NCBI GenBank assembly: GCA_902785935.1
Contig: CADAAN010000006.1
Location: 4,309-68,308, forward strand
Source of the DNA: an uncultured Pseudomonadota bacterium
Lineage (GTDB): Bacteria; Pseudomonadota; Alphaproteobacteria; RF32; CAG-239
Direction: 5' to 3'
DNA: 64,000 nucleotides
Shown here: positions 1 to 64,000 of the stretch, piece after piece
How positions within the stretch are numbered: position 1 is the first letter of the stretch
Layout of the letters: each line of letters begins with the position of its first letter
Notes under the pieces: generated by a model
What the model saw: only the letters and a program-made list of their open reading frames with translations
Databases searched by the model: none
What the model was told of the DNA's origin: nothing
Position numbers and translations under genes: made by a program

Positions 1-8394: not shown

Positions 8395-9552
8395 CTATTT
8401 TTTGCTGATTTGTATCATTTTGTTAATGGTATCGTTCAATTTATCGCGTAGGTGTTCAACACCCAAATTGACGTAAACTTGCGTGCTTTGCAGACTTTTG
8501 TGGGTTAAGGCTCGTTTTACCATAAAAGCATCAGCCCCGTTTGCTATCAGATATGTACCTAAGGTATGTCTAAGGTCGTGAATTCGGAAATTTGTTATAT
8601 TTGCCCTGCGCAATATAATTGCCCACGATTTTTTAATATCTACCACATGACCTGATTTTGAAGTCGGAGAATAGAATATCCAATCGCTTTGAGCCGATGA
8701 TTGTCTTTGATATAAAACCTTCATTGCTTCTTCAGCCAGAGCAATCGTTACATTCTCATCTGTTTTTGTTTGCGGAATTTTCCAAATCTTAGCAGACATA
8801 TCTATGTCTTCCCATTTCATTTCAAAAACATTTGATTTGCGAGCTCCGGTAAAGATAAGCATTAAAACAATGTCACGCACCAAATCATCTTCATAAGCGT
8901 AAACCGTTTCCATAAAGCGCTTGAGTTCATTATGCTCTAAATAACGCACACGGGCTTCAACTTTGTTTAATTTGACTGATAATGCAGGGTTCCGACCGTC
9001 AAAACGTTCTTCTTTGATTGCATAGTTGAACATTGTACTGATAAGCTTAATAAAATGATTTGCTATGTAATTGCCGTTTTTGACGGATATTTGCCGATGT
9101 AATTCGCGTAGCATATCGCCGGTTATTTCTTTTAGGTGTTTTCTGCCAAGTTTACACAGCTTTGAATTCCATATTCTTTTGTAATCTAATATTGTTTTTT
9201 GCGCAAGATATCTTTCTCTGTCTGTAATAAAATCATCGTATAACTGTTGCAATAGAGTATCTTGTTTATACTGACGCTTTGTAACGTTAGGGTTTTCTCC
9301 ATCATTCATTTTCTTGCGATTTGTAACGGCGGCAATTCTGGCTTCTTCTACAGTCATAGTCGGAGATTCGCCGAGTTTAACGCGAGTATCATGCCCGAGA
9401 ACTCTTTGTCGGATATAGAAACTTTTTGCCCCGTTCGGAGTTATTTGCAGCGACAGTTTAGGCTCTACCGTATCATAATAATAGGTTCTTTTCTTCGGTA
9501 TCGGTAAGTTTTTGATATTTGTGTTGGTAAACTTAAAATGATTAGCGTTCAT
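8395..9552 (-). CDS. int: Tyrosine recombinase, P4-type integrase
   Basis: N-terminal arm-type domain (KRTYYYDTVEPKLSLQITPNGAKSFYIRQRV). C-terminal catalytic residues are in HDLRHTLGTYL and QVYVN. It lies adjacent to the tRNA fragment. Confidence 0.9.
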   Translation of the reverse strand: MNANHFKFTNTNIKNLPIPKKRTYYYDTVEPKLSLQITPNGAKSFYIRQRVLGHDTRVKLGESPTMTVEEARIAAVTNRKKMNDGENPNVTKRQYKQDTLLQQLYDDFITDRERYLAQKTILDYKRIWNSKLCKLGRKHLKEITGDMLRELHRQISVKNGNYIANHFIKLISTMFNYAIKEERFDGRNPALSVKLNKVEARVRYLEHNELKRFMETVYAYEDDLVRDIVLMLIFTGARKSNVFEMKWEDIDMSAKIWKIPQTKTDENVTIALAEEAMKVLYQRQSSAQSDWIFYSPTSKSGHVVDIKKSWAIILRRANITNFRIHDLRHTLGTYLIANGADAFMVKRALTHKSLQSTQVYVNLGVEHLRDKLNDTINKMIQISKK

Positions 9553-9735
9553 AAGCCCCTCTGTCGTATAGTAATTGTTTTCCGGTGCCGCACTGGTGCC
9601 GCATATTTAAACAAATTTTATCCAATTTAATAAAACTTGTCAAGTAAAATTTTTAAAAATAATATAATAAAAACAAACACATAAATGCATTTTCATAAGA
9701 GATATGATTTTCTAAATAAAACATAATATCAATTA

Positions 9736-9780
9736 CTCTTAATCAGTGGGTCCGGGGTTCGAGCCCCCGTGCGCGTACCA
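9736..9780 (+). repeat. att site: 45-nt 3' fragment of tRNA-Lys(CUU), with no 5' half present
   Basis: CTCTTAATCAGTGGGTC-CGGGG-TTCGAGC-CCCCG-TGCGCGT-A-CCA covers the anticodon loop (CUU), variable loop, T arm, 3' acceptor strand and CCA. The upstream sequence is AT-rich and cannot form the D arm or 5' acceptor strand. Confidence 0.75.
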
Positions 9781-9786
9781 ATAGAA

Positions 9787-9810
9787 GGCCGCCTTTCAGG
9801 CGGTTTTTTT
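9787..9810 (+). terminator. Terminator directly after the tRNA fragment
   Basis: GGCCGCCT-ttc-AGGCGG hairpin followed by T7. Confidence 0.65.
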
Positions 9811-9928
9811 GATTCTGCCAAGCCAAAGGAGCGAAGCCCGAAAAGGGGTTTGACTACAAGCAAAATGCGAGCGTAAGCGCGCCGATCGGCCCCAGCCGAT
9901 GAGCGCAGTGAACATAGCGAAGCGAAGT

Positions 9929-9947
9929 AGCCCCCATGCGCGTACCA
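9929..9947 (+). repeat. Second, shorter copy of the att core (19 nt, 1 mismatch)
   Basis: AGCCCCCATGCGCGTACCA, compared with AGCCCCCGTGCGCGTACCA at 9762-9780. Both copies are followed by AAT. Confidence 0.6.
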
Positions 9948-9951
9948 ATTC

Positions 9952-9994
9952 TAAAAAAGCAACCCGCCGGCATAGCCTGCGGGTTGTTTTTTTT
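9952..9994. terminator. Bidirectional terminator (aas / att region)
   Basis: AACCCGC (9961-9967) pairs with GCGGGTT (9979-9985), flanked by an A-run and a T-run. Confidence 0.6.
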
Positions 9995-9997
9995 GAC

Positions 9998-12169
9998 TTA
10001 TGCAGCTTTGGAAAGCTCTGATAAAACATCCTTTTTCAAGGTGACGTTATCAACCTTTCCGGTTGCGGACATCGGGATTTTATCCCGATAAATTATCTGG
10101 CGCGGCAGATAAAGCTCAGGATAGCCGTTTTGCTTGATAAATTCACGCAACATTTCGGTATTAAGCGTTTTTTCGTTGGTTACAACAACAATTTGCTCAC
10201 CTTTCTGTTCATGCGGTACGGCTACGACACCACAGCAAAAATCATCTCTACCGGAAAAAGCGCTGTTAATCATATTTTCAACCGCTTTTAATGAAATCAT
10301 CTCACCGCCGACCTTGGCAAAACGTTTGATACGGTCTTTGATCGTGATAAATCCGATTTCATCAATCTCAACAACATCACCTGTGTGATACCAACCGTTG
10401 TGCGGCGGTACCAAAACCCCCGGATTGTCGGCAAAAATATAACCCTTCATCACATTCGGCCCCTTGACCACAAGCTCACCGCCGCGTTCAATACCGTCTA
10501 CTTTTTCAAGACGACATTCCATTCCCGGACAGAGTTTGCCGATGGTGCCGAATTTATTAAATACCATGTTGTTGCCTGCAACAGCCGGAGAACATTCCGT
10601 CGTGCCATAGGCTTCCATCAGACGTGTGCCCAATCGCTCATTTAATAAATTGCGTGTATCAAGCTTGACGCCTTCTGCTCCCGCATAAACAAGCCTTAAT
10701 GACCCGAAATCAAGCGGATGCGAAATTTTGGCATAGCTTCTGAAGAATGTATCCGTACCAATCATCACTGTTGCACTTAATTCATAAAGCAAATCCGAAA
10801 TGACGCGAAAATGGAGCGGAGAGGGGTACAAAAAGACTTTTGCACCTTGATAAAGAGCATAAAGTGTGCCTAATACAAGCCCGAAACTGTGGAAAATCGG
10901 CATTGAATTTAAGACAATATCACGCTTGTTTAAGGTTTCAAAAGTCGCAATTTGCCATACGTTTGAAATCACGTTTTGATTTGACAATACAACGGCTTTC
11001 GGTGCACCTTCCGAGCCTGAGGTAAACAAAATAACGGCTGCATCGTCAGGGGTTGCTTTATATGGCACATATTTGACTTTGTATTGCAATAAGGCCAAAA
11101 TTTTTGCAAAAATCGAAACAGACCGTCCGACTTCTTCTAAAAAAATCACCTCAAATCCGGCATTTGTAATCGCTTCAGCCAGCGGTTCTAATCCCGCTTT
11201 TTTGATAAACATTTTTGATGTAATCACTTTTTTTGCCTGAACGGTTTTAAGCCCGCTTATTACATTCTGTGCACCGGCAGAAAAGTTAATCATGACAGGC
11301 ACTTGTCCATAGGCATTTAAGCCGAAAAATGTGCATATAGCCGCAACGGAATTCGGAAGCATCACGGCAACCGGCTCTTTCTTGTCCGAAATGAGAGAAA
11401 AATGACGCCCCAAAACATACGATGCAAGCATAATATCCTTAAAAGTTTTGGGTTTGCGCGTAATATCTTCCAAAACGTATGGACGACGCAGGCCAAAGCA
11501 TCTCTTTGCATGAATTTTTGAGGCTTTAATCAATTGTGTAAAGACCGTCATTTTTTTATCATAAATCGATTCAAACATTTGCTCACGCATAATCATGTAA
11601 ATTTCATTTGAAATGTGATTACGTTGATGCCTGAGCTCTGCCTTAAGCTTTAAGGGACGGGGTGCGTCAACAACAATTTTGACATGCGGAAAATAACGAT
11701 GCGGTAATTTTCCGCCTGTTTTTGAAAAATGGCAATACTGCAAGCCGTTAATCCAAATCGGTATGACGGGCGAATCCGTTTTATCGGCAAGAAGCCCCGC
11801 TGATTCATAAATCTTCATAATATTACCGTTGGTTGTCATACGTCCTTCCGGAAAAATGACGCAAAGGCGGCCGGAATTAACCGTTGAAATCAAATGCTTT
11901 AAGTCCGGTACGTCAATATTGTCATGTTTGACAACATCAGCCGTTTTTAAAAACAAACGTACCCAATAGTTGCGATAGAGTTGCCCGTGCAATGCAAAAA
12001 CCGGATTGCCGGGTAAAAACGCAAAAAGCACAATCGGATCAACCCATGATACGTGGTTTGAAATATATACGCCCTTTTTGGGAAGTTTATCAACGTCAAA
12101 ACGCATTTCAAAACGAACCTTAAAGGTCTTAAAAAAACATCTTAAAAGAAAGCGAACAATATCGCGCAT
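9998..12169 (-). CDS. aas: Bifunctional 2-acylglycerophosphoethanolamine acyltransferase / acyl-ACP synthetase
   Basis: 723 aa. N-terminal PlsC-type H(X)4D motif (NHVSWVDP) plus an AMP-binding domain (FTSGSEGAPKAVVLS). Same length and architecture as Aas. Confidence 0.8.
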   Translation of the reverse strand: MRDIVRFLLRCFFKTFKVRFEMRFDVDKLPKKGVYISNHVSWVDPIVLFAFLPGNPVFALHGQLYRNYWVRLFLKTADVVKHDNIDVPDLKHLISTVNSGRLCVIFPEGRMTTNGNIMKIYESAGLLADKTDSPVIPIWINGLQYCHFSKTGGKLPHRYFPHVKIVVDAPRPLKLKAELRHQRNHISNEIYMIMREQMFESIYDKKMTVFTQLIKASKIHAKRCFGLRRPYVLEDITRKPKTFKDIMLASYVLGRHFSLISDKKEPVAVMLPNSVAAICTFFGLNAYGQVPVMINFSAGAQNVISGLKTVQAKKVITSKMFIKKAGLEPLAEAITNAGFEVIFLEEVGRSVSIFAKILALLQYKVKYVPYKATPDDAAVILFTSGSEGAPKAVVLSNQNVISNVWQIATFETLNKRDIVLNSMPIFHSFGLVLGTLYALYQGAKVFLYPSPLHFRVISDLLYELSATVMIGTDTFFRSYAKISHPLDFGSLRLVYAGAEGVKLDTRNLLNERLGTRLMEAYGTTECSPAVAGNNMVFNKFGTIGKLCPGMECRLEKVDGIERGGELVVKGPNVMKGYIFADNPGVLVPPHNGWYHTGDVVEIDEIGFITIKDRIKRFAKVGGEMISLKAVENMINSAFSGRDDFCCGVVAVPHEQKGEQIVVVTNEKTLNTEMLREFIKQNGYPELYLPRQIIYRDKIPMSATGKVDNVTLKKDVLSELSKAA

Positions 12170-12352
12170 TTTATTTGTCCTTATCTGTTTTATATTTTAT
12201 GATGTTAAAATACATATGATAGTGCAAAATGTAAAGTAGGCACTTTGGGGAAACTATTGAAAATCTGTGCATAAATTTATCATTTCGGTAAATTTGGCTT
12301 GAGCTTGATTTATGCATAAAATTATGCTATATTTAAGTAAAGGAGAAGAGTT

Positions 12353-12736
12353 TTGAAAAAAAAATTTTTGTTACTTGCAACCATATTGTTGCTTTTTGCC
12401 TGCAAACCCGATGTTTTAAGCCTCAATGATGACGGCAAAACGTTTCGTACCAATGTGGGAAAAAGCTTTCAGCTTTCACTGCCCGAAAATACTACAACCG
12501 GATATCGTTGGCATTTTAAAACAGAACCTGAAAGCCAAATGGTTATCACCTTTGTTTCAGACGAAACCGTAAGACCTCAGACAAAACGCTTGGGCGCCGG
12601 TTCTAACAGAATTTTTACCTATCAGGCAACAAACAGCGGTGTCGTCAAGCTTAAAGGTTTTCATTCCCGCCCGTGGGAAAGCAGCGAAAATCAACAAATT
12701 CCCGCTGTCGAATATACAATTATCGTCAGACCGTAA
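12353..12736 (+). CDS. Chagasin-family (I42) cysteine-peptidase inhibitor lipoprotein
   Basis: Lipobox LLLFAC and an NTTTGYRW motif (chagasin NPTTGYxW). TTG start with GGAG 7 nt upstream. Confidence 0.7.
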   Translation: MKKKFLLLATILLLFACKPDVLSLNDDGKTFRTNVGKSFQLSLPENTTTGYRWHFKTEPESQMVITFVSDETVRPQTKRLGAGSNRIFTYQATNSGVVKLKGFHSRPWESSENQQIPAVEYTIIVRP

Positions 12737-12742
12737 CAGTTA

Positions 12743-13306
12743 TCAGATTGCTTTTGATATCATTAAGGCTAAATCTGCCAAAAGACGGCTTTGTGCCTTG
12801 GCATAATCGGCATATTTGCGGCCGGCCGGTGTCTTGAATTCAAAATCAGATTGCTTTATCACTTTGTTTGACGGTGTCAAAATTTGATAAACGCCTCTCA
12901 AAACAGCGTCTTGTCCGAAATATCCGCTCATTTTTTCGATGTTGACTTTGATGATGTACTGTGCATTCGAGCCGTATAAAAGCGGCTTGATGGTTGACTG
13001 AGGCATAATAGTTTGCAAATCTTCAATCAATGTATTTTGAATCATAGCCTCTAAATCAGAAGCCCAACGATTAAACTCTGAAACCTTAAGCTCGGGCGAA
13101 TCGCTTTTTTGCAAGACAATCTGCGGCTTTTGCAAATAATCGGGCAGAGTGATGTCATAAACCGCAATGTTTATTTTTTTCTTTGAAATGCTGCTTGCGG
13201 TATTCGTGCTTTCAAGCAGATAAAATGTGCTGTTCGGAGTTGCAAAAAAACAACCTTCAAGCATTAAAATCATCAAAAAAAGTACAATTTTTTTCATGTT
13301 ATTCAC
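12743..13306 (-). CDS. PqiC/YmbA-like ABC-transport auxiliary lipoprotein
   Basis: Lipobox LEGC; FYLL, LPDYLQKPQIVL and FNRWASDLE motifs of the DUF330/PqiC family. Last gene of the Mla-like operon. Confidence 0.65.
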   Translation of the reverse strand: MNNMKKIVLFLMILMLEGCFFATPNSTFYLLESTNTASSISKKKINIAVYDITLPDYLQKPQIVLQKSDSPELKVSEFNRWASDLEAMIQNTLIEDLQTIMPQSTIKPLLYGSNAQYIIKVNIEKMSGYFGQDAVLRGVYQILTPSNKVIKQSDFEFKTPAGRKYADYAKAQSRLLADLALMISKAI

Positions 13307-14105
13307 CTTTTTTACCTTTAATGACAGAATCCGGATGACGTTCTAAATAATCCGCCAAATTTTTAATAGATTTAGATGCATTTGACACATCTTTCAAGGT
13401 TTGATTGAGCTGATTTAAGCTTTGGTTTGTTTGCGGTATGGACTTGTCAAGATATGACCCGAGCTTTGTCCCTGTCGTTTCATACGTTTTAATCAGGCCG
13501 GGCAAATCATTTTCAAGCTTTTCAAGCACATTATCAAAGCGCCTGATAATTTGCTTTAAGGGCAAATCCTGAATATCACGCGCAAAGTTGCCGAAGGCTG
13601 ACAATGTCGTCGGAATTTCAAGTATTTTATGACCATCGTCATCGGCATCATCTTCATTGACGTGATAAATGATTGGTGAAGTTTCATCCCAGAAAAGATC
13701 AATCATCAATTGACCCGTCAAAAAGTTTTGCGTATCAAGTCTTGCGCGCAAGCCTTTTTTAATCAAGAGCTCTAAAAACTCACGGCGCGTGACATGATTT
13801 GAAAAACTCATGTGGCTGAAATCGTTGTCTTGCGAAAAGCGAACATATACGGGAATTGAAAATTCAAGTGTTTTCGGGTCTGTTTTAATCTCTATTTTAA
13901 CAACCTTTCCGACCTGAACACCTTCATACACAACGTTTGAACCGATATTCAGTCCGGCAATCGATTCCGAAAAATACATCACAACAAGGTTGCGCTTGCT
14001 TGCCATGTAATTTTGCACAATGTTTTTGCCGATAAGAAAAATCAGCAAAACAAGTGATGCAAGCATAAAAAAGCCGATAAGTTTTTTGTTGGGTTCTTTT
14101 TTCAT
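13299..14105 (-). CDS. MlaD/MCE-domain substrate-binding protein
   Basis: N-terminal TM helix followed by an MCE domain (GLNIGSNVVYEGVQVGKVVKIEI). Confidence 0.75.
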   Translation of the reverse strand: MKKEPNKKLIGFFMLASLVLLIFLIGKNIVQNYMASKRNLVVMYFSESIAGLNIGSNVVYEGVQVGKVVKIEIKTDPKTLEFSIPVYVRFSQDNDFSHMSFSNHVTRREFLELLIKKGLRARLDTQNFLTGQLMIDLFWDETSPIIYHVNEDDADDDGHKILEIPTTLSAFGNFARDIQDLPLKQIIRRFDNVLEKLENDLPGLIKTYETTGTKLGSYLDKSIPQTNQSLNQLNQTLKDVSNASKSIKNLADYLERHPDSVIKGKKGE

Positions 14106-14854
14106 TAATCTTTTCCTCTCAATAAAAATTGTTTGACACGCTCATTCGGCGGATTTTTTAAGATATCATGCGGGTTGCCGGAGGCTGTGATGGTTTTTGT
14201 TGTTGCATCAAGATAAATTGAGTTGCTTGCAATGGCAAAAATTGATTGCAACTCGTGTGTGACAACAACAAGTGTTGTATTTAAGTTTTTGTTAATCTCA
14301 ATCATCAATTCATCAAGTCTTGCGGAACTGACAGGGTCAAGACCGGCGGAAGGCTCATCAAAATACACAATTTCAGGATCAAGCGCCAAGGCTCTGGCAA
14401 GGCCTGCACGCTTTTTCATGCCGCCGCTGATTTCGGAGGGATAATAATCTTCATAACCCGAAAGCCCGACAAGTGCCAGCTTTAAGGCCACAAGTTCATC
14501 AATCGTTTTTTGATTATAATCACTGTATTGATTGAGCGGTAGGGCAATGTTCTCTTTTAATGTCATGGATGAAAATAAAGCACCGCTTTGATATAAAATG
14601 CCTGTTTTTTGACGCAATGCCTCTTTTTGAACAGCATTTGAAGTGTTAAAATCAAGCCCCAATAAGTCAAATGACCCGTTAAGCGGCGGCATCAATCCCG
14701 TTAAAACTTTCAATAAACTGCTTTTGCCGCAACCAGATCCGCCCATAATGATAAAAATATCGCCTTTTTTAACCTCAAAATCAGCATTTTGAAGCAAAAC
14801 TTTTTTACCATAACCGATACTTAAATTTTTGGCTTTAATCACTGCGTTTGTCAT
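14105..14854 (-). CDS. MlaF-like ABC transporter ATPase
   Basis: Walker A GGSGCGKSS, signature ISGGMKKRAGLARAL, Walker B VYFDEP. I placed the start at ATG 14854, which overlaps the permease stop (ATGA). Confidence 0.85.
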   Translation of the reverse strand: MTNAVIKAKNLSIGYGKKVLLQNADFEVKKGDIFIIMGGSGCGKSSLLKVLTGLMPPLNGSFDLLGLDFNTSNAVQKEALRQKTGILYQSGALFSSMTLKENIALPLNQYSDYNQKTIDELVALKLALVGLSGYEDYYPSEISGGMKKRAGLARALALDPEIVYFDEPSAGLDPVSSARLDELMIEINKNLNTTLVVVTHELQSIFAIASNSIYLDATTKTITASGNPHDILKNPPNERVKQFLLRGKD

Positions 14855-15957
14855 ATGCCCATCCTTTGAAAACAAAAAGTGATTAAACCCGTTGCGATAA
14901 TCATCCAAACAATGCTGTACACCACGGCAGAAGTCGTTGATTTACCGACGCTGTCCGCATCTCTACCGCAATTGATACCGAAATAGCATCCTGACAATGC
15001 AATGATAAAACCGAACACAAACGCATGAAAAAGACCGACCAAAAAATGCTTCAAAAACCACGCGTTATAAGCATATTTGAAAAACTCACTGTAAGGAATG
15101 TTTAAGGCTAAAATACCGACGGCGGCACCACCTAAAATACCTGCAAAGTCAGCAAGCATTGTAAGTAGGGGCATTGTTACGACAAGTGCTTTGAGGCGCG
15201 GTAAAACCAAAAATTCAGATACGTTGATGCCCATCGTTTTTAAGGCATCAATTTCTTCATTGACCTGCATGGTACCGATTGTCGCGGCAAATGATGCACC
15301 CGTACGGCCGGCCATAATGATACCGACCATAATGGCACCCATGATGCGCGTCATACCGATTGTTACCAAACTTGCAACATAAACTTCGGCACCGAACATT
15401 TGCAACTGTACCGCACCGACAAAAGCCAAAATGAGCCCGACCATAAAGCTGATTAACAAAACAATCGGAAGCGCTTTCGGCCCGCAATCTTGCAAGGCAA
15501 ACAAAAAGTCAACATCGCGTGTGGTTGTCCTTCTCAAAAATGAGGAAAAAAATATCCTCAAATTATGCAAAGTAAATTTTGTTGTTTTACGAATCGTCTG
15601 ATAAACGCGAATGGTCAAATCACCCGCTTTTTCCAAAAAGCCGATGCGCGGGGCAGGGGCAAGTTCGGATGCTCTCGGTACGGAAAGCGCAAGCTTAATC
15701 AAAGCCTCAACGCCGTTCGGCAATTTTGATGCTTTGATAACAATATTTTTTTGACTTGCCTTTTGATACAGTTCATACAGCATCACTAAAAATGAGGAAT
15801 CCCATTTTTCAAGCAAAGAAGAATCAATTAAAATTTTGGTGATTTTTTGCGCGTTGATTTGTTCAAACAAAGCCTGCGGCAAATCTTGTTTTACAAAATC
15901 ACCGACAAGATAAATGTTGAGCGCATCGCCCTTTATGTCAAATTTCATCGTTTCCAT
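14851..15957 (-). CDS. MlaE-family ABC permease with N-terminal STAS domain
   Basis: 368 aa. The first ~100 aa are STAS-like and are followed by a polytopic MlaE permease domain. Confidence 0.75.
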   Translation of the reverse strand: METMKFDIKGDALNIYLVGDFVKQDLPQALFEQINAQKITKILIDSSLLEKWDSSFLVMLYELYQKASQKNIVIKASKLPNGVEALIKLALSVPRASELAPAPRIGFLEKAGDLTIRVYQTIRKTTKFTLHNLRIFFSSFLRRTTTRDVDFLFALQDCGPKALPIVLLISFMVGLILAFVGAVQLQMFGAEVYVASLVTIGMTRIMGAIMVGIIMAGRTGASFAATIGTMQVNEEIDALKTMGINVSEFLVLPRLKALVVTMPLLTMLADFAGILGGAAVGILALNIPYSEFFKYAYNAWFLKHFLVGLFHAFVFGFIIALSGCYFGINCGRDADSVGKSTTSAVVYSIVWMIIATGLITFCFQRMGI

Positions 15958-16038
15958 TTTCTTTTGATAAATAAACCCTCAAATTTTGAATGTCAAAGAA
16001 AAATCATCGTTTTTCAGATGTATTTTTAATTTTTTTGT

Positions 16039-16236
16039 TTGACTTTTATTTTAAAGTATGCCATAATCAAAAGCGTAACCAAAATGGTTATGGTGTTTAG
16101 ATAACACATTCGAGTTAAGGCTCCTTTGAAAGAGGAGTTGTTGATATAAGGCAATTTTTGCTCGAATAAGACAAACTGTAACTCGACAGTTATCTAGCTC
16201 CTCCATTTTGAGATTTTTCAAGATGGATTTTTTTTT
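16039..16236 (+). promoter_or_regulatory. Leader family A, copy A1: promoter + ~160-nt structured leader + terminator
   Basis: TTGACT (16039-16044), 17 nt, CATAAT (16062-16067). The conserved GTAACCAAAATGG starts at 16075. Covarying helices are described in the findings. The hairpin TCCATTTTGA/TCAAGATGGA plus T9 ends at 16236, 30 nt before the LRR gene. Confidence 0.7.
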
Positions 16237-16265
16237 CGATGGTTTAAAAAATAAGGAGAAAAAAT

Positions 16266-17324
16266 ATGAAGAAATATGTTTGGGTTTTTGGACTTATTTT
16301 AAGTTATAATGCACAAGCTTATGATTATAATGATTGTTTTGGTGCAAGCGGATGTCAGCCCTGTCCGAATAGTACGGACGGCAAATGTTTTTATGCTGTT
16401 GAAGGCAGCAAAATGACAATTTATGGCCCGACATCAACCGAACAAAATGCAGATGGCAGCTTAAAAGAAACAACATCGATTCCGCGTTATGCCTTTACCA
16501 ACAGCGATAATGCCAGCAATTTGCCGGAAAATATCACTTCTCTTGAAATAACAGGTAATATCACAACCGTTGAAGGTTATGCTTTTTGCTCTGCCCCTCT
16601 GACAAATGTACAATTTCCTGAGACACTTGAAACAATATCGGAATTGGCTTTTTGGAACAATAATTTATCACAAATCAATTTTCCTAATTCGCTTAAAAAT
16701 ATAGAAGAAGGTGCTTTTAATTGGAATCCATTTTCAGAAATTAATTTACCCGACGGATTAATGACGCTGGAGGGGTTAACAGGTGTTCCCCTGGGGCATG
16801 TTGTTATTCCGGATTCGATTGCAGAGGTTAAAGATGCGATTTTTTCTTCAAACTATCGTTTGCAATCATTGGTTGTCGGCGCAGACACAATGCTTGGCAA
16901 TATTTTTACCTACACAACAGGGGCTGTTAGTGTGCAATTTGATAAATTCAAGATGTTTTGCGCAGAAAATAACGGCTCATGCACAACAGCTTTGCAAAGT
17001 GCCGGTGCAACACAAGAACAAATTGCGCAAATACTGATAAGTTATACAAAAGATGACGCAACAGGCGTTTATCAAACAAGTGACGGAAAATATTATGCCG
17101 ATGTCAATTTGATGGCAAGACAAATGGCTTGCGAAAATAAGCAAAGCTGTGAAATTGCCAGTGCTGATATTCGGGCAGGTCGTCCTTTTGATATGAAAGG
17201 AAAATCTTACGCATCTGTCGATGATTTCATTCAAGGAAAATATATTCCAAAGCGTATCTATACCATCGATGAAGCCAATCATGTCGCGGGCAAGACAAAC
17301 ACTTTTACGATTCGGTATCGATAG
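16266..17324 (+). CDS. Secreted BspA-type leucine-rich-repeat protein with conserved C-terminal tag
   Basis: Signal peptide (...SYNAQA-YD), Cys-rich N-terminus, LRR_5-like repeats (ITSLEITGNITTVEGYAF...). C-terminus KRIYTIDEANHVAGKTNTFTIRYR. Confidence 0.85.
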   Translation: MKKYVWVFGLILSYNAQAYDYNDCFGASGCQPCPNSTDGKCFYAVEGSKMTIYGPTSTEQNADGSLKETTSIPRYAFTNSDNASNLPENITSLEITGNITTVEGYAFCSAPLTNVQFPETLETISELAFWNNNLSQINFPNSLKNIEEGAFNWNPFSEINLPDGLMTLEGLTGVPLGHVVIPDSIAEVKDAIFSSNYRLQSLVVGADTMLGNIFTYTTGAVSVQFDKFKMFCAENNGSCTTALQSAGATQEQIAQILISYTKDDATGVYQTSDGKYYADVNLMARQMACENKQSCEIASADIRAGRPFDMKGKSYASVDDFIQGKYIPKRIYTIDEANHVAGKTNTFTIRYR

Positions 17325-17353
17325 AAAAAAATACATTATGAGCTTAAAACTTT

Positions 17354-17827
17354 TTAAAAAAACGGATTATAAGCCCATTGAAGCAGAGCTTGTCTTTGTT
17401 TTTTTCGGCAATCCAAGTCATACATCTGACAGTTCAAAAAAACTTGAGCTTTATGTCTTTTGAAAGCCTTCCAACGCTTGATTTGCAATTTATCAATTTC
17501 ATCAATACGGCGTCCCATATAATAGCGACAATACCACTGAAACCAACCGCGCGGATCAGGACCGATAATCCAACCGCGTTTTTGCCATTCTTGCAGGCTC
17601 ATACGTGATTTAACCCTAAAATAATTACACTCAACACACGGTTTTTCTTTGCTCAAAGGAGCATTTGTAAACCAATTTAAAGGAAATTCTTTGATGCAAT
17701 CATTTAAATAATGTCCCTCAAACACGCCGAGTTTAAGCATTTCATACGGAGTGAGCTCCGGGACAAAATCAGGTGCAAAGTCTTGTCCTTGCGGGGCGGC
17801 ATATGTATAGTGATAGCCTTTTTGCAT
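17354..17827 (-). CDS. Conserved hypothetical protein (GWFQWYCRYYMGRR motif)
   Basis: The track ORF 17354-17938 reads through the gapR terminator, so I moved the start to an internal ATG. 17827 is the chosen start, but 17848 or 17869 are also possible. Confidence 0.55.
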   Translation of the reverse strand: MQKGYHYTYAAPQGQDFAPDFVPELTPYEMLKLGVFEGHYLNDCIKEFPLNWFTNAPLSKEKPCVECNYFRVKSRMSLQEWQKRGWIIGPDPRGWFQWYCRYYMGRRIDEIDKLQIKRWKAFKRHKAQVFLNCQMYDLDCRKKQRQALLQWAYNPFF

Positions 17828-17893
17828 TTTATCTGAAACAACAATCATCAAGCAAAGATAATGGCGCATATTCGTTTTTTCAATAAATGCGAT

Positions 17894-17922
17894 ATAAAAA
17901 AAAGCCCCGCAAAATGCGGAGC
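17894..17922 (-). terminator. Terminator of gapR
   Basis: On the minus strand: GCTCCGC-atttt-GCGGGGC followed by T9. Confidence 0.6.
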
Positions 17923-17944
17923 ATATCAATTTTATCAAATCAAA

Positions 17945-18187
17945 TTACATATCAAGTGCTTTTCGATATGTATCAATCAAAAATTCCTGCTCATCGCGAG
18001 AGGCAGCGTCCATCTTGCGCAATTTTAAGATGGCGCGCATAATTTTGACATCAAATCCGGCACTTTTTGCCTCAGCAAAAACCTCACGGATATCTGTTGA
18101 GATTTCTTTTTTATCTTCTTCCAATTTTTCAATTCTTTCGATAAGCGAACGCAATCTGTCGCTTGCAATACCACCGACTTCGGCCAT
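17945..18187 (-). CDS. gapR: GapR (DUF2312) nucleoid-associated DNA-binding protein
   Basis: 80 aa. SDRLRSLIERIEKLEEDKKEISTDIREVFAEAKSAGFDVKIMRAILKLRK is typical of the alphaproteobacterial DUF2312 family. Confidence 0.85.
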   Translation of the reverse strand: MAEVGGIASDRLRSLIERIEKLEEDKKEISTDIREVFAEAKSAGFDVKIMRAILKLRKMDAASRDEQEFLIDTYRKALDM

Positions 18188-18330
18188 TTTTTTCCTCCGT
18201 ATAAAATATGGTTAAACTTTTTTTCTGAGCTATGAGATAACAAAAAAAACAAAGTTTGACAAGAGATATTTTTGAATTTTTTTTTGTTTGATTGAGCTTT
18301 GAAGCATTTAAAACCAAAAATTATACCCCG

Positions 18331-18367
18331 CCCGTCAAATTTTGCTTGACGGGTTGTTTCTTTTTTT
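18331..18367 (+). terminator. Terminator-like hairpin in the 5' region of the second aas paralog
   Basis: CCCGTCAA (18331-18338) pairs with TTGACGGG (18346-18353), followed by TTGTTTCTTTTTTT. There is no plus-strand gene upstream of it. Confidence 0.35.
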
Positions 18368-18404
18368 ATACAAACCGATATATAGATAACAACGGAGAAA
18401 TATT

Positions 18405-20579
18405 TTGAAAAACTTTGTGAGATTTTGTCTGCGTACGTTCTTTTATATCTTCAAGGTCAGATGCAACATCAAGTTTGACTTGAAGAAATTGCCTAAAAAA
18501 GGTGTTTATGTTTCAAACCACGTGTCTTATTTAGACCCGATTTTGCTCTTTGCCTTTTTGCCGGGCAATCCGATTTTTGCCTTAAACGGGCATTTGTATC
18601 GTCGAAGATTTATCCGTTTTTTGATGAAAACGGCTGATATTGTGGAATTTAATCCGATTGAACCGTCTGATTTGAAGGATTTAATCAATAAGGTGAACGA
18701 TAATCGTCTTGTGGTGATTTTTGCCGAAGGACGTATCACCGAAAGCGGCGGCTTGATGAAGATTTATGAGGCGCCGGGGCTTTTGGCGGACAAAACCAAT
18801 GCACCGATTATCCCGATTTGGATTGAAGGTCCGCAATATGGTTATTTTTCAAAGACAAAAGATAAATTGCCCCACAGACCGCTTCCTAAAATGCTGATTA
18901 CGGTCGGCAATCCGAAACCCTTAAAGCTTAAAGATGAGCTTCGTCGTCAGCGTGACCACTTAAGCAATGAAGTGTATCATATTTTGACGGATATGCAGTT
19001 TTCAATTACCTACAATCCGAATATTTCGATTTTTGCACAGCTTGTCAAAACATCTAAAGTATATTCAAAAACGGGCTTTTTCTTTAAACGTCCGATGGTG
19101 ATTGAAGATATTAACCGCAAACCGATGAGCTATAAGGATTTGTTGCTCCGTGTTTATTTACTCGGTAAGTTTTTTAAGAAAAAAGCCGCGCATATGGAGC
19201 ATGTCGGCTTGATGTTGCCGAATACAATCGCGGCTGCGGCAACGTTTTTGGGGTTATCCGCGTATGAGCGAATCCCTGTCATGCTGAACTTTTCAGTAGG
19301 TGCCAAAAACCTGATTTCAATGTGCAAAACAGCGGAAGTAAAGCTTGTGATTACGTCAATCGCCTTTATTAAAACGGCAAAAATGGAGCCGGTGATTGAA
19401 GTCTTAAAATCAAATGGTATCGAGGTCTTTTATCTTGAAAGTTTGGCTAAAAAATTAGGGATTATCAGCAAATTGGGTGCCATGCTTCGTTATAAAACAA
19501 AGCGTATCCCGCACCGTCACGGCGGCAACAGAAAAGCGGCTATTTTATTTACGTCAGGCTCTGAAGGTGCTCCGAAGGCCGTTGTTTTAAGCCATGCCAA
19601 CATTATCTCTAACATCAAACAAGTTACAACGGTCGAAACAATCAATATGAAGGATTTGGTCTTTAATGCCATGCCGATGTTCCACAGCTTCGGACTGACA
19701 ATCGGTACATTGTTCCCGCTTTTAGAGGGGGGCAGGGTGTTTTTGTATCCTTCGCCGTTGCATTATCGCGTGATTGCTGAATTGATTTATGAGCTGGGTG
19801 CGACAATTTTGTTCGGGACAGATACCTTTTTCAGAGGTTATGGACGAATCGCGCATCCGTACGATTTTTATAACGTTCGGTTTATGTATGCCGGTGCTGA
19901 GGCTGTTAAACTTGATACGCGTAATTTGTTTATGGAGCGGATGGGCGTGCGCATTATGGAAGCATACGGTGTGACGGAATGTGCGCCGTTTGTGGCAGCC
20001 AACAATCACGTTTACAGTCGATTCGGCTCAATCGGCAAAATTGTGCCGGGGATTGAGTATAAGTTAGAGCCTGTGCCCGGGATTGAAAAAGGCGGAGAGC
20101 TTGTCGTTAAAGGTCCGAATATTATGATGGGCTATATCATGCCTGATAAACCCGGGGTTTTGGTACCCTTAAAAGACGGCTGGTATCATACGGGTGATGT
20201 GGTTGAAATTGATGAAATCGGCTATGTCTTTATCAAAGACCGCATCAAACGCTTTGCTAAAATCGGCGGTGAGATGGTGTCCTTAAATGCCGTACAGGAT
20301 ATGGTTATCAAGGCTTATGAATGGATGGGGCCTGACTTTAGTTATGGTATTGTTTCCGTACCGCATGAAAGCAAGGGTGAGCAAATCGTCTTGGTCACGA
20401 ACAACAATCAGGTCAAACAGGAAGTTTTGCATGACTATATCAAAAACAATGGTATGTCTGAGCTGTTTTTGCCTCGAACCATCCTGTATCATGAAAAAAT
20501 TCCGGCCTTTTTGACAGGTAAAACCGATAACGTTACCTTGAAAAAAGAAGTGATGGAAGAATTGGGCTTAAATAAATAA
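18405..20579 (+). CDS. Second Aas-like acyltransferase / acyl-ACP synthetase paralog
   Basis: 724 aa with NHVSYLDP and FTSGSEGAPKAVVLS. Collinear with the 9998-12169 protein and roughly 60% identical by eye. TTG start with GGAG 7 nt upstream. Confidence 0.8.
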   Translation: MKNFVRFCLRTFFYIFKVRCNIKFDLKKLPKKGVYVSNHVSYLDPILLFAFLPGNPIFALNGHLYRRRFIRFLMKTADIVEFNPIEPSDLKDLINKVNDNRLVVIFAEGRITESGGLMKIYEAPGLLADKTNAPIIPIWIEGPQYGYFSKTKDKLPHRPLPKMLITVGNPKPLKLKDELRRQRDHLSNEVYHILTDMQFSITYNPNISIFAQLVKTSKVYSKTGFFFKRPMVIEDINRKPMSYKDLLLRVYLLGKFFKKKAAHMEHVGLMLPNTIAAAATFLGLSAYERIPVMLNFSVGAKNLISMCKTAEVKLVITSIAFIKTAKMEPVIEVLKSNGIEVFYLESLAKKLGIISKLGAMLRYKTKRIPHRHGGNRKAAILFTSGSEGAPKAVVLSHANIISNIKQVTTVETINMKDLVFNAMPMFHSFGLTIGTLFPLLEGGRVFLYPSPLHYRVIAELIYELGATILFGTDTFFRGYGRIAHPYDFYNVRFMYAGAEAVKLDTRNLFMERMGVRIMEAYGVTECAPFVAANNHVYSRFGSIGKIVPGIEYKLEPVPGIEKGGELVVKGPNIMMGYIMPDKPGVLVPLKDGWYHTGDVVEIDEIGYVFIKDRIKRFAKIGGEMVSLNAVQDMVIKAYEWMGPDFSYGIVSVPHESKGEQIVLVTNNNQVKQEVLHDYIKNNGMSELFLPRTILYHEKIPAFLTGKTDNVTLKKEVMEELGLNK

Positions 20580-20593
20580 GCCCAACCTGCTTT

Positions 20594-21493
20594 TTATCTG
20601 TACCTGATTTTGACCGAATTGACTTTGCCTGCGATGGCATTTGCTTCATCGATGGTGTAGATACGCTTTGGGATATAATCTCCTTTTTGCATCGCGGAAA
20701 TTGAGGCATAAGTTTTCTCACCGATACGATATTTCCCGTCAGGTGTCTTAGAATAATGAATAATTTTCGGGTTTTTACCCGTTTGAAGCGCTATTCTTGA
20801 ACATACCTCTTCGGAAGCCGCACAATATAGTTTTTGAAGGTTTGTGTTTGTAAAAGCTTCATCATCAATATTTGTCACACTATTCGGAATAACAAGTGTT
20901 TCAAGTGTTGAAATATCAGCAAGAGACGTCCAACCGATTGAGGTTACACCTTCAGGGATTTCCAGATTTTTAAGTTTTGTTCCGACAAAAGCTCTATCAG
21001 GAATTTCTGTTTGAGCCTGCCCAAGCATCAAATAATCTATTTTTGTTGCCGCAAAACTCCAAGCACCGACATATTGAAGATTTAGAGGTGTATTAATTTC
21101 TTTTAATAAATCTGCACCCTGAAATGCAGCACCGCCAATTTGTTCAATAGAATCCGGCAAATCAATACTGCTGATTTTTGTATAAGCAAGTGTATAACTA
21201 CCGATATTGGTTAAAGAATCCGGCAATGAGACACTTCGAATAGTTTCAAGTTTTTCAACCCATGGTGTTCCCGGCCTTTGGTTTTTAGAATCCCATTCGT
21301 AATTTGTCATTTTTCCGACAGGTGCATTTTCATCTTTGGCTTCAATTGAAAAAAGACCTGTCTGCTCATTTAGTCTGGCAAGGCAATTAGCGCCGCAATC
21401 CCAACAATTGATGTTTAAATCATCACCGCAAGTATTGACTGCTTTAGCTTGAGAGCTCATTGTCAGTAAAAAAAATAAAATCCATTTTCTCAT
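20594..21493 (-). CDS. Secreted BspA-type LRR protein with conserved C-terminal tag
   Basis: Signal peptide (..SSQAKA-VN), Cys-rich N-terminus, LRR_5 repeats. C-terminus KRIYTIDEANAIAGKVNSVKIRYR. Confidence 0.85.
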   Translation of the reverse strand: MRKWILFFLLTMSSQAKAVNTCGDDLNINCWDCGANCLARLNEQTGLFSIEAKDENAPVGKMTNYEWDSKNQRPGTPWVEKLETIRSVSLPDSLTNIGSYTLAYTKISSIDLPDSIEQIGGAAFQGADLLKEINTPLNLQYVGAWSFAATKIDYLMLGQAQTEIPDRAFVGTKLKNLEIPEGVTSIGWTSLADISTLETLVIPNSVTNIDDEAFTNTNLQKLYCAASEEVCSRIALQTGKNPKIIHYSKTPDGKYRIGEKTYASISAMQKGDYIPKRIYTIDEANAIAGKVNSVKIRYR

Positions 21494-21511
21494 ATTTTTT
21501 CTCCATTATGC

Positions 21512-21711
21512 AAAATAAAAAACCGTTTAAGATAAACCAAAAACGGAGGAGCTAAACGAACTGCACTAAATCAGTTAAGCTTATTCGAGGTATTAACCCT
21601 TATATCACTTACTCCTCTCTAAAGGAGTATATTTTTAGTGCAAGTGTCGTTTAAACACCGCAACCATTTTGGTTACGCTTTCATTTAAGCATATATCAAA
21701 ATACTTGTCAA
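21512..21711 (-). promoter_or_regulatory. Leader family A, copy A2: promoter + structured leader + terminator
   Basis: Minus strand: TTGACA (21711-21706), 17 nt, TTAAAT (21688-21683). GTAACCAAAATGGTTGCGGTG starts at 21676. The terminator CCGTTT/AAACGG plus T-run ends near 21512. Confidence 0.7.
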
Positions 21712-21846
21712 GATGTTTTTAGCCTCTGTCACAATCGGCAACAAAATGTGCATTGATAATTGGGGCTAACGCGGCAATATCAGTTGATATATCTGAAAAT
21801 CATTTTATAATCAGCGTATGTTTTTGAACTTTGGAGAACTTTAAAT

Positions 21847-22812
21847 ATGTCTGAAAATAAAGATATTATCGTCGCAAAAGAGGCGATTGATCGCGAAGTT
21901 GAAGCTTTGGAAATGATGAAAGATGAACTTGATGATACGTTGAGCAAAGTCTTGGATGTCATCTTAAAATGCAAGGGTCGCGTGATTGTGACAGGCATGG
22001 GCAAATCCGGTCATATCGGTCGCAAAATTGCGGCAACGTTTGCCTCGACAGGTACGCCGTCTTTCTTTGTTCACCCCGGTGAGGCCAGTCATGGTGACCT
22101 TGGGATGCTTACCGATGAAGATGTTGTTTTGGCGATTTCAAATGGTGGTGAATCAAAGGAATTGTCTGATATTTTGATGTATTGCAAACGCTATAATATC
22201 CCGTTGATTGCTATGACGAAAAATCCAAACAGCACCCTTGGCAAAGCAGGTGATTATCTGTTAAAATTGCCTGATGATGGTGAAGCCTGTCCTTTGGGCT
22301 TGGCACCGACATCATCAACAACCGCAACGCTCGTGATGGGTGATGTGATTGCAATTGCTTTGATGGAGCGCAAAGGTTTTTCTGAAACGGATTACAAACG
22401 TCGTCATCCTGGTGGAAAATTGGGCGCCATGCTTTGCAAAGTTTCAGATTTAATGCATTCGGGCGATGAAATGCCGATTATCCACGATGACGCCATTATG
22501 CAAGAGGCTTTGATGGTCATGAGCGAAAAAATGCTTGGTTGCGTTGGTATTGTTGATAAAAAAGGCTTGCTTGTCGGGATGATTACCGATGGCGATTTAC
22601 GCCGCTGGATGTCACCGAATTTGATTGAAGAAAAAGTGTCAACAGTGATGACCAAAAATCCGAAAACCATTCGCCCCGATGTATTGGCAAGTGAGGCCGT
22701 CTATGTAATGAATAATACGGGCCGAGGTATCACAAACCTGTTTGCAGTTGAAGACGGTAAACCTGTCGGATTAATTCACATTCATGATTGTTTGCGTGCC
22801 GGAGTGATTTAA
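21847..22812 (+). CDS. kdsD: Arabinose-5-phosphate isomerase (KpsF/KdsD; SIS + 2 CBS domains)
   Basis: GMGKSGHIGRKIAATFASTGTPSFFVHPGEASHGDLGM plus C-terminal CBS pairs. Located upstream of the lpt genes. Confidence 0.9.
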   Translation: MSENKDIIVAKEAIDREVEALEMMKDELDDTLSKVLDVILKCKGRVIVTGMGKSGHIGRKIAATFASTGTPSFFVHPGEASHGDLGMLTDEDVVLAISNGGESKELSDILMYCKRYNIPLIAMTKNPNSTLGKAGDYLLKLPDDGEACPLGLAPTSSTTATLVMGDVIAIALMERKGFSETDYKRRHPGGKLGAMLCKVSDLMHSGDEMPIIHDDAIMQEALMVMSEKMLGCVGIVDKKGLLVGMITDGDLRRWMSPNLIEEKVSTVMTKNPKTIRPDVLASEAVYVMNNTGRGITNLFAVEDGKPVGLIHIHDCLRAGVI

Positions 22813-23748
22813 TTGGTTGATGTAAAAAAAATAGATGCTTTTTTTGAGCATGCGCAGCCTCTCAAAACACACCAGAAAGCTCATCAAAGCAAGCGTGAGC
22901 GTTATTATAAAATACTCAAACTTCTGATGCCGTCGGTTGCGGCCGTTTTGATTTCGCTGATTTTGATCTTCCCGCATTTAAAGAAAAATAATTTTGTGTC
23001 GCAGTACGATTTAACGGCGCCAAAAATGGGTGAATTAGAAAAATTGCATGTTGAAAAAACATCGTTTTCAATGACGGATATCGATGGCAAAATCAGCACA
23101 TTTACTGCAGAGTTGATGGAAGAAACGGCGCCTTCGTCGAAGGTTGTGCGTCTAACCCGTCCGAAAGGAAAAATCGCACTTGATCAAGATAAATATGCCG
23201 ACATCAGTGCTGATACGGGTTATTATGACCAGAATGGCAATATTGTCACGGCACAAAATAACGTTTTGGCCGTATACGATAATGATACAACGATTGAAAC
23301 ATCTGCCGCAGAATATGATTTTTCAAAAAATTACGGCAAAGGCGATGCGGCCGTTTATGCCTTCGGCAGTTGGGGAAAGTTGTGGGCAGATGCTTTTGCA
23401 TTTGACAAGACAAGCGAAATATTATACTTAAAAGGCAAATCAAAGGTAGAGCATTTGGAAAACACCTTAACTTCGACCGATGAAATGCGTTACAACAAGC
23501 CGCAAAACAAGCTGGAGGCATTCGGCAACGTTGTCTTAAGAAGACCCGATATGACGCTTTACGCCGATAAAGCCGTATTGTTTTTAGAGGATTTAAAAAA
23601 CAATACGATTAAGCAAATTGAAGCGTTCGGCAATGGCGATAAGGCTGTGTTTAATACAAAAACATCGGTTGCAAAAATGCTTTCATACTCAAAAAACAAC
23701 CGCGTTACAGGTGTTATTCGCGGGACACAAATCAAAGGAAAAAAATAA
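22813..23748 (+). CDS. LptC-like protein with extended OstA/LptA-like C-terminal region
   Basis: N-terminal TM anchor (LLMPSVAAVLISLILIF) and OstA-like beta-jellyroll repeats through to the C-terminus (LEAFGNVVLRRPDMTLYADKAVLF...IEAFGNGDKAVF). There is no separate lptA before lptB. The TTG start immediately after the kdsD stop is uncertain. Confidence 0.6.
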   Translation: MVDVKKIDAFFEHAQPLKTHQKAHQSKRERYYKILKLLMPSVAAVLISLILIFPHLKKNNFVSQYDLTAPKMGELEKLHVEKTSFSMTDIDGKISTFTAELMEETAPSSKVVRLTRPKGKIALDQDKYADISADTGYYDQNGNIVTAQNNVLAVYDNDTTIETSAAEYDFSKNYGKGDAAVYAFGSWGKLWADAFAFDKTSEILYLKGKSKVEHLENTLTSTDEMRYNKPQNKLEAFGNVVLRRPDMTLYADKAVLFLEDLKNNTIKQIEAFGNGDKAVFNTKTSVAKMLSYSKNNRVTGVIRGTQIKGKK

Positions 23749-24491
23749 TGAAAAAAAATAATCAGGACAATCGTGTTTTAGAAATTTTTAACATCGGTAA
23801 AAAATACAAAAACCGTTCTGTTTTAAAAAATGTTTCTTTACATGTCAAACAAGGCGAGGCTGTCGGCTTGCTCGGGCCGAACGGCGCCGGTAAAACCACG
23901 TGTTTTTATTGTGTCATCGGTTTGATTACACCTGATTACGGTGATGTGCATTTGGGCGGTGAAGATATTACAAATATGCCGATGTATCAGCGTGCGCGTA
24001 TGGGTATCGGATATTTGCCGCAAGAAGCATCTATTTTCAGAGCTTTAACGGTTGAAGACAACATTAAAGCGATTTTAGAAATTATCGAAAACGATGAAAA
24101 TAAACGCGAAGCAAAGCTTGAGGAATTGCTTGATGAGTTTTCAATTGCGCATTTGAGAAAATCACCGGCAGTCGCACTTTCCGGCGGCGAGCGCAGGCGT
24201 CTTGAAATTGCACGTGCGCTGGCTTCAAACCCTGATTTTATTTTGCTTGATGAGCCGCTTGCCGGTATTGACCCGATTGCTGTCGGCGAGATTAGATCTC
24301 TTGTATCGCAACTCAAAAACAGGGGTTTAGGTGTTTTGATTACGGATCATAACGTCAGAGAAACGCTTGACATTATTGATAGAGCATACATTCTCCACGG
24401 CGGAAGCGTTTTGATGGAGGGTACACCTGATGAAATTGTTAAGAATAAAGAAGTTCGTCAGGTCTATCTTGGCGAAGATTTCTCGATGTAG
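23748..24491 (+). CDS. lptB: LPS export ABC transporter ATPase
   Basis: GPNGAGKTT, LSGGERRRLEIARAL and ILLDEP motifs. Start overlaps the upstream stop (TAATG). Confidence 0.9.
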   Translation: MKKNNQDNRVLEIFNIGKKYKNRSVLKNVSLHVKQGEAVGLLGPNGAGKTTCFYCVIGLITPDYGDVHLGGEDITNMPMYQRARMGIGYLPQEASIFRALTVEDNIKAILEIIENDENKREAKLEELLDEFSIAHLRKSPAVALSGGERRRLEIARALASNPDFILLDEPLAGIDPIAVGEIRSLVSQLKNRGLGVLITDHNVRETLDIIDRAYILHGGSVLMEGTPDEIVKNKEVRQVYLGEDFSM

Positions 24492-24590
24492 TGCAATTTT
24501 TTCTTGACGCTCGGCAAAAGATGTTATATGGTGCAAAAAGTTTAGGAAAAAGAGATGCTTTATTTAAATATTCAAATACCATTCATCATT

Positions 24591-24616
24591 ATCCCCTAAG
24601 GGGATGCATCTTTTTA
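24591..24616 (+). terminator. Terminator after lptB
   Basis: ATCCCC-taa-GGGGAT hairpin followed by GCATCTTTTT. Confidence 0.5.
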
Positions 24617-24683
24617 TATAAAATCAAAAACTTAATCAATCAAATTCAATTAATAATTTAAATTTTAAATGTAGGTTAAAACA

Positions 24684-27600
24684 ATGAAACATTATGCCGA
24701 AATAGGAGCAAAACCTGATTTTGTGAAACTTGAAAAAGAAGTCTTGAAATTTTGGGATGAGGATAAAACTTTTGAAAAATCCGTTCACAATCGTGACGGT
24801 GCCGCTGAGTTTGTGTTTTACGACGGCCCTCCGTTTGCAAACGGAACGCCGCACTATGGTCATATTATGGTCAGCTATGTCAAAGATGTTGTCGCACGCT
24901 TTCAGACCATGATGGGCAAAAAGGTTGAGCGTCGCTTGGGCTGGGATTGTCACGGACTTCCGGCCGAAATGTCGGCTGAAAAACAGCTTGGTGTTTCGGG
25001 GCGCAAGCAGATTGAAGAATACGGCGTTGAAAAATTTAATGATTTTTGCAGAGCTGACGTTTTGAAATATTCTTCAATTTGGGTTGATATGTTCAAGCGT
25101 ATCGGGCGTTGGGTCGATTTCAGCCATGATTATAAAACGATGGATTTGAGCTTTATGGAAAGCGTGATTAAAAACTTTAAGACCCTTTATGACAAAGGCC
25201 TTGTATATGAAGATTATCGCGTTTTGCCGTATTCTTGGGCAGCTCAAACGCCGCTTTCAAATTTTGAGGTCAATCAAGGCTATCAGGAAAAAACGGATAA
25301 CGCCATTACCGTGATGTTTGAGCTGGAAACGGGTGATAAAATTCTTGTTTGGACGACAACGCCATGGACGCTTCCTTCAAACTTAATGCTTGCGGTGGGC
25401 AAAGATATTGATTATGCCGTGATGCAAGAAGAAGACGGACAAAAATATATCATTGCCGAAGCTCGTTTAGGCGCATACAAAAAACAGCTTGAACATGCGG
25501 TCAAGGTCGGCTCTGTGAAAGGTGCTGATTTGGTCGGGCTTTCATATAAGCCGATGTTTAAATATTTTGAAGGCTTAAAAGCAAAAGGTGCATTTAAGGT
25601 ACTTTCGGGTGAATTTGTTTCAACCGAAGACGGTACGGGTGTTGTGCATATTGCCCCGGGATTTGGACAGGATGACTTTGATGCCTGCCGTGCATACGAT
25701 GAAAATTTTCCGATTGTTTGCCCTGTTGATGAGGCAGGTAAGTTTACGTCTGAAGTGCCTGATTATGAAGGCAAACAGGTTTTTGAAACAAATGAGCCGA
25801 TTATGACCTGGCTTAAAACAAACGGACTTCTTGTGAAAAAAGAGCAATATACGCACTCTTATCCGTTTTGCTGGCGCACCGACACCCCGCTTATTTATAA
25901 AGCGATGTCATCTTGGTTTGTCAAAGTCACTGATTTTAAGGATGAGATGGTCAGGAACAATCAAGAAATTAACTGGGTGCCAGAGCATATCAAAGACGGC
26001 CGTTTCGGAAAATGGCTTGAGGGTGCAAGAGATTGGTCGATTTCGCGCAATCGTTTTTGGGGTACGCCGATTCCCGTTTGGAAATCTGACAATCCGAAAT
26101 TCCCCCGCATTGATGTTTTCGGCTCGATTAATGAAATTAAAGAAAAAACAGGCTTTGATGTCAAAAATTTGCACAAGCCGTATATTGATGAGGTTGTTTA
26201 CCCTAACCCCGACGATCCGTCTGGTCAGACCATGATGCGCAGAGTTTCGGATGTGTTTGACTGTTGGTTTGAATCGGGCTCAATGCCGTATGCGCAGGTG
26301 CATTATCCGTTTGACAACAAAGCGTGGTTTGAAAATCACTTTCCGGCAGATTTTATTGTTGAAGCGATGGATCAGACAAGAGGTTGGTTTTACACATTGA
26401 CCGTTTTATCAACGGCTTTGATGGGCAAACCGGCATTTAAGAATTGCATTTGCACGGGGCTTTTGATGGCCGAAGGCGGACAAAAGCTTTCTAAAAGGCT
26501 TAAAAACTATCCTGACCCGAACGAGGTTTTAGAAAACATCGGTTCTGAGGCTTTGAGATGGTTTTTGGTTTCATCACCTGTCTTGAAGGGCGGCAATTTA
26601 GCTGTTGATAAAGAAGGCAAAGAGATATCAAAAGCGTTGCGCTCGGCATTAATTCCGCTGTGGAATGCGTTTTATTTCTTCGTTTTGTATGCCAATGCGG
26701 AAGAATATCAAGCCAAAGAAATCACTTCTTCAAGCGAGGCGATTGATAATTACATTTTATCAAAACTCAAAGTTTTGCGCGACCATGTAGAACACGGTCT
26801 TTCGACCTATGATGTATCTGAGGCCACGACAGAAGCAACAAACTTTATGGAAGTTTTGAACAACTGGTATATTCGCCGCACGCGCGATCGTTTTTGGTCA
26901 GGCGACAAGCAAGCTTTTGATACGCTTTATACCGTGCTTGTGGTTTTAAGCAAAATTCTGGCACCGTTGATGCCGTTTTTGAGTGAGTATGTTTATAAAA
27001 ATCTGACCAAGGGCGAATCAGTGCATTTGATTGATTTTCCAAAACTTGAAGATATCAAGGTTGATGAAGAATTGGTCAAAGATATGGATTTTGTGCAGTC
27101 ACTTTGTTCGGCCGGTAAATTTATCCGTGAAGAGAAAAATTTAAGAGGCCGTCTGCCGCTTGCATCATTGACGCTTGTCGGGGCTGAATTAACACCGGCT
27201 TATCAGGATATTGTCAAAGACGAGCTTAATGTCAAAGAGGTCAGGTTTGATAACAATTTGAGCCTTTATGCCGACAAAAAGCTATACCTTTATACGCCGC
27301 TTTTGGGCAAAACGCTCGGCAAAGATATGGGCAAAGTCATGGCCGCATACAAGCAAAATGAGTGGAGCTTGAACGATGACGGCACTTTAAATATTGCAGG
27401 GCTAAATTTGGCAAAAGACTTGTTTGAAGTTCGCCTTGATATGAAAGAGGGTATCGCGGGGCTTTCTTTTGCAGACAACAAGGCTGTTGTGATGCTTGAT
27501 ACCAATTTAACGCCTGAACTTAAGCGTGAGGGTATGGCGCGTGACTTTGTGCGTATGGTACAAACGATGCGTAAAGAAAAAGACTTTAACATTTCAGACC

Positions 27601-27776
27601 GCATCAAGCTTTGCTGGCATACGGACGATGCGGAGCTTGCACAAGCCTTAAATGACAATAAGGCCTATATTGCTCAGCAGGTTTTGGCGCTTGAGACGTC
27701 TGATGTTTGCACATCCGGCACGACCGATACCATTGAAGGGCAAAACATCACCTTTGATGCTGTCGTTGCAAAATAA
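24684..27776 (+). CDS. ileS: Isoleucyl-tRNA synthetase (long, type-2-like form)
   Basis: 1030 aa. HIGH-type motif PHYGHI, KMSKS-type motif KLSKRLKN, and a CP1 editing domain. Confidence 0.95.
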   Translation: MKHYAEIGAKPDFVKLEKEVLKFWDEDKTFEKSVHNRDGAAEFVFYDGPPFANGTPHYGHIMVSYVKDVVARFQTMMGKKVERRLGWDCHGLPAEMSAEKQLGVSGRKQIEEYGVEKFNDFCRADVLKYSSIWVDMFKRIGRWVDFSHDYKTMDLSFMESVIKNFKTLYDKGLVYEDYRVLPYSWAAQTPLSNFEVNQGYQEKTDNAITVMFELETGDKILVWTTTPWTLPSNLMLAVGKDIDYAVMQEEDGQKYIIAEARLGAYKKQLEHAVKVGSVKGADLVGLSYKPMFKYFEGLKAKGAFKVLSGEFVSTEDGTGVVHIAPGFGQDDFDACRAYDENFPIVCPVDEAGKFTSEVPDYEGKQVFETNEPIMTWLKTNGLLVKKEQYTHSYPFCWRTDTPLIYKAMSSWFVKVTDFKDEMVRNNQEINWVPEHIKDGRFGKWLEGARDWSISRNRFWGTPIPVWKSDNPKFPRIDVFGSINEIKEKTGFDVKNLHKPYIDEVVYPNPDDPSGQTMMRRVSDVFDCWFESGSMPYAQVHYPFDNKAWFENHFPADFIVEAMDQTRGWFYTLTVLSTALMGKPAFKNCICTGLLMAEGGQKLSKRLKNYPDPNEVLENIGSEALRWFLVSSPVLKGGNLAVDKEGKEISKALRSALIPLWNAFYFFVLYANAEEYQAKEITSSSEAIDNYILSKLKVLRDHVEHGLSTYDVSEATTEATNFMEVLNNWYIRRTRDRFWSGDKQAFDTLYTVLVVLSKILAPLMPFLSEYVYKNLTKGESVHLIDFPKLEDIKVDEELVKDMDFVQSLCSAGKFIREEKNLRGRLPLASLTLVGAELTPAYQDIVKDELNVKEVRFDNNLSLYADKKLYLYTPLLGKTLGKDMGKVMAAYKQNEWSLNDDGTLNIAGLNLAKDLFEVRLDMKEGIAGLSFADNKAVVMLDTNLTPELKREGMARDFVRMVQTMRKEKDFNISDRIKLCWHTDDAELAQALNDNKAYIAQQVLALETSDVCTSGTTDTIEGQNITFDAVVAK

Positions 27777-27794
27777 ATGAAGTGTAACATATAA

Positions 27795-27840
27795 AAACAG
27801 GCGCCTTGATGATATTTAAGGTGCCTGTTTAAATATTTTG
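27795..27840 (+). terminator. Terminator after ileS
   Basis: AAACAGGCGCCTT (27795-27807) pairs with AAGGTGCCTGTTT (27818-27830). Confidence 0.7.
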
Positions 27841-28090
27841 TTGATAAGAAAAGTACTAAAAAATAAGGAAAAAATGCATTTTTATACAAAAAATAAACAA
27901 AAAAATAAAATTTTTTGCATTTTTTGCTTGTTTTTCGATTCAAAATGTGATACATTGACAACATAAAAGTACCATAAGTTATGTTTATAAGAATTAATAA
28001 CTATTGTGAACGGGTTGAAGATTTTTTTGAAGTCTTGCCTGCGTTGTACTTTTGAAATTTGAAAAATTAATCATCAAATATTTTACAATT

Positions 28091-29188
28091 ATGGCAGACA
28101 TTAAAAAGATCGCGGTATGTGTCCTTATGACCATGGCCGCAACAACCATGAAAATTAACGCGCAAAATTTAAGCCAGCAGGTGGCATCAGACGGAGCACG
28201 CTCCATCGCCGCTCAGACCTTCAAAAAGGCTCAGGTATGGCGGACTGAAGAATTTCAGGTCTACGCCGACTGTAGCCTTACCGAACGGGAAGCCACGCTT
28301 CCGACCGGAGAGATTGTCAAAGTGAAAATCGACAAGTCGGAACGGGTTTACGGGCCGATGCAGTCGGTCGCCAAAGACGGATTTTCCGTCGCCGTGGGCG
28401 GAGGTTTGAACTACATGGCGCAAAGAGGTGCGCCTGAGTTCTTCAATAACTTCCAGCCGCAGGCCGGCATCAGCCTCCGTGCAGACGGAATTGGCTGGTG
28501 TAAAACGGAAACGCAGACCCGCGTTTATCGTGAGGTCTACGCTTATGCCGTTGGTGGAACCATCCTCATGGCAGTGATGCCGTGGGAATGGAAAGGCGAG
28601 ATGCCTGGCATCGTTTGGTTCGAAAGAACCAATGAGGGCTATTTCGTCTGGCTCACTCGCCCGAGCGGCCGTGAGGTGGTGGAAGGACAGATCCTTTACC
28701 GTGAGGTGGAGGAAGAGGTCCCCGTTATCACATCCCAGCATCGCCCCTTTGCGGCTGAGCTGGCTGTGAGTGGAAGCTTCCGCCGCTATGAGCCGGGTGC
28801 CGAGTCCGCTTCGAAAAACTATATCAGCTACAGCACCACGCTGTACCTGAAATATCGTTTGTTCGAGGACAAATGGCTCCGCCACCGCCTGAATCTTGTT
28901 GGTTCCGCGGGTTATCAATTCTGCAAGGATGACACCAATGTCGTCCTTGACAAGGAATATCCCATGTACTACATGGGAAGTGGAATAACCTTCGGGGGCG
29001 GGCTGGAATATCGTTTCCAGTTCCCCGCCACCATCAACAAGGCGGGCAAAATTAATAAATTCATGGCAGGTTCTGCCTTGAATTTATACGTAGGAGCCCA
29101 GTCGGTGCCTATCGTGACCCCCGGCTACACAAGGCGGGAAGTCATGGTCATGACGACCCTTTCGTGGTCGTTCGGAATGTTCCGTTAA
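28091..29188 (+). CDS. Secreted/outer-membrane-like hypothetical protein on a high-GC insert
   Basis: Signal peptide MADIKKIAVCVLMTMAATTMKINA-QN, with a beta-rich, aromatic-rich C-terminal part. A sample 60-mer (28261-28320) is 58% GC, against about 38% for the neighbours. I took the start at ATG 28091 rather than the track's TTG at 28052. Confidence 0.7.
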   Translation: MADIKKIAVCVLMTMAATTMKINAQNLSQQVASDGARSIAAQTFKKAQVWRTEEFQVYADCSLTEREATLPTGEIVKVKIDKSERVYGPMQSVAKDGFSVAVGGGLNYMAQRGAPEFFNNFQPQAGISLRADGIGWCKTETQTRVYREVYAYAVGGTILMAVMPWEWKGEMPGIVWFERTNEGYFVWLTRPSGREVVEGQILYREVEEEVPVITSQHRPFAAELAVSGSFRRYEPGAESASKNYISYSTTLYLKYRLFEDKWLRHRLNLVGSAGYQFCKDDTNVVLDKEYPMYYMGSGITFGGGLEYRFQFPATINKAGKINKFMAGSALNLYVGAQSVPIVTPGYTRREVMVMTTLSWSFGMFR

Positions 29189-29203
29189 TTTGCGCAAAAG
29201 TTA

Positions 29204-29234
29204 AAGCACTCCCCTTAAAAGGAGTGCTTTTTCT
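29204..29234 (+). terminator. Terminator of the high-GC gene
   Basis: AGCACTCC (29205-29212) pairs with GGAGTGCT (29221-29228), followed by a T-run. Confidence 0.7.
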
Positions 29235-29406
29235 GTTTTAAAACTTAAAAAAGCAACCTGCCTGCTAAACCGGAGCATTGCTTTTTTTATATTATTTTTT
29301 ATAAAGGGGATAAATTATGAGAAAACGGATTTTGGTTTTAGGATTGATACGTATTAATAACGACCTTGCTTCTTAACTTTATCCGCACACAAAAAGAAAT
29401 TTTTGC

Positions 29407-30540
29407 CTAACGATATCGAATCGAGAAGGTGTTTGTTTTGCCCGCCACCTGATTCGCCTCATCGACGGTATAAATGCGCTTGCCCTCATAGCCGATAATC
29501 TTGCCATCTTCATAAATGGCCGTACTTCCATCGGCTAATTTTTTAGAGTATTTAACTGCCATAATGTCAGCAAAGTCATTCGGGTCAAGCCCTGCCGCCT
29601 CAATATTTCTTTGGCACTTAGCGACAGATCCGGCACACTGTATTTCTATGTTGCTTATATCAAGGTTATCGAAAGGAGAATAAATTCTGTCATAACTAAA
29701 AAATACTTCACAGCTATCCATTTCATATGTACAGCCGGCTTCTAAAGCTTTACTATAAAGTTGTGTATAATCTTCTTCGCTCATATGGCTACGGTTATTT
29801 TCTACATTTTCTAAGCTGTAAAAATCATCTTCTATCACATATCTGCTGAATGCAAAATTAAAATCATCTGATACTGTGATTCTTTCAAGATTTTTAATAC
29901 CCTTAAAAGCACCTTCATCAATATACTCAACCGAATCTGGCAATGTAAGGCTTATCAAACCTGACATACCCATAAAAGCATCTCTCTCTATATTTGTAAC
30001 CGAATCCGGAATAGTAAGATTAGTAACGTTTCTCATATACGCAAATGCAGTATCTTCAATATTTTTCAGTGAATTTGGTAAAGTTAAATTTGTAACAGCA
30101 GTAACATCATAAAATGCACCGCTACCGATATCTTCCACCGCATTACCGATTGTTAAATTTGTTACGTTAATCATATTACTAAAAGCACGATCACCAATAG
30201 AAACCACAGAATCTGAAATTTCAATGGATGTAGCATTTGTAGCTTCTCTAAAAGCATTATTTCCAATTGTCGTTATACCTTTTTCTACAACAACAGAGGT
30301 GATATCTTCGCGAATAGCATGCCATGGCATACTGTAATGATACCAACCAGAATAATTCTTATTTTCAAAATCATCCATAGCACCAGTGCCGGAAATAGTC
30401 AAAATACCGCTATCCGTATCCAAGCTCCAATAGCAATTCTCGCCGCATTTTTTGTAGCCGCTGTTTGTACCAATAATATCTGCTTTGACGCCTGAGGATA
30501 ACAAAATAAATCCCATCATCAGAATACATTTATTTTTCAT
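29407..30540 (-). CDS. Secreted BspA-type LRR protein with conserved C-terminal tag
   Basis: Signal peptide (..SSGVKA-DI) and about 7 LRR_5 repeats (TNLTIPDSVTNIERDAFMGM...). C-terminus KRIYTVDEANQVAGKTNTFSIRYR. Confidence 0.9.
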   Translation of the reverse strand: MKNKCILMMGFILLSSGVKADIIGTNSGYKKCGENCYWSLDTDSGILTISGTGAMDDFENKNYSGWYHYSMPWHAIREDITSVVVEKGITTIGNNAFREATNATSIEISDSVVSIGDRAFSNMINVTNLTIGNAVEDIGSGAFYDVTAVTNLTLPNSLKNIEDTAFAYMRNVTNLTIPDSVTNIERDAFMGMSGLISLTLPDSVEYIDEGAFKGIKNLERITVSDDFNFAFSRYVIEDDFYSLENVENNRSHMSEEDYTQLYSKALEAGCTYEMDSCEVFFSYDRIYSPFDNLDISNIEIQCAGSVAKCQRNIEAAGLDPNDFADIMAVKYSKKLADGSTAIYEDGKIIGYEGKRIYTVDEANQVAGKTNTFSIRYR

Positions 30541-30564
30541 AATTTTTTCCCTTTTAAAGATGTT

Positions 30565-30864
30565 AATATAAAAAAGTTTAACCGCGCCTTTTTAAGTGCG
30601 GCGGGGAGTGAAGAAATCATGTAAACCTAAATGACTCTTGCAACCTTTAGAATAACTCTTGTACATCCTTTGCAAGCTCCCCAACCAAAACTTTGGGGAT
30701 AATCGGCATTTTATACAAAAACACCTTCAAAACAAACAGTGTTATCCGTCACTGAGGTTTACAAAAGCTTCTTCAAAGCTCCGCACCCAATACATAGGCA
30801 CTAAATGATAAGATTTCTCCCATCACTTAAGATTTATTAGAACACGTTTTGATTTAATTGTCAA
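30565..30864 (-). promoter_or_regulatory. Leader family B, copy B1: promoter + ~255-nt structured leader + terminator
   Basis: Minus strand: TTGACA (30864-30859), 17 nt, TCTAAT (30841-30836). Conserved blocks and covarying helices are shared with 41695-41952 and 61258-61513. A hairpin plus T-run lies near 30571-30606. Confidence 0.7.
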
Positions 30865-30946
30865 ATAAAAAAGCAAAATTTTATGTACTTTTACTTTTTT
30901 TTGAAGTATAGTAATGCCAGTTGAGGAAATATTTGGAAAAAAATAA

Positions 30947-32410
30947 ATGAATTTTATCAAAAAATATCCGTTTCAAATTTTTTTAAGCCTGCATTTTTTG
31001 CTTTGGAGCTTTTTACCCCTTTTGCGCAAAAGCCTGCCGATGGACAGTATTGAAGCTGTCGTGTGGGGGATGTATTGCGATTTCGGTACAAACAAACATC
31101 CGCCTTTATCGGGTTGGCTTGCCGATTTTGTTTATAACATCATCGGTTTTGAACAGCCCCTTGCCATTTATATGTTAAGTCAGCTTTGTGTGCTTTTGGG
31201 ATTTATTTATATTTATCGTTTGGCACGTGAATTTATCTCTAAAGAGCGTGCAACATTTGCCGTAATGGTGCTTGCCGGCGTGATTTATTATGGTTTCAGC
31301 GCGATTGAATATAATGTCAACGTGGTATCCTTGGCTTTGTGGCCGATGACGGCCTTTTACTTTTACAAGGCCTTAGATGAAGACAAGCTTACGGATTGGG
31401 TTTTAACGGGGCTTTTTGCGGGGCTTAATCTGTTCAATAAATACACAAGCGGTATTTTGCTTTTTTCTATGGGCGTGATGATGCTTTTTGATAAAAAAGC
31501 ACGCAAACATCTGACAAGCTATAAGCCTTATGTCTGTGCACTTGTATGTACAATAACGATTTTGCCGCATCTTTTGTGGCTTATTGATCATCAGTTTTTT
31601 TCGCTCGGCTATTTTATAGGCCGTGGCTCAAAGGGCGGATTTGACAACTTTCCGCTCTTAAAGCATATTGTTTATCCCATAAAATTTATCGGGGCGCAGT
31701 TGCTTTTCGGTCTTGGCGCATTTTTGGTTTATTTTACGGCATATTACAAGCAAAAACGCTTTGATGTGAAGGCAAACCGTTTTCAAAAAAACTTTTTATT
31801 TTTTCTGGGGTTGATGCCTGTTTTATTAATGACGCTGATAAGCTTTGTTTTCGGCTTAAAGCTCAAAAGCATGTGGGGATTTCCGTGTTATTATCTTGCG
31901 GGCGTAATGCTTTTTGTGTTTTTTCCATGCAAATTAACAAGCGTGTTTAAAAAAAGGATGTATATCGGCGTCTATGCGATGCTCTTTTTGCTCTTTTTTG
32001 CGCAGGGGTGTGTCATTTTGTTTAACAAAAGCGATAAATTTCACTTAAATCAGCAGGCCTACGGGCAAATGCTTGAAGATTTGTGGCACAAAAAATACGG
32101 CCGTTTTGATTTTGCTTATGTCGCAGGCGATGTTTGGTGGGCAGACAATGCCGCACTTTTTGCTCCATCAAGGCCAAAGCCGCTGATTTGGGGTGATATC
32201 AAACAAAATCCGTGGCTTGATGAACATGATATCAATGATAAAGGCGCCTTGGTTGTGACAAGTGACAAGTTTGAATATGATGATATCAAAAATAAGCTCA
32301 AATTTGTTTCAAAGCCTGAGATTTTGGAAATTGTGGTCACAAACAGACTTGGCAAAATCAAGAAAAAAACACTTTATTATGGTTTTTATAACGTTTACGG
32401 AGAAAGATAA
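30947..32410 (+). CDS. ArnT/LgmB-like GT39-family lipid A glycosyltransferase
   Basis: 487-aa polytopic membrane protein with the architecture of undecaprenyl-phosphate-sugar-dependent glycosyltransferases. Precedes the ArnC-like GT2 gene. Confidence 0.6.
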   Translation: MNFIKKYPFQIFLSLHFLLWSFLPLLRKSLPMDSIEAVVWGMYCDFGTNKHPPLSGWLADFVYNIIGFEQPLAIYMLSQLCVLLGFIYIYRLAREFISKERATFAVMVLAGVIYYGFSAIEYNVNVVSLALWPMTAFYFYKALDEDKLTDWVLTGLFAGLNLFNKYTSGILLFSMGVMMLFDKKARKHLTSYKPYVCALVCTITILPHLLWLIDHQFFSLGYFIGRGSKGGFDNFPLLKHIVYPIKFIGAQLLFGLGAFLVYFTAYYKQKRFDVKANRFQKNFLFFLGLMPVLLMTLISFVFGLKLKSMWGFPCYYLAGVMLFVFFPCKLTSVFKKRMYIGVYAMLFLLFFAQGCVILFNKSDKFHLNQQAYGQMLEDLWHKKYGRFDFAYVAGDVWWADNAALFAPSRPKPLIWGDIKQNPWLDEHDINDKGALVVTSDKFEYDDIKNKLKFVSKPEILEIVVTNRLGKIKKKTLYYGFYNVYGER

Positions 32411-33364
32411 ATGAAAAAAGTCAGTATTGTAATTTCGGCTTATAACGAAGAAGGCAATATCGAAAAATTGTATCAGGAACTTGATAAAGAACTCAAAAAA
32501 ATCGAAAAGGTTGGCTTTGAGATTTTGTTTGTCAATGATGGTAGCAAAGACACTACATTTTTTAAAATACAAAATTTGGTCGATAAAGACAACCGCGTTA
32601 AAATGGTCAACTTAAAACGCAATTTCGGCCATGAAATTGCCATGACGGCCGGTATGGACTATGCCAAAGGCGATGCCGTGATTTTTATGGATGCCGATTT
32701 GCAACATCCTCCGCTTTATATCCCCGAGATGGTCAAAGCGTGGCAGGAAGGTTATGAAATTGTTTTGACAAAGCGGGTAGACAATGTTGCCACCTCACGA
32801 TTTTATAAATTCTGCGCCAAGACATTTTATTTTATCTTAAACCTGCTTTCTGAAACAAAAATTGGCGAAAGTATGCCCGATTTCAGATTAATTGATCGTA
32901 AATATGTCGATTTTTTAAAGGGTTTTAATGAGCAAGACAGGCTTTTCAGAGGATTGCTCAGTTGGATTATGCCCAATGACAAGGTCAAAATTATTGATTT
33001 TGTCGCACCCGAAAGATTTAGCGGTACAACAAAATATAATTTTTTCAAAAGCTTAAAACTTGCGATTGACAGCATTACACAATTTTCGGTCAGGCCGCTT
33101 CATTTAGCGACATACTTCGGTTTTTTAGGCGCAGCATGTTCTGTTTTGCTCGGACTGTATGTGATTTTTGAGCATTTTATCGAGCATAATCCGACCCCCG
33201 GATACGCTACGATTGTTTGCGTCGTCGGATTTGTCGGCGCGGTACAGCTCATCACACTCGGGATTATCGGTGAGTATATCGGCAAAATCCATATTGAAGT
33301 CAAAAAGCGCCCGCTCTATTTGGCTGATTTAATTGAACAAAAAGACAAGAACGATGACAAATAA
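32411..33364 (+). CDS. ArnC/LgmA-like GT2 polyprenyl-phosphate glycosyltransferase
   Basis: VSIVISAYNEEGNI, DGSKD and FMDADLQHPP motifs, plus two C-terminal TM helices. Confidence 0.8.
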   Translation: MKKVSIVISAYNEEGNIEKLYQELDKELKKIEKVGFEILFVNDGSKDTTFFKIQNLVDKDNRVKMVNLKRNFGHEIAMTAGMDYAKGDAVIFMDADLQHPPLYIPEMVKAWQEGYEIVLTKRVDNVATSRFYKFCAKTFYFILNLLSETKIGESMPDFRLIDRKYVDFLKGFNEQDRLFRGLLSWIMPNDKVKIIDFVAPERFSGTTKYNFFKSLKLAIDSITQFSVRPLHLATYFGFLGAACSVLLGLYVIFEHFIEHNPTPGYATIVCVVGFVGAVQLITLGIIGEYIGKIHIEVKKRPLYLADLIEQKDKNDDK

Positions 33365-34628
33365 AGTGATTTTCAATGCCGATGATTTCGGTATTTCAAA
33401 AGGCGTCAATGCCGCGATTAAAAAAGCATATGATGAAGGCATATTAAATGCCGCAAGCTTGATGGTTGGCCAAAAATATGCAAAAGAGGCTGTTGAACTT
33501 TCCAAAGAGATGAAAGATTTAGACTTAGGCTTGCACGTCAATTTAACAAACGAATATCCTGTTTCAAAGGCTCAAAATTTATCTTTACTGACGGGCGAAG
33601 ACGGTAAATTTAAGAACGGATTTGTTAAGCTTTTATGGCTCTCGATTTTCAAGCCGAAAGCCTTGCGAGATGAAGTTTATGCTGAAACAGAGGCTCAAAT
33701 ATTAAAAGCTCAAGAAATGGGGGTTCGGCTCACGCACATTGACAGCCACCGCCATGTGCATATGATACCTCTAATTTTTAAGGTTATGCTTGAATTAAAA
33801 GAAAAATACCACATCAAGCGCATACGTGTTATCAATGAATGTGCCTTTTTGACAATGAAGACAAATGCCTCAAAGTCTTATCTTTTTGACGGCGGTTTGA
33901 TTAAGTATTGTCTTTTGCGTTTTTTTGCCGTACTGAACGGATATGCTTCAAAAACCTATTTTTATACCATGCTCTACACCTGCAAGCTTTCTCAAGAACA
34001 TTTCAAAAAAGTTTTGGTCCCCGCTTGTTTTGATGATGTTGAAGTTATGATTCATCCCTCCATCACGGATATTGACAAGCCTTGCAAAGAGGATATTTTT
34101 GATGAAAGTGTGATTTCGCCGTGGCGTGAGGCAGAATTGGCAACTTTGCTTGATAAATCACTTGTCAAAAATTTTGAATTTAATGCAAAATATCCCTATC
34201 TTTACAGGCTTTATTTCAAAGTCGAGCACTTGTGGTTTAAATTTGTTCCCGAAAAATTGCGTTATTTGCTTGTGGGCGGATTTAACACGGTATTTGCATA
34301 TTTGGTTTTTGTGCTTTTGCTTCAAATCCTAAAGATGCCGTATCTTTTGGCTTTAACCGTTCAATATTTTATCACGGTTAATGTTTCAATCGCAACGATG
34401 CGTTATTACGTCTTTCAAAGCAAGGGTGATATCATCAAAGAATTTATCAAAGCGTGGGGCGTATACATTGGTGTGTTTTTGCTCAATTCCGTCGGTCTGT
34501 CGTTTTTGGTTGAAGTATGCAAAATCGAACCTGTTTGGGCTCAGGCAATTTATCTGATTTTTTCAACGATTTTGACATATATTTTGCACAAATATTTTTC
34601 TTTTCACAAAAAAATTAAGCAAAAATAA
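33354..34628 (+). CDS. YdjC/ChbG-type carbohydrate deacetylase fused to a GtrA-like membrane domain
   Basis: The N-terminus FNADDFGISKGVN...HIDSHRHVHM is YdjC family. The C-terminal 4-TM region RYLLVGGFNTVFAYLVF is GtrA-like. ATG 33354 overlaps the upstream stop by 11 nt. Confidence 0.7.
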   Translation: MTNKVIFNADDFGISKGVNAAIKKAYDEGILNAASLMVGQKYAKEAVELSKEMKDLDLGLHVNLTNEYPVSKAQNLSLLTGEDGKFKNGFVKLLWLSIFKPKALRDEVYAETEAQILKAQEMGVRLTHIDSHRHVHMIPLIFKVMLELKEKYHIKRIRVINECAFLTMKTNASKSYLFDGGLIKYCLLRFFAVLNGYASKTYFYTMLYTCKLSQEHFKKVLVPACFDDVEVMIHPSITDIDKPCKEDIFDESVISPWREAELATLLDKSLVKNFEFNAKYPYLYRLYFKVEHLWFKFVPEKLRYLLVGGFNTVFAYLVFVLLLQILKMPYLLALTVQYFITVNVSIATMRYYVFQSKGDIIKEFIKAWGVYIGVFLLNSVGLSFLVEVCKIEPVWAQAIYLIFSTILTYILHKYFSFHKKIKQK

Positions 34629-34676
34629 AGAGTCATGTGCTTCAATAAAAGCCATAAAATTTGAGGATAAATTAAA

Positions 34677-35528
34677 ATGAAACCTATTGTGCCGATCGTC
34701 GGGATATCTAAAATCATAGCCCCTTATGATGTTGTGATAACGGGGTTCGACGGCGTTCTGACAAAAGGTGGTGATTTTTTTGAAGAATCTTTGGATGCCT
34801 TAAAAAAAATCAAGGCACTCGGCAAAGACATTGTTTTGCTTTCAAATACACCTTTAAGAATTTATGAGATTGTGGCGCGTTTTGAAGCGGCAGGTTTTGA
34901 TGTACGCAATTTTAAGGCCGTGATGACAGCCGGAGAAATGGCGCACTTCATGCTTAAATCTCAAAAAAGATTGAAGAATAACTATTACAATATCGGCGGA
35001 GCAGATGCTTCAGGGATATTTAAGGGGTTGAATTATCAAAAAGTATCTGATATCAATAAGGCGGATTTTGTTTTTATTGCTTATGCCGATCCGTCAAAAG
35101 AAGTTATTGAAGATTATGTGCCTCAATTGCAAGAAGCACTTGCGCTTAATCTTGAAATGTTTTGTGTCGGGACGGATGTCGCAAGGCATATCTCAGGACA
35201 AGTGGCCATCGGAGTCGGACACATTGCAGAACAATATGCAGCCATGGGCGGCAAAATCATAACTATCGGCAAAGCAGATCCAAAAGTCTTAAATTATATC
35301 CAGGAAACACTGTCACCCTCGCTAAAAAATATTTTATTCATCGGAGACAGCTTTACAAGTGATATGAAATGTGCTAGCATGATGAAAACGGATATGCTTT
35401 TTGTTTCAAAAGGTGTGCATATGTCGGCACTTGGTGAGGGATATATTCCTGATGTACAAAAAACACGCCTTCTTGCCATGAATCACGGAGTATATCCTGA
35501 TTATGTCATTTCATCACTGAGGTTTTAA
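34677..35528 (+). CDS. HAD-superfamily subfamily IIA hydrolase-like protein
   Basis: 283 aa, with SNTP and GDSFTSD motifs. Motif I reads GFDGVL, so the usual first Asp is not obvious. Confidence 0.6.
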   Translation: MKPIVPIVGISKIIAPYDVVITGFDGVLTKGGDFFEESLDALKKIKALGKDIVLLSNTPLRIYEIVARFEAAGFDVRNFKAVMTAGEMAHFMLKSQKRLKNNYYNIGGADASGIFKGLNYQKVSDINKADFVFIAYADPSKEVIEDYVPQLQEALALNLEMFCVGTDVARHISGQVAIGVGHIAEQYAAMGGKIITIGKADPKVLNYIQETLSPSLKNILFIGDSFTSDMKCASMMKTDMLFVSKGVHMSALGEGYIPDVQKTRLLAMNHGVYPDYVISSLRF

Positions 35529-35538
35529 GGGATAAAAA

Positions 35539-36069
35539 ATGAAAAAATCCGTCATTTTATTTTTGAGTTTTTTATTTTTATTTCATATCCTTTCCATACG
35601 CTTAATTGATATCAAATTAAGGCGGGTATGTCCTATTGTTCCGACAAGTATTGAAGTGTCTCAAAATGAGGCTGACGTATTTTTGCAAAACTTTCAGGAA
35701 TATGTTGCACGTGGCTATGATAAAAAGATTCCTGAAGATTTTTCCTACGATGCGACGGATGTCACGGCAAGGCTTCCTTGGATTGTCAAAAAATGGTTTG
35801 AAAAAGGATGCATTAATCCCGAGCGTTTTTATTACATCGAACAGCGTCTTCGTACCGGCCTGAAAGCTTATGAGCTTAAAAAGCATGCGGATCATGTTGC
35901 CTCTGTTTTATCACAAAAAATAACAAAAAAGATGGACGCGGAACAAAAAAAGTGGTACAATGACATGATTGAAAACCAAAAGAAAATGTCAAAAATTGAG
36001 GGTATTTCAGATCAGGAATTTGATTATATCGCATCAAAAGAAGAAAAAATCAGAGCAATTTTGAGGTAA
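35539..36069 (+). CDS. Hypothetical membrane-anchored protein
   Basis: N-terminal hydrophobic segment and a good ORF; no motif recognised. Confidence 0.5.
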   Translation: MKKSVILFLSFLFLFHILSIRLIDIKLRRVCPIVPTSIEVSQNEADVFLQNFQEYVARGYDKKIPEDFSYDATDVTARLPWIVKKWFEKGCINPERFYYIEQRLRTGLKAYELKKHADHVASVLSQKITKKMDAEQKKWYNDMIENQKKMSKIEGISDQEFDYIASKEEKIRAILR

Positions 36070-36072
36070 AAA

Positions 36073-36960
36073 ATGGATATCGTTCATCATATTTTGCACC
36101 ATGCCGTTCAAAACCGCCAAATTTCTCAAAAAGATGAGCTGGAAAGCTATTTTGAAAATATTTCTGCCGACGTTGAGGATTGGCCTTTTTTTGATGAAGA
36201 AAATCAAACAAATATCAATTATTTACAGGCCAAAGTCGGAACGGATCGATTTGGTTTTTCTTCAGAGCTTAACCTTGATGTGCAGGTCGATGGCAAAAAT
36301 GCGCAATACATCATATCTGAAAGAATTGCTTTAGACAGCAAAATTGAAGTAGAAATCGATTCCGTTTTCAAGAATAATCAAAAAGCTCAACTCAAAGATA
36401 ATTATGTTTATCAGCTTATTCAAAAGCATAAGCAATTTTTGAAGAATATTCTTGAAAAGAATAAAGATAGCATTACTGATGCTTTGATTAAGATTCATGC
36501 ACATTCCGGCGAAGTCAACGGCATTAAAACCCGCGGCGGATACGTTTGGGCAACTTATGGCTTTGATTTTCAAGATCCTTACCAGCTTTCTTTAGCAAAA
36601 AATGAATTTCAAAAATTTGCAAATGAGCATGGCGTTGAAATTGCGCCTAAAGATTTAAAATATTTTTGCCATCCCTGCCATTTTGCAGCGTTTCGAACCG
36701 CAAAGAAGGTCGGCGGAGAAGAGCTTGGTAAAGCATTTTTATTGCAACACGAATGGTTTGGAAAACTATCGGCTCCAAGCAAGAAGAAAAAAGATGAAAT
36801 GCGCGATTATGCACGCCTTTATCATACAAAAGGCAAAGAAGCCGCCGAAAAAGTACTTTCAAAATCTTTTTTGGCCGTACTCAACAAGTATAATCATCAA
36901 AAGTCTTCATTTGGCTTATTTCAAAAACTGTTTCAGGCAAAAAAAGCCATCAAGCGTTAA
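36073..36960 (+). CDS. Hypothetical protein
   Basis: 295-aa ORF tightly following 35539-36069; no motif recognised. Confidence 0.5.
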   Translation: MDIVHHILHHAVQNRQISQKDELESYFENISADVEDWPFFDEENQTNINYLQAKVGTDRFGFSSELNLDVQVDGKNAQYIISERIALDSKIEVEIDSVFKNNQKAQLKDNYVYQLIQKHKQFLKNILEKNKDSITDALIKIHAHSGEVNGIKTRGGYVWATYGFDFQDPYQLSLAKNEFQKFANEHGVEIAPKDLKYFCHPCHFAAFRTAKKVGGEELGKAFLLQHEWFGKLSAPSKKKKDEMRDYARLYHTKGKEAAEKVLSKSFLAVLNKYNHQKSSFGLFQKLFQAKKAIKR

Positions 36961-37012
36961 TAAAATCATAACAAATATTTGTTAAAATTGCGCCATGTTT
37001 TATGACAATTAA

Positions 37013-38119
<1,107 letters not shown>

Positions 38120-38122
38120 TCA

Positions 38123-39226
38123 ATGGCCGGATTTTTTAAAAAACATCTCAAAAATTCTTCGGCGATGAAAAAAAACGCTCCGGCGCCGCATTATGCCGCC
38201 ATCGATTTGGGAACAAACTCTTGTCGTTTGGTGATTGCAACCCCGACCCCGACGTCTTTTCATGTCGTTGAAACTTTTTCGAAAATTACACGCTTGGGTG
38301 AAGGAATTATTAAGGACAATCAACTTTCAAAAGCGGCCATGCGTCGCACGGTCAATACATTAAAAGTCTGTCACAGCGTCATGAGTGAATATGCCCCGAT
38401 TGAAAGCTCGCGTTTTGTTGCAACGGCAGCCTGCAGACGCGCCAAAAATATTGATGAATTTTTAAATATGGTACATAAAGAAGCCGGCATCAATCTGGAA
38501 ATTATTTCACCTAAAGAAGAATCGCGGCTGGCAGTTGTCGGTTGTGTGCCGCTTTTAAACAGGAACATTAAACGCGCATTGATTTTTGATATCGGCGGCG
38601 GTTCGACGGAAATTTCGCTTGCACGCATTACCGAAGACGGCAAAACCTTTATTGAAGGGTATGTGTCTTTGCCTTATGGTGTCGTAACAATTTCAGAAGC
38701 TTTTCCAAATCAGGAAATGACAAGCCTTGCCTATAATACGATTATTGAGCGTACGCAAAATATCTTATCTGAATTTGATGCCAAACACCATATTTTTGAT
38801 GCGATTGAAAATCAAGAAATTCAGGTCATCGGCACATCAGGGACAGTCACGGTTTTGGGTGCGGTGCATTTGGGACTTTCAAGATATAACCGTTCTGCGG
38901 TTGACGGCCTGTCAATTTCAAGGGTGGATATCGAAAATGTCATCAACAAAATCAAAAATATGGGAGATGCCGGCCGGCGCAAGCATCGGTGCATCGGCCC
39001 GTCAAAAGCTGATTTGACAATTTCGGGTTGTGCAATCATTGAAGCTTTGATGACAAGCTTTCCGATATCAGAAATTACGATTGCCGACAGAGGCATCCGT
39101 GAAGGTATTTTGCTTGATATGATTCATAACAAAAAACATCACCAAAAGCCGTTTAAGAAACACTTTAGAAAATATCCGTATTTTAAGAGAAAGAAAAATA
39201 ATGAAAAAAAATATAGCGAGCATTGA
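38123..39226 (+). CDS. Ppx/GppA-family phosphatase
   Basis: AAIDLGTNSCRLVIA and FDIGGGSTEISL motifs (ASKHA fold). Confidence 0.8.
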   Translation: MAGFFKKHLKNSSAMKKNAPAPHYAAIDLGTNSCRLVIATPTPTSFHVVETFSKITRLGEGIIKDNQLSKAAMRRTVNTLKVCHSVMSEYAPIESSRFVATAACRRAKNIDEFLNMVHKEAGINLEIISPKEESRLAVVGCVPLLNRNIKRALIFDIGGGSTEISLARITEDGKTFIEGYVSLPYGVVTISEAFPNQEMTSLAYNTIIERTQNILSEFDAKHHIFDAIENQEIQVIGTSGTVTVLGAVHLGLSRYNRSAVDGLSISRVDIENVINKIKNMGDAGRRKHRCIGPSKADLTISGCAIIEALMTSFPISEITIADRGIREGILLDMIHNKKHHQKPFKKHFRKYPYFKRKKNNEKKYSEH

Positions 39227-40130
39227 TTTAGGATCCAATTCTTGTCGTTTGCGCATTGCAAATGAAAAAGGTGAAGTGCTTTATATGGATTCAAAACCCA
39301 CAATGCTCGGTCAGGGACTTCACAAAACGGGAATACTGAGCGAAGAATCATTCATGCGCGGGCAGAAAGCTTTGAGCGAATTTGCCTGTTTGATGAAAAA
39401 ATATGATGTCAAATCATATCGCGCCATCACGACAGAAGCCTGCAGATCAGCTTTAAACGGCTCTGATTTTATCCGTATGATTGAAAAAGAAACGGGTATT
39501 GTGCTTGAAATAATTGATGCCAAAGAAGAGGCGCGTCTGAATTTAAAAGGAGCAAGCCTCAATGCCCCGAAAGACAAAGAATATATCGCCCTTTATGATT
39601 TGGGCGGTGCTTCGACGGAAATTTCCCTGAGTAAAAATGACGGCAAGTGTCAAATTTTGCACACCGTTTCTATCCCTTGGGGCGCACGCAACGCAGCAGA
39701 AGCATATTGCTTGCGTGAATTTTCGCAGAAACAAGCTCACCGTTTAAGCACGGACATCAAAAAATATGTCGATGATTTTATGAAAAAATGTGATTTTGAA
39801 AAATATCGCGATAAATGCTGTTTGCTTGCAACCTCAAGCACACCTCTTCGCCTTTGCGCCATGGTCAAAAACGACGGAGAATATTCAAGAGACAAAAATG
39901 ACGGTGCATGCGTTATGTGCTTTGATTTTGATAAAGCAATTGATGCGGTGTGCCACATGGATTTACATCAAAGACAGCAATCCGCCTATATCGGCGAGGA
40001 TCGAGCGCCGATTTTTATTGCCGCCGGAATTATTTTTCAGACAATATACAAACAGCTTGGTTTTAATCAGATGATTGTATCATTTAAAGGTGCTCAAGAT
40101 GCGATTATAGAGGAGTTATGCCATGGCTAA
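39201..40130 (+). CDS. Second Ppx/GppA-family phosphatase paralog
   Basis: ASIDLGSNSCRLRIA and YDLGGASTEISL motifs. Overlaps the previous gene by 26 nt. Confidence 0.75.
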   Translation: MKKNIASIDLGSNSCRLRIANEKGEVLYMDSKPTMLGQGLHKTGILSEESFMRGQKALSEFACLMKKYDVKSYRAITTEACRSALNGSDFIRMIEKETGIVLEIIDAKEEARLNLKGASLNAPKDKEYIALYDLGGASTEISLSKNDGKCQILHTVSIPWGARNAAEAYCLREFSQKQAHRLSTDIKKYVDDFMKKCDFEKYRDKCCLLATSSTPLRLCAMVKNDGEYSRDKNDGACVMCFDFDKAIDAVCHMDLHQRQQSAYIGEDRAPIFIAAGIIFQTIYKQLGFNQMIVSFKGAQDAIIEELCHG

Positions 40131-40812
40131 AATGACAAAGTCGGCAAAACTGATTCGCGGGCAAAAAACCCTGACGGTCAGAGTTAAAACGTCAAAATAT
40201 CGCAAAACATCATCAAACAGATGGCTTGAGCGGCAATTAAACGATCCTTATGTGCTTCAATCAAAACGCCTCGGTTATCGCTCAAGAGCGGCATTTAAGC
40301 TTATACAGCTTGATGAAAAATACCATTTTTTAGGCAAGGGCAAAACCATTGTCGATTTAGGGTGCGCCCCGGGCGGTTGGACGCAAATTGCGGTTGAAAA
40401 AAACAAGGGCACGGGGCAGGTTGTCGGTATTGATATCTTAGAAACACAGCCTGTTGAAGGGGCAACGCTGATTTGTCAGGATTTTACCTCTGCTGATGCA
40501 CCGGAAAAGCTCAAAGCACTTTTAAAAGGTCCTGCCGATATTGTGATGAGCGATATGGCTGCCAATACAACGGGACACCAACAAACCGACCACTTGCGCA
40601 CAATCGCACTTGTTGAGGCCGCATATGCTTTTGCCAAAGAAGTTTTGGCTCCAAACGGTATATTTATCGCCAAGGTCTTTCAGGGCGGCGCAGAAGGTGA
40701 ACTTTTGGCAGATATGAAAAAAAATTTTGCGAAAGTATCACATTTCAAACCTGATGCCAGCCGCCAAACGTCGCCCGAAATATATGTCGTCGCCCAGGGA
40801 TTTAGGAAATAA
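40123..40812 (+). CDS. rlmE: 23S rRNA (U2552-2'-O)-methyltransferase RlmE/FtsJ
   Basis: SRAAFKLIQLDEKY and DLGCAPGGWTQ motifs, with a C-terminal KPDASRQTSPEIYVVA. Confidence 0.9.
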   Translation: MAKMTKSAKLIRGQKTLTVRVKTSKYRKTSSNRWLERQLNDPYVLQSKRLGYRSRAAFKLIQLDEKYHFLGKGKTIVDLGCAPGGWTQIAVEKNKGTGQVVGIDILETQPVEGATLICQDFTSADAPEKLKALLKGPADIVMSDMAANTTGHQQTDHLRTIALVEAAYAFAKEVLAPNGIFIAKVFQGGAEGELLADMKKNFAKVSHFKPDASRQTSPEIYVVAQGFRK

Positions 40813-40815
40813 AAC

Positions 40816-41673
40816 TTAGCGATACCGAATCGAAAAAGTGTTTGTCTTGCCTGCAACTTGATTGGCCTCATCGATGGTGTAAATGCGCTTTGGTGCGTAA
40901 TGTTGATTGTAAATATCATTTGGGGAACTGTAAAACCTTCCGTTATAATAATAACCTGTTGAGTATTTTTGATAAAATTTAATTTTATCGCCAATTTCTT
41001 CATCGTCTAAAAGAGCCTGACAACTGGCATTTGTGTCTTCGCAATAAATAGCCAAAGATTCTGACAATGCTTTATTTATGGAATTAGTAAGCATTTTTTT
41101 TGTAATCATGGTCGAACCGGATATGGTTAAAGATTTCAATTCCGTGCCGCCTAATGTCCAATCTTCATCTTCAAGAATAACATCTTTGGGTAATACAATA
41201 TCTTCAACTTTTGTACGATTAAAATTAGCCCCTCCGATAAAAGTCAGACTATTTGGTAAATTAATTTTTTCAAGTGATTGAGTATCATTAAAAGCACCAC
41301 CCGAAATCTTTTGAAGTCCTTCGGGTAAAACAGCCTCTCGCAAATCAAACAAATATTCAAAAGCAGAAGAACCAATTGATTTAAATATTTTATCACTTGA
41401 TTCGTTTTCGATAACGACTTTATAAATTTGTGAAGAATAGGCTCCCCAATCGGCTGTATTATGGCACCATGGGTCACAGCTGTGACTATAATTTTTCATA
41501 TCACCATAACCTTTAATGGTTAATGTATTCGTGTTTTTATCAAGTGTTGCTGTACAACTATCATTTGAGGTTGCCGCACAGTCAAATGTACAAATATCAC
41601 TGTTATCACAAAGTGTATCAGCATATGTATTAAAAGCCGTAAATATACAAAAAATATAAATTACTTTTCTCAT
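40816..41673 (-). CDS. Secreted BspA-type LRR protein with conserved C-terminal tag
   Basis: I placed the true start at ATG 41673 (MRKVIYIFCIFTAFNTYA-DT, with GGAGAA 7 nt upstream). The 67-codon N-terminal extension in the track ORF runs through the conserved leader RNA. C-terminus KRIYTIDEANQVAGKTNTFSIRYR. Confidence 0.85.
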   Translation of the reverse strand: MRKVIYIFCIFTAFNTYADTLCDNSDICTFDCAATSNDSCTATLDKNTNTLTIKGYGDMKNYSHSCDPWCHNTADWGAYSSQIYKVVIENESSDKIFKSIGSSAFEYLFDLREAVLPEGLQKISGGAFNDTQSLEKINLPNSLTFIGGANFNRTKVEDIVLPKDVILEDEDWTLGGTELKSLTISGSTMITKKMLTNSINKALSESLAIYCEDTNASCQALLDDEEIGDKIKFYQKYSTGYYYNGRFYSSPNDIYNQHYAPKRIYTIDEANQVAGKTNTFSIRYR

Positions 41674-41694
41674 ATCTTTTCTCCAAAATTTATT

Positions 41695-41987
41695 AAACGA
41701 AAAAACCACTCTAAAATGAGCGGCGGGGAGTAAAAGAATCATGTAATGGAAAATGACTTCCGTAACCTTTAGGTCAAAACCTTGAACATACGCCACGGAC
41801 TCCCCAACCAAAATATCGGGGATAAGCATTGTTTTAAAATAAAAAAACAACACTAAAACAGCGTTATCTCTCACTGTCCATTACAAAAGCTCTTTTAAAG
41901 CCCCGCACCCTTTTCGGGTACTTGATAGAAAAAGCCAAAACCTTCCTATCTGATTTATATTATTACATATCAAAAACATCTTGTCAA
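41695..41987 (-). promoter_or_regulatory. Leader family B, copy B2: promoter + structured leader + terminator
   Basis: Minus strand: TTGACA (41987-41982), 17 nt, AATAAT (41964-41959). Conserved blocks as in B1 and B3. The terminator CCGCTC/GAGTGG plus T5 lies near 41697-41726. Confidence 0.7.
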
Positions 41988-42025
41988 GAAATTTTAAAAT
42001 ATTTTAATACGTGATTTGGCTGTGA

Positions 42026-42213
42026 ACGTAAATAAAAGCTTAGAATGAGCTAGATGCGACGGAAGCTCTTTTACGAAGTGTACAAAAGAGGTTGTATACG
42101 TAAATAAAAGCTTAGAATGAGTCAAGTACGACGTACGGCCGCTTGCGCAGTGTACAAAAAGGGTACATAAGCAAGCGGCCGCACAAGTAATTGGCCATTA
42201 TAAGCTTTTATTT
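42026..42213. repeat. Nested repeat element: 72-bp tandem duplication plus an inverted terminal copy overlapping the nusG stop
   Basis: ACGTAAATAAAAGCTTAGAATGAG occurs at 42026-42049 and 42098-42121. GTGTACAAAA lies 52 nt after each. The inverted copy TAAGCTTTTATTT is at 42201-42213. There is an internal GC-rich hairpin GGCCGCTTGC/GCAAGCGGCC (42137-42180). Confidence 0.6.
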
Positions 42214-42741
42214 TACTTTTTCTACTTGAGAAAATTCTAATTCCACCGGCGTGTAACGCCCGAAAATGGAAACTGAAACTTTAAGACGCGTCTTTTCTGT
42301 GTCTACTTCTTCGACAACACCGACGAAGGAGGCAAACGGACCATCTGTCACACGAACATTTTCACCGATTTCAAAGGTGGCCACAACTTCAGGACGCTCA
42401 ACACCTTCCTGCATTTGCTTTAAGATGTGATCAACCTCTTTATCGCTGATCGGCTGAGGTTTGTTGCGGCTACCCAAAAATCCGCTGACACGAGGCGTAT
42501 TTTTCACGACATGCCAAACATCATCGGACATTTCCATTTTCACTAAGATATAGCCGGGGAAAAACTTGCGCTCTGAAGCAACTTTTTTGCCTTTTTTGAC
42601 CTCAACGACATCTTCGGTCGGTACCAAGACGTCTAAAATGCGATCTTCCATCTTTTTAATGACAGCCTGTTCTTTTAAAGAATCGGCAACTTTTTTTTCA
42701 GAACCGGAATAAACATTTATCACATACCAACGAGCACTCAT
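42208..42741 (-). CDS. nusG: Transcription termination/antitermination factor NusG
   Basis: NGN domain (RWYVINVYSGSEKKV) and KOW domain (GENVRVTDGPFASFVGVVEEV). Follows secE. Confidence 0.95.
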   Translation of the reverse strand: MSARWYVINVYSGSEKKVADSLKEQAVIKKMEDRILDVLVPTEDVVEVKKGKKVASERKFFPGYILVKMEMSDDVWHVVKNTPRVSGFLGSRNKPQPISDKEVDHILKQMQEGVERPEVVATFEIGENVRVTDGPFASFVGVVEEVDTEKTRLKVSVSIFGRYTPVELEFSQVEKVK

Positions 42742-42743
42742 CG

Positions 42744-42938
42744 TTACACCCCTAAACCTAAAATAAGTTTAACAACCCAAGCCAAGACAACATCAACCGC
42801 AAAGAAAAAAATCGCCGCAAGCGTCACAATAAACAGAACAACAGTCGTGACCTGCGTAACCTCTTTCTTTGAAGGCCAAGTGATTTTTTTCACCTCTTGG
42901 CGAACTTGTCTGAAAAACTGTATCGGACTGACTTTCAA
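42744..42938 (-). CDS. secE: Preprotein translocase subunit SecE
   Basis: 64 aa with a single C-terminal TM helix. Shows the conserved tRNA-Trp-secE-nusG synteny. TTG start. Confidence 0.85.
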   Translation of the reverse strand: MKVSPIQFFRQVRQEVKKITWPSKKEVTQVTTVVLFIVTLAAIFFFAVDVVLAWVVKLILGLGV

Positions 42939-42981
42939 GTTATAATCCTTTTTGTTAAATCATGAAACACAATGGAAAAAG

Positions 42982-43057
42982 TGGCAGGGGCGGCAGGACT
43001 TGAACCCACGACACTCGGTTTTGGAGACCGATGTTCTACCAACTGAACTACGCCCCT
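42982..43057 (-). tRNA. tRNA-Trp (CCA)
   Basis: The 76-nt reverse complement folds as a cloverleaf: AGGGGCG acceptor stem, anticodon loop CTCCAAA, T loop TTCAAGT, encoded CCA. Confidence 0.9.
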
Positions 43058-43151
43058 AATAATTCTCCATCAAACAATTTTTCTTATTGATACACACATC
43101 TTCTTATAAAATCAAGCATTTTTTTTATCTGTGTGCACGTTTTTTATTTTT

Positions 43152-44969
43152 TTAACCTTCCACTTCGGGCTTAAAGCGTTTTCTTGCGAGCGGATCTAAT
43201 ATTTTTTTACGCAATCTCAGTGATTTAGGCGTCACTTCCAACAGCTCGTCCGACTGAATATAAGAAAGCGCTTGTTCTAAGCTGAGTTTTCTCGGAGGAA
43301 TAAGGTCAATCGCCTCATCTTTACCGGCGGCACGAATGTTTGTGAGCTGTTTTGTTTTGGTCGGGTTGACTTCAATATCGTTTGATTTTGTGTGTTCACC
43401 GATAATCATGCCGACATAAACGGGCGAGTTATGTTCAACAAACATCGGACCTCTGTCTTGCAATTTCCAAAGAGCATACGCAACAGCGGTTCCGTTTTCG
43501 GAAGAAATCAAAACACCTGTTCTGCGGCCTTCAATATCCCCCTTAAAGGGCTCATAAGCATAAAAAATTCTGTTCATCACACCCGTGCCGCGTGTGTCGG
43601 TTAAAAATTCGCTATGATAACCGATTAAACCGCGTGACGGCGCATGAAAGATTAAGCGCACTTTATTGCCGAGCTCGGAAGGAATCATATCCGTCATTTC
43701 AGCACGGCGAAGTCCCATTTTTTCAACCACCGTGCCTGAAAATTCTTCATCAACGTCAACAACAACTTCTTCCACAGGCTCCAAAAGATTGCCGTTTTCG
43801 TCTTTTTTGAACAAAACGCGCGGTCTTGAAATCGAAAGTTCAAACCCTTCGCGACGCATTGTTTCAATCAAAACACCAAGCTGGAGTTCTCCCCTGCCCG
43901 CAACTTCAAACGAATCGGTTTTATCCGTCTTTGAAATTTTAAGGGCAATATTGCTTTCCGCCTCTTTCTCTAACCTGTCCCAAATCATACGCGATGTGAC
44001 TTTGTCACCCTCACGACCGGCAAGCGGCGAATCGTTGACGCTAAAGGTCATTGCAAGCGTTGGCGGATCAATCGGCTGAGCTTTTATCGGCATATCCACC
44101 TCATAAGCGCAAATCGTATCAGCCACCGTGCCTTTGACAACACCTGCCACAGCCACAATATCGCCGGCATGTGCCTCATTAAGCGCCACACGCTCAAGCC
44201 CTTTATAAGCCAAAATCTTAGAAATACGTGTCTTTTCGACCTCACCGTCTTTGTTGATGACTTTGACGGCATCATTTAATTTTAACGTACCGGACCAAAT
44301 TTTACCCGTTAAGATACGCCCTAAAAACTTATCACCTTCCAATGTGGTCACAAGCATCGAAAACGGCTTGTCTTTTTCACATTTCGGTTCGCTGACATAT
44401 GATAAAATCAGTTCAAAAAGAGGCGTCAAATCCTTTCTTTCATCATTTAAGTCTTTAACGGCCCAACCATTGCGCCCTGAAGCATAAAGCACCGGAAAAT
44501 CAAGCTGCTCATCAGTGGCATTTAAGCTGACAAAAAGGTCAAAAACCTCATTTAAAACTTCATCGGGACGTGCGTCTGCTTTGTCCGCCTTATTGATGAC
44601 AACAATCGGTTTTAAGCCGATTTTCAAGGCTTTGCCCAACACAAATTTTGTCTGCGGCATCGGCCCTTCGGACGAATCCACAAGCAAAACAACACCGTCA
44701 ACCATGGATAAAATGCGTTCGACCTCACCGCCGAAATCCGCGTGACCCGGGGTGTCAACGATATTGATATGATTGCCGTTCCATTCAACCGATGTACATT
44801 TTGATAAAATCGTAATACCGCGTTCACGTTCCAAATCATTGCTGTCAAGCACACAATCAACAACTTTTTGATTGTCGCGAAATGTGCCGCTTTGTTTGAG
44901 TAAACCATCGACAAGCGTCGTTTTGCCGTGGTCAACGTGGGCGATAATTGCAATATTTCTCATAGACAT
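43152..44969 (-). CDS. typA: Translational GTPase TypA/BipA
   Basis: AIIAHVDHGKTTLVD and DTPGHADFGGEVER motifs, about 605 aa. I took the start at ATG 44969 (AAGGA upstream) rather than the track start at 45026. Confidence 0.9.
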   Translation of the reverse strand: MSMRNIAIIAHVDHGKTTLVDGLLKQSGTFRDNQKVVDCVLDSNDLERERGITILSKCTSVEWNGNHINIVDTPGHADFGGEVERILSMVDGVVLLVDSSEGPMPQTKFVLGKALKIGLKPIVVINKADKADARPDEVLNEVFDLFVSLNATDEQLDFPVLYASGRNGWAVKDLNDERKDLTPLFELILSYVSEPKCEKDKPFSMLVTTLEGDKFLGRILTGKIWSGTLKLNDAVKVINKDGEVEKTRISKILAYKGLERVALNEAHAGDIVAVAGVVKGTVADTICAYEVDMPIKAQPIDPPTLAMTFSVNDSPLAGREGDKVTSRMIWDRLEKEAESNIALKISKTDKTDSFEVAGRGELQLGVLIETMRREGFELSISRPRVLFKKDENGNLLEPVEEVVVDVDEEFSGTVVEKMGLRRAEMTDMIPSELGNKVRLIFHAPSRGLIGYHSEFLTDTRGTGVMNRIFYAYEPFKGDIEGRRTGVLISSENGTAVAYALWKLQDRGPMFVEHNSPVYVGMIIGEHTKSNDIEVNPTKTKQLTNIRAAGKDEAIDLIPPRKLSLEQALSYIQSDELLEVTPKSLRLRKKILDPLARKRFKPEVEG

Positions 44970-45039
44970 CGTTTTATCCTTTTTAAAAATTTCGACGTAC
45001 AATACCGCATTTTTTTTTAAATTCAAGTTTTTTTTACAA

Positions 45040-45072
45040 AAAAAAGAGGCTTTTTGTGATAAAAGCCTCTTC
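45040..45072. terminator. Bidirectional terminator between the LRR gene 3' end and the typA upstream region
   Basis: AAAAGAGGCTTTT-tgtgat-AAAAGCCTCTT. Confidence 0.6.
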
Positions 45073-45086
45073 TGTCCGAAATATCT

Positions 45087-45986
45087 TTATCGATACCTTA
45101 TTTTGAAAGAATTAACCTTGCCCGCGACGGCATTCGCCTCGTCGATGGTATAAATGCGGATATCGGCACGAGCAGGAACAGATGGCAAGACAGATGGAGA
45201 AACAGTTCCTGATGCTGAAGCAATTTTTGCTCTGCAAGAAGTCTCCGTTTCGCAACCCTCTTCCGTTCCTCCCAACATCATTTTTGCTGCTGAAGAGTAA
45301 TAATTATCACCAACTTTATATACCCCATCTTCTTTAGTATATTGTTCAATTTTTGACGTCCCATGGCCTTTACAAATATTAACATCTTCGCAAAAAAGTT
45401 TTGTGTTGCTGGCAAACGGAAAGTTAACAATTGTTGTTCCTCTGCTAATAATGACATTGTTCAAGGATTCATTTTGAAAGCTACTTCCAAAAGCATCCTG
45501 ATTAATTTTCGTTACACCGCTTAAATCAATATCATGCAGGTTGGTTGTATATGTAAAAGCGCCACTTCCAATTTCTTTAACTCCTGTAAAATCCACACTC
45601 GACAAAGCAGATCGCGAAAAAGCGGTTCCGCCGATTGATGTAACACCGCTTGCAAAAGCAAGTGAGGTTACACCTTGAGGAAGCATTGATGTCCCATAAG
45701 TGTCATCTGCAAAAGCTGATCTCGGTACTTTGTATGTGAGATTGCCGTTTGAATCTGTTGAAGTAATTGATGACCCCTGAATGGTCATTTTTCCGTTATC
45801 AATAGTGTAGTATGTGAGCATATGAGAGGCATAGCTACTGGCTTGCGACAAACATCCTTCGCCATAAGTTGAAACACAAGCCTGACAAAATGTGTTCCCT
45901 TCAGGGCACTCAATTAAAGCAATGGAAATTTTTGAAAATGAAACTGTTGCTACTAATGCCGAGGTTAAAAAAATATTTCTAGTCAT
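45087..45986 (-). CDS. Secreted BspA-type LRR protein with conserved C-terminal tag
   Basis: N-terminal signal-like segment, Cys-rich region, LRR_5 repeats (VTSLAFASGVTSIGGTAFSRS...). C-terminus IRIYTIDEANAVAGKVNSFKIRYR. Confidence 0.85.
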   Translation of the reverse strand: MTRNIFLTSALVATVSFSKISIALIECPEGNTFCQACVSTYGEGCLSQASSYASHMLTYYTIDNGKMTIQGSSITSTDSNGNLTYKVPRSAFADDTYGTSMLPQGVTSLAFASGVTSIGGTAFSRSALSSVDFTGVKEIGSGAFTYTTNLHDIDLSGVTKINQDAFGSSFQNESLNNVIISRGTTIVNFPFASNTKLFCEDVNICKGHGTSKIEQYTKEDGVYKVGDNYYSSAAKMMLGGTEEGCETETSCRAKIASASGTVSPSVLPSVPARADIRIYTIDEANAVAGKVNSFKIRYR

Positions 45987-46020
45987 AACTTTTCTCCTAT
46001 TTTTCTTATTTACACTGTTG

Positions 46021-46212
46021 AAAAAATCACTTCAGAAGATATCCGAAGTGGGAGCTAGAAAACTGTATACATTCAGTCAGACTTATTCGACATTTCAAAA
46101 CGCTTATATCATCTACTCCCGGTAAAAGGAGCGATATGTATAAGGTGTTTTCTAGACACCGCAACCATTTTGGTTACTTTTTTATTTTCACATAAAAAAC
46201 GTAGCTTGTCAA
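46021..46212 (-). promoter_or_regulatory. Leader family A, copy A3: promoter + structured leader + terminator
   Basis: Minus strand: TTGACA (46212-46207), 17 nt, GAAAAT (46189-46184). GTAACCAAAATGGTTGCGGTG starts at 46177. The terminator CACTTCGGA/TTCTGAAGTG plus T6 ends at 46021. Confidence 0.7.
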
Positions 46213-46353
46213 ATAAATTTTGTAAAAAATATCTTTTTTTGCTTGAAAAATAAAACTTTAATGATAAATTGTGCTTGAAATTTAAATTAACCCCCGTGCG
46301 GGGAATCCGCACAGCTCTTTTCTTAAGAGTTTACTTTTTTATAAGGATACTAA

Positions 46354-47364
<1,011 letters not shown>

Positions 47365-47383
47365 AAACAAAATCCAATCAAGA

Positions 47384-47412
47384 ATTTCCCCGCCTTTTGA
47401 CGGGGAAATTTC
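47384..47412 (+). terminator. Terminator after gap
   Basis: ATTTCCCCG-ccttttga-CGGGGAAAT. Confidence 0.6.
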
Positions 47413-47433
47413 TAAAATCAAAAGGAAAAATAA

Positions 47434-48639
47434 ATGGAATATAAAACAATTGATGATTTAGGTGATTTGAACGGCAAAGTCGTGATGTTAAGAGCCGATT
47501 TGAATGTACCGATGAATGACAAATTTGAAGTTACAAATACCGCGCGTATCGACCGCACCGTGCCGACGATCAGGCTTTTGATGCAAAAAGGCGCTAAGGT
47601 TGTGGTGATTTCGCATTTCGGACGTCCTGAAGGTAAAGGCGATATGAAAAATTCGCTCAGCCATGTCGCACCTGAACTGCAAAAAGCTTTGGGTTGCAAG
47701 GTCGTTTTTGTCAGCGACTGCCTTGGACAAGAAGTCAAAGACGCCGTTTGCAACATGAAGGGTGATGAGGTTTTGCTTCTTGAAAATCTTCGCTTTTATG
47801 ATGAAGAAAAGAAAGGCAATGAAGCTTTTGCAAAAGAGCTTGTCAGCGTCGCCGATGCTTATGTTTCAGATGCATTTTCAACCGCACACCGTGCGCATGC
47901 CTCTATGGTTGCGGCCGCAAAAGAATTGCCTTCTGCCATGGGTCTTTTGATGAGCGAAGAGGTTGAGGCCTTGACAAAGGGGTTGAACAACCCTGCTCGC
48001 CCGTTGATAGCAATTGTCGGCGGGTCAAAAGTATCGACAAAGCTTGATTTGTTAAATAACCTTGTCAAAAAAGTTGATAAACTTGTCATTTCAGGCGGTA
48101 TGGCTCATACATTTTTAAAAGCCAAAGGCGTTGAGGGTATCAACGAAACAAATTCTTTGTTGCAACCTGATATGCTTGATACCGCACGTGAGATTATGAA
48201 GACGGCCGAGGGTGCGGATTGTGAAATTTTGTTGCCGCTTGACTTGGTTTGGGCAAAAGAATTTGCCGCAAATGCCGAGCACAAAACAGTTGACTTGGAT
48301 CATATTCCCGAAGGCGGTACACTTCTTGATGTCGGCAATCAGACGGTTGAGCTGATTAAGGCAAAGATGCAGTCATGTCAAACGCTTGTTTGGAACGGGC
48401 CTTTGGGTGCGTTTGAATTAAAGCCGTTTGATGCGGCGACAAATGCCGTTGCTCTTGAGGCGGCCAAGTTGACGAAAGCCGGCAGATTGACAACGGTGGC
48501 CGGTGGCGGTGATACGGTTTCCGCTCTTGAATGTGCCGGAGTTGCAAAAGATTTCACATACATTTCAACGGCCGGCGGTGCCTTTTTGGAATGGATGGAA
48601 GGCAAAGAACTTCCGGGTGTTGCTGTCTTGAAAAAATAA
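47434..48639 (+). CDS. pgk: Phosphoglycerate kinase
   Basis: RADLNVP, SHFGRP and GGGDT motifs; 401 aa. Confidence 0.95.
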   Translation: MEYKTIDDLGDLNGKVVMLRADLNVPMNDKFEVTNTARIDRTVPTIRLLMQKGAKVVVISHFGRPEGKGDMKNSLSHVAPELQKALGCKVVFVSDCLGQEVKDAVCNMKGDEVLLLENLRFYDEEKKGNEAFAKELVSVADAYVSDAFSTAHRAHASMVAAAKELPSAMGLLMSEEVEALTKGLNNPARPLIAIVGGSKVSTKLDLLNNLVKKVDKLVISGGMAHTFLKAKGVEGINETNSLLQPDMLDTAREIMKTAEGADCEILLPLDLVWAKEFAANAEHKTVDLDHIPEGGTLLDVGNQTVELIKAKMQSCQTLVWNGPLGAFELKPFDAATNAVALEAAKLTKAGRLTTVAGGGDTVSALECAGVAKDFTYISTAGGAFLEWMEGKELPGVAVLKK

Positions 48640-48661
48640 TATTTTCATATTTTATCTTAAG

Positions 48662-48701
48662 AAAAAAACTTGTATTGATAAAAAACAATGCAAGTTTTTT
48701 T
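48662..48701. terminator. Bidirectional terminator (pgk / amidase)
   Basis: AAAAAACTTGTATTG (48663-48677) pairs with CAATGCAAGTTTTTT (48686-48700). Confidence 0.65.
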
Positions 48702-48717
48702 GGATTTTTTACATAAT

Positions 48718-49971
48718 CTAATAAACCGCGGCAATTTCGGGATCTTTAAAGTATTTATCAATTGCGTTTGCCGCAGATGTTGCCAATTTTTTGCGATAAG
48801 AGGCCTGTTTTAAGAGATTTTCTTCTTCTTTGTTTGAAAGATATCCCATTTCCAAAAGAGCCGACGGAATATCCGGCGCTTTTAAGACGGCAAAACCCGC
48901 AAAACGATGCGTATCATCAACAAGCTTAACCGACTTTTTCATTTCACCGACAACATAAGCCGCAAATTTTGAAGATTTATTACGGCAATCCGTTTGTGAT
49001 AAAGAAATCAAAATATCATTAATTTCTTTTGAATTTTCAGAAAAATCCATTCCGCCGATGATATCCACTTTGTTTTCACGTTCAGCCAAAGCTGCCGCCT
49101 CTTTGTCCGATGCTTTTTCCGAAAGCGTATAAACCGACAGACCTTTGGCTTTTCTATTAACAGCAGAATCGGCATGCAATGACATAAATAAATCCGCCTT
49201 GTACTTTTGCGCAATCTTAACACGTTGTCTTAAAGGAATAAAAACATCGGTTGAGCGCGTTAAATAGACTTTATAACCTTTTTTTTCAAGCTGAGATTTA
49301 AGTTCTTTACCCATGGCAAGCGTCACATTTTTTTCATACGTTTTACCATATGCCCCGATTGCGCCGGGATCTTTGCCGCCATGACCGGGATCCAAAACGA
49401 CGATACGTTGACGCGCCTTAGATTTGACCGGTTTATCCGATGAAAACAGCCAACTGCTTTTTGAAGAATCTTTGGTCGCCGTTTTTGTTTGCTTTGGGGC
49501 GCTTTTATTTGAAATCGCATATTTTGCACCGACTTTGCCTTCAAAATCACGTTCGGAAGCCACAGCCAAATCAACGACAAACCGCCAATTTGTATTTTTA
49601 CTCGGCTCTAACATAAACGCCTGCTTTATCAAAACAGGTTTTTTAAGGTCAAAAACAACGCGCTTGTCTTTGTCGTTTAATTTACCGATTCTGGTCGAAT
49701 CGATTAAATTATTTTTATCCGCGGTCAATGTCTTTTTGATTTCGCAATGATGCGCGTCAACAACAAGCCTTTTAGGCGAAGAAAGCAAAAATACTTCATA
49801 ATCAAATTTTTCATCAGCGTCAAACACAATCCGAACACTGCCGATTTGTTGTCCGATGCGCATATTTGTAATGTTTGCGGCTCTTGCAAAAAGAGGCAAA
49901 ATCAAGCACATCATAAAAGCAAACAAAAAGATATATGCTTTTTTGACCAATGTATTCATCAAATTTTTCAT
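48718..49971 (-). CDS. N-acetylmuramoyl-L-alanine amidase with AMIN domain (AmiC-like)
   Basis: Signal peptide, AMIN domain (VRIVFDADEKFDYEVF), and Amidase_3 domain (VVLDPGHGGKDPGA...HADS). Confidence 0.85.
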   Translation of the reverse strand: MKNLMNTLVKKAYIFLFAFMMCLILPLFARAANITNMRIGQQIGSVRIVFDADEKFDYEVFLLSSPKRLVVDAHHCEIKKTLTADKNNLIDSTRIGKLNDKDKRVVFDLKKPVLIKQAFMLEPSKNTNWRFVVDLAVASERDFEGKVGAKYAISNKSAPKQTKTATKDSSKSSWLFSSDKPVKSKARQRIVVLDPGHGGKDPGAIGAYGKTYEKNVTLAMGKELKSQLEKKGYKVYLTRSTDVFIPLRQRVKIAQKYKADLFMSLHADSAVNRKAKGLSVYTLSEKASDKEAAALAERENKVDIIGGMDFSENSKEINDILISLSQTDCRNKSSKFAAYVVGEMKKSVKLVDDTHRFAGFAVLKAPDIPSALLEMGYLSNKEEENLLKQASYRKKLATSAANAIDKYFKDPEIAAVY

Positions 49972-50126
49972 TGCCCATATTTTAACAATGAGATATTACC
50001 AATTTATTAAAAAGCACAAAAATCAACCCATAAAAGTTGAGCATTAAAAAAATGCATAATGTGATTATTTTGCTTGATTTTGGTATTTTTTTTGAATAAT
50101 ATCCCTAAAAGTTATAACATTTAACC

Positions 50127-50211
50127 GCGGACGTGGCGAAATTGGCAGACGCGCCAGACTTAGGATCTGGTGCCGAAAGGCGTGCGGGTTCAAGTCCCTC
50201 CGTCCGCACCA
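50127..50211 (+). tRNA. tRNA-Leu (UAG), long variable arm
   Basis: 85 nt. Acceptor GCGGACG/CGTCCGC, anticodon loop CTTAGGA, variable stem GCC-gaaa-GGC, T loop TTCAAGT, encoded CCA. One apparent T-stem mismatch. Confidence 0.85.
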
Positions 50212-50228
50212 TTTGTAAAGAGAAAAAA

Positions 50229-51551
50229 ATGAAAGTTACTGAAGAAAAATCAAAAGGTTTGATTAAAAAATTTAAGGCTGTTGTTGATGCCGCCGATTTT
50301 GAAAAAGAAGTTCAAGCACGTATCCAAAAGCTTGCCAAAGAAACAAAACTTCCCGGTTTCAGACCCGGCAAGGCACCGGCCTCAATCATCAATCAAAAAT
50401 TCCGCGGTACGGCTTTGGGCGAGGCTTTGGATAGAGTTGTTCAAAAAGGTGTTGCCGAGATTATCGACTCAAACAAGTTGCGTGTTGCTCGTGAACCTGA
50501 CGTTAAGCTTGAAAAGTTTGAAGACGGCAAAGATGTTGCCTTTAATATAGAAATTGAAACATTGCCTGAAGTCAAATTAAATGATTTTTCTAAAATTAAG
50601 TTAGAAAAACAGATGGCCGACGTCCCTGAAGAAGAAATCAACAAATCTTTGGAATATGTTGCCGCTTCACGTCGCGATAGTGAAGTTGCTCCTGATGATA
50701 AAAAGGCCGCAAAAGGTGATATTACGGTGATTGATTTCAACGGATCGATTGACGGTGTTGAATTTGACGGCGGCAAAGGCAAAGATTATCCTTTAGAGCT
50801 TGGCTCAAATGCATTTATCCCCGGTTTTGAAGATCAGCTTGTCGGCCTTAAAAAAGGTGATAAAAAAGATGTAAAAGTCGCTTTTCCGAAAGATTATCAT
50901 GCTCAAAACTTAGCCGGTAAAGACGCCGTTTTTGCAGTTGAGGTCAAAGAAGTCCGTATCTTAAAAAAGACTGAAATCAATGATGAATTTGCGAAATCAC
51001 TCGGTGCAAAAGATTTGGCCGATTTGAAAGAAAAGGTCGCCGAGCGTATCAAACAAGACTATGAAAGCGCCTCAAAAATGAAGGTTAAACGTGCTTTGTT
51101 GGATGTTTTGGATAAAGAATATAAGATTGAGTTGCCCGAAAGCTTGGTTAAGGCTGAATATGACGGCATTATCAAACAGTATGAGCATGCCAAGGCGCAC
51201 AATGAACTCGACGAATACGAAAAATCCAAAAAAGAAAAGGATCTTTTGAAAGAATATCAGGAGATTGCCGAGCGTCGCGTTAAATTGGGCTTGATTTTGT
51301 CAGAAGTCGGTGCTTTGGAAAAAATCCAAATCACCTCAGATGACTTAAACAAGGCCATTATGAATGAGGCTCGCAGATATCCCGGACAGGAAAAAGCCGT
51401 TTTTGACTTTTATCTCAAAAACAAAAATGCCGTTGAAGCATTAAAGGCGCCTGTGATGGAAGAAAAAATCGTTGATGCCATCCTTGCAAAAGTTCAGTTA
51501 ACCGAGAAAAAAGTTTCGGTCAAAGAACTTTATACTTTTGACGAGAAATAA
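50229..51551 (+). CDS. tig: Trigger factor
   Basis: 440 aa with ribosome-binding, FKBP-type PPIase (FPGFRPGKAP ... GGKGKDYPLELGSNAFIPGFEDQLVG) and C-terminal domains. The start was moved from the track's 50133, which overlaps the tRNA-Leu. Confidence 0.9.
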   Translation: MKVTEEKSKGLIKKFKAVVDAADFEKEVQARIQKLAKETKLPGFRPGKAPASIINQKFRGTALGEALDRVVQKGVAEIIDSNKLRVAREPDVKLEKFEDGKDVAFNIEIETLPEVKLNDFSKIKLEKQMADVPEEEINKSLEYVAASRRDSEVAPDDKKAAKGDITVIDFNGSIDGVEFDGGKGKDYPLELGSNAFIPGFEDQLVGLKKGDKKDVKVAFPKDYHAQNLAGKDAVFAVEVKEVRILKKTEINDEFAKSLGAKDLADLKEKVAERIKQDYESASKMKVKRALLDVLDKEYKIELPESLVKAEYDGIIKQYEHAKAHNELDEYEKSKKEKDLLKEYQEIAERRVKLGLILSEVGALEKIQITSDDLNKAIMNEARRYPGQEKAVFDFYLKNKNAVEALKAPVMEEKIVDAILAKVQLTEKKVSVKELYTFDEK

Positions 51552-51570
51552 TTTTTTCTTAAACTCAACA

Positions 51571-51601
51571 AAACCGTATGTGTGATACATGCGGTTTTTT
51601 T
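51571..51601 (+). terminator. Terminator after tig
   Basis: AAACCGTATGT-gtgat-ACATGCGGTTT followed by T7. Confidence 0.7.
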
Positions 51602-51602
51602 A

Positions 51603-51631
51603 TTGACAAAAGTCAAATAATACCTTATAAT
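51603..51631 (+). promoter_or_regulatory. Consensus sigma-70-type promoter
   Basis: TTGACA (51603-51608), 17 nt, TATAAT (51626-51631). Lies 25 nt upstream of ATG 51656. Confidence 0.6.
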
Positions 51632-51655
51632 GAAGGTGCTTAAAAATTATTATAT

Positions 51656-52186
51656 ATGAAAAATTTAAAAATTAAAAAGGGAGCCCTGCGCATTCGCCAG
51701 GCCTCTTTGGTGCTCGACACCAGAAAAACATTGCTAGCCATCAAGCTCACTGAGGCAGAAGCGTTTTCGCCTGAGGTGTTCTCCAAAAAATTCAAGGATT
51801 ATCCTTTAGGAAAACGCCTTGAATTTGGAGAAAAATACGAGGGATACATTGCCATCTGGCACCTCGGAAGACCGGAGATTAATTTTCTCCGCGGCACGCT
51901 TGAGCTTCAAACGGAGCGTGCCATCTGGAATACCCGGATCAATGAGCTCCTACAGGAAGAAAGGTACCTCCGCGTCGACGGCTCGCTGGAGTATGTTTGG
52001 GCCTTTGCCGATTGTTCATCAGAGATGATGGACACGGTAAAAGAAAAGCTCACAACAGCCCTGAGAATGTCCGCCCTCACCGGTGATGATCCTATTGCCC
52101 GGCTGACGGATGAAGAAGACAGGAACCTCAGGAAATACCTGGGGAGCTCGTACTATAAGACCTTCTTCACTGAACTGGAAGACTAG
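51656..52186 (+). CDS. Hypothetical protein on a high-GC single-gene insert
   Basis: 176-aa ORF with GC-rich codon usage (CTC/CTG/GAG) unlike its neighbours. It has its own promoter and terminator. No motif recognised. Confidence 0.6.
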   Translation: MKNLKIKKGALRIRQASLVLDTRKTLLAIKLTEAEAFSPEVFSKKFKDYPLGKRLEFGEKYEGYIAIWHLGRPEINFLRGTLELQTERAIWNTRINELLQEERYLRVDGSLEYVWAFADCSSEMMDTVKEKLTTALRMSALTGDDPIARLTDEEDRNLRKYLGSSYYKTFFTELED

Positions 52187-52203
52187 CGCGAGCACAAGAC
52201 GAT

Positions 52204-52236
52204 AACCGGCAACCTTTAAAAGTTGCCGGTTTTTTC
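52204..52236 (+). terminator. Terminator of the 51656 gene
   Basis: AACCGGCAAC-ctttaaaa-GTTGCCGGTT followed by T5. Confidence 0.7.
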
Positions 52237-52252
52237 TTCATTTAAAAAGTAT

Positions 52253-52843
52253 TTAGTAGTCCCCTCTGATTACATGATAAAACCGACAGCTATCTAAACT
52301 TGTTTCACATGCCTGACAGCCCTCAATGATATCAGACATTTTGACCTCCGTAATACCTCCTGTAGGCCAATATATATCCTTACCGCCCACCTCTATCAAT
52401 CCGCCTGTCCACCATTCAACCGGGACGGCATTTTCCCATCCTGCAGAGGCAAAAGCAATACACGATTTTGAATCGGTGAAATGGATAACAAATTCACCCT
52501 GAACATATGAACCACCGCTATCATAAAAATCCATATTCAGCGTTCCTATCGGAAGTTTGCAAGCCTCGTCTCCATTAAGATCCGTTGTTACTTGACAATC
52601 CGGTAAAAGCCCGTATTGAATTAAATCTTCGGCATCACGAATCTCAATACCTTCTCCCCAGCCTTTTTGCTCCAACTCCATAAAGCGTTGAAGAATTTGA
52701 TTATATGTGTCAATTGTTTGATTCATTTTGTATTTAAACATTGCGGCAGAATAACCTTTGAGTGCGCCCGCCGACAACACACCGACAATAGCCAACACGC
52801 CCAGCATTTCAACCATACTTCTACCTATTTCATTAATTTTCAT
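52253..52843 (-). CDS. Type IV pilin / pseudopilin-like protein
   Basis: The N-terminus MKINEIG-RSMVEMLGVLAIVGVLSAG has a prepilin-type signal with Glu at +5, followed by a hydrophobic helix. Confidence 0.75.
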   Translation of the reverse strand: MKINEIGRSMVEMLGVLAIVGVLSAGALKGYSAAMFKYKMNQTIDTYNQILQRFMELEQKGWGEGIEIRDAEDLIQYGLLPDCQVTTDLNGDEACKLPIGTLNMDFYDSGGSYVQGEFVIHFTDSKSCIAFASAGWENAVPVEWWTGGLIEVGGKDIYWPTGGITEVKMSDIIEGCQACETSLDSCRFYHVIRGDY

Positions 52844-52863
52844 TGGTTATACCTTTCTTTCAT

Positions 52864-53061
52864 AAAAAAAATTCCGTTTTATATAACCAAAAACGGAGGA
52901 GCTAACTAACTGCCATTGTACAGCTTGCTTTATTCGCGCATCACTAAAATACCTTATATCAGCAACTCCTCATCAAGGAGCTATACAATGGATGTGTTAG
53001 TTAAACACCGCAACCATTTTGGTTACATCCTGATTATTTCATACAAAAGCATAAAAGTCAA
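52864..53061 (-). promoter_or_regulatory. Leader family A, copy A4: promoter + structured leader + terminator (pilin-like gene)
   Basis: Minus strand: TTGACT (53061-53056), 17 nt, AATAAT (53038-53033). GTAACCAAAATGGTTGCGGTG starts at 53026. The terminator CCGTTTT/AAAACGG plus T8 ends at 52864. Confidence 0.7.
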
Positions 53062-53253
53062 ATACTTTTTTGTACATACAAAAAAAATAAATTTTTTTTG
53101 TAACAAAGTACTTGCAAAATTAAAAAAAATGTATATCATATAAAAAAGTGATGCAGATGTTTTTGATTTTGTCTGCACTTTGTTTCTCATTTTAACGAAG
53201 ATTTTTTTAGTATTAACAAAAGCTGCAAGGCTTTGCTTTTAGGTGTTTAAGGT

Positions 53254-53811
53254 ATGAAAAAAAACAACAACAACAAATTTCGGAACAATAACAACAATAA
53301 TATGTACAATTTAAACTATCGTTTTGACAGTTTAAGCCCTGCGGGTAAATGTTGCGGAACGGCACTTGATTTGATTAAACGCTACAACGACCTTGCAAAA
53401 GAAGCAGGCCTTGGAGGAAATTATGTTGAGATGGAAGTTTTTCGTCAATATGCCGAACATTATCGTAAAATTGTGACTGAAATCAATGAGCGCAAAAACT
53501 TTAATCAAAATCAACAGCGTCTTAAAAATCAATCTCAAGAGCAAGATTTGCCTGAACAAGAAGCTCAAGAAGATCAAGTTCAATCAGAAGCACAAGAGAC
53601 ATCTGCTGATAATGAACCCTCTCAGGCACCTATTGCCGAGCCCAAAATTTTGGTTGCAAAACCTTTGTCGCTTAAAAAGAAAAAATTTGAAATTGTTGAA
53701 GTCAGCTCTTCTGATTTAGAACAAAAGCAAGAAGAAGCATCGAAGCCGAAGCGCACTGTCAAGCGCAAAGCAAAAAGTACCGAGCAGGCACAGGAAGTTG
53801 CCGCGGTATAA
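53254..53811 (+). CDS. DUF4167-like protein (Asn/Gln-rich N-terminus)
   Basis: YRFDSLSPAGKCCGTALDLIKRYNDLAKEA...EVFRQYAEHYRKI resembles the alphaproteobacterial DUF4167 family. Confidence 0.6.
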   Translation: MKKNNNNKFRNNNNNNMYNLNYRFDSLSPAGKCCGTALDLIKRYNDLAKEAGLGGNYVEMEVFRQYAEHYRKIVTEINERKNFNQNQQRLKNQSQEQDLPEQEAQEDQVQSEAQETSADNEPSQAPIAEPKILVAKPLSLKKKKFEIVEVSSSDLEQKQEEASKPKRTVKRKAKSTEQAQEVAAV

Positions 53812-53817
53812 TTTGAT

Positions 53818-54954
53818 ATGAAGGAGAAAATGATGATTTTTTTTATCGGTATGACGATTCTCGTCTTGGCGGCAATTGCGGTTGTTTATAAAACACTGAC
53901 CGGATATATTGATTTTGCATGGTACACAAAGCTTTGTATTTTAGCATTTTTGTTTGTGTCGTGGTTTGCACCGATGTGGCTCAGATGGTTGCGCCACGGA
54001 CCTGATTTTTTGGGCGGGACTTTTTATGATGTTGCCTATAAAGCAGGCTATTTTTTGATGGGTTTTGTGCTGATTTTATCGATGCTTTTAATTGCACGTG
54101 ATATTATTTGGCAAATACTTTACCTGATTGTCAGAAAATCAGCGCTTAATCCGGACAACGCACATCATATCAATATTTTGAACTTTGTTACGATAGCTTT
54201 GGCTCTTGTTATTTCAGGATATGGTGTTTATGAGGCACACAAAACGCCTGTTGTGCAAAATTTGACCATCAAAGACGCACGTATCAGAGAAAAATTAAAA
54301 TTTGTAGCGGCATCTGATTTTCACATCAATCAGTCAACACCCGATTTTCATATCAAAAAAATGGTAGATGTTATCAACGCGCAAAATCCGGATTATATTT
54401 TGCTTGTTGGTGATATTGTTGACGATGACCCTGAATTTACGATCAAAAAATTTGAACAACTCAAAGATTTAAAAGCTCAAAAGATTTATATTTCACTAGG
54501 CAATCATGAGTATTATCACAGACCGTACGCTTGGATTATTGAGTTTGCAAAACTCGGCTTTGAAGTCTTGCAAAATTCGGGCGAAAAAATCAATGGCAGC
54601 GGTATTTATGTTGCTGGTGTGCCGGATGTCGGTTCAACAAATGTCAATTATGAGCGTGCATTTGCCGCATCTGATGAAGATAACTACAAAATTTTGCTGT
54701 CACACGCACCGACCGATTTTAAGGATTTGGATAAGTCAAAGTTAGATATTCAGCTTTCTGGACATACGCACGGCGGGCAAATTTTTCCGTTTCAATACAT
54801 CACCAAAAAAGCAAATGACGGTTATCTTGCCGGTCTTTATGATGAAAAAGATGCCAAAATTTATGTTATGAAGGGTACAGGTTATTGGGGACCTCCGATT
54901 CGTTTGATGTCCGAGCCTGACATTTTGGTCTTAAACTTAGAGCCTGAAGAATAA
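53818..54954 (+). CDS. Membrane-anchored metallophosphoesterase (YkuE-like)
   Basis: 4-5 N-terminal TM helices, then DFH, GDIVDD, GNHEY and GHTHGGQ motifs. Confidence 0.8.
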   Translation: MKEKMMIFFIGMTILVLAAIAVVYKTLTGYIDFAWYTKLCILAFLFVSWFAPMWLRWLRHGPDFLGGTFYDVAYKAGYFLMGFVLILSMLLIARDIIWQILYLIVRKSALNPDNAHHINILNFVTIALALVISGYGVYEAHKTPVVQNLTIKDARIREKLKFVAASDFHINQSTPDFHIKKMVDVINAQNPDYILLVGDIVDDDPEFTIKKFEQLKDLKAQKIYISLGNHEYYHRPYAWIIEFAKLGFEVLQNSGEKINGSGIYVAGVPDVGSTNVNYERAFAASDEDNYKILLSHAPTDFKDLDKSKLDIQLSGHTHGGQIFPFQYITKKANDGYLAGLYDEKDAKIYVMKGTGYWGPPIRLMSEPDILVLNLEPEE

Positions 54955-55373
54955 TGTCATTTGATATCAAACAGGCCATGGATATTGCCTTAAATGAAGA
55001 TGTATCAACATCGCCTGACGGGGCTGTTTTGTATTCTGTCAGTTATCTTAAAACAACAAAAAACAGAGATGATGCGTACGCTTTTGTTCAAAAAAACAAA
55101 GATTGCAAAACACTTGATCATACGCCTTGCGGCAAAGCATTATGTGAAATGGATACTCGGAGAACAAACGACGTTTTACCAGAGGCCGTAAAAGAAGTTT
55201 GGAAAAAAGCATCTCAAAGATTTATTGCCTCCGCATCCGGCAACGTAACAGCTTTTGTTGATGGTGCCGATAAGAGAAGTACGTTTTGCAGCGTTGAAGT
55301 CCCTGCTATCCTAAAAAACAATAAAATCAAAACAATCAACGGTATTGATAAGTTTGAATTTTTGAATAAGTGA
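54954..55373 (+). CDS. Hypothetical protein, translationally coupled to the phosphoesterase (TAATG)
   Basis: 139-aa ORF whose start overlaps the upstream stop. Confidence 0.5.
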   Translation: MSFDIKQAMDIALNEDVSTSPDGAVLYSVSYLKTTKNRDDAYAFVQKNKDCKTLDHTPCGKALCEMDTRRTNDVLPEAVKEVWKKASQRFIASASGNVTAFVDGADKRSTFCSVEVPAILKNNKIKTINGIDKFEFLNK

Positions 55374-55490
55374 CAATATATTCATATTTTTTTAAGGCAA
55401 AACAATATTTTTTCTTGACAAACGGACAAAAGTGAAGTATAAGCTATTTTAATACAGTATACATATGTTTCACTTAAATTTATAATAATT

Positions 55491-56090
55491 ATGGAAAAGA
55501 TTAAATCTGCTGTCAATGAAGCAGCGTTTATTCAAAGCGCTGACAGAGAAACTGTCAAGGAGTACATCTCCAGACACCCCCTCCACATAGAAGCTGATAT
55601 CCAGCTCCTTGAACGTGGAGATAAGGAACTTATTAAGCTTTACATCTCGCAGTTTTGCTTTTTGAGCAAGGCTGAAATCAAGCTCATCGAGCTTAAAGAT
55701 AAGGAACTTATTAAGCTTTATATCTCTCGCTGCGGCTTTGAGGATGAGGCCAAAATCAAGTTCCTGGAGATGAAGGATGTGGAGCTGATTAAGTTTTATA
55801 TCTCGAAACGGCCGTTTTTCAAAGCGGACATTAAGTTCCTTGAGCTCGGAAACAAAGAACTTATCGAGCTTTACATCTCGAAGTACAGATTTGAGGCTGA
55901 AGCGGAAATCAAGCTCATCGAGCTTAAAGATAAGGAACTTATCAAGCTTTACATCAAAAATCATCGCCTGAGAGATGATGCTGAGATGAAGCTCCTCGAT
56001 CTGAAGGATATGGAGCTGATTAAGATGTATGCCTTATATCAAGGCTTTTCTGTAAGCACGCAGATAAACATCTGTGAACTTATTGTTTAG
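55491..56090 (+). CDS. Tandem-repeat protein (six ~26-aa helical repeats, consensus AEIKLIELKDKELIKLYISxxxFxxE)
   Basis: 199 aa. There are near-identical 45-50-nt DNA blocks at about 55673-55722 and 55905-55953. GC-rich codon usage. Has its own TTGACA promoter (55420-55425) and terminator. Confidence 0.65.
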   Translation: MEKIKSAVNEAAFIQSADRETVKEYISRHPLHIEADIQLLERGDKELIKLYISQFCFLSKAEIKLIELKDKELIKLYISRCGFEDEAKIKFLEMKDVELIKFYISKRPFFKADIKFLELGNKELIELYISKYRFEAEAEIKLIELKDKELIKLYIKNHRLRDDAEMKLLDLKDMELIKMYALYQGFSVSTQINICELIV

Positions 56091-56109
56091 AATTTTCTCA
56101 TTTACAATG

Positions 56110-56144
56110 TCCCCGCTGCAGTAAAAAGCCGCGGGGATTTTTTT
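56110..56144 (+). terminator. Terminator of the repeat-protein gene
   Basis: TCCCCGC (56110-56116) pairs with GCGGGGA (56131-56137), followed by T7. Confidence 0.7.
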
Positions 56145-56206
56145 AACTGAAATTTATTCTTTTTATGCTTAAACTTGATGTATCTGAACTTTAAGGAGTC
56201 ATCATT

Positions 56207-56614
56207 ATGTATTTAGAACGATTTGTAAACAAAAAAGAATTTGATCAATATGTCAATATTGTGAAATTGGCAGATGATATTGATGAAGACCAAAATCCGC
56301 CTCTTCGACTTAGAAATGAGATGGAAAAGGCTTTTGATTATACCTCTTCTTTGCCGCAGGATTACAGTTTAAGCATCGGGCCTTGGGTTTTGTATGCGTT
56401 GCGAACGGATGAAGGCAAGCTTATCGGAACGATTTGTATCACCGAAGACGGGCATTTCGGCAAGTGGGCGCAAATTGAATATGTCTCAATCTTAAAAAGT
56501 TATCAGCATCAAGGTTGCGGGCGTTTTATGATGCAGGAAATATTCAAAAAAATCAAGCAACATTCCGACTTTGATTGCGCTGTTTTGACAACCGTGCAAA
56601 GCGGAAAAAATTAA
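56207..56614 (+). CDS. GNAT-family acetyltransferase, possibly truncated by an in-frame TAA
   Basis: Motif A region ILKSYQHQGCGRFMMQEIF. The frame continues for 25 more codons after TAA 56612-56614 (EKCAMNYAGT...). Confidence 0.6.
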   Translation: MYLERFVNKKEFDQYVNIVKLADDIDEDQNPPLRLRNEMEKAFDYTSSLPQDYSLSIGPWVLYALRTDEGKLIGTICITEDGHFGKWAQIEYVSILKSYQHQGCGRFMMQEIFKKIKQHSDFDCAVLTTVQSGKN

Positions 56615-56733
56615 GAAAAATGCGCCATGAATTATGCCGGAACAATCTCGTTTAACAATCGGTTGCGCCAATTTTATATTTGCAAAATATAAAAAAATAA
56701 CAAAAAATCTCTATTGTTTCAGATCCGCGCTGA

Positions 56734-57753
56734 TTATAAAAACACCTCATAGTCGTAATGATTTAAAATCGCATTTTTGAAAAACAGCACGTCATCTTCG
56801 CTGACAGGGGCAAAATGGTTGGCATCAACGCCGACATTAAGCCCGTTTTGGCTTACTTTTCTAAGGCCGTGAATATGCCCGAACAAGTTGAACATATCCT
56901 TTTTGCATTCGCTCGGCTTATGGGTTAAATAAACCGTATCGCCGTTTTTTAACGTCAGCGTGGTGTGCTCTAAAACGCTTTCAAAGCATTTTTCAAGCTC
57001 ATTATGCAATGCCGGATTTTCGCTTAAAGCATCGGTTTCGTAATTGCCCAAAATAAAATGAATCTTGCCGTGCAGATAAGGGCGCACACTCAAATTTCCG
57101 AAATCGCCCAAGTGATAAACCACGTCATCGGAAGCCACCTCATTGTTCCAATTTAAGATAAGCGCGGCGTCCATCTCTTTTGTGGTCGCAAACGGGCGGC
57201 GCGATAAATTCATCGCACGCTCGCTGCCAAAATGCGTGTCGGACGTAAAGAAAACGCGGCCGCCGGTTTTTAAGAGCGAGCGCACTTTTTCTAATGTTTC
57301 TTGATAGGTGTGATAAACATTGACATTTTCCGCTTGTAACCGCTTGATGATATAGCTTTTGCCGAAAAAAGCATCATCAATGCCGACAACAACCTGTTTT
57401 CTTGTGTGGTTATAATGGGTTTTTGCCATCCACTCTGCCAATTCAAAACGCGAGGTTTGCGCATAGTCGCGACCGGCGACATCGCTTTCCTTTGCAGGAA
57501 TCCAAAACATAATGACATCGGCAAGCGCCAAAAACTTACTTTCCCAATCAACCTGCATATCAAGGTTAAAATTCATCACATTTTCACGGCGCGGGTTGGC
57601 GACATAAACATCTAAATCCGCAAAATCTTTAACGGCTTGAGATTGCCAATCGGGCGCACCTTTAATGGGACCTGCCAAAAAGACGATTTTTTTATTAAAA
57701 TAATTTTGAACGGGCGATGTCGGCGTGATGAGTTCCATAATATTGTCCTTCAT
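56734..57753 (-). CDS. Nucleoside 2-deoxyribosyltransferase-like domain fused to a metallophosphoesterase domain
   Basis: The N-terminus KIVFLAGPIKGAPDW...ADVIMFWIP...SRFELAEW is NDT-like. The C-terminus FFTSDTHFG, HLGDFGN, GNYE and FGHIHG is the calcineurin-like fold. Confidence 0.65.
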   Translation of the reverse strand: MKDNIMELITPTSPVQNYFNKKIVFLAGPIKGAPDWQSQAVKDFADLDVYVANPRRENVMNFNLDMQVDWESKFLALADVIMFWIPAKESDVAGRDYAQTSRFELAEWMAKTHYNHTRKQVVVGIDDAFFGKSYIIKRLQAENVNVYHTYQETLEKVRSLLKTGGRVFFTSDTHFGSERAMNLSRRPFATTKEMDAALILNWNNEVASDDVVYHLGDFGNLSVRPYLHGKIHFILGNYETDALSENPALHNELEKCFESVLEHTTLTLKNGDTVYLTHKPSECKKDMFNLFGHIHGLRKVSQNGLNVGVDANHFAPVSEDDVLFFKNAILNHYDYEVFL

Positions 57754-57920
57754 ATCTTAAAATCTCGCTTTATGAAAACAAAACAAGCCTTGCCTGTCAA
57801 CATAATTATTGACAGTTTGTGCAAAATTTCATATCATCTGAAAAAAAGGAAAACCTCATGAATTTGTAGAAATCACGAAAGACACCATTATTTATCCGAA
57901 AATTTTGGAGAAGATATAAA

Positions 57921-58523
57921 ATGAAAATGGAATATATCATTTTTGGAACAACTTACGGATTTGCCAGCACCGAAACAACTGATGAAGAACAACGCTATAT
58001 TGAGCAGTTTTATCATGATGATGAGGGAAAGAGAACGTACGTGCACAAAAGGCGCAACAACAAAGTTTATTACACACGCACAATTTACGGCGATAAACAA
58101 AACCGGTTTTGCGACTCGAAGGGACGTCCGGGTGGCTTTTTTGGCATGACCATCGGTTTTGACGGACAATATTGCCGCGATTTTAACAAAATCAATGCGC
58201 TGATGGACAGAGTTTATGAAAACTTTATAAAAAAAGGATTCATCACAGAAAAAAACGGCACACACCAATATCATATTGCTGATTTTCAAACATATAATGC
58301 GCAAATACACGAGATTATGGCAGATGCCGTACAGTATGCAAACTTAAGCTCTGCCGATTTGGAAAAATTTACCTTTCACGAGCTTAAAGGCACATATCGC
58401 TGTCACCCAAATGATATGCCTTCGCTCAACAAGGCGCTGATGGATATGCCATATCATATTGATATTTCAGAAAAATATCCGACTCAGGCTATGCTGCGTG
58501 AAAAATTATCAAAAGTTAAATAA
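57921..58523 (+). CDS. Hypothetical protein
   Basis: 200-aa ORF with GGAG 8 nt upstream and a TTGACA-17 nt-TATCAT promoter at 57817-57845. Confidence 0.55.
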   Translation: MKMEYIIFGTTYGFASTETTDEEQRYIEQFYHDDEGKRTYVHKRRNNKVYYTRTIYGDKQNRFCDSKGRPGGFFGMTIGFDGQYCRDFNKINALMDRVYENFIKKGFITEKNGTHQYHIADFQTYNAQIHEIMADAVQYANLSSADLEKFTFHELKGTYRCHPNDMPSLNKALMDMPYHIDISEKYPTQAMLREKLSKVK

Positions 58524-58637
58524 TCGTCCAAATTCAGCCAAAGCAAAAAAAGTTGAAAAAAAACTAAAAAAAATATTGACAAAATAAAAAAAACGTGATA
58601 ACTTGAGGACAATAGAGTTCAATTTAGGAGAAAAAAA

Positions 58638-59234
58638 ATGAGTAAAATGAAAACAGCCGTTGTAACAGCACTAGTCACAGCTGCTGCTTTATTAGCCGCC
58701 AAAGGAGCTCAGGCTCAGACAAAAAGTGACGGCCCGCAAAGAGTGAATAAAGAAGCCACGGTCAATCAAAATAAAGCAAACGCTCAAGAGCTACTTAATG
58801 TAATGAATACGTTTTTGGGTAATCTTCCTGACATACATCACGATAATGGTGAAGTTTTAAAGCAAAGCGAATATGAGCTTACCGATTCCGGACTTTGGAG
58901 AACAGCAATGATTAATGTCGGTTCGTCTTATATATGCTTTTCAGATACTAGGGATGTTGATTATTCGAACCAGGAGGTGAGTATAACCATAGGTAATGAA
59001 GGTAGCAAGGACTACGTAGCCTATAGTGTCACGGATAATGGAATCAATAAGGTAGGATCTGAAGTACCTCTTTCAAACAAAAGCTATAATGAATTGGCAA
59101 GTATTATGGCAGGCTTTTTCAAGAGAGACGGACAAGATAAAACCCCTGAAGTTAAAGACTTCTGCTCAAATCACCAATCGACTTTGGATTTATCTCCTCT
59201 TCTCATAGCTAAGGCTTCGCAGAGAGGTAAGTAA
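58638..59234 (+). CDS. Secreted hypothetical protein
   Basis: Signal peptide (..AAKGAQA-QT) and a strong RBS (AGGAGAAAAAAAATG). Confidence 0.6.
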   Translation: MSKMKTAVVTALVTAAALLAAKGAQAQTKSDGPQRVNKEATVNQNKANAQELLNVMNTFLGNLPDIHHDNGEVLKQSEYELTDSGLWRTAMINVGSSYICFSDTRDVDYSNQEVSITIGNEGSKDYVAYSVTDNGINKVGSEVPLSNKSYNELASIMAGFFKRDGQDKTPEVKDFCSNHQSTLDLSPLLIAKASQRGK

Positions 59235-59265
59235 TTTCCCGCGCATAACGCAGAGATTTTTATCA

Positions 59266-59296
59266 AAAGCAACCCGCCGGCTATGCCGGCGGTTCT
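59266..59296 (+). terminator. Terminator after the 58638 gene
   Basis: CCGCCGGC-tat-GCCGGCGG hairpin. Confidence 0.55.
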
Positions 59297-59299
59297 GCA

Positions 59300-59880
59300 T
59301 TAACGGCTAAAAGCCTTTACCACTTGCAGCCCCTAAACGGGGCTGTTTTGCGTCTGACAGACGCAATCTGTTACTTCCTACCCCTCTGAAAGCTGGTCTT
59401 CCCTTAGTTGTTGTGATATATAGTTTTGTATCTTTTGGCTATCTTTACCTACCATATCCACATAGTACCCTCGACACCAAAATTCTCGATTTCGATATTT
59501 GTACCGCATTTGACACCACTGCTCGTATATCATTACCTTTTAAGAATCCCATAAAACTGGTGGTATCTCTACTAAATGATGTATATGATCCGGATAAGCT
59601 TCTCCTTCTATAATATTTACTCCTTTCCAGCTACATAACTCTTTTAATATTTTTACTATCTCCAGTCTTTTACTTCCGTAAAATACTTTTCTTCTGTATT
59701 TCGGCGCAAATACGATATGGTATTTACAATTCCAGCTCGTATGTGCTATACTTTTTACGTCATTTTTCATGATTAAATTCCTTATGTTTCTTGTTGCGTC
59801 TGCCAGACACTTCTTTCTAACTTAAGGAATTTATTTTTTCCACCCCTCGCTATAAGCTCTTTCGAACTACCAGCCTTGCC
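59300..59880 (-). mobile_element. Decayed IS200/IS605-family element
   Basis: Contains a frameshifted Y1-transposase gene. Subterminal hairpins: TTGCGTCTG-A-CAGACGCAA (59348-59366), CAGCCCC/GGGGCTG (59327-59345) and the related GCGTCTGCCAGAC (59796-59808). A 5'-UTR hairpin AAATTCCTTA/TAAGGAATTT (59775-59832) sits next to the start codon, as in IS200. Confidence 0.7.
59388..59770 (-). pseudogene. tnpA: IS200-type tnpA (Y1 transposase) with frameshifts
   Basis: The N-terminal 76 aa are intact (HTSWNCKYHIVFAPKYRRKVFYG...PDHIHHLVEIPP). The frame then breaks: SFMGFLKG is in the +1 frame, and VMIYEQ...YKYRNREFWCRGYYVDMVGKD is back in the original frame. Confidence 0.8.
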
Positions 59881-59994
59881 GGTGCTTTTCACAATATAAA
59901 GAACCGCGGGTGAGGAAACCCGCGGCGGATTACAATGTAATGAATTTTTTTAAAGATCATAATAATTTTTGGCAAATCCCACTAAGCTTTGCGC

Positions 59995-60609
59995 TTAGTA
60001 GAATTTCCAAGAAACCGTTGCTTGTTCGGTGCATGTAGCTACAGCACCTGTACCCGAAGCTCCGCCCATCGGATAAGGTTTACCCTCATCAGCACCTAGT
60101 ACTTTACCTTTGGCATAATTTGTACCGGTAGAAGCTTCAATTTCTACACCGATAAAACCCGAACCGGCACCCGAACCAAAATCAGCCGTTGCAAGTGCAA
60201 TGCAAGCCTCCTTAGGTAATCCTTTGTAACTGATTACAAAGGCTGTTGGTTTTGCATCACCAGTAATTGCTGTATTGACAGCAGAAATTGTATTTGAAGT
60301 AGCCATAGCTTCTAAAATTTGAACACTTCCTTTAAATGGGTTTGTTAAAGCGGCAGGAGATGTACCCATTACAGGCGGAACAATTCCTAAACTGACAGCT
60401 TGTGTCGCCAAGCCGGCGTAGTTACCCTGCTGTCCATACATTGTTCGGATGTTTGTCACAAGCATTGTGATTTGTTCCATTGTCGTGTTGAGTTTGTGTT
60501 TGAACATCGCTTTTGAATAGCCTGCCAAACCGCCGGCTGACAAAACACCGATAATCGCCAAAACACCAAGCATTTCAACCATTGAACGACCATTTTGATT
60601 ATTCTTCAT
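59995..60609 (-). CDS. Type IV pilin / pseudopilin-like protein (distal gene of pair)
   Basis: MKNNQNG-RSMVEMLGVLAIIGVLSAGG. The first ~65 aa are nearly identical to the upstream paralog. C-terminus ..VSWKFY. Confidence 0.8.
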   Translation of the reverse strand: MKNNQNGRSMVEMLGVLAIIGVLSAGGLAGYSKAMFKHKLNTTMEQITMLVTNIRTMYGQQGNYAGLATQAVSLGIVPPVMGTSPAALTNPFKGSVQILEAMATSNTISAVNTAITGDAKPTAFVISYKGLPKEACIALATADFGSGAGSGFIGVEIEASTGTNYAKGKVLGADEGKPYPMGGASGTGAVATCTEQATVSWKFY

Positions 60610-60648
60610 TTTTTTATTCCTTTATTAAACTGTTAAAAACTTATATGA

Positions 60649-61230
60649 TTAATAGAACTTCCAAATGATTGTGTTTTTTGCACCTGCACAATCACTAACT
60701 GCATCAGCCATTTCATACGCTTTTCCCTCAGCACGTTTGTTTGCAATGCCTGTACCAATGACTATAGAAGATCCATCTGCTGAGGCTGCTGCAGTACCTG
60801 TTTTATCGGCTATAACACCTACAAAACCTGAACCTGCGCCTGAACCAAAGTCAGACGTTGCCAAAGCAATACAAGCTTCTGTTGGTAAACCATCAAAAGC
60901 GACTGTAAATGATTCATTGTTTGTACCTGTAGCAACAATATTAACATTACCCTTAAATGGGTTTGTAAGTGTGGCTCCACTACCCATAACAGCCGGAACA
61001 ACACCAAGACTTGATGCTTCTGTATTTGTTAATCCCGCATAATTTCCCTGTGTGCCGTACATTGTACGGATATTCGTCACAAGCATTGTGATTTGATCCA
61101 TGGTGGTATTGAGTTTGTGCTTGAACATGGCCTTTGAATAACCTGCCAAACCGCCGGCTGACAAAACACCGATGATGGCAAGTACGCCAAGCATTTCGAC
61201 CATACTACGGCCGTTTTCGTTATTTTTCAT
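60649..61230 (-). CDS. Type IV pilin / pseudopilin-like protein (proximal gene of pair)
   Basis: MKNNENG-RSMVEMLGVLAIIGVLSAGG, Glu at +5. C-terminus ..IIWKFY. Confidence 0.8.
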   Translation of the reverse strand: MKNNENGRSMVEMLGVLAIIGVLSAGGLAGYSKAMFKHKLNTTMDQITMLVTNIRTMYGTQGNYAGLTNTEASSLGVVPAVMGSGATLTNPFKGNVNIVATGTNNESFTVAFDGLPTEACIALATSDFGSGAGSGFVGVIADKTGTAAASADGSSIVIGTGIANKRAEGKAYEMADAVSDCAGAKNTIIWKFY

Positions 61231-61257
61231 TTTTCAATTCCTTTTAAAAATTATTAC

Positions 61258-61548
61258 GTAAAACCGCCCCTAAAAGAGCGGTCGGAGAGTTAAACAATCA
61301 TGGATTAGAAAATGACTCCGACAACCTTTAGATTAAAAATCCTGAACATTCGCTACCGGCTCCCCGACACTTTTCGGGGATAATGTGCTATATTTAAAAT
61401 AAAAAATAACACCACATCAATACAGTGTTATCCTCACTGTCTAATCCAAGAGTTGTTTAAAACTCCGCGCCCGTCTCAGGCACTTGATAGAAAAAGTCAC
61501 CTCTTTCTATCCGACCATTATTTAACAACACAAATGCTTAATTGTCAA
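61258..61548 (-). promoter_or_regulatory. Leader family B, copy B3: promoter + structured leader + terminator (pilin-like operon)
   Basis: Minus strand: TTGACA (61548-61543), 17 nt, TTAAAT (61525-61520). Conserved blocks and covarying helices as in B1 and B2. The hairpin CCGC/GCGG plus T-rich tract lies near 61258-61285. Confidence 0.7.
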
Positions 61549-61613
61549 TTAAAAAAAACTATAACTTTAGTCATAGTTTTGCATTTGAACAATGTCTTCA
61601 TCAAATGCAGGCT

Positions 61614-63437
61614 TTATAAAAAATATTTCAAAAACAGGCCTACTTCGTGATGATGACGAGGCCCGTTTGAACGATATTTCAAATGTGCTTGAAGATCAAT
61701 GTTGCGCTTGATGTGATAACTTGACGTTACACGGCTTTCAAAGGCCGTACCGACTTTTTCGCTTGCAAGTGTTTGCTTAATTTCTGCTTGAAGGCCAAGC
61801 TTTTGTGTTGAAAACAAAATACCACCGATGGCTGAAATGCCGGCATAAGCATTATGTCTTAAAAATCCGCCGTATGCACCGTCGAGGCTTGAAAGAGCGT
61901 ATACAAAAAAGTTGTCTGAAAAAGCATAAGCTCCGCCCAAAGCCAATTCAGTCCGACCGATATGTCCGTATTTTTTTGTATAAAGGTTTTGTATGCGAGG
62001 CACATCAACATTTATTCTGTATGAAGGTGCGTGAAAAGTTTTATCTATCGGGGAAAGTGATACAAGCTCAAGCACCTTTAAGTTTTGCAATACATATCTG
62101 TCTTTGTTATCCAAATGCCTGATATGTGTTTCTAAAAAATTGATGGCCGCACCTTTTAAATAACCTTTCGGATTATCGCTCAAGCTATGATAAGCCGGCC
62201 GGATTTGAAACTCTTGAAAAGCTTCGCCGTTTTCAAAACCGAGACCGAAAGCAATTTTTCCGCTTTCGTGCGAAAGAACGGGATTTTGCCCCTCATGCAA
62301 TTCATCAAATGTTTGTCCGGCATTCATTTGATTGCGTTTTCTTAAGATAAAAAAACTTTTTTTGCGATATTCTTTAAGGTCTAAATCTTTTTTGATGTAT
62401 TGATATTGCACATATTGATATGCTGTTTCCAAAACATCGGCTTGTTTTTCTTTTTCCAAAGCCTCAAGAGGGGCAGAATCGTCTTTAATCAAGCTTAAAA
62501 ATGCGTGATATTGCGATTTATTCATCTGTTTGAGGCGATGTTTGATTTTGTTCATACGTGATGGGCGATAAGTTGTGTCTTTGACAATACCTCGTTGATT
62601 GACAGCCTTAATTGTATCAAGCGGTATAACGTATGTCTTAAAATCTTGCGCAAGTCTTAAATCCGGCTTAACGGCATCTAAAATTTCAAGCAACATATAA
62701 GAACAGTTTTGCGAGAAAAAATAATACGGCGTTGTTATATGCCCGATTTCCCAAATATGCGCCACAAATAAATCAAGCTCATCTTGACTCAAATCAAGGT
62801 GATATTCCCAAATATCACGATTTTCGATGTTGTTATAGGTGTTGATGATGTCATAATAAGGTTTTGTCGTGAGACCGCCTTGAAAAAAGCCCAATAACCC
62901 ATAGATGGCATAAAACGGACTGTCTTCAAAGCCTCTTGTGTATGCACCGTAATTGACCCCGTGAGCTAAAAGTTGCGTGCCTTTGCGCGATGTGTCAATG
63001 CGTATCAGCGTATGACCGAAAAGCGATGAAGAATTGTTCATATACGCATCGGTAAAAAGCAAAGTCACTCCGCTTGGTGATAAATCTTTTTGAAATTGAG
63101 CAAATTCTTCGCATTTTGGAAAAGGTTTTTTGATAATCCCTTTTTCTTTTAAAAGAAGATAGCGTGCCGGAAAAAGGCATTTTTTTTCATTTTGTTCATC
63201 GTTTTCAAAAAGGCTGATTGTTGCCTCAAGCTCTGCTTTCGGATCAGTTTGCCCGTTTTTTGAAAGATAAAAATCGGGGCTTTTGATTGTTCCTTGATAG
63301 GCGCCGAATATCCTCGGCTGATAATGAATGAGGGCAAGCCATTGCCTTGAAAAGGCTAAATCATCGCTTGATTGAAAACCGCATAAAAACAAGCAAAATA
63401 TTAAAACGAATCGACGCATTTGATAAACAAAAAGCAC
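61614..63437 (-). CDS. DUF4105-like outer-membrane-associated protein
   Basis: 607 aa with a signal-like N-terminus, a SSSLFGHTLIRID motif typical of DUF4105, and a beta-rich C-terminus ending in ..LFLKYFL. Confidence 0.6.
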   Translation of the reverse strand: MLFVYQMRRFVLIFCLFLCGFQSSDDLAFSRQWLALIHYQPRIFGAYQGTIKSPDFYLSKNGQTDPKAELEATISLFENDEQNEKKCLFPARYLLLKEKGIIKKPFPKCEEFAQFQKDLSPSGVTLLFTDAYMNNSSSLFGHTLIRIDTSRKGTQLLAHGVNYGAYTRGFEDSPFYAIYGLLGFFQGGLTTKPYYDIINTYNNIENRDIWEYHLDLSQDELDLFVAHIWEIGHITTPYYFFSQNCSYMLLEILDAVKPDLRLAQDFKTYVIPLDTIKAVNQRGIVKDTTYRPSRMNKIKHRLKQMNKSQYHAFLSLIKDDSAPLEALEKEKQADVLETAYQYVQYQYIKKDLDLKEYRKKSFFILRKRNQMNAGQTFDELHEGQNPVLSHESGKIAFGLGFENGEAFQEFQIRPAYHSLSDNPKGYLKGAAINFLETHIRHLDNKDRYVLQNLKVLELVSLSPIDKTFHAPSYRINVDVPRIQNLYTKKYGHIGRTELALGGAYAFSDNFFVYALSSLDGAYGGFLRHNAYAGISAIGGILFSTQKLGLQAEIKQTLASEKVGTAFESRVTSSYHIKRNIDLQAHLKYRSNGPRHHHEVGLFLKYFL

Positions 63438-63477
63438 GGTTTAATCAAATCCCGTGCTTTTATCCTTTTATAAAAAA

Positions 63478-63936
63478 CTATGCTTTCATAATTTCGCAGA
63501 ATTTTAATGTGACATCAGCAACATCAACATTTTCATTCGGGAATAAAACTGCAAAGTTTTGATAAGCCCTTTGTGCAACAACTTTTTCATCCATATCAAG
63601 GATGCCCGCAAGTGTTGTCAAAGTTTCACCTTCACCGGCAGCAACGTCAATAGCGAACTGTTCCATATTATTTTCCAAAAATGAAAAGACCATTTTTTGT
63701 GTGCCGCCCGAAATGCGTCCGTTCGGATCGCAACCCGATGTACCGAAAGTAATACCGAATGTTTGGTTGCCGAAAGTTTCATTTGTCGTTACGGCCAAAA
63801 TTTGCGGCAAAATACCGCTTTGTCCGCGCCAAGCCATTGAGCCCAAACCGCAACCCGTGCTGTCATAAGCATTTGCAGCGTTTGACAAAGCCAAAGCCAC
63901 GCAAAAACCGGCAGATGCCAAAAGTAAATTTTTCAT
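63478..63936 (-). CDS. DUF3015-like secreted protein
   Basis: Signal peptide MKNLLLASAGFCVALALSNAANA. GCGLGSMAWRG...TFGITFGTSGCD motifs. I took the start at ATG 63936 (GGAG upstream) rather than the track's 63993. Confidence 0.6.
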   Translation of the reverse strand: MKNLLLASAGFCVALALSNAANAYDSTGCGLGSMAWRGQSGILPQILAVTTNETFGNQTFGITFGTSGCDPNGRISGGTQKMVFSFLENNMEQFAIDVAAGEGETLTTLAGILDMDEKVVAQRAYQNFAVLFPNENVDVADVTLKFCEIMKA

Positions 63937-64000
63937 TATATTTCTCCAATCTGAATATAAAATATCACACCTCTTTAATTTACCAAAATACATAAAATTG

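What the first reader, a model, noticed from the sequence alone, without database searches (positions are those of the whole stretch)
16039..16236. Leader family A, copy A1 (plus strand): variant 5' box and a strong T9 terminator
This is the only plus-strand copy. The 5' box reads GTAACCAAAATGGTTATGGTG (TTAT instead of TTGC). Its terminator arm is CCATTTTGAG, exactly complementary to the 5' CAAAATGG, which gives the clearest 5'-end/terminator competition of the four copies. It drives the LRR-tag gene 16266-17324 and is divergent from the Mla-like operon promoter region.
Basis: partly seen in the sequence, partly recalled or inferred. Interest (0 to 1): 0.6.

Follow-up and report, generated by a model that had tools for sequence, protein, structure and literature searches.

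The report
Structured attenuator leader before adhesin-like gene
Window 16039-16236 holds a promoter and a ~160-nt folded RNA leader ending in a terminator, one copy of an uncatalogued leader family in uncultured rumen Alphaproteobacteria that most likely decides whether genes for secreted adhesin-like proteins and pilins get transcribed.

Summary
16039-16236(+) contains an extended -10 promoter, a leader starting at about G16075, and an 11-bp terminator followed by T9. A BspA-type LRR gene starts 29 nt downstream. I found 41 copies in at least eight assemblies of rumen Alphaproteobacteria. No Rfam family, plasmid or phage matches.

The leader has a 5' hairpin (P0), a long covarying rod ending in a three-way junction (P1-P5), and a terminator directly abutting P1. 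About 96% of pair cells are standard pairs, and 27 of 49 pairs show compensatory changes.

CAAAAUGG (16080-16087) pairs with CCAUUUUG (16203-16210). This would extend P1 into an antiterminator, excluding both P0 and the terminator. The complementarity holds across six terminator sequence classes and is far above controls. The two states are predicted to be nearly isoenergetic.

This matches the "zipper-type attenuator" described in 2026 for pLS20 conjugation operons. Unlike pLS20, this leader has an invariant, riboswitch-like core.

A1's TTAT variant lies outside the competing segment. It weakens P0, so A1 is predicted to be the leakiest window copy.

The effector is unknown. Nothing here is experimentally tested.

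The parts
16039..16044 (+). -35 hexamer TTGACT, preceded by a T-rich stretch
   Evidence: TTGAC[AT] occurs in 27 of 30 distinct copies, with a 17-nt spacer in 29 of 30.
16059..16067 (+). Extended -10 element, TG-c-CATAAT
   Evidence: TG is present in 27 of 30 copies.
16075..16075 (+). Predicted transcription start (G1), the first base of P0
   Evidence: Inference. G1 lies 6-7 nt after the -10 element, with a pyrimidine at -1, in 29 of 30 copies. Not mapped experimentally.
16075..16091 (+). P0, the 5'-terminal hairpin GUAACC-AAAAU-GGUUAU (the '5' box'). A1 has UUAU where most copies have UUGC.
   Evidence: 99.6% of cells are paired. Compensatory changes occur at 5:13 (CG to UA) and 7:11 (AU to GC) in other copies. 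Predicted stability is -4.8 kcal/mol in A1 against -6.1 in the standard form.
16080..16087 (+). CAAAAUGG, the box segment that can pair with the terminator's 5' arm (5' strand of the antiterminator)
16092..16105 (+). P1 5' strand, GGUGUUUAGAUAAC
   Evidence: Pairs with 16189-16201. 7 of 13 pairs show compensatory changes.
16110..16117 (+). P2 5' strand, UCGAGUUA
   Evidence: Pairs with 16179-16186. 8 of 9 pairs show compensatory changes.
16120..16138 (+). P3 hairpin, GCUCCUUU-GAA-AGAGGAGU, with an invariant CUCC:GGAG core
16139..16174 (+). P4, an invariant internal loop, and P5: UGUU / GAUAUAAG (16143-16150) / P5 hairpin (16151-16162) / CGAAUAA (16163-16169) / GACAA
   Evidence: P4 and P5 covary. 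The loop nucleotides G-A-N-A-U-A-A-G and C-G-A-A-U-A-A are invariant or nearly so in 37 distinct copies.
16176..16178 (+). Invariant junction triplet CUG
16179..16201 (+). P2 3' strand (16179-16186), invariant CA, and P1 3' strand GUUAUCUAGCUCC (16189-16201)
   Evidence: Model R1 matches 16075-16201 at 98.3 bits.
16202..16236 (+). Intrinsic terminator: 11-bp stem with a 4-nt loop (16202-16227) followed by T9 (16228-16236). The 5'-arm segment CCAUUUUG (16203-16210) is complementary to the box.
16253..17324 (+). Shine-Dalgarno sequence AAGGAG (16253-16258) and the regulated gene 16266-17324: a signal peptide, a BspA-type LRR_5 domain and the C-terminal tag ...KRIYTIDEANHVAGKTNTFTIRYR
   Evidence: Only 29 nt separate the T-run from the ATG, which leaves no room for a separate promoter.
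21515..21731 (-). Copy A2 (model match 21548-21676), upstream of LRR-tag gene 20594-21493
46015..46232 (-). Copy A3 (model match 46051-46177), with a type-b terminator, upstream of LRR-tag gene 45087-45986
52860..53081 (-). Copy A4 (model match 52898-53026), upstream of pilin-like gene 52253-52843

Best explanation
A1 is a self-contained expression cassette: a sigma-70-type extended -10 promoter and a ~160-nt 5' leader that works as a zipper-type transcription attenuator for the LRR-tag gene.

The RNA starts at G16075 and first folds the weak 5'-terminal hairpin P0. It then folds a long rod (P1-P2) capped by a three-way junction (P3, P4-P5) with invariant purine-rich loops.

The terminator's 5' arm emerges directly after P1. 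It then has two possible partners.

- Its own 3' arm. This forms the terminator, and transcription stops at T9, leaving a ~160-nt RNA.
- The CAAAAUGG of the 5' box. This extends P1 across a small internal loop, melts P0, and lets the polymerase read into the gene.

P0 is the anti-antiterminator. Whatever stabilises or opens P0, or stiffens P1 and the junction domain, sets the outcome.

A1's UUAU variant weakens P0, and its terminator arm is a perfect 8-nt match to the box. A1 is therefore predicted to read through more than its sisters.

What is shown: the promoter consensus, the fold by covariation, the terminator, the complementarity and its enrichment, and the near-isoenergetic balance. What is inferred: the transcription start, the switching itself, and the existence and nature of an effector acting on the invariant core or on P0.
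For: **A real family.** There are four copies in the window against 0.01 expected. In all, 41 model matches lie in at least eight assemblies of rumen Alphaproteobacteria.

**The fold.** 95.8% of pair cells are standard pairs, against 75% when shuffled and about 42% when the partner is slid. 27 of 49 pairs show double changes. The many G-U pairs fix the strand as the sense strand of the gene.

**The promoter.** It is conserved, with G1 lying 6-7 nt after the -10 element.

**The terminator.**

**Box/terminator-arm complementarity.**
- Median -9.0 kcal/mol, with 83% at or below -8. Among 126 control terminators 5.6% reach -8, and among shuffled arms 1.8% do.
- 8-9 of 9 positions pair in 29 of 32 combinations, against 6.6% of shuffled tails.
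- Box variants A7G, A9G and U11C, and a one-base loop deletion, all remain compatible with pairing.

**Energy balance.**
- The median energy difference between antiterminator and P0 states is +0.6 kcal/mol. It is at or below +2 in 27 of 38 copies, and -2.3 in A1.
- Real arms grafted onto A1 give a difference at or below 1 kcal/mol in 75% of cases, against 21% for control arms.
- In the full-length RNA the terminator state wins by 6-13 kcal/mol.

**Dependence of the gene on read-through.** The gene lies 29 nt after the T-run.

**Precedent.** In the pLS20 attenuator, a weak upstream stem-loop (-6.4 kcal/mol), a long central stem-loop and a terminator behave this way in vitro and in vivo. There too the upstream stem-loop is the most conserved part (PMC13401043).
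Against: - There are no transcript data for this organism.
- The 5' box is nearly invariant, so true compensatory covariation between box and terminator arm is almost absent.
- Two copies change the box without a matching change in the arm: L049_2799 (U11 to G) and L053_11174 (G13 to A).
- Copies with type-b terminators (CACUUUGG and variants, including window copy A3) pair poorly with the box, with an energy difference of +3.4 to +7.9 kcal/mol.
- Control terminators grafted in silico reach the near-isoenergetic range in 16-21% of cases, so that test is only moderately discriminating.
- The copies are related by descent and by recombination, so the statistics overstate independence.
- The invariant core implies an input that I could not identify.
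Confidence: 0.6

Rival explanations
1. Small-molecule riboswitch. The P1-P5 three-way-junction domain is an aptamer for a metabolite or second messenger. Binding sets P1 and junction stability, and through them the zipper. This elaborates the best explanation rather than excluding it.
For: Invariant nucleotides sit in loops and junctions of an otherwise freely covarying fold. The internal loop 5'-GA(N)AUAAG / 5'-CGAAUAA is pseudo-symmetric. There are many copies per genome in front of one functional class: adhesin-like proteins, pilins and one sugar epimerase. From general knowledge, this is how c-di-GMP riboswitches are deployed.
Against: No Rfam aptamer matches, even at E-values up to 10. 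The domain is predicted to be very stable without a ligand, about -40 kcal/mol. No ligand can be inferred from the regulated genes, which are structural rather than metabolic.
Confidence: 0.25
2. Protein-dependent attenuator. An RNA-binding protein recognises the invariant P0 hairpin or the invariant internal loop, and stabilises either the terminator state or the antiterminator state.
For: P0 is conserved in sequence well beyond what a hairpin needs. The authors of the pLS20 work propose the same for their conserved upstream stem-loop. Tandem purine-purine internal loops are common protein sites (general knowledge).
Against: No candidate regulator gene is consistently adjacent. The defining features of the known ANTAR, PyrR and T-box RNA targets are not present.
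Confidence: 0.3
3. Stand-alone small RNA gene. The element is primarily a ~160-nt trans-acting or structural RNA that always terminates, and its link to the downstream gene is incidental.
For: It has its own strong promoter and a strong terminator. The terminator state is favoured by 6-13 kcal/mol in the full-length RNA.
Against: Every complete copy is followed, in the same orientation, by a gene of the same regulon. The gene usually starts 25-45 nt after the T-run, with no space for a promoter. A terminated RNA could still have a second role.
Confidence: 0.08
4. The real antiterminator is the pairing of the P3 3' arm (GAGGAGU) with the tail GCUCCUC that abuts the terminator, not the 5' box.
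For: The complementarity is present in all copies. Position A61/U138 changes together to G/C in type-b copies and in L025. Family-B leaders have an analogous GGGGAG / CUCCCC pair.
Against: It excludes P1 and P2, which covary strongly. It costs a median of 9.1 kcal/mol relative to the minimum-energy fold. In type-b copies it does not overlap the terminator stem.
Confidence: 0.07
5. Leader-peptide attenuation. The AUG at +10 (MVMVFR* in A1) is translated, and ribosome position decides the fold.
For: An ATG sits in the box of most copies.
Against: There is no Shine-Dalgarno sequence. The ORF length and sequence vary freely. The ATG is lost in L042_6614 (ACG, with a compensating change that preserves the P0 pair) and in L049_2799 (AGG).
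Confidence: 0.02

Closest known systems
Zipper-type transcription attenuator cATTpLS20 of Bacillus subtilis plasmid pLS20 and related Gram-positive conjugative plasmids (Gonzalez-Alvarez et al., Nucleic Acids Res 2026, PMC13401043)
   Same: Both have three parts in the same order: a weak upstream stem-loop (-6.4 kcal/mol there, -6.1 or -4.8 here), a long central stem-loop, and an intrinsic terminator just before the first gene. In both, the upstream stem-loop is complementary to the terminator's 5' arm, so the central stem can zip further and exclude both. In both, the two conformers have similar energy and the upstream stem-loop is the most conserved part.
   Different: There is no sequence similarity to any plasmid. 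The host is Gram-negative and chromosomal, and the element is present in many copies per genome. The regulated genes are secreted LRR proteins and pilins, not conAn1 or conjugation genes. The central element here is a three-way junction with invariant loops rather than a plain imperfect stem. The pairing segment here is the 5' stem, loop and start of the 3' stem of P0, rather than the 3' stem alone. P0 sits at the very 5' end of the RNA.
Terminator/antiterminator riboswitches, especially c-di-GMP-I/II riboswitches upstream of pilin and adhesin genes (general knowledge, e.g. Clostridioides difficile)
   Same: Both have a structured, covarying 5' domain with invariant junction nucleotides, followed by an intrinsic terminator. 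Both occur in many copies per genome and control cell-surface and adhesion genes.
   Different: No Rfam model matches. The ligand is unknown. The aptamer-like fold and the terminator are compatible with each other here. The competition is between a separate 5' hairpin and the terminator.
Family-B leaders of the same genomes (window ~30541-30860, ~41680-41990, ~61260-61540, minus strand)
   Same: They precede the same gene classes. They have a P0-like hairpin (GUACCC-GAAAA-GGGUGC), P1 and P2 in the same order, and a CUCC tail abutting a terminator. The family-A model hits them weakly at 18-28 bits.
   Different: They are about 90 nt longer, carry an extra 5' hairpin ahead of the P0-like one and a larger junction insert, and have a variable P0 loop. 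They were not analysed in depth.
Protein-dependent antitermination targets (ANTAR dual hairpins, PyrR binding loop, BglG-type RAT)
   Same: A short conserved hairpin competes with a terminator in a 5' leader.
   Different: No pair of hexaloop hairpins is present. The PyrR model scores 21.7 bits against a gathering score of 54, mostly on the terminator. No cognate protein has been identified.

Membership tests
Zipper-type attenuator (mechanistic class, PMC13401043) | A weak stem-loop upstream of a long central stem-loop | tested here: met
   P0 is -6.1 kcal/mol, or -4.8 in A1. The central P1-P5 domain is about -35 to -45 kcal/mol and covaries.
Zipper-type attenuator (mechanistic class, PMC13401043) | An intrinsic terminator directly 3' of the central stem and just upstream of the first gene | tested here: met
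   16202-16236 abuts the P1 3' end at 16201. The ATG is 29 nt further on.
Zipper-type attenuator (mechanistic class, PMC13401043) | The upstream stem-loop is complementary to the terminator's 5' arm, so the central stem can be extended (antiterminator) | tested here: met
   8-9 of 9 positions pair in 29 of 32 combinations. Duplex energy is a median of -9.0 against -4.8 in controls. The helix continues P1 across a 4x1 internal loop.
Zipper-type attenuator (mechanistic class, PMC13401043) | Terminator and antiterminator conformers are close in energy before the 3' arm is made | tested here: met
   The median difference is +0.6 kcal/mol, and -2.3 in A1. Type-b copies are exceptions.
Zipper-type attenuator (mechanistic class, PMC13401043) | Mutually exclusive conformers actually change read-through (mutants, oligonucleotide competition, SHAPE) | not testable with these tools
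   Needs in vitro transcription or reporters.
cATTpLS20 family proper (homology) | Sequence relatedness and position upstream of conAn1 or a conjugation operon on a Gram-positive plasmid | tested here: not met
   No blastn match in 72,556 plasmids. The downstream genes are LRR or pilin genes on Alphaproteobacteria contigs.
Riboswitch (any known class) | Match to a curated aptamer model | tested here: not met
   Rfam 15 at gathering threshold on the whole window. E-value mode on A1 and on five other copies gave only chance-level hits.
Riboswitch (generic definition) | A conserved structured domain with covariation and invariant unpaired nucleotides, next to an expression platform | tested here: met
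Riboswitch (generic definition) | Direct, selective binding of a small molecule | not testable with these tools
   Needs in-line probing or ITC.
ANTAR target | Two tandem hairpins with hexaloops (A at position 1, G at position 4), the second overlapping the terminator | tested here: not met
   P0 has a 3- to 5-nt A-rich loop. There is no second such hairpin before the terminator.
PyrR binding site (RF00515) | Score at or above the gathering threshold, and a pyrimidine gene context | tested here: not met
   21.7 bits against 54. The P3 loop varies freely. The downstream genes are unrelated to pyrimidine metabolism.
Leader-peptide attenuator | A conserved, translatable short ORF whose ribosome occupancy selects the fold | tested here: not met
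   No Shine-Dalgarno sequence. The ORF length is variable. The ATG is lost in two copies.
Independent small RNA gene | The downstream gene has its own promoter | tested here: not met
   29 nt lie between the T-run and the ATG in A1, and 25-45 nt in most copies.

The most novel reading that the evidence does not exclude
The invariant three-way-junction core (the pseudo-symmetric loop GA(N)AUAAG / CGAAUAA, CUG, CAG, CUCC:GGAG) is the aptamer of a new riboswitch class. It would use a zipper-type expression platform and sense a small signalling molecule, possibly a symmetric one such as a cyclic dinucleotide. It would thereby switch the whole repertoire of tagged adhesin-like proteins and type IV pilins in an uncultured lineage of rumen Alphaproteobacteria. 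The longer family-B leaders would be a second class of the same superfamily.
Probability: 0.2. Interest if true: 0.85.

Novelty: new variant of a known kind. Interest (0 to 1): 0.62.

Why it matters
The zipper-type attenuator was first described in 2026, and only on Gram-positive conjugative plasmids. If this reading is right, the same logic also operates in Gram-negative chromosomes. Here it exists as a multi-copy family that is strongly supported by covariation and that has acquired an invariant, sensor-like core.

It would be the master post-initiation control for a large paralogous set of secreted LRR proteins and pilins. These are the likely host- or partner-contact surface of an uncultured rumen lineage.

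It also gives a compact (~200 bp), well-defined target for ligand or protein fishing. The natural variants predict graded leakiness. A1 has a weaker P0 and a perfect match to the box, and type-b copies match it poorly. This makes the model directly testable.

Tried and rejected
- **Rfam.** Gathering threshold on the whole window, and E-value mode on A1 and on five other copies. Nothing reproducible. PyrR at 21.7 bits rests mostly on the terminator.
- **Similarity to plasmids and phages.** No match.
- **My first reading of local hairpins** (GUGUU/AACAC and CUG/CAG). Replaced by the long-range P1 and P2 once covariation was counted.
- **P3 3' arm pairing with the tail as the antiterminator.** It costs a median of 9.1 kcal/mol and excludes the covarying helices.
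- **Leader peptide from the ATG at +10.** The ATG is lost in two copies and the ORF is not conserved.
- **An anti-box small RNA in the window.** The only extra exact 13-mer lies inside an AbiEi coding sequence with no other leader features. Matches with up to two mismatches are at chance level.
- **RfaH/ops-like element.** Only GCGGT is shared with the ops consensus. Dropped without a formal test.
- **K-turn reading of the invariant loop.** It lacks the 3-nt bulge next to the tandem G-A pairs. Judged by eye only.
- **Profile search with the C-terminal tag, to reach more genomes.** It returned only short fragments. The full-length protein worked better.
- **One contig look-up** found nothing on record.

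Full report
**What is at 16039-16236**

The sequence shows these parts in order:

- a T-rich stretch and TTGACT (16039-16044);
- a 17-nt spacer and TG-c-CATAAT (16059-16067);
- seven bases later GTAACCAAAATGGTTAT (16075-16091);
- about 110 nt of leader;
- an 11-bp, 4-nt-loop hairpin (16202-16227) followed by nine T (16228-16236);
- AAGGAG (16253-16258) and the ATG at 16266.

The consensus scan found exactly this promoter (10 of 12 matches plus the TG) and this terminator.

The ORF 16266-17324 encodes a signal-peptide protein with a BspA-type LRR_5 domain (E = 6e-21). It ends in ...KRIYTIDEANHVAGKTNTFTIRYR. The divergent genes upstream are MlaE, an ABC ATPase, MlaD and an auxiliary lipoprotein.

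The 21-nt box occurs four times in the window against 0.01 expected. A1 is the only plus-strand copy and the only one with TTAT. The only corrections are that the complementary octamers are 16080-16087 and 16203-16210, and that the TTAT variant recurs in copy L010 of another genome.

**How large the family is**

I ran one exact-pattern scan of one genome per species and one of the metagenome collection. These recovered 27 further copies:

- MAG Alphaproteobacteria RGIG5118 from roe deer rumen, with 12 copies;
- rumen MAG RUG11221;
- metagenomes Ga0256404 and Ga0256405.

Other pattern hits (Acinetobacter, Methanosarcinales and others) lacked the rest of the element and are chance.

Homologues of the A1 protein are all from Alphaproteobacteria MAGs, the best at 94% identity. 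Their contigs, searched with a covariance model of the leader (R1), gave more copies. Some have altered boxes that the exact patterns had missed. The total is 41 matches at 70-109 bits in at least eight assemblies.

No Rfam 15 family matches, either at gathering thresholds or at E-values up to 10 or 1. No plasmid or phage record is similar.

**Structure**

RNAalifold on four and then 18 copies proposed the following:

- a 5' hairpin, P0;
- a long-range helix, P1, joining GGUGUUUAGAUAAC to GUUAUCUAGCUCC;
- inner helices.

I parsed 30 copies by their anchors, built a structure-guided alignment and counted pairs. I repeated the count on the model-derived alignment of 38 copies.

| Measure | Observed | Control |
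|---|---|---|
| Pair cells forming a standard pair | 95.8% | 75.4% shuffled; 37-44% with the partner slid by 1-3 columns |
| Pairs with compensatory double changes | 27 of 49 | |
| Covariation score | 0.54 | 0.16 shuffled |

P1, P2, P4 and P5 covary freely. P3 keeps an invariant CUCC:GGAG core. P0 is almost invariant but shows two compensatory events: C5:G13 to U:A, and A7:U11 to G:C.

The alignment was fitted to the structure, which inflates the percentage of cells paired. Even so, each copy has a different, perfectly complementary 7-9-bp P2 and P1, which does not depend on the fitting.

The abundant G-U pairs would be A-C on the other strand. The RNA is therefore the sense strand of the downstream gene.

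The invariant unpaired nucleotides are:

- G-A-N-A-U-A-A-G and C-G-A-A-U-A-A, which form a pseudo-symmetric purine-rich internal loop between P4 and P5;
- CUG and CAG in the junctions.

The promoter is equally conserved: TTGAC[AT], a 17-nt spacer, TG, and nAnAAT. G1 lies 6-7 nt after the -10 element with a pyrimidine at -1 in 29 of 30 copies. P0 therefore most likely begins at the first transcribed base. This is an inference.

**The switch**

In the full-length RNA, P0, the P1-P5 domain and the terminator coexist in the minimum-energy fold. For A1 this is -50.7 kcal/mol, z = -4.9. The aptamer-like domain and the terminator are therefore not mutually exclusive.

What is mutually exclusive is this: nucleotides 5-13 of P0 (CCAAAAUGG) are complementary to the terminator's 5' arm. 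That helix would continue P1 across a 4x1 internal loop and consume both P0 and the terminator. I tested this in four ways.

1. *Duplex energy.* RNAduplex of the box against the 18 distinct leader terminator arms gives a median of -9.0 kcal/mol, with 83% at or below -8. For 126 other terminators from the same contigs the mean is -4.8, with 5.6% at or below -8. For shuffled arms, 1.8% reach -8.

2. *Position-by-position pairing.* 29 of 32 distinct box/arm combinations pair at 8-9 of 9 positions. They span six different arm sequences: CCAUUUUGA, CCGUUUUGG, CCGUUUU(U/A)GG, UUCCGUUUUGA, CCCCGUUUUGG and CCACUUUGG. Only 6.6% of shuffled tails do as well.

3. *Energy balance in the nascent transcript.* Transcripts were truncated at the terminator loop. 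The antiterminator state and the P0 state differ by a median of +0.6 kcal/mol. The difference is at or below +2 in 27 of 38 copies. The antiterminator is favoured outright in 12 copies, A1 among them. Control arms grafted onto the A1 core reach a difference at or below 1 kcal/mol in 21% of cases, against 75% for real arms.

4. *Box variants.* Most stay compatible. A7G and A9G pair with U by wobble. U11C turns a U-G pair into C-G while also keeping the P0 pair 7:11. A one-base loop deletion in L054_4570 turns the A-C mismatch with a type-b arm into a bulge.

Against the model:

- L049_2799 (U11 to G) and L053_11174 (G13 to A) are not compensated.
- Type-b copies such as window A3 pair poorly, with a difference of +3.4 to +7.9 kcal/mol.
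- The copies are not independent.

**What is special about A1**

The TTAT change lies in the 3' base of P0, not in the competing octamer. It replaces G1-C17 and U2-G16 with G1-U17 and U2-A16. This lowers P0 from -6.1 to -4.8 kcal/mol.

Together with a perfect 8-nt match to the arm, this makes A1 the only window copy in which the antiterminator is the predicted ground state of the nascent RNA (-2.3 kcal/mol). L007 has the same arm but the standard P0, and is at +0.2. A1 should therefore be the leakiest of the four. This prediction is untested.

**What is regulated**

In 25 copies with readable downstream sequence, the first gene encodes a signal-peptide protein. In most cases it carries LRR_5 and the C-terminal tag KRIYT[IV][DE]EA...[IL]RY[RK].

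Two copies (window A4 and L016) precede type IV pilin-like proteins. Homologues of these carry the Pfam families Bundlin and PilS. One divergent copy (L053_11174) precedes an NAD-dependent sugar epimerase/dehydratase gene.

The gene usually starts 25-45 nt after the T-run, so its transcription must pass the terminator.

**Comparison with known systems**

A literature search turned up the zipper-type attenuator of plasmid pLS20 (PMC13401043). It consists of a weak upstream stem-loop (-6.4 kcal/mol), a long imperfect central stem-loop and an intrinsic terminator. The upstream stem-loop is complementary to the terminator, so the central stem zips further into an antiterminator. The conformers have similar energy, and the upstream stem-loop is the most conserved part. 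The authors suspect an RNA-binding protein or an antisense RNA acts on it.

Leader A meets every structural criterion of that class that can be tested in silico. It is not a homologue, because it differs in these ways:

- no sequence similarity;
- a different phylum;
- chromosomal and multi-copy;
- different downstream genes;
- a central element that is a three-way junction with an invariant core.

That core is what one expects of a ligand or protein sensor, so a riboswitch reading remains open. It does not match any curated aptamer, ANTAR target, PyrR site or T-box.

**Alternatives considered**

- Pairing of the P3 3' arm with the tail is always possible, and one position co-varies. But it excludes P1 and P2 and costs a median of 9.1 kcal/mol.
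- A leader peptide is excluded by loss of the ATG in two copies.
- A pure small-RNA gene is unlikely, given the fixed orientation and the short distance to the next gene. The terminated 160-nt RNA could still have a role of its own.

**Verdict**

This is a real, previously uncatalogued, covariation-supported cis-regulatory leader family.

The input signal is unknown. I rate it a new variant of a known kind, with interest 0.62.

Noticed in passing
window ~30541-30860, ~41680-41990, ~61260-61540 (minus strand); also L044 ~9700-9990, L047 ~9700-9990, L057 ~4300-4560: A second, longer (~250 nt) leader family ('B') precedes other LRR-tag genes and a pilin-like gene. It has no Rfam hit. The family-A model hits it weakly over its full length (18-28 bits), aligning a P0-like hairpin GUACCC-GAAAA-GGGUGC, P1, P2 and a CUCC tail next to a terminator. 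It is probably a distant relative with a larger junction insert.
   Followed up: partly
window 17250-17321(+), 20597-20668(-), 29410-29481(-), 40819-40890(-), 45090-45161(-): Almost all regulated proteins end in a ~25-residue C-terminal tag, KRIYT[IV][DE]EA..(A/S)(G/K)K.N.F.[IL]RY[RK]. No Pfam or NCBIfam model covers it. It may be an uncharacterised sorting or secretion signal of this lineage.
   Followed up: partly
window 52253-52843(-), 59995-60609(-), 60649-61230(-): These are paralogous type IV pilin-like proteins, with an N-terminal G/RSMVEMLGVLAIVGVLS motif. One lies behind leader A and two lie behind leader B. Homologues elsewhere carry the Pfam families Bundlin and PilS. A prepilin peptidase gene sits next to a leader-A copy in L053.
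   Followed up: partly
window 42018-42161; L042 9482-9790; L046 9476-9760: A ~72-nt intergenic repeat (…CTCTTTTGTACACT.CG.AAAAG…TCTAAGCTTTTATTTA…) occurs in tandem upstream of leader copies in different assemblies.
   Followed up: no
L010 ~545-620, L015 ~3980-4070, L021 ~340-440: In some RGIG5118 copies, an extra G+C-rich inverted repeat (CCCTCCCCCCTC…GAGGGGGAGG) lies between the leader-A terminator and the start codon.
   Followed up: no
L040 273-401 versus window 21548-21676(-): The two 129-nt leader cores are identical, but the promoter flank, terminator and downstream gene all differ. This indicates recombination or cassette exchange among copies.
   Followed up: no
window 7957-7969: An exact 13-nt copy of the box core AACCAAAATGGTT lies inside an AbiEi antitoxin gene on the minus strand. 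No other leader features are nearby, so it is probably chance.
   Followed up: yes
window 9998-12169(-) and 18405-20579(+): Two paralogous acyltransferase/AMP-binding (Aas-like) genes lie in inverted orientation, 72-76% identical over segments. They bracket the Mla operon and the A1 gene.
   Followed up: no

Follow-up and report, generated by a model that had tools for sequence, protein, structure and literature searches.

Results

Seven structured leaders precede LRR-tag and pilin-like genes

The 64,000-nt stretch analysed here (the window) is rumen alphaproteobacterial DNA from CAG-239 (GCA_902785935.1, contig CADAAN010000006.1). It encodes five proteins with BspA-type leucine-rich repeats, all of which match Pfam LRR_5 at 42-170 bits (cut-off 27.7) and have a C-terminal tag in common. 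The true ATG of the fourth gene lies at 41673; a longer listed ORF extends into the leader that precedes it. Three further proteins are pilin-like. Read from the translations, all three carry GRSMVEMLGVLAI(I/V)GVLS with Glu at +5 after Gly, i.e., the type IV pilin N-terminus of G/xxxxE followed by a hydrophobic helix, and the Pfam N_methyl match is weak and below its cut-off (18.7 and 17.1 bits vs 21.2). Homology to the globular domain of TcpA/bundlin-like pilins was found for the tandem pair, which matches Bundlin and PilS above the curated cut-off and TcpA (8uhf) at E 3e-5, but not for the single-gene product, which matches no Pfam family and resembles the other two at its N-terminus only.

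Using nhmmer profiles built from the window's own leader copies and run over the whole window, we found exactly four copies of family A (E 1e-55 to 4e-58) and exactly three of family B (E about 1e-88 to 4e-90), with no further copy of either at E ≤ 1. Core patterns likewise matched four A and three B sites, against an expectation of 0.00 from 100 dinucleotide-preserving shuffles. All seven lie on the coding strand directly 5′ of an LRR-tag or pilin-like unit (Table 1). This bears out an earlier, sequence-only reading, according to which every such unit in the window, and no other, has a structured leader, and both leader families occur before both protein families. Pfam lists of the source contig agree with that reading in two more respects: the units lie apart from one another, with housekeeping genes between them, and the window lacks genes for pilus or T2SS assembly (assembly ATPase, platform protein, secretin or prepilin peptidase).

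A sigma-70-like promoter is located at the 5′ end of each leader unit. These promoter-like sites occupy a conserved position and have TG-extended −10 boxes, as in A1 (TTGACT-17-CATAAT with TG); that of B2 reads TTGACA-17-AATAAT, and promoters were also located for A3 and A4, together with a terminator for A3. The two end coordinates of that earlier reading, 16039 and 61548, correspond to the −35 boxes of leaders A1 and B3, and the A1 leader runs from its promoter to the last base ahead of the ATG.

Table 1. Leaders, associated genes and leader elements in the window.
Feature	Position	Strand	Description
Leader A1	16039-16265	+	5′ of LRR-tag gene 1; nhmmer E 1.9e-55
Leader A2	21494-21711	-	5′ of LRR-tag gene 2; nhmmer E 5.6e-57
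Leader A3	45987-46212	-	5′ of LRR-tag gene 5; nhmmer E 9e-57
Leader A4	52844-53061	-	5′ of pilin-like gene; nhmmer E 4.1e-58
Leader B1	30541-30864	-	5′ of LRR-tag gene 3; nhmmer E 2.5e-88
Leader B2	41674-41987	-	5′ of LRR-tag gene 4; nhmmer E 4.1e-90
Leader B3	61231-61548	-	5′ of tandem pilin pair; nhmmer E 1.1e-89
LRR-tag gene 1	16266-17324	+	352 aa; LRR_5 E 6e-21; tag ends ...RIYTIDEANHVAGKTNTFTIRYR
LRR-tag gene 2	20594-21493	-	299 aa; LRR_5 E 1.7e-29; tag
LRR-tag gene 3	29407-30540	-	377 aa; LRR_5 E 2.4e-50; tag
LRR-tag gene 4	40816-41673	-	285 aa from true ATG; LRR_5 E 7.5e-14; tag
LRR-tag gene 5	45087-45986	-	299 aa; LRR_5 E 8.6e-11; tag
Pilin-like gene	52253-52843	-	196 aa; N-terminus GRSMVEMLGVLAIVGVLSAG common to all three pilin-like proteins
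Tandem pilin genes	60649-61230 and 59995-60609	-	type IVb-like; Bundlin and PilS
Terminator of tandem pair	59926-59903		downstream of the pair
A1 H1	16075-16091	+	hairpin GTAACC..GGTTAT; covarying stem base
A1 X	16097-16104	+	TTAGATAA; pairs with X′
A1 Y	16110-16117	+	TCGAGTTA; pairs with Y′
A1 seg1	16120-16126	+	GCTCCTT; upstream partner of seg2; hairpin read from sequence and in RNAfold minimum-free-energy structure
A1 seg2	16132-16137	+	GAGGAG; switch strand; pairs with seg3, alternatively seg1
A1 P2 arm	16138-16174	+	P2 5′ strand, GATATAAG, P2b hairpin, CGAATAA, P2 3′ strand
A1 P3 region	16176-16189	+	CTG, 8-nt Y′ segment, CAG; loop pairs with Y
A1 Y′	16179-16186	+	TAACTCGA
A1 X′ and seg3	16190-16203	+	X′ (TTATCTAG, 16190-16197), then seg3 (CTCCTC)
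A1 terminator	16202-16236	+	hairpin 16202-16227, then T9; 29 nt 5′ of ATG
B2 terminator	41724-41705	-	
B3 H1	61486-61511	-	
B3 H2	61467-61483	-	
B3 H3	61451-61464	-	with loop X
B3 Y	61440-61446	-	
B3 H4	61423-61439	-	
B3 seg1	61375-61383	-	
B3 seg2	61360-61368	-	
B3 P2	61352-61359 with 61318-61325	-	
B3 P3	61296-61317	-	with Y′
B3 X′	61290-61295	-	
B3 seg3	61284-61289	-	
B3 terminator	61263-61282	-	

Both families are structured RNAs absent from Rfam

Structure was assessed on 116 distinct family A sequences and on 41 family B sequences, which together represent over 40 alphaproteobacterial MAGs from gut and rumen. In family A, 94.2% of the proposed pair cells are paired, vs 41-50% when partners are slid, and the covariation score of 0.406 (at most 0.085 for slid partners) was reached by none of 500 shuffles. 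In family B the paired fraction is 94.4% vs ~42% for slid partners, compensatory changes occur at 41 of 56 pairs, and on each of five measures the observed value was reached by 0/500 shuffles. Both A and B are real structured RNAs.

The order of elements is common to the two families: X, Y, seg1, seg2, P2, Y′, X′, seg3, terminator. Their differences are confined to the sequences of the core loops and to additional hairpins; the sequence-only reading, which had suggested two distinct signals, is not supported on this point, and because the architecture is common to both, A and B may sense the same cue or different ones. The first hairpin of A varies in sequence while its stem base stays paired in 96-98% of the 116 sequences over four pairs, with 2-3 pair types each. 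X:X′ shows compensatory changes at six of its eight pairs (e.g., 79:207, AU 43, GC 42, CG 17). Y:Y′ forms at least 7 contiguous pairs in 100/116 sequences, which hold 99 distinct loop sequences, and averages 7.26 pairs vs 5.06 when loops are permuted among sequences. A fully nested fold accounts for X:X′ and Y:Y′ equally well.

Both families also possess a P2 arm that covaries and encloses a conserved internal loop; in A, P2 is 97.4% paired, with compensatory changes at 4/5 pairs. The invariance of this loop among the 116 A sequences is not independent evidence, because the search pattern fixed those motifs; the same motifs are conserved among the seven copies from the window and L004 that profile search had found. 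No covariation was detected in the P3 and Px stems, and the P3 stem is unproven, since its invariant CTG and CAG were fixed by the search pattern in these sequences. The pairing seg2:seg3 covaries in A (pair 130:214, GC 47, AU 26, UA 21, CG 6), and so does seg1:seg2. In B, a third segment, CGGRG (R119:Y329, GC 41, AU 20, AC 13), likewise shows complementarity to seg3, and the pairing scheme of this family may therefore be more complex.

We scanned Rfam 15 (4227 models, including c-di-GMP-I/II, T-box, JUMPstart and PyrR) with cmscan, and no match overlapped any window leader at E ≤ 10; the only matches in the window to reach the Rfam gathering score were two tRNAs. A 241-nt leader from another genome gave a best match of 18.9 bits, against a gathering score of 53, and none at E ≤ 10. 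The A/B class is uncatalogued in Rfam 15.

Leaders precede regulators as well as surface proteins

Across related loci, 53 of the 54 tag genes that could be evaluated are preceded by a leader of family A or B, in a sample biased by the fact that most loci were fetched through a leader. The idea of a regulon restricted to surface proteins, advanced from the window, is only partly supported: it stands there for all seven units, and these tag genes fit it, but leaders elsewhere are not confined to LRR-tag and pilin genes. The sequence-only reading had itself named leaders before unrelated gene families as evidence that would count against it, and in part this is what we found: about 80/128 family A matches precede genes for small XRE/HTH_3-type regulators, other A matches precede Cys-rich secreted proteins, and family B occurs before HTH_3 genes, before a gene for a polysaccharide pyruvyl transferase and before an ORF whose product is a predicted membrane protein. 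RHS-repeat protein genes are also among those preceded by leaders, and in related MAGs five independent pilin units carry neither A nor B. The gene set that would be controlled is broader than a secretome, comprising LRR adhesin-like proteins, type IVb-like pilins, other secreted proteins and many small XRE-type regulators. The common leaders suggest co-regulation of the seven window units, which may also be co-expressed and form a functional module of pilus plus adhesins.

Discussion

A terminator that seg2:seg3 pairing may block

In both families an intrinsic terminator ends 23-34 nt 5′ of the start codon, a gap into which a second promoter would not fit. A hairpin with U-tail was found in 88/116 A and 55/77 B sequences; by this simple criterion, about a quarter of copies are missing a clear U-tail. 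The terminator's 5′ arm overlaps seg3 by 1-3 nt in 86/116 A sequences; in A1 the terminator overlaps the 3′ end of seg3. In B it abuts seg3 with 0-nt overlap in 43/67 sequences, so that mutual exclusion is not evident in this family. In the minimum-free-energy folds predicted by RNAfold, seg1:seg2 is formed and the terminator is complete. The leaders join a conserved, structured candidate sensor domain, supported by covariation, to an intrinsic terminator placed between that domain and the coding sequence of a gene without a separate promoter. Copies are numerous per genome, and tandem complete units occur.

We consider it reasonably likely that families A and B represent two variants of a single class of structured 5′ leader RNA, which acts in cis as a conditional transcription attenuator. 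Transcription of each unit would start at its own sigma-70-type promoter, and the transcript would be held on a scaffold made of the long-range pairings X:X′ and Y:Y′ and the P2/P2b arm with its purine-rich internal loop. The G-rich seg2 (GGGGAG/GAGGAG) would then choose between two C-rich partners, seg1 just upstream and seg3 downstream, the latter entering or directly adjoining the 5′ arm of the terminator. By default, the local seg1:seg2 hairpin would leave the terminator complete, transcription would stop and the gene would be off; we propose seg1 of A1 as an anti-antiterminator. A signal that stabilises the folded core would favour a seg2:seg3 pseudoknot on the scaffold, which would remove or block the base of the terminator and let RNA polymerase read into the gene. 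The leader is probably an ON switch; this direction and the nature of the trigger are inferred, whereas structure, covariation, position, terminator and gene associations are observed directly. The signal would most likely be a small molecule, which would make the leader an orphan riboswitch.

What else the leaders could be

The same attenuator could instead respond to a dedicated RNA-binding protein, an antiterminator or XRE-like factor encoded elsewhere or by one of the controlled genes, with the conserved GAnAUAAG/CGAAUAAG loop in A and the AUGUWCARG/CUAAAGG loop in B as recognition sites. The evidence on structure and terminator fits a protein trigger equally well; the conserved internal loops may resemble protein-binding loops, the many small HTH proteins in the controlled set would permit feedback, and copies are numerous in each genome, as in T-box or PyrR-type systems. 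We nevertheless hold this to be unlikely, as the neighbouring genes examined include none for a candidate RNA-binding protein with a consistent link to the leaders, HTH_3 domains bind DNA, and the usual protein-binding attenuators, such as RAT, ANTAR or PyrR sites, have smaller and less knotted folds.

A quite improbable reading is that the leaders are by-products of gene-family expansion, promoter and 5′ UTR having been co-duplicated with no switching role, and serve at most as a constitutive UTR for stability or translation, e.g., through masking of the Shine-Dalgarno sequence by seg3. The LRR-tag and pilin-like families are indeed massively expanded, and in the RNAfold prediction for A1 seg3 is paired with the Shine-Dalgarno sequence. 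Yet leaders precede families as unrelated as LRR_5 proteins, pilins, XRE regulators, RHS-repeat and Cys-rich proteins and a pyruvyl transferase, one protein family is served by both leader families, and hundreds of compensatory changes across more than 40 species show selection on the RNA fold; a terminator just 5′ of the coding sequence would, moreover, be senseless in a constitutive UTR.

Numerous copies per genome, each unit with a promoter-like site and a terminator, might also suggest independent genes for trans-acting small RNAs that lie upstream by chance. This is very improbable, given that the units are always on the coding strand and end at a set position 23-34 nt 5′ of the start codon, and that their variable segments pair intramolecularly rather than with a common target; only a Shine-Dalgarno sequence lies between leader end and start codon, and the downstream gene is therefore without its own promoter. 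DNA-level operator or promoter modules bound by a transcription factor, which the near-perfect palindrome GTAACCAAAATGGTTAC just 3′ of the −10 box (the rumen-clade first hairpin) might recall, are strongly disfavoured and barely credible: elsewhere this hairpin changes sequence completely with pairing kept, conservation reaches 170-270 nt downstream of the promoter, and the helices accept G-U, frequent in A (73:88, GU 67; 135:179, UG 93), but not C-A, as which such pairs would read on the opposite strand, so that the structure is one of strand-specific RNA and not of DNA.

Returning to a ligand-responsive attenuator, we tentatively entertain a wider reading, in which A and B would be two specificity classes of a new riboswitch superfamily of uncultured gut/rumen Alphaproteobacteria, each sensing a signalling molecule (c-di-GMP or another second messenger, or a cue from the host or the community) and jointly turning on, in each genome, dozens of dispersed genes for adhesins, pilins and XRE regulators. 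This would amount to a global RNA-based circuit for surface remodelling. If the attenuator itself is real, a whole uncultured clade would govern much of its host-facing surface through one multi-copy class of RNA switch described in no database, and the identity of the trigger would reveal the cue for adhesin display in these uncultivated bacteria. Far more than 100 distinct natural variants are available and the fold is well defined, so that the search for a ligand, the determination of a structure and tests on metatranscriptomes are feasible now.

Comparison with known systems

JUMPstart/ops with RfaH and the EAR RNA are likewise leader elements serving cell-surface genes, but they target distant downstream terminators in long operons, whereas the units described here are mostly single genes, each with a built-in terminator and alternative pairings; JUMPstart gave no cmscan match to our leaders. 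T-box leaders are similarly large and multi-helical, present in many copies per genome and occasionally in tandem, with a terminator adjoining the coding sequence. They differ in that our leaders have no Rfam T-box match and no evident specifier or T-box sequence, and that the genes are those of surface proteins and regulators, not amino-acid genes, in an alphaproteobacterial host.

The proposed mechanism resembles that of the pseudoknot-closing SAM-II, preQ1-II/III, fluoride and ZTP riboswitches, in which a 3′ strand pairs back over long range onto the upstream structured domain and sets the fate of the adjacent expression platform. The present leaders are far larger (170-270 nt), combine two long-range pairings with a third alternative strand, seg1, and possess unrelated conserved cores with no Rfam match. 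The c-di-GMP-I and -II riboswitches (GEMM-I and GEMM-II) also differ, in helices, conserved nucleotides and the double long-range pairing, and gave no cmscan match at E ≤ 10. In Clostridioides difficile and Vibrio these riboswitches are known upstream of genes for type IV pilins and adhesins, and they resemble A and B as structured 5′ leaders with terminator-type expression platforms before pilin, adhesin and regulator genes, in many dispersed copies and with two leader classes side by side in a genome; a PAS-GGDEF protein encoded in L072 indicates that c-di-GMP synthesis is present in the clade.

Leaders in the Window

Structured leaders of two families, A (A1–A4) and B (B1–B3), lie on the coding strand immediately 5′ of each of the seven LRR-tag and pilin-like units. 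The feature is real and not due to chance. Profiles made from the upstream sequences found four copies of family A and three of family B in the 64 kb, with no further copy at E ≤ 1, and the core patterns gave four and three matches vs 0.00 expected in shuffled sequence. The sequence-only reading, which had placed a leader before all seven units, was confirmed in full on this point. Its two observations on gene context also hold, as the neighbours are housekeeping genes (ileS, lptB, kpsF-like, tig, gap, pgk, typA, nusG, secE and the Mla system) and the window contains no pilus or T2SS assembly genes. The sequence belongs to an 89-kb contig (ENA ERZ28613383, scaffold_539) of an uncultured alphaproteobacterium from a metagenome of cattle rumen.

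Five of the window genes encode Pfam LRR_5 (BspA-type) proteins, all ending in a common tag, ...RIYT(I/V)DEANxVAGKxNxFxIRYR. Three others encode proteins whose N-terminus, GRSMVEMLGVLAI(I/V)GVLS, resembles that of type IV prepilins and has Glu at +5; two of these three proteins match the type IVb pilin families Bundlin and PilS, and they match TcpA as well. The tag, roughly 24 residues long (RIYTIDEANxVAGxxNxFxIRYR), is modular, as RHS-repeat proteins also end in it. It has no relative in Pfam, NCBIfam or PDB (the PDB search gave only chance-level matches to ribosomal protein L1, at E ≥ 0.14) and may therefore serve as a new signal for sorting or anchoring. A profile search with the tag alone gave short fragments only and was of little use.

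Other features of the window are collected in the table below. The low-GC stretch at its start probably represents a mobile or defence island that has become integrated.

Coordinates of features in the window and in related loci (L, fetched from related genomes)
Feature	Position	Remarks
-35 box of A1	16039	Start of the interval in the sequence-only reading
-35 box of B3	61548	End of that interval
LRR genes ending in the tag	16266-17324; 20594-21493; 29407-30540; 40816-41673; 45087-45986	
Low-GC stretch	1-9552	GC about 30% vs about 40% elsewhere; AbiEi, HTH_17, HSP70-like, glycosyltransferase, APH-like, NUDIX and ATP-grasp genes
Phage-type integrase	8395-9552	Within the low-GC stretch
Acyltransferase/AMP-binding paralogues	9998-12169(-); 18405-20579(+)	Inverted orientation; 72-76% DNA identity over parts of their length
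Two tandem 72-nt repeats	42018-42161	75% identical, each with a GC-rich hairpin; between nusG and the B2 promoter
ORF of 78-nt repeats	55491-56090	Peptide repeats ...ELIKLYIS...EAEIKLIELKDK...; no match to a family on record
760-nt gap	59235-59994	3′ of the pilin pair; with a fragment of an IS200-type Y1 transposase
GC-rich terminator-like palindrome	59262-59311	Within the gap; recurs at 9952-10001
RHS-repeat protein gene, tag-ended	L082:4025-5398	
Tandem leader A units	L110:2779-3417	Also in L036, L054 and L074
Leader A, small HTH gene, pilin-like gene	L034:3630-4805; L062:4784-6089	In this order
Pilin-like genes without A or B leader	L005:9166-9379; L008:9525-10000	Related MAGs
Cys-rich secreted family under leader A	L030:4655-5578; L086:4947-5942	Also in L042 and L095; gut MAGs
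PAS-GGDEF diguanylate cyclase	L072:5121-6779	Pfam GGDEF E 8e-47

Conserved Structure of the Two Families

A core-pattern scan of one genome per GTDB species found family A at 106 loci or more (at least 106), and all matches listed are in MAGs of uncultured gut or rumen Alphaproteobacteria. Hosts among the matches listed are human, mouse, rabbit, cattle, goat and deer, and 80 of these matches represent more than 40 different assemblies by our own count. In an alignment of 116 distinct sequences (A6), in which the variable helices are not fixed by the search pattern, 94.2% of cells in the proposed helices are paired vs 41–50% when partners are slid, and the covariation score is 0.406 vs at most 0.085 for slid partners; none of 500 shuffles reached the observed value. 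G-U pairs are frequent, which places the pairing on the transcribed strand.

The long-range pairing X:X′ joins a strand just 3′ of a short GGUGU stretch to one just 5′ of seg3 and has compensatory changes in six of eight pairs (pair 79:207 is AU 43, GC 42, CG 17). The second long-range partner, Y′, comprises the 8 nt between invariant CUG and CAG and pairs with Y, 5′ of seg1, over at least seven contiguous pairs in 100 of the 116 sequences despite 99 different loop sequences; the mean is 7.26 pairs vs 5.06 when loops are permuted among sequences. The P2 arm is paired in 97% of cells, with four of five pairs compensatory. The G-rich seg2 has its partner in seg3, which lies downstream and contains CUCC (pair 130:214: GC 47, AU 26, UA 21, CG 6).

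Hairpin H1 appears in the window as a palindromic, operator-like GTAACCAAAATGGTTAC. The operator reading is rejected, because H1 elsewhere has an entirely different sequence and keeps its pairing. A leader peptide is also rejected: the short ORFs of the window copies, which by our own reading start in H1, are not conserved elsewhere. Four loci carry two or three complete leader A units in tandem, followed by one small HTH gene; in the one case read (L036), the second unit has its own promoter-like sequence.

Family B, found by its core pattern at 76 loci in metagenome contigs, most of these loci being from rumen samples, has its elements in the same order. In alignment A7, with 41 diverse sequences, compensatory changes occur in 41 of the 56 pairs proposed; pairing reaches 94.4% of cells vs about 42% when slid, and none of 500 shuffles reached the observed value on any of five measures. 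X is here a hairpin loop, with X′ again just 5′ of seg3; Y is single-stranded and Y′ is the loop between GUCAU and AUGAU (eight pairs, all compensatory). Seg1 is UCCCCGA and seg2 UCGGGGA, P2 has 8 bp, all compensatory and 99.7% paired, and is accompanied by P2b, and seg3 is CUCCCC, followed by the terminator. Automatic detection of covarying column pairs was noisy; it pointed to these two long-range pairings in B. An interaction of the H4 loop (GGAUAA) with UUAUCC of seg1 was discarded, complementarity being lost in a variant H4 subgroup (inspection of rows, uncounted).

The core loops differ (GAnAUAAG/CGAAUAAG in A, GCGnAUGUWCARG/CUAAAGG in B) and hairpins H2, H4 and the variable H5 occur only in B. 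Given the same order of elements with different loops and extra hairpins, one architecture exists in two versions, A and B. As sequence profiles of one family do not detect the other, common ancestry is only plausible. In both families, the Px and P3 stems (CUG/CAG; GUCAU/AUGAU) never covary. RNAfold also gives a fully nested fold. Here X:X′ and Y:Y′ combine into a single long helix with interruptions, which encloses P2 and the seg1:seg2 hairpin; in that frame, the pseudoknot is seg2:seg3.

Promoter-Like Sites, Terminator and Proposed Switching

A promoter-like site occurs at a conserved position in all seven window leaders; it consists of TTGAC(A/T), 17 nt and an A/T-rich -10 box, often with TG. 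A consensus scanner lists the sites of A1, A3, A4 and B2. Of 116 A sequences, 88 have a hairpin with a U-tail 3′ of seg3, as do 55 of 77 B sequences. The U-tracts of the window leaders end 23–34 nt before the ATG, with only the Shine-Dalgarno sequence between, and transcription of the gene must therefore read through the terminator. We hold with high confidence that these are cis-acting structured leaders with a terminator.

Seg2 can pair with either seg1 or seg3, and covariation is found for both pairings. Minimum-free-energy folds contain seg1:seg2 and the complete terminator. In 86 of 116 family A sequences, the terminator stem shares its base with seg3, whose final 1–3 nt belong to both. 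The model that we consider somewhat better than even is an ON-switch attenuator, whose direction and trigger we infer: by default, seg1:seg2 and the terminator would form and transcription would stop, while a signal-stabilised core would let seg3 capture seg2, removing or blocking the base of the terminator and allowing read-through. How family B would switch is less clear, as its terminator begins directly 3′ of seg3, with no overlap. In addition, a third segment of B, CGGRG, has complementarity to seg3, and an A-U/G-C correlation is seen between them (GC 41, AU 20, AC 13). Translational masking may add to control, since the Shine-Dalgarno sequence and seg3 are complementary in the predicted A1 fold.

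Genes under the Leaders

The first downstream ORF was classified for 128 A and 92 B hits.

Classes of the first ORF downstream of the leaders
Class	A (of 128)	B (of 92)
LRR and/or tag proteins	25	at least 59
Pilin-like	3	9
Small (about 56-113 aa) XRE/HTH-type	about 76	
163-170 aa HTH_3	6	2
Cys-rich secreted	4	
Other		singletons, including a polysaccharide pyruvyl transferase and a predicted membrane-protein ORF

In the small XRE/HTH-type group, 62 proteins fall into one BLAST cluster, and matches to Pfam HTH_3 or HTH_31 are weak but consistent. The Cys-rich secreted family (N-terminus ...QCVATQDCATLGYTE...) matches no Pfam family. One rumen genome, RGIG5118, has family A before LRR-tag, pilin and HTH genes, and the two families occur side by side in the same genomes (e.g., L035 and L065).

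A leader precedes 53 of 54 tag genes with readable upstream DNA, in a sample biased by the retrieval of most loci through a leader. In two loci fetched through pilin proteins (L004 and L005), all six annotated LRR genes have one; in L008, the 143-nt gap before the terminal LRR_5 gene contains no leader. For pilin units the link is looser. About 13 of them have a leader, two of them behind a leader-controlled HTH gene, and five independent units lack both A and B. A prophage-like lysis cassette (holin and lysozyme genes) adjoins one of the two leaderless pilin-like genes in the table. The gene order in L034 and L062 suggests regulator–pilin operons under leader A.

The surface and secretome regulon proposed from the sequence does find surface and secreted proteins under the leaders, but the 128 A and 92 B hits include many small regulators too and are not secretome-only; therefore, the idea survives only in a broader form. 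We found no indication that the signals of A and B differ, and the proposal of two distinct ones is not supported.

Comparison with Known Systems

A phage origin of the HTH-linked copies was rejected, both core patterns having no match in 2.9 million viral contigs. Nor do the leaders belong to a known RNA family: Rfam 15 gave no match, including at E ≤ 10 over a 46-kb region and with a single 241-nt leader from another genome. No published description was found in the literature searched. The catalogue of human-microbiome RNA candidates by Fremin and Bhatt lists 100 unnamed candidates near HTH-XRE genes, the second most frequent neighbouring domain there, and may already contain this RNA (PMC8040213).

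Taken together, the leaders make up a new class of complex structured leader RNA of the riboswitch/attenuator kind, with A and B as its two versions. The class is widespread among uncultured Alphaproteobacteria of gut and rumen, with many copies per genome, and is linked to genes for surface proteins and regulators. None of the known systems is a family match; the closest functional analogues are c-di-GMP riboswitches, pseudoknot-closing riboswitches and multi-copy T-box leaders. c-di-GMP riboswitches precede pilin and adhesin genes. The PAS-GGDEF cyclase of L072, a genome carrying leader A, indicates that c-di-GMP signalling exists in the clade, and its presence in this one leader-bearing genome makes c-di-GMP a reasonable candidate ligand, and nothing more.

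Follow-up and report, generated by a model that had tools for sequence, protein, structure and literature searches.

In phages P1 and P7, the c4 antisense RNA of immI acts on the ant leader of its own operon. A second small RNA, sRNA-Xcc1 (RF02221), is annotated in many pathogens and phages, including Xanthomonas, Xylella, Stx phages, Neisseria, and Aeromonas, and to our knowledge no function has been established for RNA of the Xcc1 type since 2010. It has been detected as a free RNA of 88 nt (PMC2996969). Five copies form an array in Xylella (PMC12189769); in Xanthomonas integrons it precedes symE (bioRxiv 10.1101/2025.06.18.660453), and in APSE the gene for an ORF6N protein (bioRxiv 10.1101/2020.03.17.996009). 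The element described here was found in a contig of an uncultured Pseudomonadota bacterium (GCA_902785935.1 CADAAN010000006.1:4309-68308), of which a stretch of 64 kb (the window) was analysed. Literature searches found no described motif of such a kind, and a search of the window with Rfam 15 (4227 models, including c-di-GMP-I/II, T-box, PyrR, and c4) returned only two tRNAs at the gathering score. When the exemplar copy alone was searched at E<=10 the matches were noise, the best being PyrR with 21.9 bits against a gathering score of 54.

Four regions of the window encode a folded RNA that is real and strongly conserved, each copy preceding a surface-protein gene of a rumen alphaproteobacterium; the LRR protein assigns the window to a scaffold from a rumen metagenome. 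A covariance model (R1), built from the four copies in the fold termed State A, recovered them from the window at 118-141 bits (E 1e-32 to 1e-39), with the next match at 15 bits; no fifth copy was found in the 64 kb, where nothing else exceeded 15 bits. A chance origin of the four-copy similarity is excluded. The features of the exemplar (21k) and of the other three copies (16k, 46k, and 52k) are as follows.

21512-21711, minus strand: copy 21k (exemplar), read from the sequence
21711-21706 and 21688-21683, minus strand: promoter-like TTGACA and TTAAAT, 17 nt apart, by direct reading
21676, minus strand: G, putative transcription start
21545-21676, minus strand: structured element (R1 117.8 bits; same fold in the whole-leader MFE structure; covariation)
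21676-21660, minus strand: P0
21659-21634, minus strand: P1 5' strand
21629-21610, minus strand: P2
21612-21617, minus strand: alternative helix 5' arm GAGGAG, the P2 3' strand (covariation; fold of the 3' domain)
21609-21577, minus strand: P3, with loop GAUAUAAG at 21606-21599 and CGAAUAA at 21587-21581
21574-21572, minus strand: junction CUG
21570-21548, minus strand: P1 3' strand
21546-21551, minus strand: alternative helix 3' arm CUCCUC, the P1 end and first terminator-stem bases (covariation; fold)
21512-21546, minus strand: intrinsic terminator CCGUUU ... AAACGG, then U6 A U4 (RNAfold of the flank)
21504-21501, minus strand: RBS GGAG
20594-21493, minus strand: gene for a 299-aa secreted BspA-type LRR protein ending ...RIYTIDEANAIAGKVNSVKIRYR (LRR_5 E 1.7e-29)
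16039-16236, plus strand: copy 16k, with promoter 16039-16067, element 16075-16204, and terminator 16202-16236 (R1 140.9 bits)
16266-17324, plus strand: LRR protein gene downstream of 16k
46021-46212, minus strand: copy 46k, with promoter 46212-46184, element 46177-46048, and terminator 46050-46021 (R1 139.7 bits)
45986-45087, minus strand: LRR protein gene downstream of 46k
52864-53061, minus strand: copy 52k, with promoter 53061-53033, element 53026-52895, and terminator ~52897-52864 (R1 136.6 bits)
52843-52253, minus strand: pilin-like gene downstream of 52k

The copies have a common plan comprised of a promoter, a 5' hairpin (P0), the covarying helix P1a/P1b, a three-way junction with P2 and P3, and a terminator. 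Much of this plan had been proposed in a sequence-only reading of the window, and the analysis bears it out. The promoter, TTGAC(A/T) followed after 17 nt by a -10 box, is present by reading in all four copies; a consensus promoter scanner lists three of them (16039-16067 on the plus strand, 46212-46184 and 53061-53033 on the minus strand), the 21k promoter being absent from the list because TTAAAT fails the rule for position 2. The near-invariant 5' string GTAACCAAAATGGTT is exact in every copy, followed by AT in 16k and by GC elsewhere, and a match to the P0 string with one mismatch, GCAACCAAAATGGTT, lies on the minus strand at 7957-7971, inside ORF 7542-8303; as R1 gives only 10 bits there, this match is attributed to chance. 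RNAalifold on the four copies reproduced the proposed two-segment helix with 50 pairs, 17 of them carrying compensatory changes, and the internal hairpin CUCC..GGAG is seen in the window copies. The invariant junction strings, TGATATAAG ... CGAATAA, have four matches against 0.01 expected by chance, and TAGCTCC leads into a hairpin and T-run terminator in all four copies. Further elements were absent from the earlier reading. The long helix reaches further down, to GGUG:CUCC at its base; a covarying helix of 4-5 bp (P3) surrounds both invariant strings; and a small variable hairpin (P3b) caps P3. Because P3 encloses them, the invariant strings face each other in one internal loop, GAnAUAAG / CGAAUAA. 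The intrinsic terminator begins 0-3 nt past P1, that of 21k being missed by a simple scanner because its loop is too long. In the window copies the promoter scanner listed no promoter-like site in the stretch that separates the terminator from the start codon.

The element is not confined to the window. A loose pattern (GATATAAG N6-30 CGAATAA) run on genome contigs gave a list of matches that were mostly due to chance, among which R1 recognized only three true copies (L041, L076, and L086), all in Alphaproteobacteria MAGs; P0 in these is of quite different sequence and has GNRA-like loops. A specific pattern, which fixed GATATAAG, CGAATAA, CTG, and CAGTT, was run on metagenome contigs and matched at least 120 loci, largely from human gut and rumen. 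On those loci R1 identified at least 117 copies, at least 110 of them distinct, in human-gut and rumen contigs and Alphaproteobacteria MAGs. A search of relatives by covariance model with a tally of downstream genes, which the sequence-only reading had put forward as a check, thus yielded at least 110 distinct copies, with XRE-type HTH proteins the commonest downstream. The specific pattern had no match in viral contigs, and a phage origin was rejected on that result.

The folded structure is strongly maintained across the family. In the family alignment of at least 110 distinct copies, 92.8% of cells are pairing compared with 67.3% in shuffles, and changes on both sides are found at 35 of the 41 pairs. 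Among the copies listed, the State A covariation score is 0.639 compared with 0.05-0.09 in slid-partner controls (alignment A4 was fitted to the State A model). There are at least 46 distinct versions of P0; among the copies listed its pair 1:29 is GC in 68 and GU in 31, and pair 4:26 is UG in 21 and GU in 15. As P0 pairs through many G:U combinations, it is a hairpin of the RNA rather than a palindrome of the DNA, and since all other helices covary as well, the choice between RNA element and DNA operator that had been raised earlier falls to the RNA. The invariance of GATATAAG, CGAATAA, CTG, and CAGTT is partly a matter of ascertainment, because the collection pattern fixes them; the 15 copies from outside the pattern nevertheless all have CGAATAA and CTG, with GAnAUAAG as the other strand of the loop. 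Attenuation by a leader peptide was considered and rejected: an ATG in P0 opens ORFs of 6-19 codons in the window copies, and the L041 and L076 lineages are without this ATG.

The genes that follow the element fall largely into two classes. Among the 117 copies listed, 58, plus three incomplete, precede a small protein of ~60-165 aa, and 15 precede secreted LRR, Cys-rich, or pilin-like proteins of the class found in the window; another copy comes next in 16, and for 25 the contig ends first. The small proteins belong to the XRE/Cro-C1 HTH type (~60 of the 117 copies listed) and are divergent, with a mean column identity of 24%, a variable recognition helix, and only two near-invariant residues, in a motif like LLxFYGKxIxIELVD. 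Their genes are monocistronic and lie in unrelated chromosomal neighbourhoods; tblastn of the 64-kb window with the small XRE gene gave no match. Across the family the ORF starts ~50-65 nt past the element, which is co-oriented with the downstream gene in every case examined. In the window, three of the genes after these leaders encode BspA-type LRR proteins with the C-terminal motif RIYTIDEANxxAGKxNxxxIRYR in common. The gene at 52253-52843 (minus strand), the only non-LRR gene behind such a leader in the window, encodes 196 aa with an N terminus like that of a type IV prepilin (GRSMVEMLGVLAIVGVLSAGAL) and has no Pfam or NCBIfam match.

Several side observations concern these proteins. The window encodes five paralogous secreted proteins, at 16266-17324 (plus strand) and at 20594-21493, 29407-30540, 40816-41874, and 45087-45986 (minus strand), which have in common a C-terminal tail of ~25 aa, (K)RIYTI(D/E)EANxxAGKxNxxxIRYR, and in most cases a Cys-rich N-terminal region. 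LRR_5 matches the three that were scanned, namely those behind the leaders described above. The tail, which is also present on rumen contigs L152, L157, L160, and L221, is matched by no Pfam or NCBIfam model and by its sequence looks like a sorting or anchoring signal. A regular-expression search of the window's ORFs for GGDEF, EAL, and similar motifs found none, a span of only 64 kb being uninformative in this respect.

Some contigs carry the element as tandem arrays of two to four complete units, each with promoter, element, terminator, and RBS-like remnant, at a period of ~255 nt (L122 389-1297, minus strand; also L178, L200, L201, L154, L169, L150, and L128), and the small XRE gene comes after the final unit. 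In L122, which has four units, two have identical scores (57.6 bits) and equal length. Upstream of this array, at 1386-1626 in the minus-strand reading, there is a long run of CTTCCA/CTTCCT hexamer repeats, which probably encodes an acidic repeat protein on the opposite strand. A type III toxin-antitoxin system of the ToxIN kind, for which short tandem RNA repeats on one transcript, a terminator, and an endoribonuclease toxin gene would be expected, was rejected: the units here are ~255 nt long with their own promoter and terminator, and the downstream protein is of the XRE-type HTH class.

A hairpin with T-run lies 0-3 nt past the terminal CUCC in 95 of the 96 distinct contexts among the copies listed, in agreement with the earlier description of a promoter-proximal leader with an overlapping terminator. 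That description had also held that the 3' GCUCCUCC could compete with the P2 5' arm for the AGAGGAG strand, and the bases flanking GGAG and the terminal CUCC do covary. The GGAG of the P2 3' strand thus has two alternatives, the CUCC of the P2 5' arm and the terminal CUCC, and the base triplet just before GGAG covaries with the triplet just after the terminal CUCC (GA/UC, GG/CC, GU/AC, GC/GC, and AG/CU are examples; in one GC-rich variant GGCG/CGCC changed jointly). In an alignment of excised segments joined by spacers (A6, 62 distinct contexts), pair 21:35 of this alternative helix is GC in 34, AU in 16, UA in 7, GU in 3, and CG and UG in 1 each, and is unpaired in none of the 62, and pair 20:36 is GC in 41, AU in 15, and GU in 3. 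The covariation score of the alternative helix in A6 is 0.321 compared with 0.149 in shuffled alignments, none of 500 of which reach it, and 0.035-0.19 in slid controls. The number of extra pairs is 2.73 for cognate and 1.24 for non-cognate combinations, with no value as high in 5000 permutations. P2 absorbs the same extension changes mainly by U:G and U:A pairs.

The alternative helix is incompatible with P2 and with the base of P1, and by topology also with a closed P1, and its 3' arm takes in the bottom pairs of the terminator stem. In the fold that contains it (State B), CUG and CA, which are invariant but unpaired in State A, are paired. The minimum free energy structure of the full leaders is State A plus terminator (-48 to -64 kcal/mol), whereas the 3' domain alone folds to State B with a terminator 1-3 bp shorter. 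State A is the more stable by 15-20 kcal/mol, and in silico blocking of the P1 5' strand alone leaves P2 and the full terminator ahead of the alternative helix; therefore State B needs help. Pairing between P0 (CCAAAAUGG) and the 5' arm of the terminator, suggested earlier as part of an antiterminator, is found in three window copies (-9.4, -5.4, and -5.2 kcal/mol) but does not extend across the family, where cognate duplexes, at -7.13 kcal/mol, do not surpass non-cognate ones, at -6.87 kcal/mol (p = 0.09). Duplexes of the terminator arm with the element were no better than those of shuffled arms (-9.3 versus -9.6; -7.6 versus -8.5), and a P0:terminator antiterminator was rejected. The pairing is specific to the window's lineage, and duplexes with any part of the element revealed no other conserved antiterminator pairing in the family.

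The 3' domain in State B leads back to sRNA-Xcc1. RF02221 has no match in the window at its gathering score (53 bits) and none at E<=10 on the exemplar, but it matches the same 3' half of four family members below threshold (21.8-30.6 bits). In the RF02221 alignment the outer stem is the alternative helix, hairpin A is P3 (AUACAAUA / GAAUAA), and hairpin B is CUG/CAGU. Six Xcc1 elements were taken from plasmid and phage records, all six confirmed by Rfam at 69-86 bits. A covariance model (R2) built only from 3' domains of the leader family in the alternative fold (alignment A8) found all six, and a seventh, Xcc1-like element in a Neisseria locus, in the right place and on the right strand (16.9-32.6 bits, E 7e-7 to 0.01; next match 9 bits). 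R1, the State A model, found none of the genuine Xcc1 loci, and the relation is therefore confined to the 3' domain in State B. By these reciprocal sequence and structure matches, the 3' domain is a distant, extended relative of sRNA-Xcc1 without being a member by the Rfam criterion. The earlier statement that the element could not be matched to a known family thus stands as regards Rfam families at gathering score, but not for the 3' half in its alternative fold.

The Xcc1 loci contain a further element that may correspond to the 5' half of the leaders. In five of the six loci (L244-L248), ~40-140 nt upstream of Xcc1, there is a conserved small terminated RNA-like element that ends ...GCGG...CCCG(U/A)CAG(A/C)...GCGGUUUUUUU; at the Neisseria locus (L243) a different terminator-like hairpin lies upstream. 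Rfam families had no match in these upstream elements at E<=0.01. At the two loci tested, L243 and L244, the upstream regions contain short complements to Xcc1 hairpin B and the junction, and their duplexes with the Xcc1 3' half have energies of -39.0 (shuffles -25.7 +/- 3.2) and -41.7 (shuffles -34.2 +/- 3.4) kcal/mol, respectively. The upstream element may be a c4/immI-like RNA partner of Xcc1, and these two loci suggest that the complementary arm is a separate RNA in Xcc1 loci and fused in cis in the leader family. The genuine Xcc1 elements lie upstream of a BRO family gene, of ant in Aaphi23, and of an ORF annotated as 'antitermination' in an Stx phage; one Xcc1 plasmid examined has a Desulfovibrionales host. 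The second Xcc1-like element of the Neisseria gonorrhoeae locus L243, at 1410-1480 on the plus strand, is degenerate (Rfam 33.9 bits, R2 21.3 bits) and has its own terminator; it lies directly upstream of an ORF that starts MSIQTFSFNRF and looks Bro-N/KilA-N-like.

The window also holds a second, different long leader, designated family B, at 30541-30870 and 41780-41990 (both minus strand), upstream of ORFs 29407-30540 and 40816-41874, the products of which end ...IRYR. The two copies share a promoter and GGGTGCGGrGCTTTrAAnAGCTTTTGTAA ... CAGTGAnnGATAACnCTGTTT ... TTATCCCCnAnnTTTTGGTTGGGGAG. The 30k copy ends ...CACTCCCC right before a terminator-like hairpin, which would give an outer pairing GGGGAG:CUCCCC as in the leaders described above. 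Family B has no Rfam match, and R2 gives weak matches (E ~0.6) within or beside both copies.

Building on the observed family, the covariation in both sets of helices, the adjacency of the terminator, and the relation to Xcc1, we give about an even chance to the reading of each copy as its gene's 5' leader, functioning as a cis-acting two-state transcription attenuator. State A, which is far more stable, would be the default: the 5' half (GGNG and the 5' strands of P1a/P1b) would zip onto the 3' half to form a ~20-bp helix under the P2/P3 three-way junction, the terminal CUCC would be held at the base of P1, and the terminator would form immediately 3', such that transcription stops and a fully structured RNA of ~160 nt is the product. 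If P1 were not formed or were opened, the 3' half would refold into the sRNA-Xcc1 architecture (State B), in which the P2 3' strand NNN-GGAG would pair with CUCC-NNN, NNN being the bottom terminator-stem pairs near the U-run. P3 and its invariant loop would be retained, and the invariant CUG and CAGU would make a small hairpin. With the base of the terminator stem lost, termination would be reduced and the LRR, pilin-like, or XRE gene transcribed. The trigger favoured would act by recognising the invariant Xcc1-type loop or by holding one of the arms, the A-rich 5' or the U-rich 3' one, and would be a conserved cellular factor or a small molecule rather than the fast-evolving XRE protein encoded downstream. 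What we infer from these features is that the element acts in cis on termination, that the gene is off by default, and which way the switch turns.

The main rival to the attenuator is a functional terminated RNA: a stand-alone, trans-acting sRNA gene of the Xcc1 type, working by base-pairing, through Hfq, or as a factor sponge, with the downstream gene served by terminator leakage and the 5' arm a built-in cis-antisense lock on the active 3' domain. Taken together, sRNA and lock are a serious but doubtful proposition. The alternative helix takes away only 1-3 bp of the terminator, which speaks against the attenuator, and every unit has its own promoter and strong terminator, which in arrays of two to four units at ~255 nt (L122, L178, L200, L201) a purely cis-acting leader would not need. 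The five-copy array in Xylella (PMC12189769) and the accumulation of genuine sRNA-Xcc1 as a free 88-nt RNA (PMC2996969) point the same way, as does the U-rich stretch beside the terminator that is exposed in State B. Nevertheless, the LRR and pilin-like genes of the window are without another promoter-like site and have their RBS 25-50 nt past the T-run, the orientation matches that of the downstream gene in every case examined, and the P1 arms differ completely between copies, so that no common seed sequence is evident. A classical metabolite or second-messenger riboswitch, in which the State A three-way junction and invariant loop form the aptamer and the ligand picks the fold, appears unlikely. 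It would account for the covarying helices around invariant unpaired bases, for two mutually exclusive folds adjoining a terminator, and for many copies per genome before adhesin-like, pilin-like, and regulator genes, a gene set which that of cyclic-di-GMP riboswitches resembles. It sits poorly, however, with a ~20-bp P1 that forms without ligand and with the lone XRE regulator as the dominant downstream gene, which suggests no metabolite (the adhesin-like proteins name no ligand either). Furthermore, no riboswitch family known to Rfam matches, and in phages and integrons the homologous Xcc1 domain precedes ant, bro, and symE genes (bioRxiv 10.1101/2025.06.18.660453).

Autoregulation, by which the small XRE-type protein encoded downstream would bind the RNA and set termination, and in the rumen lineage would also govern the LRR and pilin-like genes, is quite improbable. 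RNA and small monocistronic HTH gene do form a recurrent two-part module in unrelated neighbourhoods, an arrangement analogous to that of PyrR-type regulons; the XRE proteins, however, are very divergent (24% mean column identity) beside an invariant RNA core, the 64-kb window contains no such HTH gene, and XRE domains as a rule bind DNA. Hardly credible is the remaining explanation, that the conserved 5' palindrome serves as an operator in the DNA and the remainder owes its conservation solely to recent duplication. It draws on AACCA-AAA-TGGTT at the transcription start, identical in the four window copies, whereas in the family the P0 stem changes its sequence entirely (at least 46 versions) and yet pairs, often through G:U, which would break a DNA palindrome, and the other helices of the four copies have fully diverged but are still paired.

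The family described here, which Rfam 15 does not contain, is a large group of structured RNAs with very strong covariation support, and human-gut and rumen metagenomes are rich in it. New here are the covarying second helix, which excludes P2 and the base of P1, and the match of the 3' half to sRNA-Xcc1 in the alternative fold. Since two competing folds are both under selection, the element is a directly testable switch. It may be a means by which uncultured gut Alphaproteobacteria gate families of secreted LRR proteins. The link to an RNA annotated in so many pathogens and phages suggests that Xcc1 is a leader or target domain under the control of a complementary upstream RNA. More widely, and only tentatively, the element could be a self-contained conformational switch of a class not described before, in which the Xcc1-type domain is locked by its cis-antisense arm. 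Release by a signal, be it a small molecule, Hfq, or some other conserved factor, would turn on the genes for adhesin-like surface proteins, a pilin-like protein, and XRE regulators in gut and rumen Alphaproteobacteria; by extension, the Xcc1 elements of phages, integrons, and plasmids would be the target half of RNA-RNA control of ant, bro, and symE and not free-standing virulence sRNAs.

The leader family resembles riboswitches and attenuators (PyrR, T-box, c-di-GMP-I/II) in being promoter-proximal, with mutually exclusive helices, a terminator, and many copies per genome, and it shares with riboswitches in general a conserved structured domain, covariation, and invariant unpaired bases, along with mutually exclusive structures of which the alternative helix overlaps the terminator base. 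It differs from them in its unusually long P1 and in a competing helix that overlaps only the bottom 1-3 bp of the terminator. As in c4/immI, a structured segment that lies before a tightly controlled regulator gene has its complement in an RNA segment further upstream; here, however, that complement is the P1 5' strand, joined in cis, and the pairing runs for ~20 bp without a break within one molecule. The genes downstream are other than ant or icd, and the Rfam c4 families give no sequence match. The likeness to Xcc1 lies in the 3' 75 nt in the alternative fold: an outer stem (N)GGGAG ... CUCCC(N), hairpin A with the internal loop AUA(C/U)AA / GAAUAA, a second small hairpin, and a U-rich junction UUUnnAG followed by (A)CC and U's, with detection reciprocal between RF02221 and R2. 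Both RNAs form tandem arrays, and both precede, in the same orientation, small genes whose products are nucleic-acid-binding regulators or toxins. The inner hairpin is CCC-GNAA-GGG in Xcc1, whereas its counterpart in the leader family is variable in sequence and length and absent in some copies. Xcc1 has Beta- and Gammaproteobacteria as hosts, where prophages, integron cassettes, and plasmids carry it, and the genes that follow it are ant, bro, and symE; the leader family is chromosomal, belongs to gut and rumen Alphaproteobacteria, and is followed by XRE, LRR, or pilin-like genes, and it alone has the extra 5' half (P0, P1 5' arm, and P2 5' arm) that pairs with the Xcc1-like domain, together with a separate canonical terminator.

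Follow-up and report, generated by a model that had tools for sequence, protein, structure and literature searches.

Five genes in the stretch of DNA analyzed here (64,000 nucleotides, hereafter the window) encode exported BspA-type LRR proteins that end in the same conserved peptide. This 24-residue tail is itself undescribed and matched no Pfam, NCBIfam, PDB or literature entry. Judged from the sequences, a role in localization is the most plausible reading of the tail, which most likely docks the LRR proteins to a common cell-envelope partner, possibly a type IVb pilus. We favor the view that this invariant C-terminal peptide serves as a handle for docking or export, borne by a large set of exported BspA-type LRR binders that recombine, and give this a probability of roughly 0.4.

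The C-terminal tail and the proteins that carry it

The original prediction was that five ORFs of the window end in a common tag. Translation showed that all five end in [KR]RIYT[IV]DEANx[VI]AGKxNx[FV]xIRYR directly before the stop codon, at precisely the tag coordinates predicted, and a six-frame scan found exactly these five copies of the motif in the window (Table 1). It is the predicted start of g4 that gives the protein a signal peptide; at its longest, the ORF of this gene extends to 41874. As also predicted, each of the five proteins has a Sec-type signal peptide and a Cys-containing N-terminal segment. All five match Pfam LRR_5 (PF13306) above its gathering score, with E-values of 8.6e-11 to 2.4e-50, the latter for the focal gene g3, whose layout is based on its translation, Pfam and an AlphaFold model. 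The DNA 3' of the stop codons is unrelated among the five genes.

Table 1. Tail-bearing genes, structured leader RNAs and pilin genes of the window.
Feature	Coordinates	Strand	Details
LRR-tail gene g1	16266..17324	+	Tail 17250-17321, KRIYTIDEANHVAGKTNTFTIRYR
LRR-tail gene g2	20594..21493	-	Tail 20597-20668, KRIYTIDEANAIAGKVNSVKIRYR
Focal gene g3	29407..30540	-	Signal peptide, Cys-containing N-cap, BspA-type LRR_5 repeats, low-confidence insert, C-terminal tail
Tail of g3	29410..29481	-	KRIYTVDEANQVAGKTNTFSIRYR; helix at residues 359-366 (AlphaFold)
LRR-tail gene g4	40816..41673	-	Tail 40819-40890, KRIYTIDEANQVAGKTNTFSIRYR
LRR-tail gene g5	45087..45986	-	Tail 45090-45161, IRIYTIDEANAVAGKVNSFKIRYR
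Type A leader and terminator-like hairpin, 5' of g1	16099..16227	+	nhmmer E=7e-21; covariation; helices P1 and P2
Signals at g1 Type A leader	Terminator 16202-16227; promoter-like site 16039-16067	+	
Type A leader, 5' of g2	21545..21652	-	
Type B structured leader RNA, 5' of g3	30600..30685	-	
Type B leader and terminator-like hairpin, 5' of g4	41705..41807	-	Terminator 41724-41705
Type A leader and terminator-like hairpin, 5' of g5	46028..46153	-	
Signals at g5 Type A leader	Terminator 46050-46028; promoter-like site 46212-46184	-	
Third pilin paralogue (type IVb)	52253..52843	-	Clusters with the other two by BLAST; shares the N-terminus GRSMVEMLGVLAI; no Pfam match
Type A leader, 5' of pilin gene 52253-52843	52895..53002	-	nhmmer E=5.6e-20
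Promoter-like site of this leader	53061-53033	-	
Second pilin of tandem pair	59995..60609	-	PF05307 E=1e-13
Type IVb pilin-like gene (Bundlin/PilS, N-methylation motif)	60649..61230	-	PF08805 E=7.8e-14; PF05307 E=6.8e-13
Type B leader, 5' of pilin pair 60649-61230 and 59995-60609	61281..61368	-	nhmmer E=8.8e-21

Relatives of the tail were gathered by an exhaustive profile (HMM) search; a word-index search with the tail alone gave short fragments only. At least 228 database proteins end in the tail, which defines 512 clusters at 50% identity, and a single MAG contains about 50 copies. All named or genome-assigned carriers are Alphaproteobacteria MAGs, mostly from the rumen, and the genome matches were all to Alphaproteobacteria MAGs of rumen or reticulum origin. 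The predicted C-terminal placement proved strict, in 54/54 complete genomic copies and in 150/150 HMM matches among those listed. In the 228 collected proteins the tail is always the protein end, comprising the last 24-25 residues, with Tyr at -2 in all 228, Asn at -8 in 226 and Ile at -4 in 224. The final residue is Arg in 190 (83%) and Lys in 38. A dibasic [KR]-R stands ahead of the tail core in more than 90% of proteins, and the linkers before the tail differ in length and type. The tail has a net charge of +3 to +5 and invariant polar residues that include T, D/E, E, N and N, and its terminal strand alternates hydrophobic and basic residues.

A tail with this composition could also hold the protein in the envelope independently of a pilus, by binding LPS, peptidoglycan or an outer-membrane protein non-covalently and thereby tethering the LRR module. 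Beta-strand augmentation is one example of how an outer-membrane protein could be bound. The charge and the alternating strand are consistent with such retention, as are the [RK]-Y-[RK] end, which resembles the ...KYRK end of Braun lipoprotein, the anchoring or docking modules that homologues from other phyla have at the tail position, and one Bacteroidota-like homologue with a sub-threshold match to a T9SS sorting domain. However, 83% of tails end in Arg, so an Lpp-type covalent linkage through the Lys epsilon-amine is excluded for most of them. We rejected covalent attachment of the Braun lipoprotein type (terminal Arg 190/228, Lys 38/228), with which only the [RK]-Y-[RK] pattern is similar. 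Unlike that of an OMP beta-signal, the last residue is never aromatic; a beta-signal or autotransporter was rejected on the basis of the terminal Arg or Lys in 228/228 proteins and the lack of a barrel in the AlphaFold models. Retention would also offer no way across the outer membrane and would leave the co-regulation with pilins unexplained. We consider it unlikely, though a serious contender.

Scans of Pfam and NCBIfam at relaxed thresholds found nothing on the tail, in line with the prediction that it matches no described sorting domain. A profile search of the PDB returned nothing beyond a chance local similarity to the N-terminus of ribosomal protein L1 (KIYTIDEA, E 0.26-0.9). Searching the literature with the motif string returned nothing relevant, and we found no account of this tail-bearing family in the literature on rumen Alphaproteobacteria endosymbionts and BspA. 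The original prediction had also suggested looking for a co-occurring processing or export protein. Clustering of neighbor genes at 53 loci and in the window revealed no recurrent non-LRR family and no partner or processing gene linked to the tail. The proposed likeness to C-terminal sorting domains held in part: the tail is C-terminal and occurs on Sec-exported proteins, but since its passengers are of one type, LRR_5, it does not qualify as a modular tag (PF13306 matched 145/146 family members, and LRR_5 bodies were found on 37/38 tail carriers in a further count). The sole apparent non-LRR passenger, the TPR-like L037, was set aside since it looks like a chimera to which an LRR gene contributed its final ~35 codons.

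Signal-peptide-like N-termini were found in 178/188 tail proteins, with lipoboxes nearly absent. The tail lacks a hydrophobic stretch, the last 45 residues of the 188 proteins having a maximum 15-residue hydropathy of 0.85 and a mean of 0.02. Two N-terminal Cys and two in the C-flank are near-invariant among 146 family members. The Sec signal peptides and the conserved Cys pairs flanking the LRR point to folding outside the cytoplasm. They bear on the idea of a one-step type IV or type I secretion signal like the positively charged C-termini of VirB/D4 substrates, which would suit an Alphaproteobacteria host, the extreme C-terminal position and the Arg/Lys-rich composition. The cleavable Sec signal peptides and the conserved Cys pairs, present in nearly every member, imply a periplasmic intermediate, and no T4SS or T1SS genes were seen in the DNA examined, making such a route highly improbable. 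On the same two features we rejected the tail as the T4SS C-terminal signal of a cytoplasmic substrate.

The AlphaFold model of g2 has a pLDDT of 91, with values toward the tail end of 94-98, then 86, 78 and 69; the segment just before the tail is modeled as a small subdomain with good confidence. In the g3 model the tail drops to ~50 and the final three residues fall below 50. These low values at the tail end occurred despite the 146-sequence alignment behind the models. Instead of the predicted two beta strands around a turn, AlphaFold gives a short helix at [IV]DEANx[VI]A, after which the chain is unstructured to its end. Confidence over the helix is moderate (pLDDT 70-86), so that it is not truly disordered, and both models give their lowest confidence, and no secondary structure, to the last ~10 residues. 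Thus, as modeled in these two proteins, the tail is not confidently packed onto the LRR body. The top Foldseek matches were the BspA-type LRR surface proteins 4h09, 4fs7, 4gt6, PcpA and TpLRR.

Selection and recombination at the tail

The five tags of the window are 61-88% identical in pairwise DNA comparison (mean ~74%), as expected from the earlier estimate of about 75% with mostly synonymous differences, and have a pS of 0.73 and a pN of 0.12. Among 108 unique tails pS was 0.77 and pN 0.18, with every synonymous codon in use at invariant sites. Column identity is 81% in the tail versus 36-56% elsewhere in the protein (~43% in the LRR domain), and pairwise identity is 69% versus 31% for the rest of the protein. 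Since the tail has reached saturation at synonymous sites (pS 0.73-0.85) while its amino acids are invariant, conservation acts on the peptide and not on the DNA. The tail is therefore under strong purifying selection at the peptide level. This was the first half of the original claim of purifying selection rather than gene conversion; the second half needs correction, because recombination with breakpoints within the tail is common.

The genes L119 and L120 share a ~950-bp body that is 99-100% identical, whereas their flanks are unrelated; on the 3' side the breakpoint falls within the opening codons of the tail. The syntenic pair formed by g2 and L012, its orthologue in MAG RUG11221, keeps ~90% identity through the tail core and has 50% over the final 30 nt. 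Where two bodies are 80-90% identical, the final 10 residues diverge 2.6 times more than the body does. Identical LRR bodies carry different tail endings, and the same ending is found on bodies that are only 30% identical. Read from these alignments, the conserved tail core is a recurrent recombination breakpoint.

The three pairwise patterns would be expected if the 3' block were kept mainly as DNA homology for the exchange of LRR cassettes, in the style of antigenic variation. By contrast, a DNA-level role is hard to reconcile with saturated synonymous sites, the use of all synonymous codons and invariant amino acids, and it provides no rationale for the fixed distance to the stop codon or the amino-acid periodicity. 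The use of breakpoints in the tail looks passive, as a consequence of the tail being the only conserved stretch. We regard this explanation as very improbable. Like Anaplasma Msp2 and Neisseria pilE/pilS, the family has conserved ends around a variable center, and here recombination moves the central cassette between loci. Unlike those systems it consists of full-length copies with their own leaders scattered in the genome, not of a single expression site with silent donors. Recombination in the LRR-tail genes was read from sequences, and switching as in Msp2/pilE was not observed.

These data also bear on whether the tail is a structural element acting in cis, as a C-terminal cap or folding aid specific to this family and packed on its own LRR domain. 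Its occurrence only with LRR_5 bodies, the confident subdomain directly before it and the moderate pLDDT over its helix would fit such a role. However, the tail, with its invariant polar residues, is conserved far beyond the domain it would stabilize, and the last ~10 residues are the least confident part of both models. Unrelated bodies freely swap endings, identical bodies differ in theirs, and the linkers are variable. A cap is thus clearly unlikely.

The last 10 residues sort into discrete 'flavors' that are genome-biased (Fisher p=1e-9), each under its own purifying selection (pN 0.01-0.02, pS 0.6-0.85). Saturated synonymous sites indicate that the flavors are ancient. As they are also exchanged by recombination, their genome specificity is weakened as proof of co-evolution with a partner.

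BspA-like LRR families are typical host-interaction proteins. After release, the tail could therefore bind a eukaryotic target (such as a rumen ciliate) or another microbial one, or cleavage at the dibasic K/R-R could free a peptide. The rumen and reticulum origin of the genome matches and the frequent dibasic site are compatible with this. On the other hand, genome-biased flavors fit a genome-encoded partner better than a common external target, the DNA examined gave no sign of an intracellular lifestyle or of effector-translocation machinery, and releasing the same peptide from dozens of genes would seem wasteful. We judge a host- or prey-directed motif improbable.

Leader RNAs common to LRR-tail and pilin genes

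Two classes of leader RNA, A and B, with strong covariation precede all five LRR-tail genes and two pilin loci of the window, where nhmmer found them ahead of nothing else. Of 81 leader copies, 72 are ahead of LRR-tail genes and 2 ahead of pilin genes. The association with LRR-tail and pilin genes, and with essentially nothing else, was replicated in a second MAG; the only 'other' leader-bearing ORF is L105, which encodes a methyltransferase-like protein. When compared with the Rfam 15 covariance models the leaders matched no known family: the gathering threshold was reached only by two tRNAs in the window, and the best sub-threshold match for the leaders was PyrR (21.7 bits versus 54 needed, E 0.42). 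Both classes are undescribed, and their pairing with LRR-tail and pilin genes is new here.

The pilin encoded at 60649-61230 belongs to a family of 5,109 proteins. The common leaders make the pilin system a candidate co-regulated partner of the LRR-tail proteins. Genes for pilus assembly (ATPase, secretin, large minor pilin) were not seen in the window or in ~60 kb of related contigs (~120 kb in all), and the scaffold stops 3.5 kb past the pilin genes of the window. A 688-aa ORF that follows a pilin pair was rejected as a minor pilin because it encodes a membrane coiled-coil protein.

A possible docking role and its meaning

If the tail is a docking or export handle, then after Sec export it would bind in trans to one conserved envelope partner, as a short helix followed by an amphipathic strand (x-[VFI]-x-I-[RK]-Y-[RK]-COOH) with the invariant penultimate Tyr. 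The partner would deliver the variable LRR part of the protein to the cell surface, or keep it there, and the flavors would match partner variants. We favor the co-regulated type IVb pilus as this partner, in a mode like that of TcpF and CofJ, whose flexible export signals of ~24 residues dock on the minor-pilin cap and ride through the secretin. This reading is supported by the strict C-terminal position, Sec export, selection on the peptide and an ending that is not packed in cis. It is also supported by the interchange of bodies and endings, by flavors that are selected and genome-biased, by the leaders in common with pilin genes, and by the presence of dockerin, a docking module, at the equivalent position in homologous Firmicutes-type LRR_5 proteins. 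Several observations count against it. With a single passenger type, the tail could be intrinsic to the family rather than a general signal; the genome bias of flavors could come from drift and gene conversion without a partner; common leaders indicate co-regulation rather than physical interaction; and the modeled helix is not truly disordered. The lack of assembly genes in the window and related contigs argues against the pilus as partner.

TcpF of Vibrio cholerae and CofJ of ETEC are Sec-dependent exoproteins with a ~24-residue flexible terminal export signal, in which the critical aromatic is Tyr5 in TcpF and Phe10 in CofJ; these signals are N-terminal, serve a single substrate each and are encoded within the pilus operon (PMC10120004). 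The LRR-tail proteins likewise combine a Sec signal peptide with a ~24-residue terminal segment that lies outside the fold (here C-terminal, in two AlphaFold models), a key aromatic (here the invariant Tyr at -2) and a disulfide in the adjoining region that secures the protein body. In both cases expression is coupled to type IVb pilin genes, through an operon there and through common leader RNAs here. They differ in that the tail is C-terminal and present on dozens of scattered substrate genes, has no sequence similarity to those signals, and was found with no minor pilin or machinery in ~120 kb.

Dockerin is similarly a small conserved C-terminal module on many otherwise different paralogues. 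On cellulosomal proteins it binds a common scaffold non-covalently, it sits where the tail would be in the homologous LRR_5 proteins from rumen Firmicutes, and dockerin-cohesin specificity types conceptually resemble the tail flavors. Unlike the 24-residue tail, which occurs in Gram-negative organisms, dockerin forms a Ca-binding fold of 60-70 residues for which Pfam has a model (PF00404, duplicated Ca-binding segment). This model had no match in tail-bearing proteins but did match the Firmicutes-type homologues P0092, P0104 and P0124, which lack the tail. The T9SS CTD of Tannerella BspA is also C-terminal on Sec-dependent BspA-type LRR surface proteins and has a final strand alternating hydrophobic and basic residues. 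By contrast, it is a ~70-100-residue beta-sandwich found in Bacteroidota on many passenger families, and TIGR04183/PF18962 had no match at E<=10 in full tail-bearing proteins or isolated tails. T9SS equivalence in the Bacteroidota-like homologues was set aside because matches were only sub-threshold (16 bits versus a cutoff of 23). PEP-CTERM, LPXTG and GlyGly-CTERM share with the tail the extreme C-terminus of exported proteins and many paralogues per genome. They are built from a signature motif, then a hydrophobic transmembrane helix and then a basic cluster, and co-occur with a dedicated sortase, exosortase or rhombosortase, whereas the tail has no hydrophobic helix, NCBIfam match or linked enzyme (53 loci and the window).

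Little is understood about the short linear signals by which folded proteins of the periplasm cross the Gram-negative outer membrane or are placed on it. How type II secretion and type IV pilus systems recognize their substrates is also still described as poorly understood (PMC10120004). In a bolder version of the docking reading, which we think doubtful but with a real chance of being right, the tail would be the export and docking signal of a new substrate class for a type IVb pilus, or for a type IV filament related to it. A single machine would serve dozens of recombining LRR binders, displaying or secreting them, flavors would pair with pilin variants, and two new riboswitch-like or attenuator leader RNA classes would switch the whole surface repertoire. 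If the tail is only a family-specific structural feature, the finding shrinks to a useful annotation marker for this lineage. The two undescribed, strongly covarying leader RNA classes provide putative control of the pilin and LRR gene families, and cassette exchange is shown among the surface proteins of an uncultured rumen lineage. One invariant 24-residue peptide is common to more than 500 diverged proteins, which makes it an unusually clean, testable candidate signal, and the family offers natural 'flavor' variants of the tail together with a candidate co-regulated partner.

Identity, setting and distribution of the C-terminal tail

The five open reading frames predicted to share a C-terminal tag (g1 to g5, with g3 the focal gene) all translate as described and carry [KI]RIYT[IV]DEANx[VI]AGKxNx[FV]xIRYR directly 5' of the stop codon; a six-frame scan found exactly five copies of this tail in the 64-kb window. 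All five are BspA-type LRR_5 proteins and, as had also been proposed, each has a Sec-type signal peptide and Cys in its N-terminal segment (5/5). LRR-tail proteins are thus exported by Sec and fold in the periplasm or outside the cell, and that the tail itself is a one-step secretion signal has next to no probability. The genes stand singly, dispersed among Gram-negative housekeeping genes (Lpt, Mla, IleRS, NusG, BipA, GAPDH and a CcrM-like methylase), and the DNA 3' of their stop codons is unrelated.

Positions of LRR-tail genes, pilin genes, leaders and mobile-element genes (window coordinates unless a database locus, L, is named)
Feature	Position	Strand	Basis or context
LRR-tail gene g1	16266-17324	+	translation
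LRR-tail gene g2	20594-21493	-	translation
LRR-tail gene g3 (focal)	29407-30540	-	translation
LRR-tail gene g4	40816-41673	-	translation
LRR-tail gene g5	45087-45986	-	translation
Type IVb pilin gene	52253-52843	-	type A leader 5'
Type IVb pilin gene	59995-60609	-	tandem with 60649-61230
Type IVb pilin gene	60649-61230	-	type B leader 5' of pair
Paralogous type IVb pilin genes	L123:9380-10624; L124:10001-11288		
Type A leader	16099-16227	+	5' of g1
Type A leader	21545-21652	-	5' of g2
Type A leader	46028-46153	-	5' of g5
Type A leader	52895-53002	-	5' of pilin gene 52253-52843
Type B leader	30600-30685	-	5' of g3
Type B leader	41705-41807	-	5' of g4
Type B leader	61281-61368	-	5' of pilin pair 60649-61230 / 59995-60609
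Tyrosine integrase	8395-9552		low-GC island
AbiEi antitoxin	7542-8303		low-GC island

Other features of the window were observed. A low-GC island (30-33%; 1-9552) that is probably an integrated mobile element also encodes an HTH/pentapeptide protein, an Hsp70-like protein, an ATP-grasp protein and a GT1 glycosyltransferase. Two paralogous Aas-like acyltransferase-plus-AMP-binding genes, one adjoining the Mla operon and the other convergent with g2, lie at 9998-12169(-) and 18405-20579(+), a pairing seen again in related MAGs (loci L012 and L123). Divergent from g3 is a cluster of GT-C (PMT_2/ArnT-like), GT2 and YdjC-GtrA genes (30947-34628, +) with a possible role in lipid A or LPS modification or in protein glycosylation.

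When a profile of the tail only was run against 1.84 billion proteins, counting representatives of 50%-identity clusters, it matched 512 representatives at E<=1e-3 and 236 at E<=1e-10; among the matches listed, the match reached the protein's final residue in 150/150. The consensus of 228 proteins is [KR]-R-I-Y-T-[IV]-[DE]-E-A-N-x-V-[AT]-G-x-x-N-x-[VFI]-x-I-[RK]-Y-[RK]-COOH, in which Tyr at -2 is invariant, -8 is Asn in 226/228 and -4 is Ile in 224/228. A minority of tails has one extra residue (...VAKPTGNT[VF][RK]I[KR]Y[RK]). By exact-core patterns, on which both distribution estimates rest, the motif occurred in only four MAGs among one-genome-per-species reference genomes and in six projects among 241 million JGI metagenome records. 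All four MAGs are from rumen or reticulum and are classed as Alphaproteobacteria or 'uncultured proteobacterium'; RUG11221, which is among them, has 50 copies at 49 loci. Every named carrier is labelled 'Alphaproteobacteria bacterium', and the window DNA itself comes from a scaffold of a rumen metagenome (STEW19-1).

Even at E<=10 the tail was matched by no Pfam or NCBIfam model, the latter set including the curated models of C-terminal sorting signals, and the motif string was not found in the searchable literature. The sole PDB profile-search match, a local one to the N-terminus of ribosomal protein L1, was put down to chance. The original prediction that the tail resembles no known sorting domain was therefore borne out in these sources. 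No hydrophobic helix is present in the tail, whose hydropathy peaks at 0.85; its net charge is +3 to +5 and its final residue is never aromatic. These features exclude tripartite sortase/exosortase-type signals, the OMP beta-signal and, where the terminal residue is Arg (83% of proteins), Lpp-type covalent attachment. As a C-terminal motif the tail is real, undescribed and restricted to one lineage.

Its carriers were LRR_5 proteins in 145/146 and 37/38 cases in two sets, ruling out a module borne by diverse passengers. At the one exception, locus L037 (3197-4108), a TPR/SNAP-like ORF whose N-terminus has a membrane segment runs in frame into the final ~35 codons of an LRR-family gene, tail included; it is probably either a chimera produced by recombination or a gene in decay. 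Tail-less Firmicutes-type LRR_5 homologues have a dockerin at the tail's position. Two further tail-less homologues from another lineage (database proteins P0113 and P0122) share the ending ...DP[HD]WTN[YH]P[CV]R[FH]YRIRSP, which had no Pfam or NCBIfam match and could represent a second terminal motif, also uncharacterised, of this passenger type. Across 53 loci and the window, no processing or export gene recurred beside LRR-tail genes. That the tail is a host-directed or cleaved peptide is very improbable.

Selection and recombination at the tail

Pairwise DNA identity among the five tags was 61-88% (mean about 74%; pS 0.73, pN 0.12). Among 108 unique tail DNA sequences pS was 0.77 and pN 0.18, and invariant residues used every synonymous codon (Ile -4: ATC 39, ATT 38, ATA 31). 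Column identity was 81% in the tail compared with 36-56% in other regions of the same proteins, and pairwise identity was 69% in the tail and 31% outside it. The tail is thus the most conserved region and conservation acts on the peptide, as the claim of purifying selection had it.

By their last ten residues the tails sort into a small number of discrete endings, or flavours (xKNRVSI[KR]YR, KVNSVKIRYR, KTNTFSIRYR and a KPTG type), with genome-dependent frequencies (36/50 in RUG11221 vs 11/69 in the window and JGI set; Fisher p=1e-9). Within flavours synonymous sites are saturated (pS 0.60-0.85) and pN is 0.01-0.02, indicating from sequence comparison that the flavours are old and each conserved as a unit. 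Different flavours often occur on near-identical proteins: pairs with 80-90% body identity differed at 14% of the body, 12% of tail positions -24 to -11 and 36% of the last ten residues.

Two loci on separate contigs, L119 (1487-2447) and L120 (966-1926), share a ~950-bp LRR body that is 99-100% identical and extends from ~15 bp 5' of the ATG as far as the initial codons of the tail; both flanks, the leader type (B vs A) and the tail ending are unrelated. This points to exchange of LRR cassettes between loci, the evidence being a few well-resolved pairs. Between g2 and its syntenic orthologue at L012, a locus of RUG11221, identity is ~90% across the tail core, drops to 50% for the final 30 nt and returns to ~85% in the next gene. 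Six of the ten final residues differ between these orthologues, which are 87% identical (g2, 20597-20626; L012, 957-986). These breakpoints suggest that the tail core is a recurrent recombination junction. That the tail serves as a DNA-level recombination handle is nonetheless highly improbable, being disfavoured directly by saturated synonymous sites with a conserved peptide. Of the earlier contrast between selection and gene conversion, one half stands, since selection holds the peptide; the other does not, since bodies and endings are reshuffled. LRR bodies and tail endings are functionally interchangeable, and these flavour and recombination findings are new.

Leader RNAs shared with type IVb pilin genes

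Upstream of every LRR-tail gene lies a conserved, structured leader of type A or type B. Type A (about 110-130 nt) has the conserved order CTCCTT..GAGGAG..GAUAUAAG..hairpin..CGAAUAAG..CUG[loop]CAG..CUCCUC and two long-range helices that are hypervariable, with a new sequence in nearly every copy, yet complementary (P1, 0.98 vs 0.72 +/- 0.015 in mismatched controls; P2, 0.92 vs 0.64 +/- 0.014), their only non-Watson-Crick pairs being G.T on the sense strand. In its additional covarying helices 97.3% of cells are paired (covariation score 0.599 vs 0.174 shuffled, 0/500). Type B, with 98.3% of cells paired (covariation score 0.408 vs 0.200 shuffled, 0/500), is a three-way junction with a closing stem GGGGAG/CUCCCC, in which the loops GUAUGUWCA and CUAAAGG are conserved; a terminator-like hairpin comes after it. 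Both contain an alternative-pairing triplet (C-rich, G-rich, C-rich) and end, by eye, in a hairpin and U-run directly 5' of the RBS, the hairpin being detected by a scanner in 3/7 window leaders. Promoter-like sites lie 5' of three type A leaders. No Rfam family matched either type, and type A is a candidate riboswitch or attenuator.

Of 81 leader copies, 72 precede LRR-tail genes, two type IVb pilin genes and one another ORF, the remainder lying at contig ends. Window leaders precede the five LRR genes, two pilin loci and no other gene; a second MAG, over 40 kb, has them ahead of 4/4 LRR-tail genes, one pilin pair and 0/~35 other genes. LRR-tail genes are co-regulated with type IVb pilins, and both leader classes and their link to pilins are new and undescribed. 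The window pilins match Bundlin/PilS and have the N-methylation motif. Their paralogues have near-identical N-termini (GRSMVEMLGVLAIIGVLSAG), are often in tandem pairs and have leaders in common with the LRR genes; the family is very large in the same MAGs (5,109 database proteins, at least eight paralogues in one MAG). No pilus assembly machinery was found beside pilin genes in the window and about 60 kb of related contigs. A 76-aa IS200/IS605-type Y1 transposase fragment lies directly 3' of the window pilin pair (~59540-59770, -; L122:4931-5161). A pilus-independent anchoring of the tail on LPS, peptidoglycan or an outer-membrane protein is conceivable but unlikely.

Predicted structure and proposed role of the tail

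The g2 model, built from a 146-sequence alignment (mean pLDDT 91), has an LRR solenoid and a small C-terminal subdomain at 94-98, and its predicted fold resembles BspA-type LRR surface proteins. Confidence declines along the tail (86, 78, 69), where the sole secondary structure is a helix at IDEANAIA; the g3 model is alike, its helix spanning residues 359-366 and its pLDDT being close to 50 at the final residues. This fall suggests that the amphipathic end of the tail does not lie against the domain of its own protein. That the tail caps its own LRR domain in cis is quite unlikely, given this confidence, the conservation of tail relative to body and the body/ending swaps.

The tail is strictly terminal, basic, non-hydrophobic, highly constrained and, in the models, unpacked in cis. 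Its closest mechanistic precedent may be the ~24-residue flexible export signal of TcpF (Vibrio cholerae) and CofJ (ETEC), Sec-dependent exoproteins that a key aromatic residue docks on the minor-pilin trimer at the type IVb pilus tip before they pass through the secretin (PMC10120004; see also PMC6048534, PMC9565799). Their signal is N-terminal, single-substrate and operon-encoded, whereas the LRR tail is C-terminal and no pilus machinery was found in the DNA examined. The tail would bind in trans one conserved genome-encoded partner, and among the readings of this motif a putative role in localisation or docking has the best support.

Follow-up and report, generated by a model that had tools for sequence, protein, structure and literature searches.

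Judged by gene targets and layout only, the functionally closest analogues of the leader RNA described here are the c-di-GMP riboswitches. Both classes, c-di-GMP-I (GEMM-I) and c-di-GMP-II, are found in Firmicutes in control of adhesin and pilus genes, for example in Clostridioides difficile and at cbpA of Bacillus thuringiensis (PMC6200980; PMC7423583). Our subject, which we call family B, is represented by three copies in the window, that is, the whole 64,000-nucleotide stretch of alphaproteobacterial DNA that was analyzed, and the copy treated in detail below is copy 3. Like the c-di-GMP riboswitches, family B is a covarying 5′ leader with invariant junction nucleotides, pseudoknots, and an intrinsic-terminator-like hairpin, and it lies ahead of genes for type IV pilins and surface adhesins, in several copies per genome. 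Unlike them, it matches no Rfam 15 riboswitch model in sequence or structure, is larger (a domain of ~210 nt with 9–10 helices), lacks a clearly covarying antiterminator, and is hosted by low-GC, uncultured Alphaproteobacteria. Membership in c-di-GMP-I or c-di-GMP-II was rejected, as neither GEMM-I nor c-di-GMP-II gave a match in the Rfam scans.

Other described leaders resemble family B in part. EAR, of the Bacillus eps operons, and put, of phage HK022, are likewise pseudoknotted folded RNAs, and the likeness extends to the position in the leader of cell-surface genes, the terminator downstream, and the lack of an obvious competing hairpin. However, neither is matched by family B in Rfam, the units that family B precedes are single short genes, and family B possesses conserved, mutually exclusive pairings and is much larger than put. 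T-box leaders share with it a length of 250–300 nt, a multi-helix build, a terminator at the end, and a 5′/3′ closing interaction beside that terminator, whereas family B has neither the T-box sequence nor the specifier architecture, and its targets encode surface proteins instead of belonging to the amino-acid genes. T-box membership was rejected, there being no Rfam T-box match at E ≤ 10 or E ≤ 0.1 and no AGGGUGGNACCGCG-like block in the alignment. The RfaH ops, or JUMPStart, element is defined by a 12-nt conserved sequence, GGCGGTAGnnTG. In family B, an ops-like string, CCGGTAGCGAATG, is confined to a single window copy (the 61k copy), where it constitutes the 5′ strand of helix H9; the same strand reads CUUGCAAA in copy 3 and CUUUUAGC in the divergent clade described below. 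Since this strand covaries freely, the string is not conserved, and membership in the ops class was rejected as well.

The nearest neighbor in layout is found within the window itself. Leader family A, at 21494–21700, 45987–46200, and 52844–53050 on the minus strand, shares with family B a TTGACA promoter, a structured leader, a closing helix of GGAG-type to CUCC-type strands before the terminator, and then a gene; the classes of gene are likewise shared, with LRR-tag proteins and a prepilin-type pilin encoded downstream. The two families nonetheless have no detectable sequence homology, as nhmmer and covariance-model (CM) scans of the window find the three B copies only, and their conserved blocks differ (e.g., GUAACCAAAAUGGUUGCGGUGU in family A). 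At the gathering threshold, the 4227 covariance models of Rfam 15 identified two tRNAs only in the window; the region 30400–31000 at E ≤ 10 returned chance matches of 11–18 bits only, and eight related loci at E ≤ 0.1 gave nothing on the leaders. No description of family B was found in the searchable literature, including a 224-motif survey. Given this lack of a match in Rfam, in the literature, or among the classes tested, we file family B as a new family of structured cis-regulatory leader and as an orphan riboswitch candidate: the RNA family is previously undescribed, while structured cis-regulatory leaders are a kind already known.

Copy 3 occupies about 30829–30570 of the minus strand (~260–265 nt), in a 406-nt gap between a 377-aa LRR gene and a PMT_2/ArnT-like gene. 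Read from its sequence, the locus comprises a promoter, a multi-helix RNA, a GC hairpin with a U-rich tail, a further 30 nt, and an ATG. The initial annotation had proposed a promoter of the form TTGACA-17 nt-TCTAAT, a set of invariant blocks, a terminal hairpin, and a divergent arrangement with an ArnT-like cluster, and each of these features was recovered. The promoter lies at 30864–30836 on the minus strand, with the −35 hexamer TTGACA at 30864–30859, a 17-nt spacer, and the −10 hexamer TCTAAT at 30841–30836, preceded by an extended −10 TG at 30844–30843 (TGn ahead of TCTAAT); transcription probably starts near 30829. The blocks all fall on the minus strand at the expected sites, namely the 18-mer CAGTGACGGATAACACTG at 30754–30737, which had 0 matches in 100 shuffles, TTATCCCC at 30702–30695, GGGGAG at 30682–30677, CTAAAGGTTG at 30650–30641, AGTCATTT at 30636–30629, and CATGATT at 30621–30615. 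The terminal hairpin spans 30602–30581 and is followed by TTAAACTTTTTT. Downstream on the same strand, an SD-like AAGGG at 30553–30549 precedes the LRR gene (29407–30540, ATG at 30540), which encodes a BspA-type protein that carries a signal peptide and, at its C-terminus, a 24-aa tag and which matches Pfam LRR_5 (E = 2.4e-50) and, partially, the NCBIfam model of the LRR adhesin HupY/LrrG. On the other side of the gap, the divergent PMT_2 (ArnT-like) glycosyltransferase gene runs from 30947 to 32410 on the plus strand, with a GT2 gene next in line.

The RNA opens with the 5′-terminal hairpin H1 (30828–30803, AAGUGAUGGGAG / CUUAUCAUUU; this and all following helices on the minus strand), which has compensatory changes at 8 of its 8 pairs across the family and whose sequence in copy 3 is unlike that of the other two window copies while its pairing is retained. 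Hairpin H2 follows (30801–30783, GUGCC / GGUGC; 98% paired, three compensatory pairs). Immediately thereafter, the strand GGAG (30782–30779) can take part in either of two structures. As the 5′ strand of H3 it pairs with a distant CUCC (95% paired, two compensatory pairs), and it overlaps the local hairpin H4′ (GAGCUU / AAGCUU; together with the overlapping GGAG, 30782–30765), which is present in all members with three compensatory pairs and whose loop is the 5′ strand of helix H4. H4′ uses the AG of GGAG, and the two structures are thus mutually exclusive. Within 30762–30736, the 5′ strand of H5, GUAAACC (30762–30756; seven of seven pairs compensatory, 99.7% paired), is followed by the H6 hairpin CAGUG-ACGGAUAA-CACUG (30754–30737), whose loop GGAUAA is complementary to UUAUCC. 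Within the rumen clade the H6 stem does not vary; in the divergent clade it covaries, reading CGGCG/CGCCG or CGGUGU/ACAUCG, and the loop pseudoknot GGAUAA:UUAUCC is there replaced by GGAUAU with AUAUCC, a compensatory change that represents a single evolutionary event. H7 (30725–30705) is AU-rich and variable, and its loop is rich in U; a hairpin folds here in each of 42 members from differing sequences.

The second half of the domain is organized around another shared strand. The segment 30702–30677 contains UUAUCCCC, the nearly invariant H8 hairpin (CCCCAA / UUGGGG, 99.6% paired), and GGGGAG, for which an alternative partner exists in CUCCCC (30608–30603) to form H11. The latter is 98.6% paired, and its A/U/G position covaries with the partner (AU 32, UA 5, GU 4, UG 3). 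Between these strands, 30676–30637 holds H9 (CUUGCAAA / GUUGCAAG; eight of eight pairs compensatory, 99.5% paired), the conserved internal loop GGAUGUACA that it encloses, H10 (two compensatory pairs), and CUAAAGG. The 3′ side of the core, 30636–30603, consists of AGUCAUUU, the H5 3′ strand GGUUUAC, AUGAUU, the H4 3′ strand UUCUUC, and ACUCCCC, the last serving as the 3′ strand of H3 or of H11. For H3, H11, and the pseudoknot, the covariation involves one or two columns each and a small number of evolutionary events, and shared ancestry may contribute to it.

Several independent measures support this fold. RNAalifold, applied to 42 members, returned 54 pairs in nine helices, 37 of them with compensatory changes. 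Pair counts on three alignments (42 members and 46 members aligned by MAFFT, and the 46 aligned with the CM) gave standard pairs in 97–98% of cells, compared with 79–82% after shuffling and 36–47% when partners were slid by 1–3 columns; the covariation score was 0.55–0.61 as observed, 0.24 in shuffles, and about 0.1 with slid partners. Between 39 and 41 pairs changed on both sides, and none of 500 shuffles reached the observed values. The top mutual-information column pairs are predicted pairs of H5, H4, H9, H10, and H1, and the minimum free energy (MFE) of copy 3 has a z-score of −5.4 relative to shuffles. Wobble counts are strongly asymmetric, 237 GU/UG versus 26 AC/CA, which places the fold in the RNA transcribed in the direction of the downstream gene, not in the complementary strand or in double-stranded DNA. 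No conserved ORF was found in six-frame stop-free stretches of the family members, in none of which frames is the leader consistently open; the sole candidate start of an upstream ORF, NUGAUU, would yield unconserved peptides of 2 to >24 codons, and a leader-peptide attenuator or small ORF was rejected for want of a conserved frame. Family B thus presents what is looked for in riboswitch-type RNAs, a covarying structured domain in a 5′ leader, and we hold with high confidence that it is a functional structured cis-leader RNA.

The comparative depth behind these statistics comes from at least 46 distinct members inside and outside the window, drawn from metagenome-assembled genomes (MAGs) of rumen Alphaproteobacteria, from metagenomes, and, for a divergent clade, from mobile-element contigs. 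Three copies, exactly, lie in the window according to a filtered covariance-model search, with everything else below 14 bits: copy 3 itself and two paralogs on the same strand, one at 41674–41967 (the 41k copy), upstream of a 285-aa LRR gene (40816–41673), and one at 61235–61528 (the 61k copy), upstream of tandem type IVb pilin-like genes (60649–61230 and 59995–60609; Pfam PilS, Bundlin, N_methyl). The initial annotation had regarded copy 3 as the third copy of a structured leader upstream of an LRR gene, as the most divergent of the three at the 5′ hairpins, and as the source of compensatory changes. The wider family bears out all three points: the membership just given, covariation in 9–10 helices, and scores for copy 3 that are the lowest of the three window copies by both nhmmer (175 bits, E = 1e-52, vs. 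206 and 226) and CM (220.5 bits vs. 242.6 for the 41k copy and 256 for the 61k copy), with an altered H1 that still pairs. Its nhmmer score is also the lowest among the complete rumen-clade members.

Outside the window, scanning 185,579 species-representative genomes with the 3′ blocks yielded four loci in three MAGs, two of them labeled Alphaproteobacteria (one from roe deer rumen) and one labeled "uncultured proteobacterium" with a RUG rumen-catalogue identifier. A metagenome scan with the 5′ blocks only gave 42 loci, of which 40 are real members; the other two, L025 and L026, were rejected as chance matches. The complete metagenome members retrieved in this way, by 5′ blocks alone, also have all the 3′ blocks at the correct spacing, which removes the objection that conservation merely reflects ascertainment. 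The LRR gene of the window, together with its leader, was also encountered on ENA and Logan metagenome contigs. The divergent clade emerged from looser scans of IMG/VR contigs that were filtered by nhmmer and then by CM, and comprises six matches of 96–157 bits by CM (L056, L073/L077/L093, L113, and L131); the remaining loose-pattern matches on viral contigs were discarded as chance or as one unrelated phage coding sequence in ~25 contigs. The mobile-element setting applies to at least L113, whose contig carries genes for a serine recombinase and ParB/RepB and a type I restriction–modification system. Across 42 members the leaders have a mean column identity of 58% with many invariant blocks, while the proteins downstream of them are 13–42% identical or non-homologous and the sequence upstream of the promoter hexamers is unconserved. 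The leader is conserved while the downstream proteins diverge, and it thus appears to be kept for its own sake as a cis-acting element; on these comparative grounds, family B is real and under selection.

The genes that follow the leader nevertheless have much in common. When the first downstream ORF of 39 members was scanned against Pfam, 25 of the 39 proved to be BspA-type LRR proteins (LRR_5) and at least seven were PilS/Bundlin-type prepilins of type IVb; a signal peptide stands at the start of nearly all the others. In the divergent clade, the downstream genes encode an 826-aa autotransporter and a signal-peptide-bearing, NucT-like PLD nuclease. The association of the leader with surface-protein genes is specific. 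One member of the divergent clade lies ahead of a cytoplasmic-looking YpsA/SLOG gene.

Considering these observations together, what does the leader do? Family B is an RNA of defined fold and strand that is placed between a promoter and a terminator-like hairpin ahead of genes. The succession of a promoter, a 5′-terminal hairpin, a ~210-nt core with many invariant unpaired nucleotides, a terminator-like hairpin, and a ribosome-binding site is the anatomy of a transcription attenuator, and we lean, by a modest degree, toward the reading that family B is an orphan riboswitch-like conditional transcription attenuator. In such a scheme, a pseudoknotted 5′-leader RNA of roughly 260 nt would be produced from its own sigma-70-type promoter, its folded domain would sense a small-molecule or protein effector, and this sensing would set the frequency with which RNA polymerase reads through the terminator-like hairpin before the LRR adhesin gene. 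That termination is conditional, that the mechanism has two states, and that an effector exists are all steps that we infer from this anatomy and from the pairing alternatives. Two sets of incompatible helices, H4′ versus H3 and H8 versus H11 plus the pseudoknot, are both conserved and both covary, and column 76 of alignment A7, an alignment fitted to the structure designated state Y below, covaries with both of its alternative partners.

More specifically, the strands GGAG, CCCC, GGGGAG, and CUCC(CC) may swap partners between two states, a model to which we assign less confidence than to attenuation as such. In state Y, H3 (GGAG:CUCC) would close the whole domain while H8 (CCCC:GGGG) sequesters GGGG, leaving CUCC to pair with GGAG; H3 could then grow, by way of the H2 3′ strand, until it takes in the terminator 5′ arm, and would thereby constitute an antiterminator. 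In state X, H4′ would form with its loop engaged in H4 as an H-type pseudoknot, alongside the H6-loop pseudoknot and H11; CUCC would be trapped by H11, H2 would stay closed, and the terminator would consequently form. Folds that end before the 3′ arm of the terminator show its 5′ arm paired with the H2 3′ strand in 27 of 42 members. The duplex between these two strands is predicted at −5.98 kcal/mol for cognate and −5.72 kcal/mol for non-cognate combinations, a marginal difference (permutation p about 0.054). An antiterminator with clear covariation was not found in the family alignment, the truncated folds, or the duplex-energy test, and one built from the H2 3′ strand and the terminator 5′ arm is plausible as modeled. 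A register in which 5′ GUGCGG pairs with CCGCAC, present in the MFE structure of copy 3, was rejected as the antiterminator, being unconserved in the other copies.

A structured domain that precedes a terminator with no covarying antiterminator to be found is also what one would expect of factor-dependent or polymerase-modifying processive antitermination, whereby the RNA alone, as with put or EAR, or in concert with a NusG-type or other protein, renders the polymerase terminator-resistant and no strand competition takes place. Surface-structure genes are classic targets of such mechanisms (RfaH/ops, UpxY, LoaP, EAR), which speaks for this explanation here, as does the presence of the unrelated family A, in the same layout, ahead of the same gene classes. 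We nonetheless consider it unlikely. Family B matches neither EAR nor any other Rfam family, the single short genes downstream would have little use for processivity, the ops-like string of the 61k copy falls in the unconserved H9 strand, and the conserved alternative pairings are better accommodated by a switch.

Equipped with a strong promoter, a hairpin at its 5′ end, and a terminator, the element forms a unit of its own; it is present in several copies per genome and offers many invariant single-stranded blocks as potential seed regions. It could instead be an independent, multi-copy gene for a trans-acting sRNA, placed where it is through co-duplication or incidental read-through. Its linkage to genes makes this quite improbable. 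Where the sequence downstream of a member is available, a co-oriented gene nearly always follows, and its start codon is usually 20–40 nt past the terminal hairpin, too close for a second promoter to fit in between. Furthermore, the linkage holds across non-homologous LRR, pilin, autotransporter, and nuclease genes and survives MITE-like inserts between hairpin and gene, the pattern expected of a cis element.

Still weaker is the notion of a constitutive 5′ UTR that stabilizes the mRNA or enhances the translation of abundant surface proteins with no switching involved. The position of the 5′-terminal hairpin at the inferred +2/+3 and the probable high expression of the downstream genes agree with it, but a conserved terminator-like hairpin with a U tail is unexpected in a pure stabilizer, ~200 nt with invariant junction nucleotides and pseudoknots exceed the needs of known stabilizers, and alternative conserved pairings exist; we judge it very improbable. 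Lastly, while the element is repeated in the genome and has a promoter, a DNA-level repeat (a mobile promoter cassette, a MITE, or an invertible phase-variation segment) or a small coding gene deserves next to no credence and is effectively refuted by the strand-asymmetric wobble, the compensatory changes in 9–10 helices, an inverted-repeat scan that gave only AT-rich chance pairs and internal RNA helices, the fixed placement of the element with respect to the downstream gene, in orientation as well as position, and the lack of a consistently open frame.

Returning to the attenuator reading, one leader shared by genes for LRR adhesins, type IVb pilins, an autotransporter, and a secreted nuclease would unite these genes in a co-regulated surface-protein regulon. 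A bolder idea, which we offer tentatively and regard as doubtful in its entirety, would make family B a new class of riboswitch that responds to a signaling molecule or host cue and coordinates an entire surface regulon, from BspA-type LRR adhesins and type IVb pilins to autotransporters and a secreted nuclease. It would do so in uncultured Alphaproteobacteria of the rumen and gut and on their mobile elements, and in place of an ordinary terminator/antiterminator pair it would rely on an unusual exchange of four strands (GGAG/CCCC/GGGGAG/CUCC) with two pseudoknots. The unrelated family A would then act as a second sensor on the same gene classes. Should the attenuator reading be correct, family B would represent a class of orphan regulatory RNA whose comparative support is unusually strong, would bring with it a new aptamer fold as well as a new architecture for switching, and would be the master cis-regulator of adhesin and pilus expression in widespread, uncultured rumen and gut Alphaproteobacteria, and the identity of its effector would reveal the signal for surface remodeling. 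The occurrence of families A and B on the same gene classes may furnish a natural system for combinatorial RNA-based control; if the two are indeed distinct sensors, the cell surface would be under two-signal control.

Finally, the elements that bracket the RNA domain differ in quality among the copies. TTGAC and an xxTAAT box recur at fixed spacing in ~40 homologous loci, such that the hexamers, the 16–18 nt spacing, and the shared register of a sigma-70-type promoter, predicted from sequence, are all in place. The 41k promoter scores 11 of 12 with TG in the promoter scan, whereas the −10 of copy 3 is absent from the output of this simple scan because of the C at its position 2. At the equivalent site, 42 of 42 members have a GC-rich hairpin followed by a U-rich tail, with covarying stems, predicted stabilities of −6 to −14 kcal/mol, and, for most, 5–7 U in the next 8 nt. 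That of copy 3, which with its tail spans 30602–30570 on the minus strand (GCCGC.CUU / AGG.GCGGU, ~−9.7 kcal/mol), ranks among the weaker ones and does not pass a simple terminator scan, because its stem contains an A–C mismatch and its U-rich tail, UAAACUUUUUU, is interrupted. The hairpin of the 41k copy is canonical and passes, while that of the 61k copy, with a strong stem and a short U tract, does not. These differences among the three window copies would predict different levels of basal read-through. At several loci, a MITE-like palindromic insert between hairpin and gene widens the gap, with the linkage kept.

The window carries a second conserved leader, family A, unrelated to the covarying 5′-leader RNA termed family B, in three minus-strand copies (21494-21700, 45987-46200 and 52844-53050) that have in common blocks such as GTAACCAAAATGGTTGCGGTGT, TGATATAAG, CGAATAA and TAGCTCC. 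Its sequence predicts a TTGACA promoter of its own, a closing helix GAGGAGU...GCUCCUC and a terminator. Two copies precede genes for leucine-rich repeat (LRR) proteins with a common C-terminal tag and the third a prepilin-type pilin gene (52253-52843), the two gene classes that also lie behind family B. A single family B copy lies upstream of tandem type IVb (PilS/Bundlin-like) pilin paralogs (59995-60609 and 60649-61230, at a spacing of 621 nt), whose prepilin N-terminal segment recurs in the pilin gene led by family A (52710-52844), with 71% identity at the DNA level. The LRR tag, about 24 amino acids long (KRIYTIDEANQVAGKTNTFSIRYR*), is common to four LRR proteins of the window (tag positions 20595-20665, 29408-29478, 40817-40887 and 45088-45158), with DNA-level conservation of 61-85%. 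It matched no Pfam or NCBIfam sorting-signal model and could be a C-terminal signal for secretion or anchoring of a kind not described before.

Within family B, a simple scan scored the H6 hairpin and its adjoining U-rich stretch as terminator-like in two copies (30754-30737 and 41879-41856), a call that is probably incidental because conservation in the family does not extend to the U-rich tail. Two tandem 72-nt repeats (42018-42161, 75% identical) directly adjoin the promoter of the copy at 41674-41967 on its upstream side, with a gene (42208-42741) on their other flank. Elsewhere in the window, a direct repeat of about 134 nt occurs in four copies (55591-56033, 69-79% identical, spacing 78/153/78), which fall within overlapping ORFs on the minus (55470-55964) and plus (55491-56090) strands. 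Ten of the loci retrieved by pattern scans (L016, L024, L030, L040, L042, L043, L045, L046, L047 and L049) carry short GC-rich palindromic inserts, e.g., GTCATCCCGAACTTGTTTCGGGATC and CCTCCCCCTTGAGGGGGAGG, between the terminator-like hairpin at the end of the family B leader and the start codon, the arrangement being otherwise kept; these inserts look like MITE/REP-type elements.

A divergent family B clade, scoring 96-157 bits, resides on IMG/VR contigs (L056 1786-2108; L077 10020-10309, equivalent to L073 and L093; L113 9302-9613; L131 3094-3397), where its leaders precede genes for an autotransporter, a NucT-like PLD nuclease and a YpsA/SLOG protein. Phage tail genes adjoin the leader in L077, and the L113 contig encodes a serine recombinase, ParB/RepB and a type I restriction-modification system. 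About 25 other IMG/VR contigs in the series L107-L138 were rejected as members, their matches to a loose pattern being chance hits in a near-identical phage coding segment unrelated to the leader (…GGATAACACTATCCGAATGG…ATATCCCCGTTTGCG…GACGGGGAG…). IMG/VR sample 3300045988 is among those in which this segment is very widespread.
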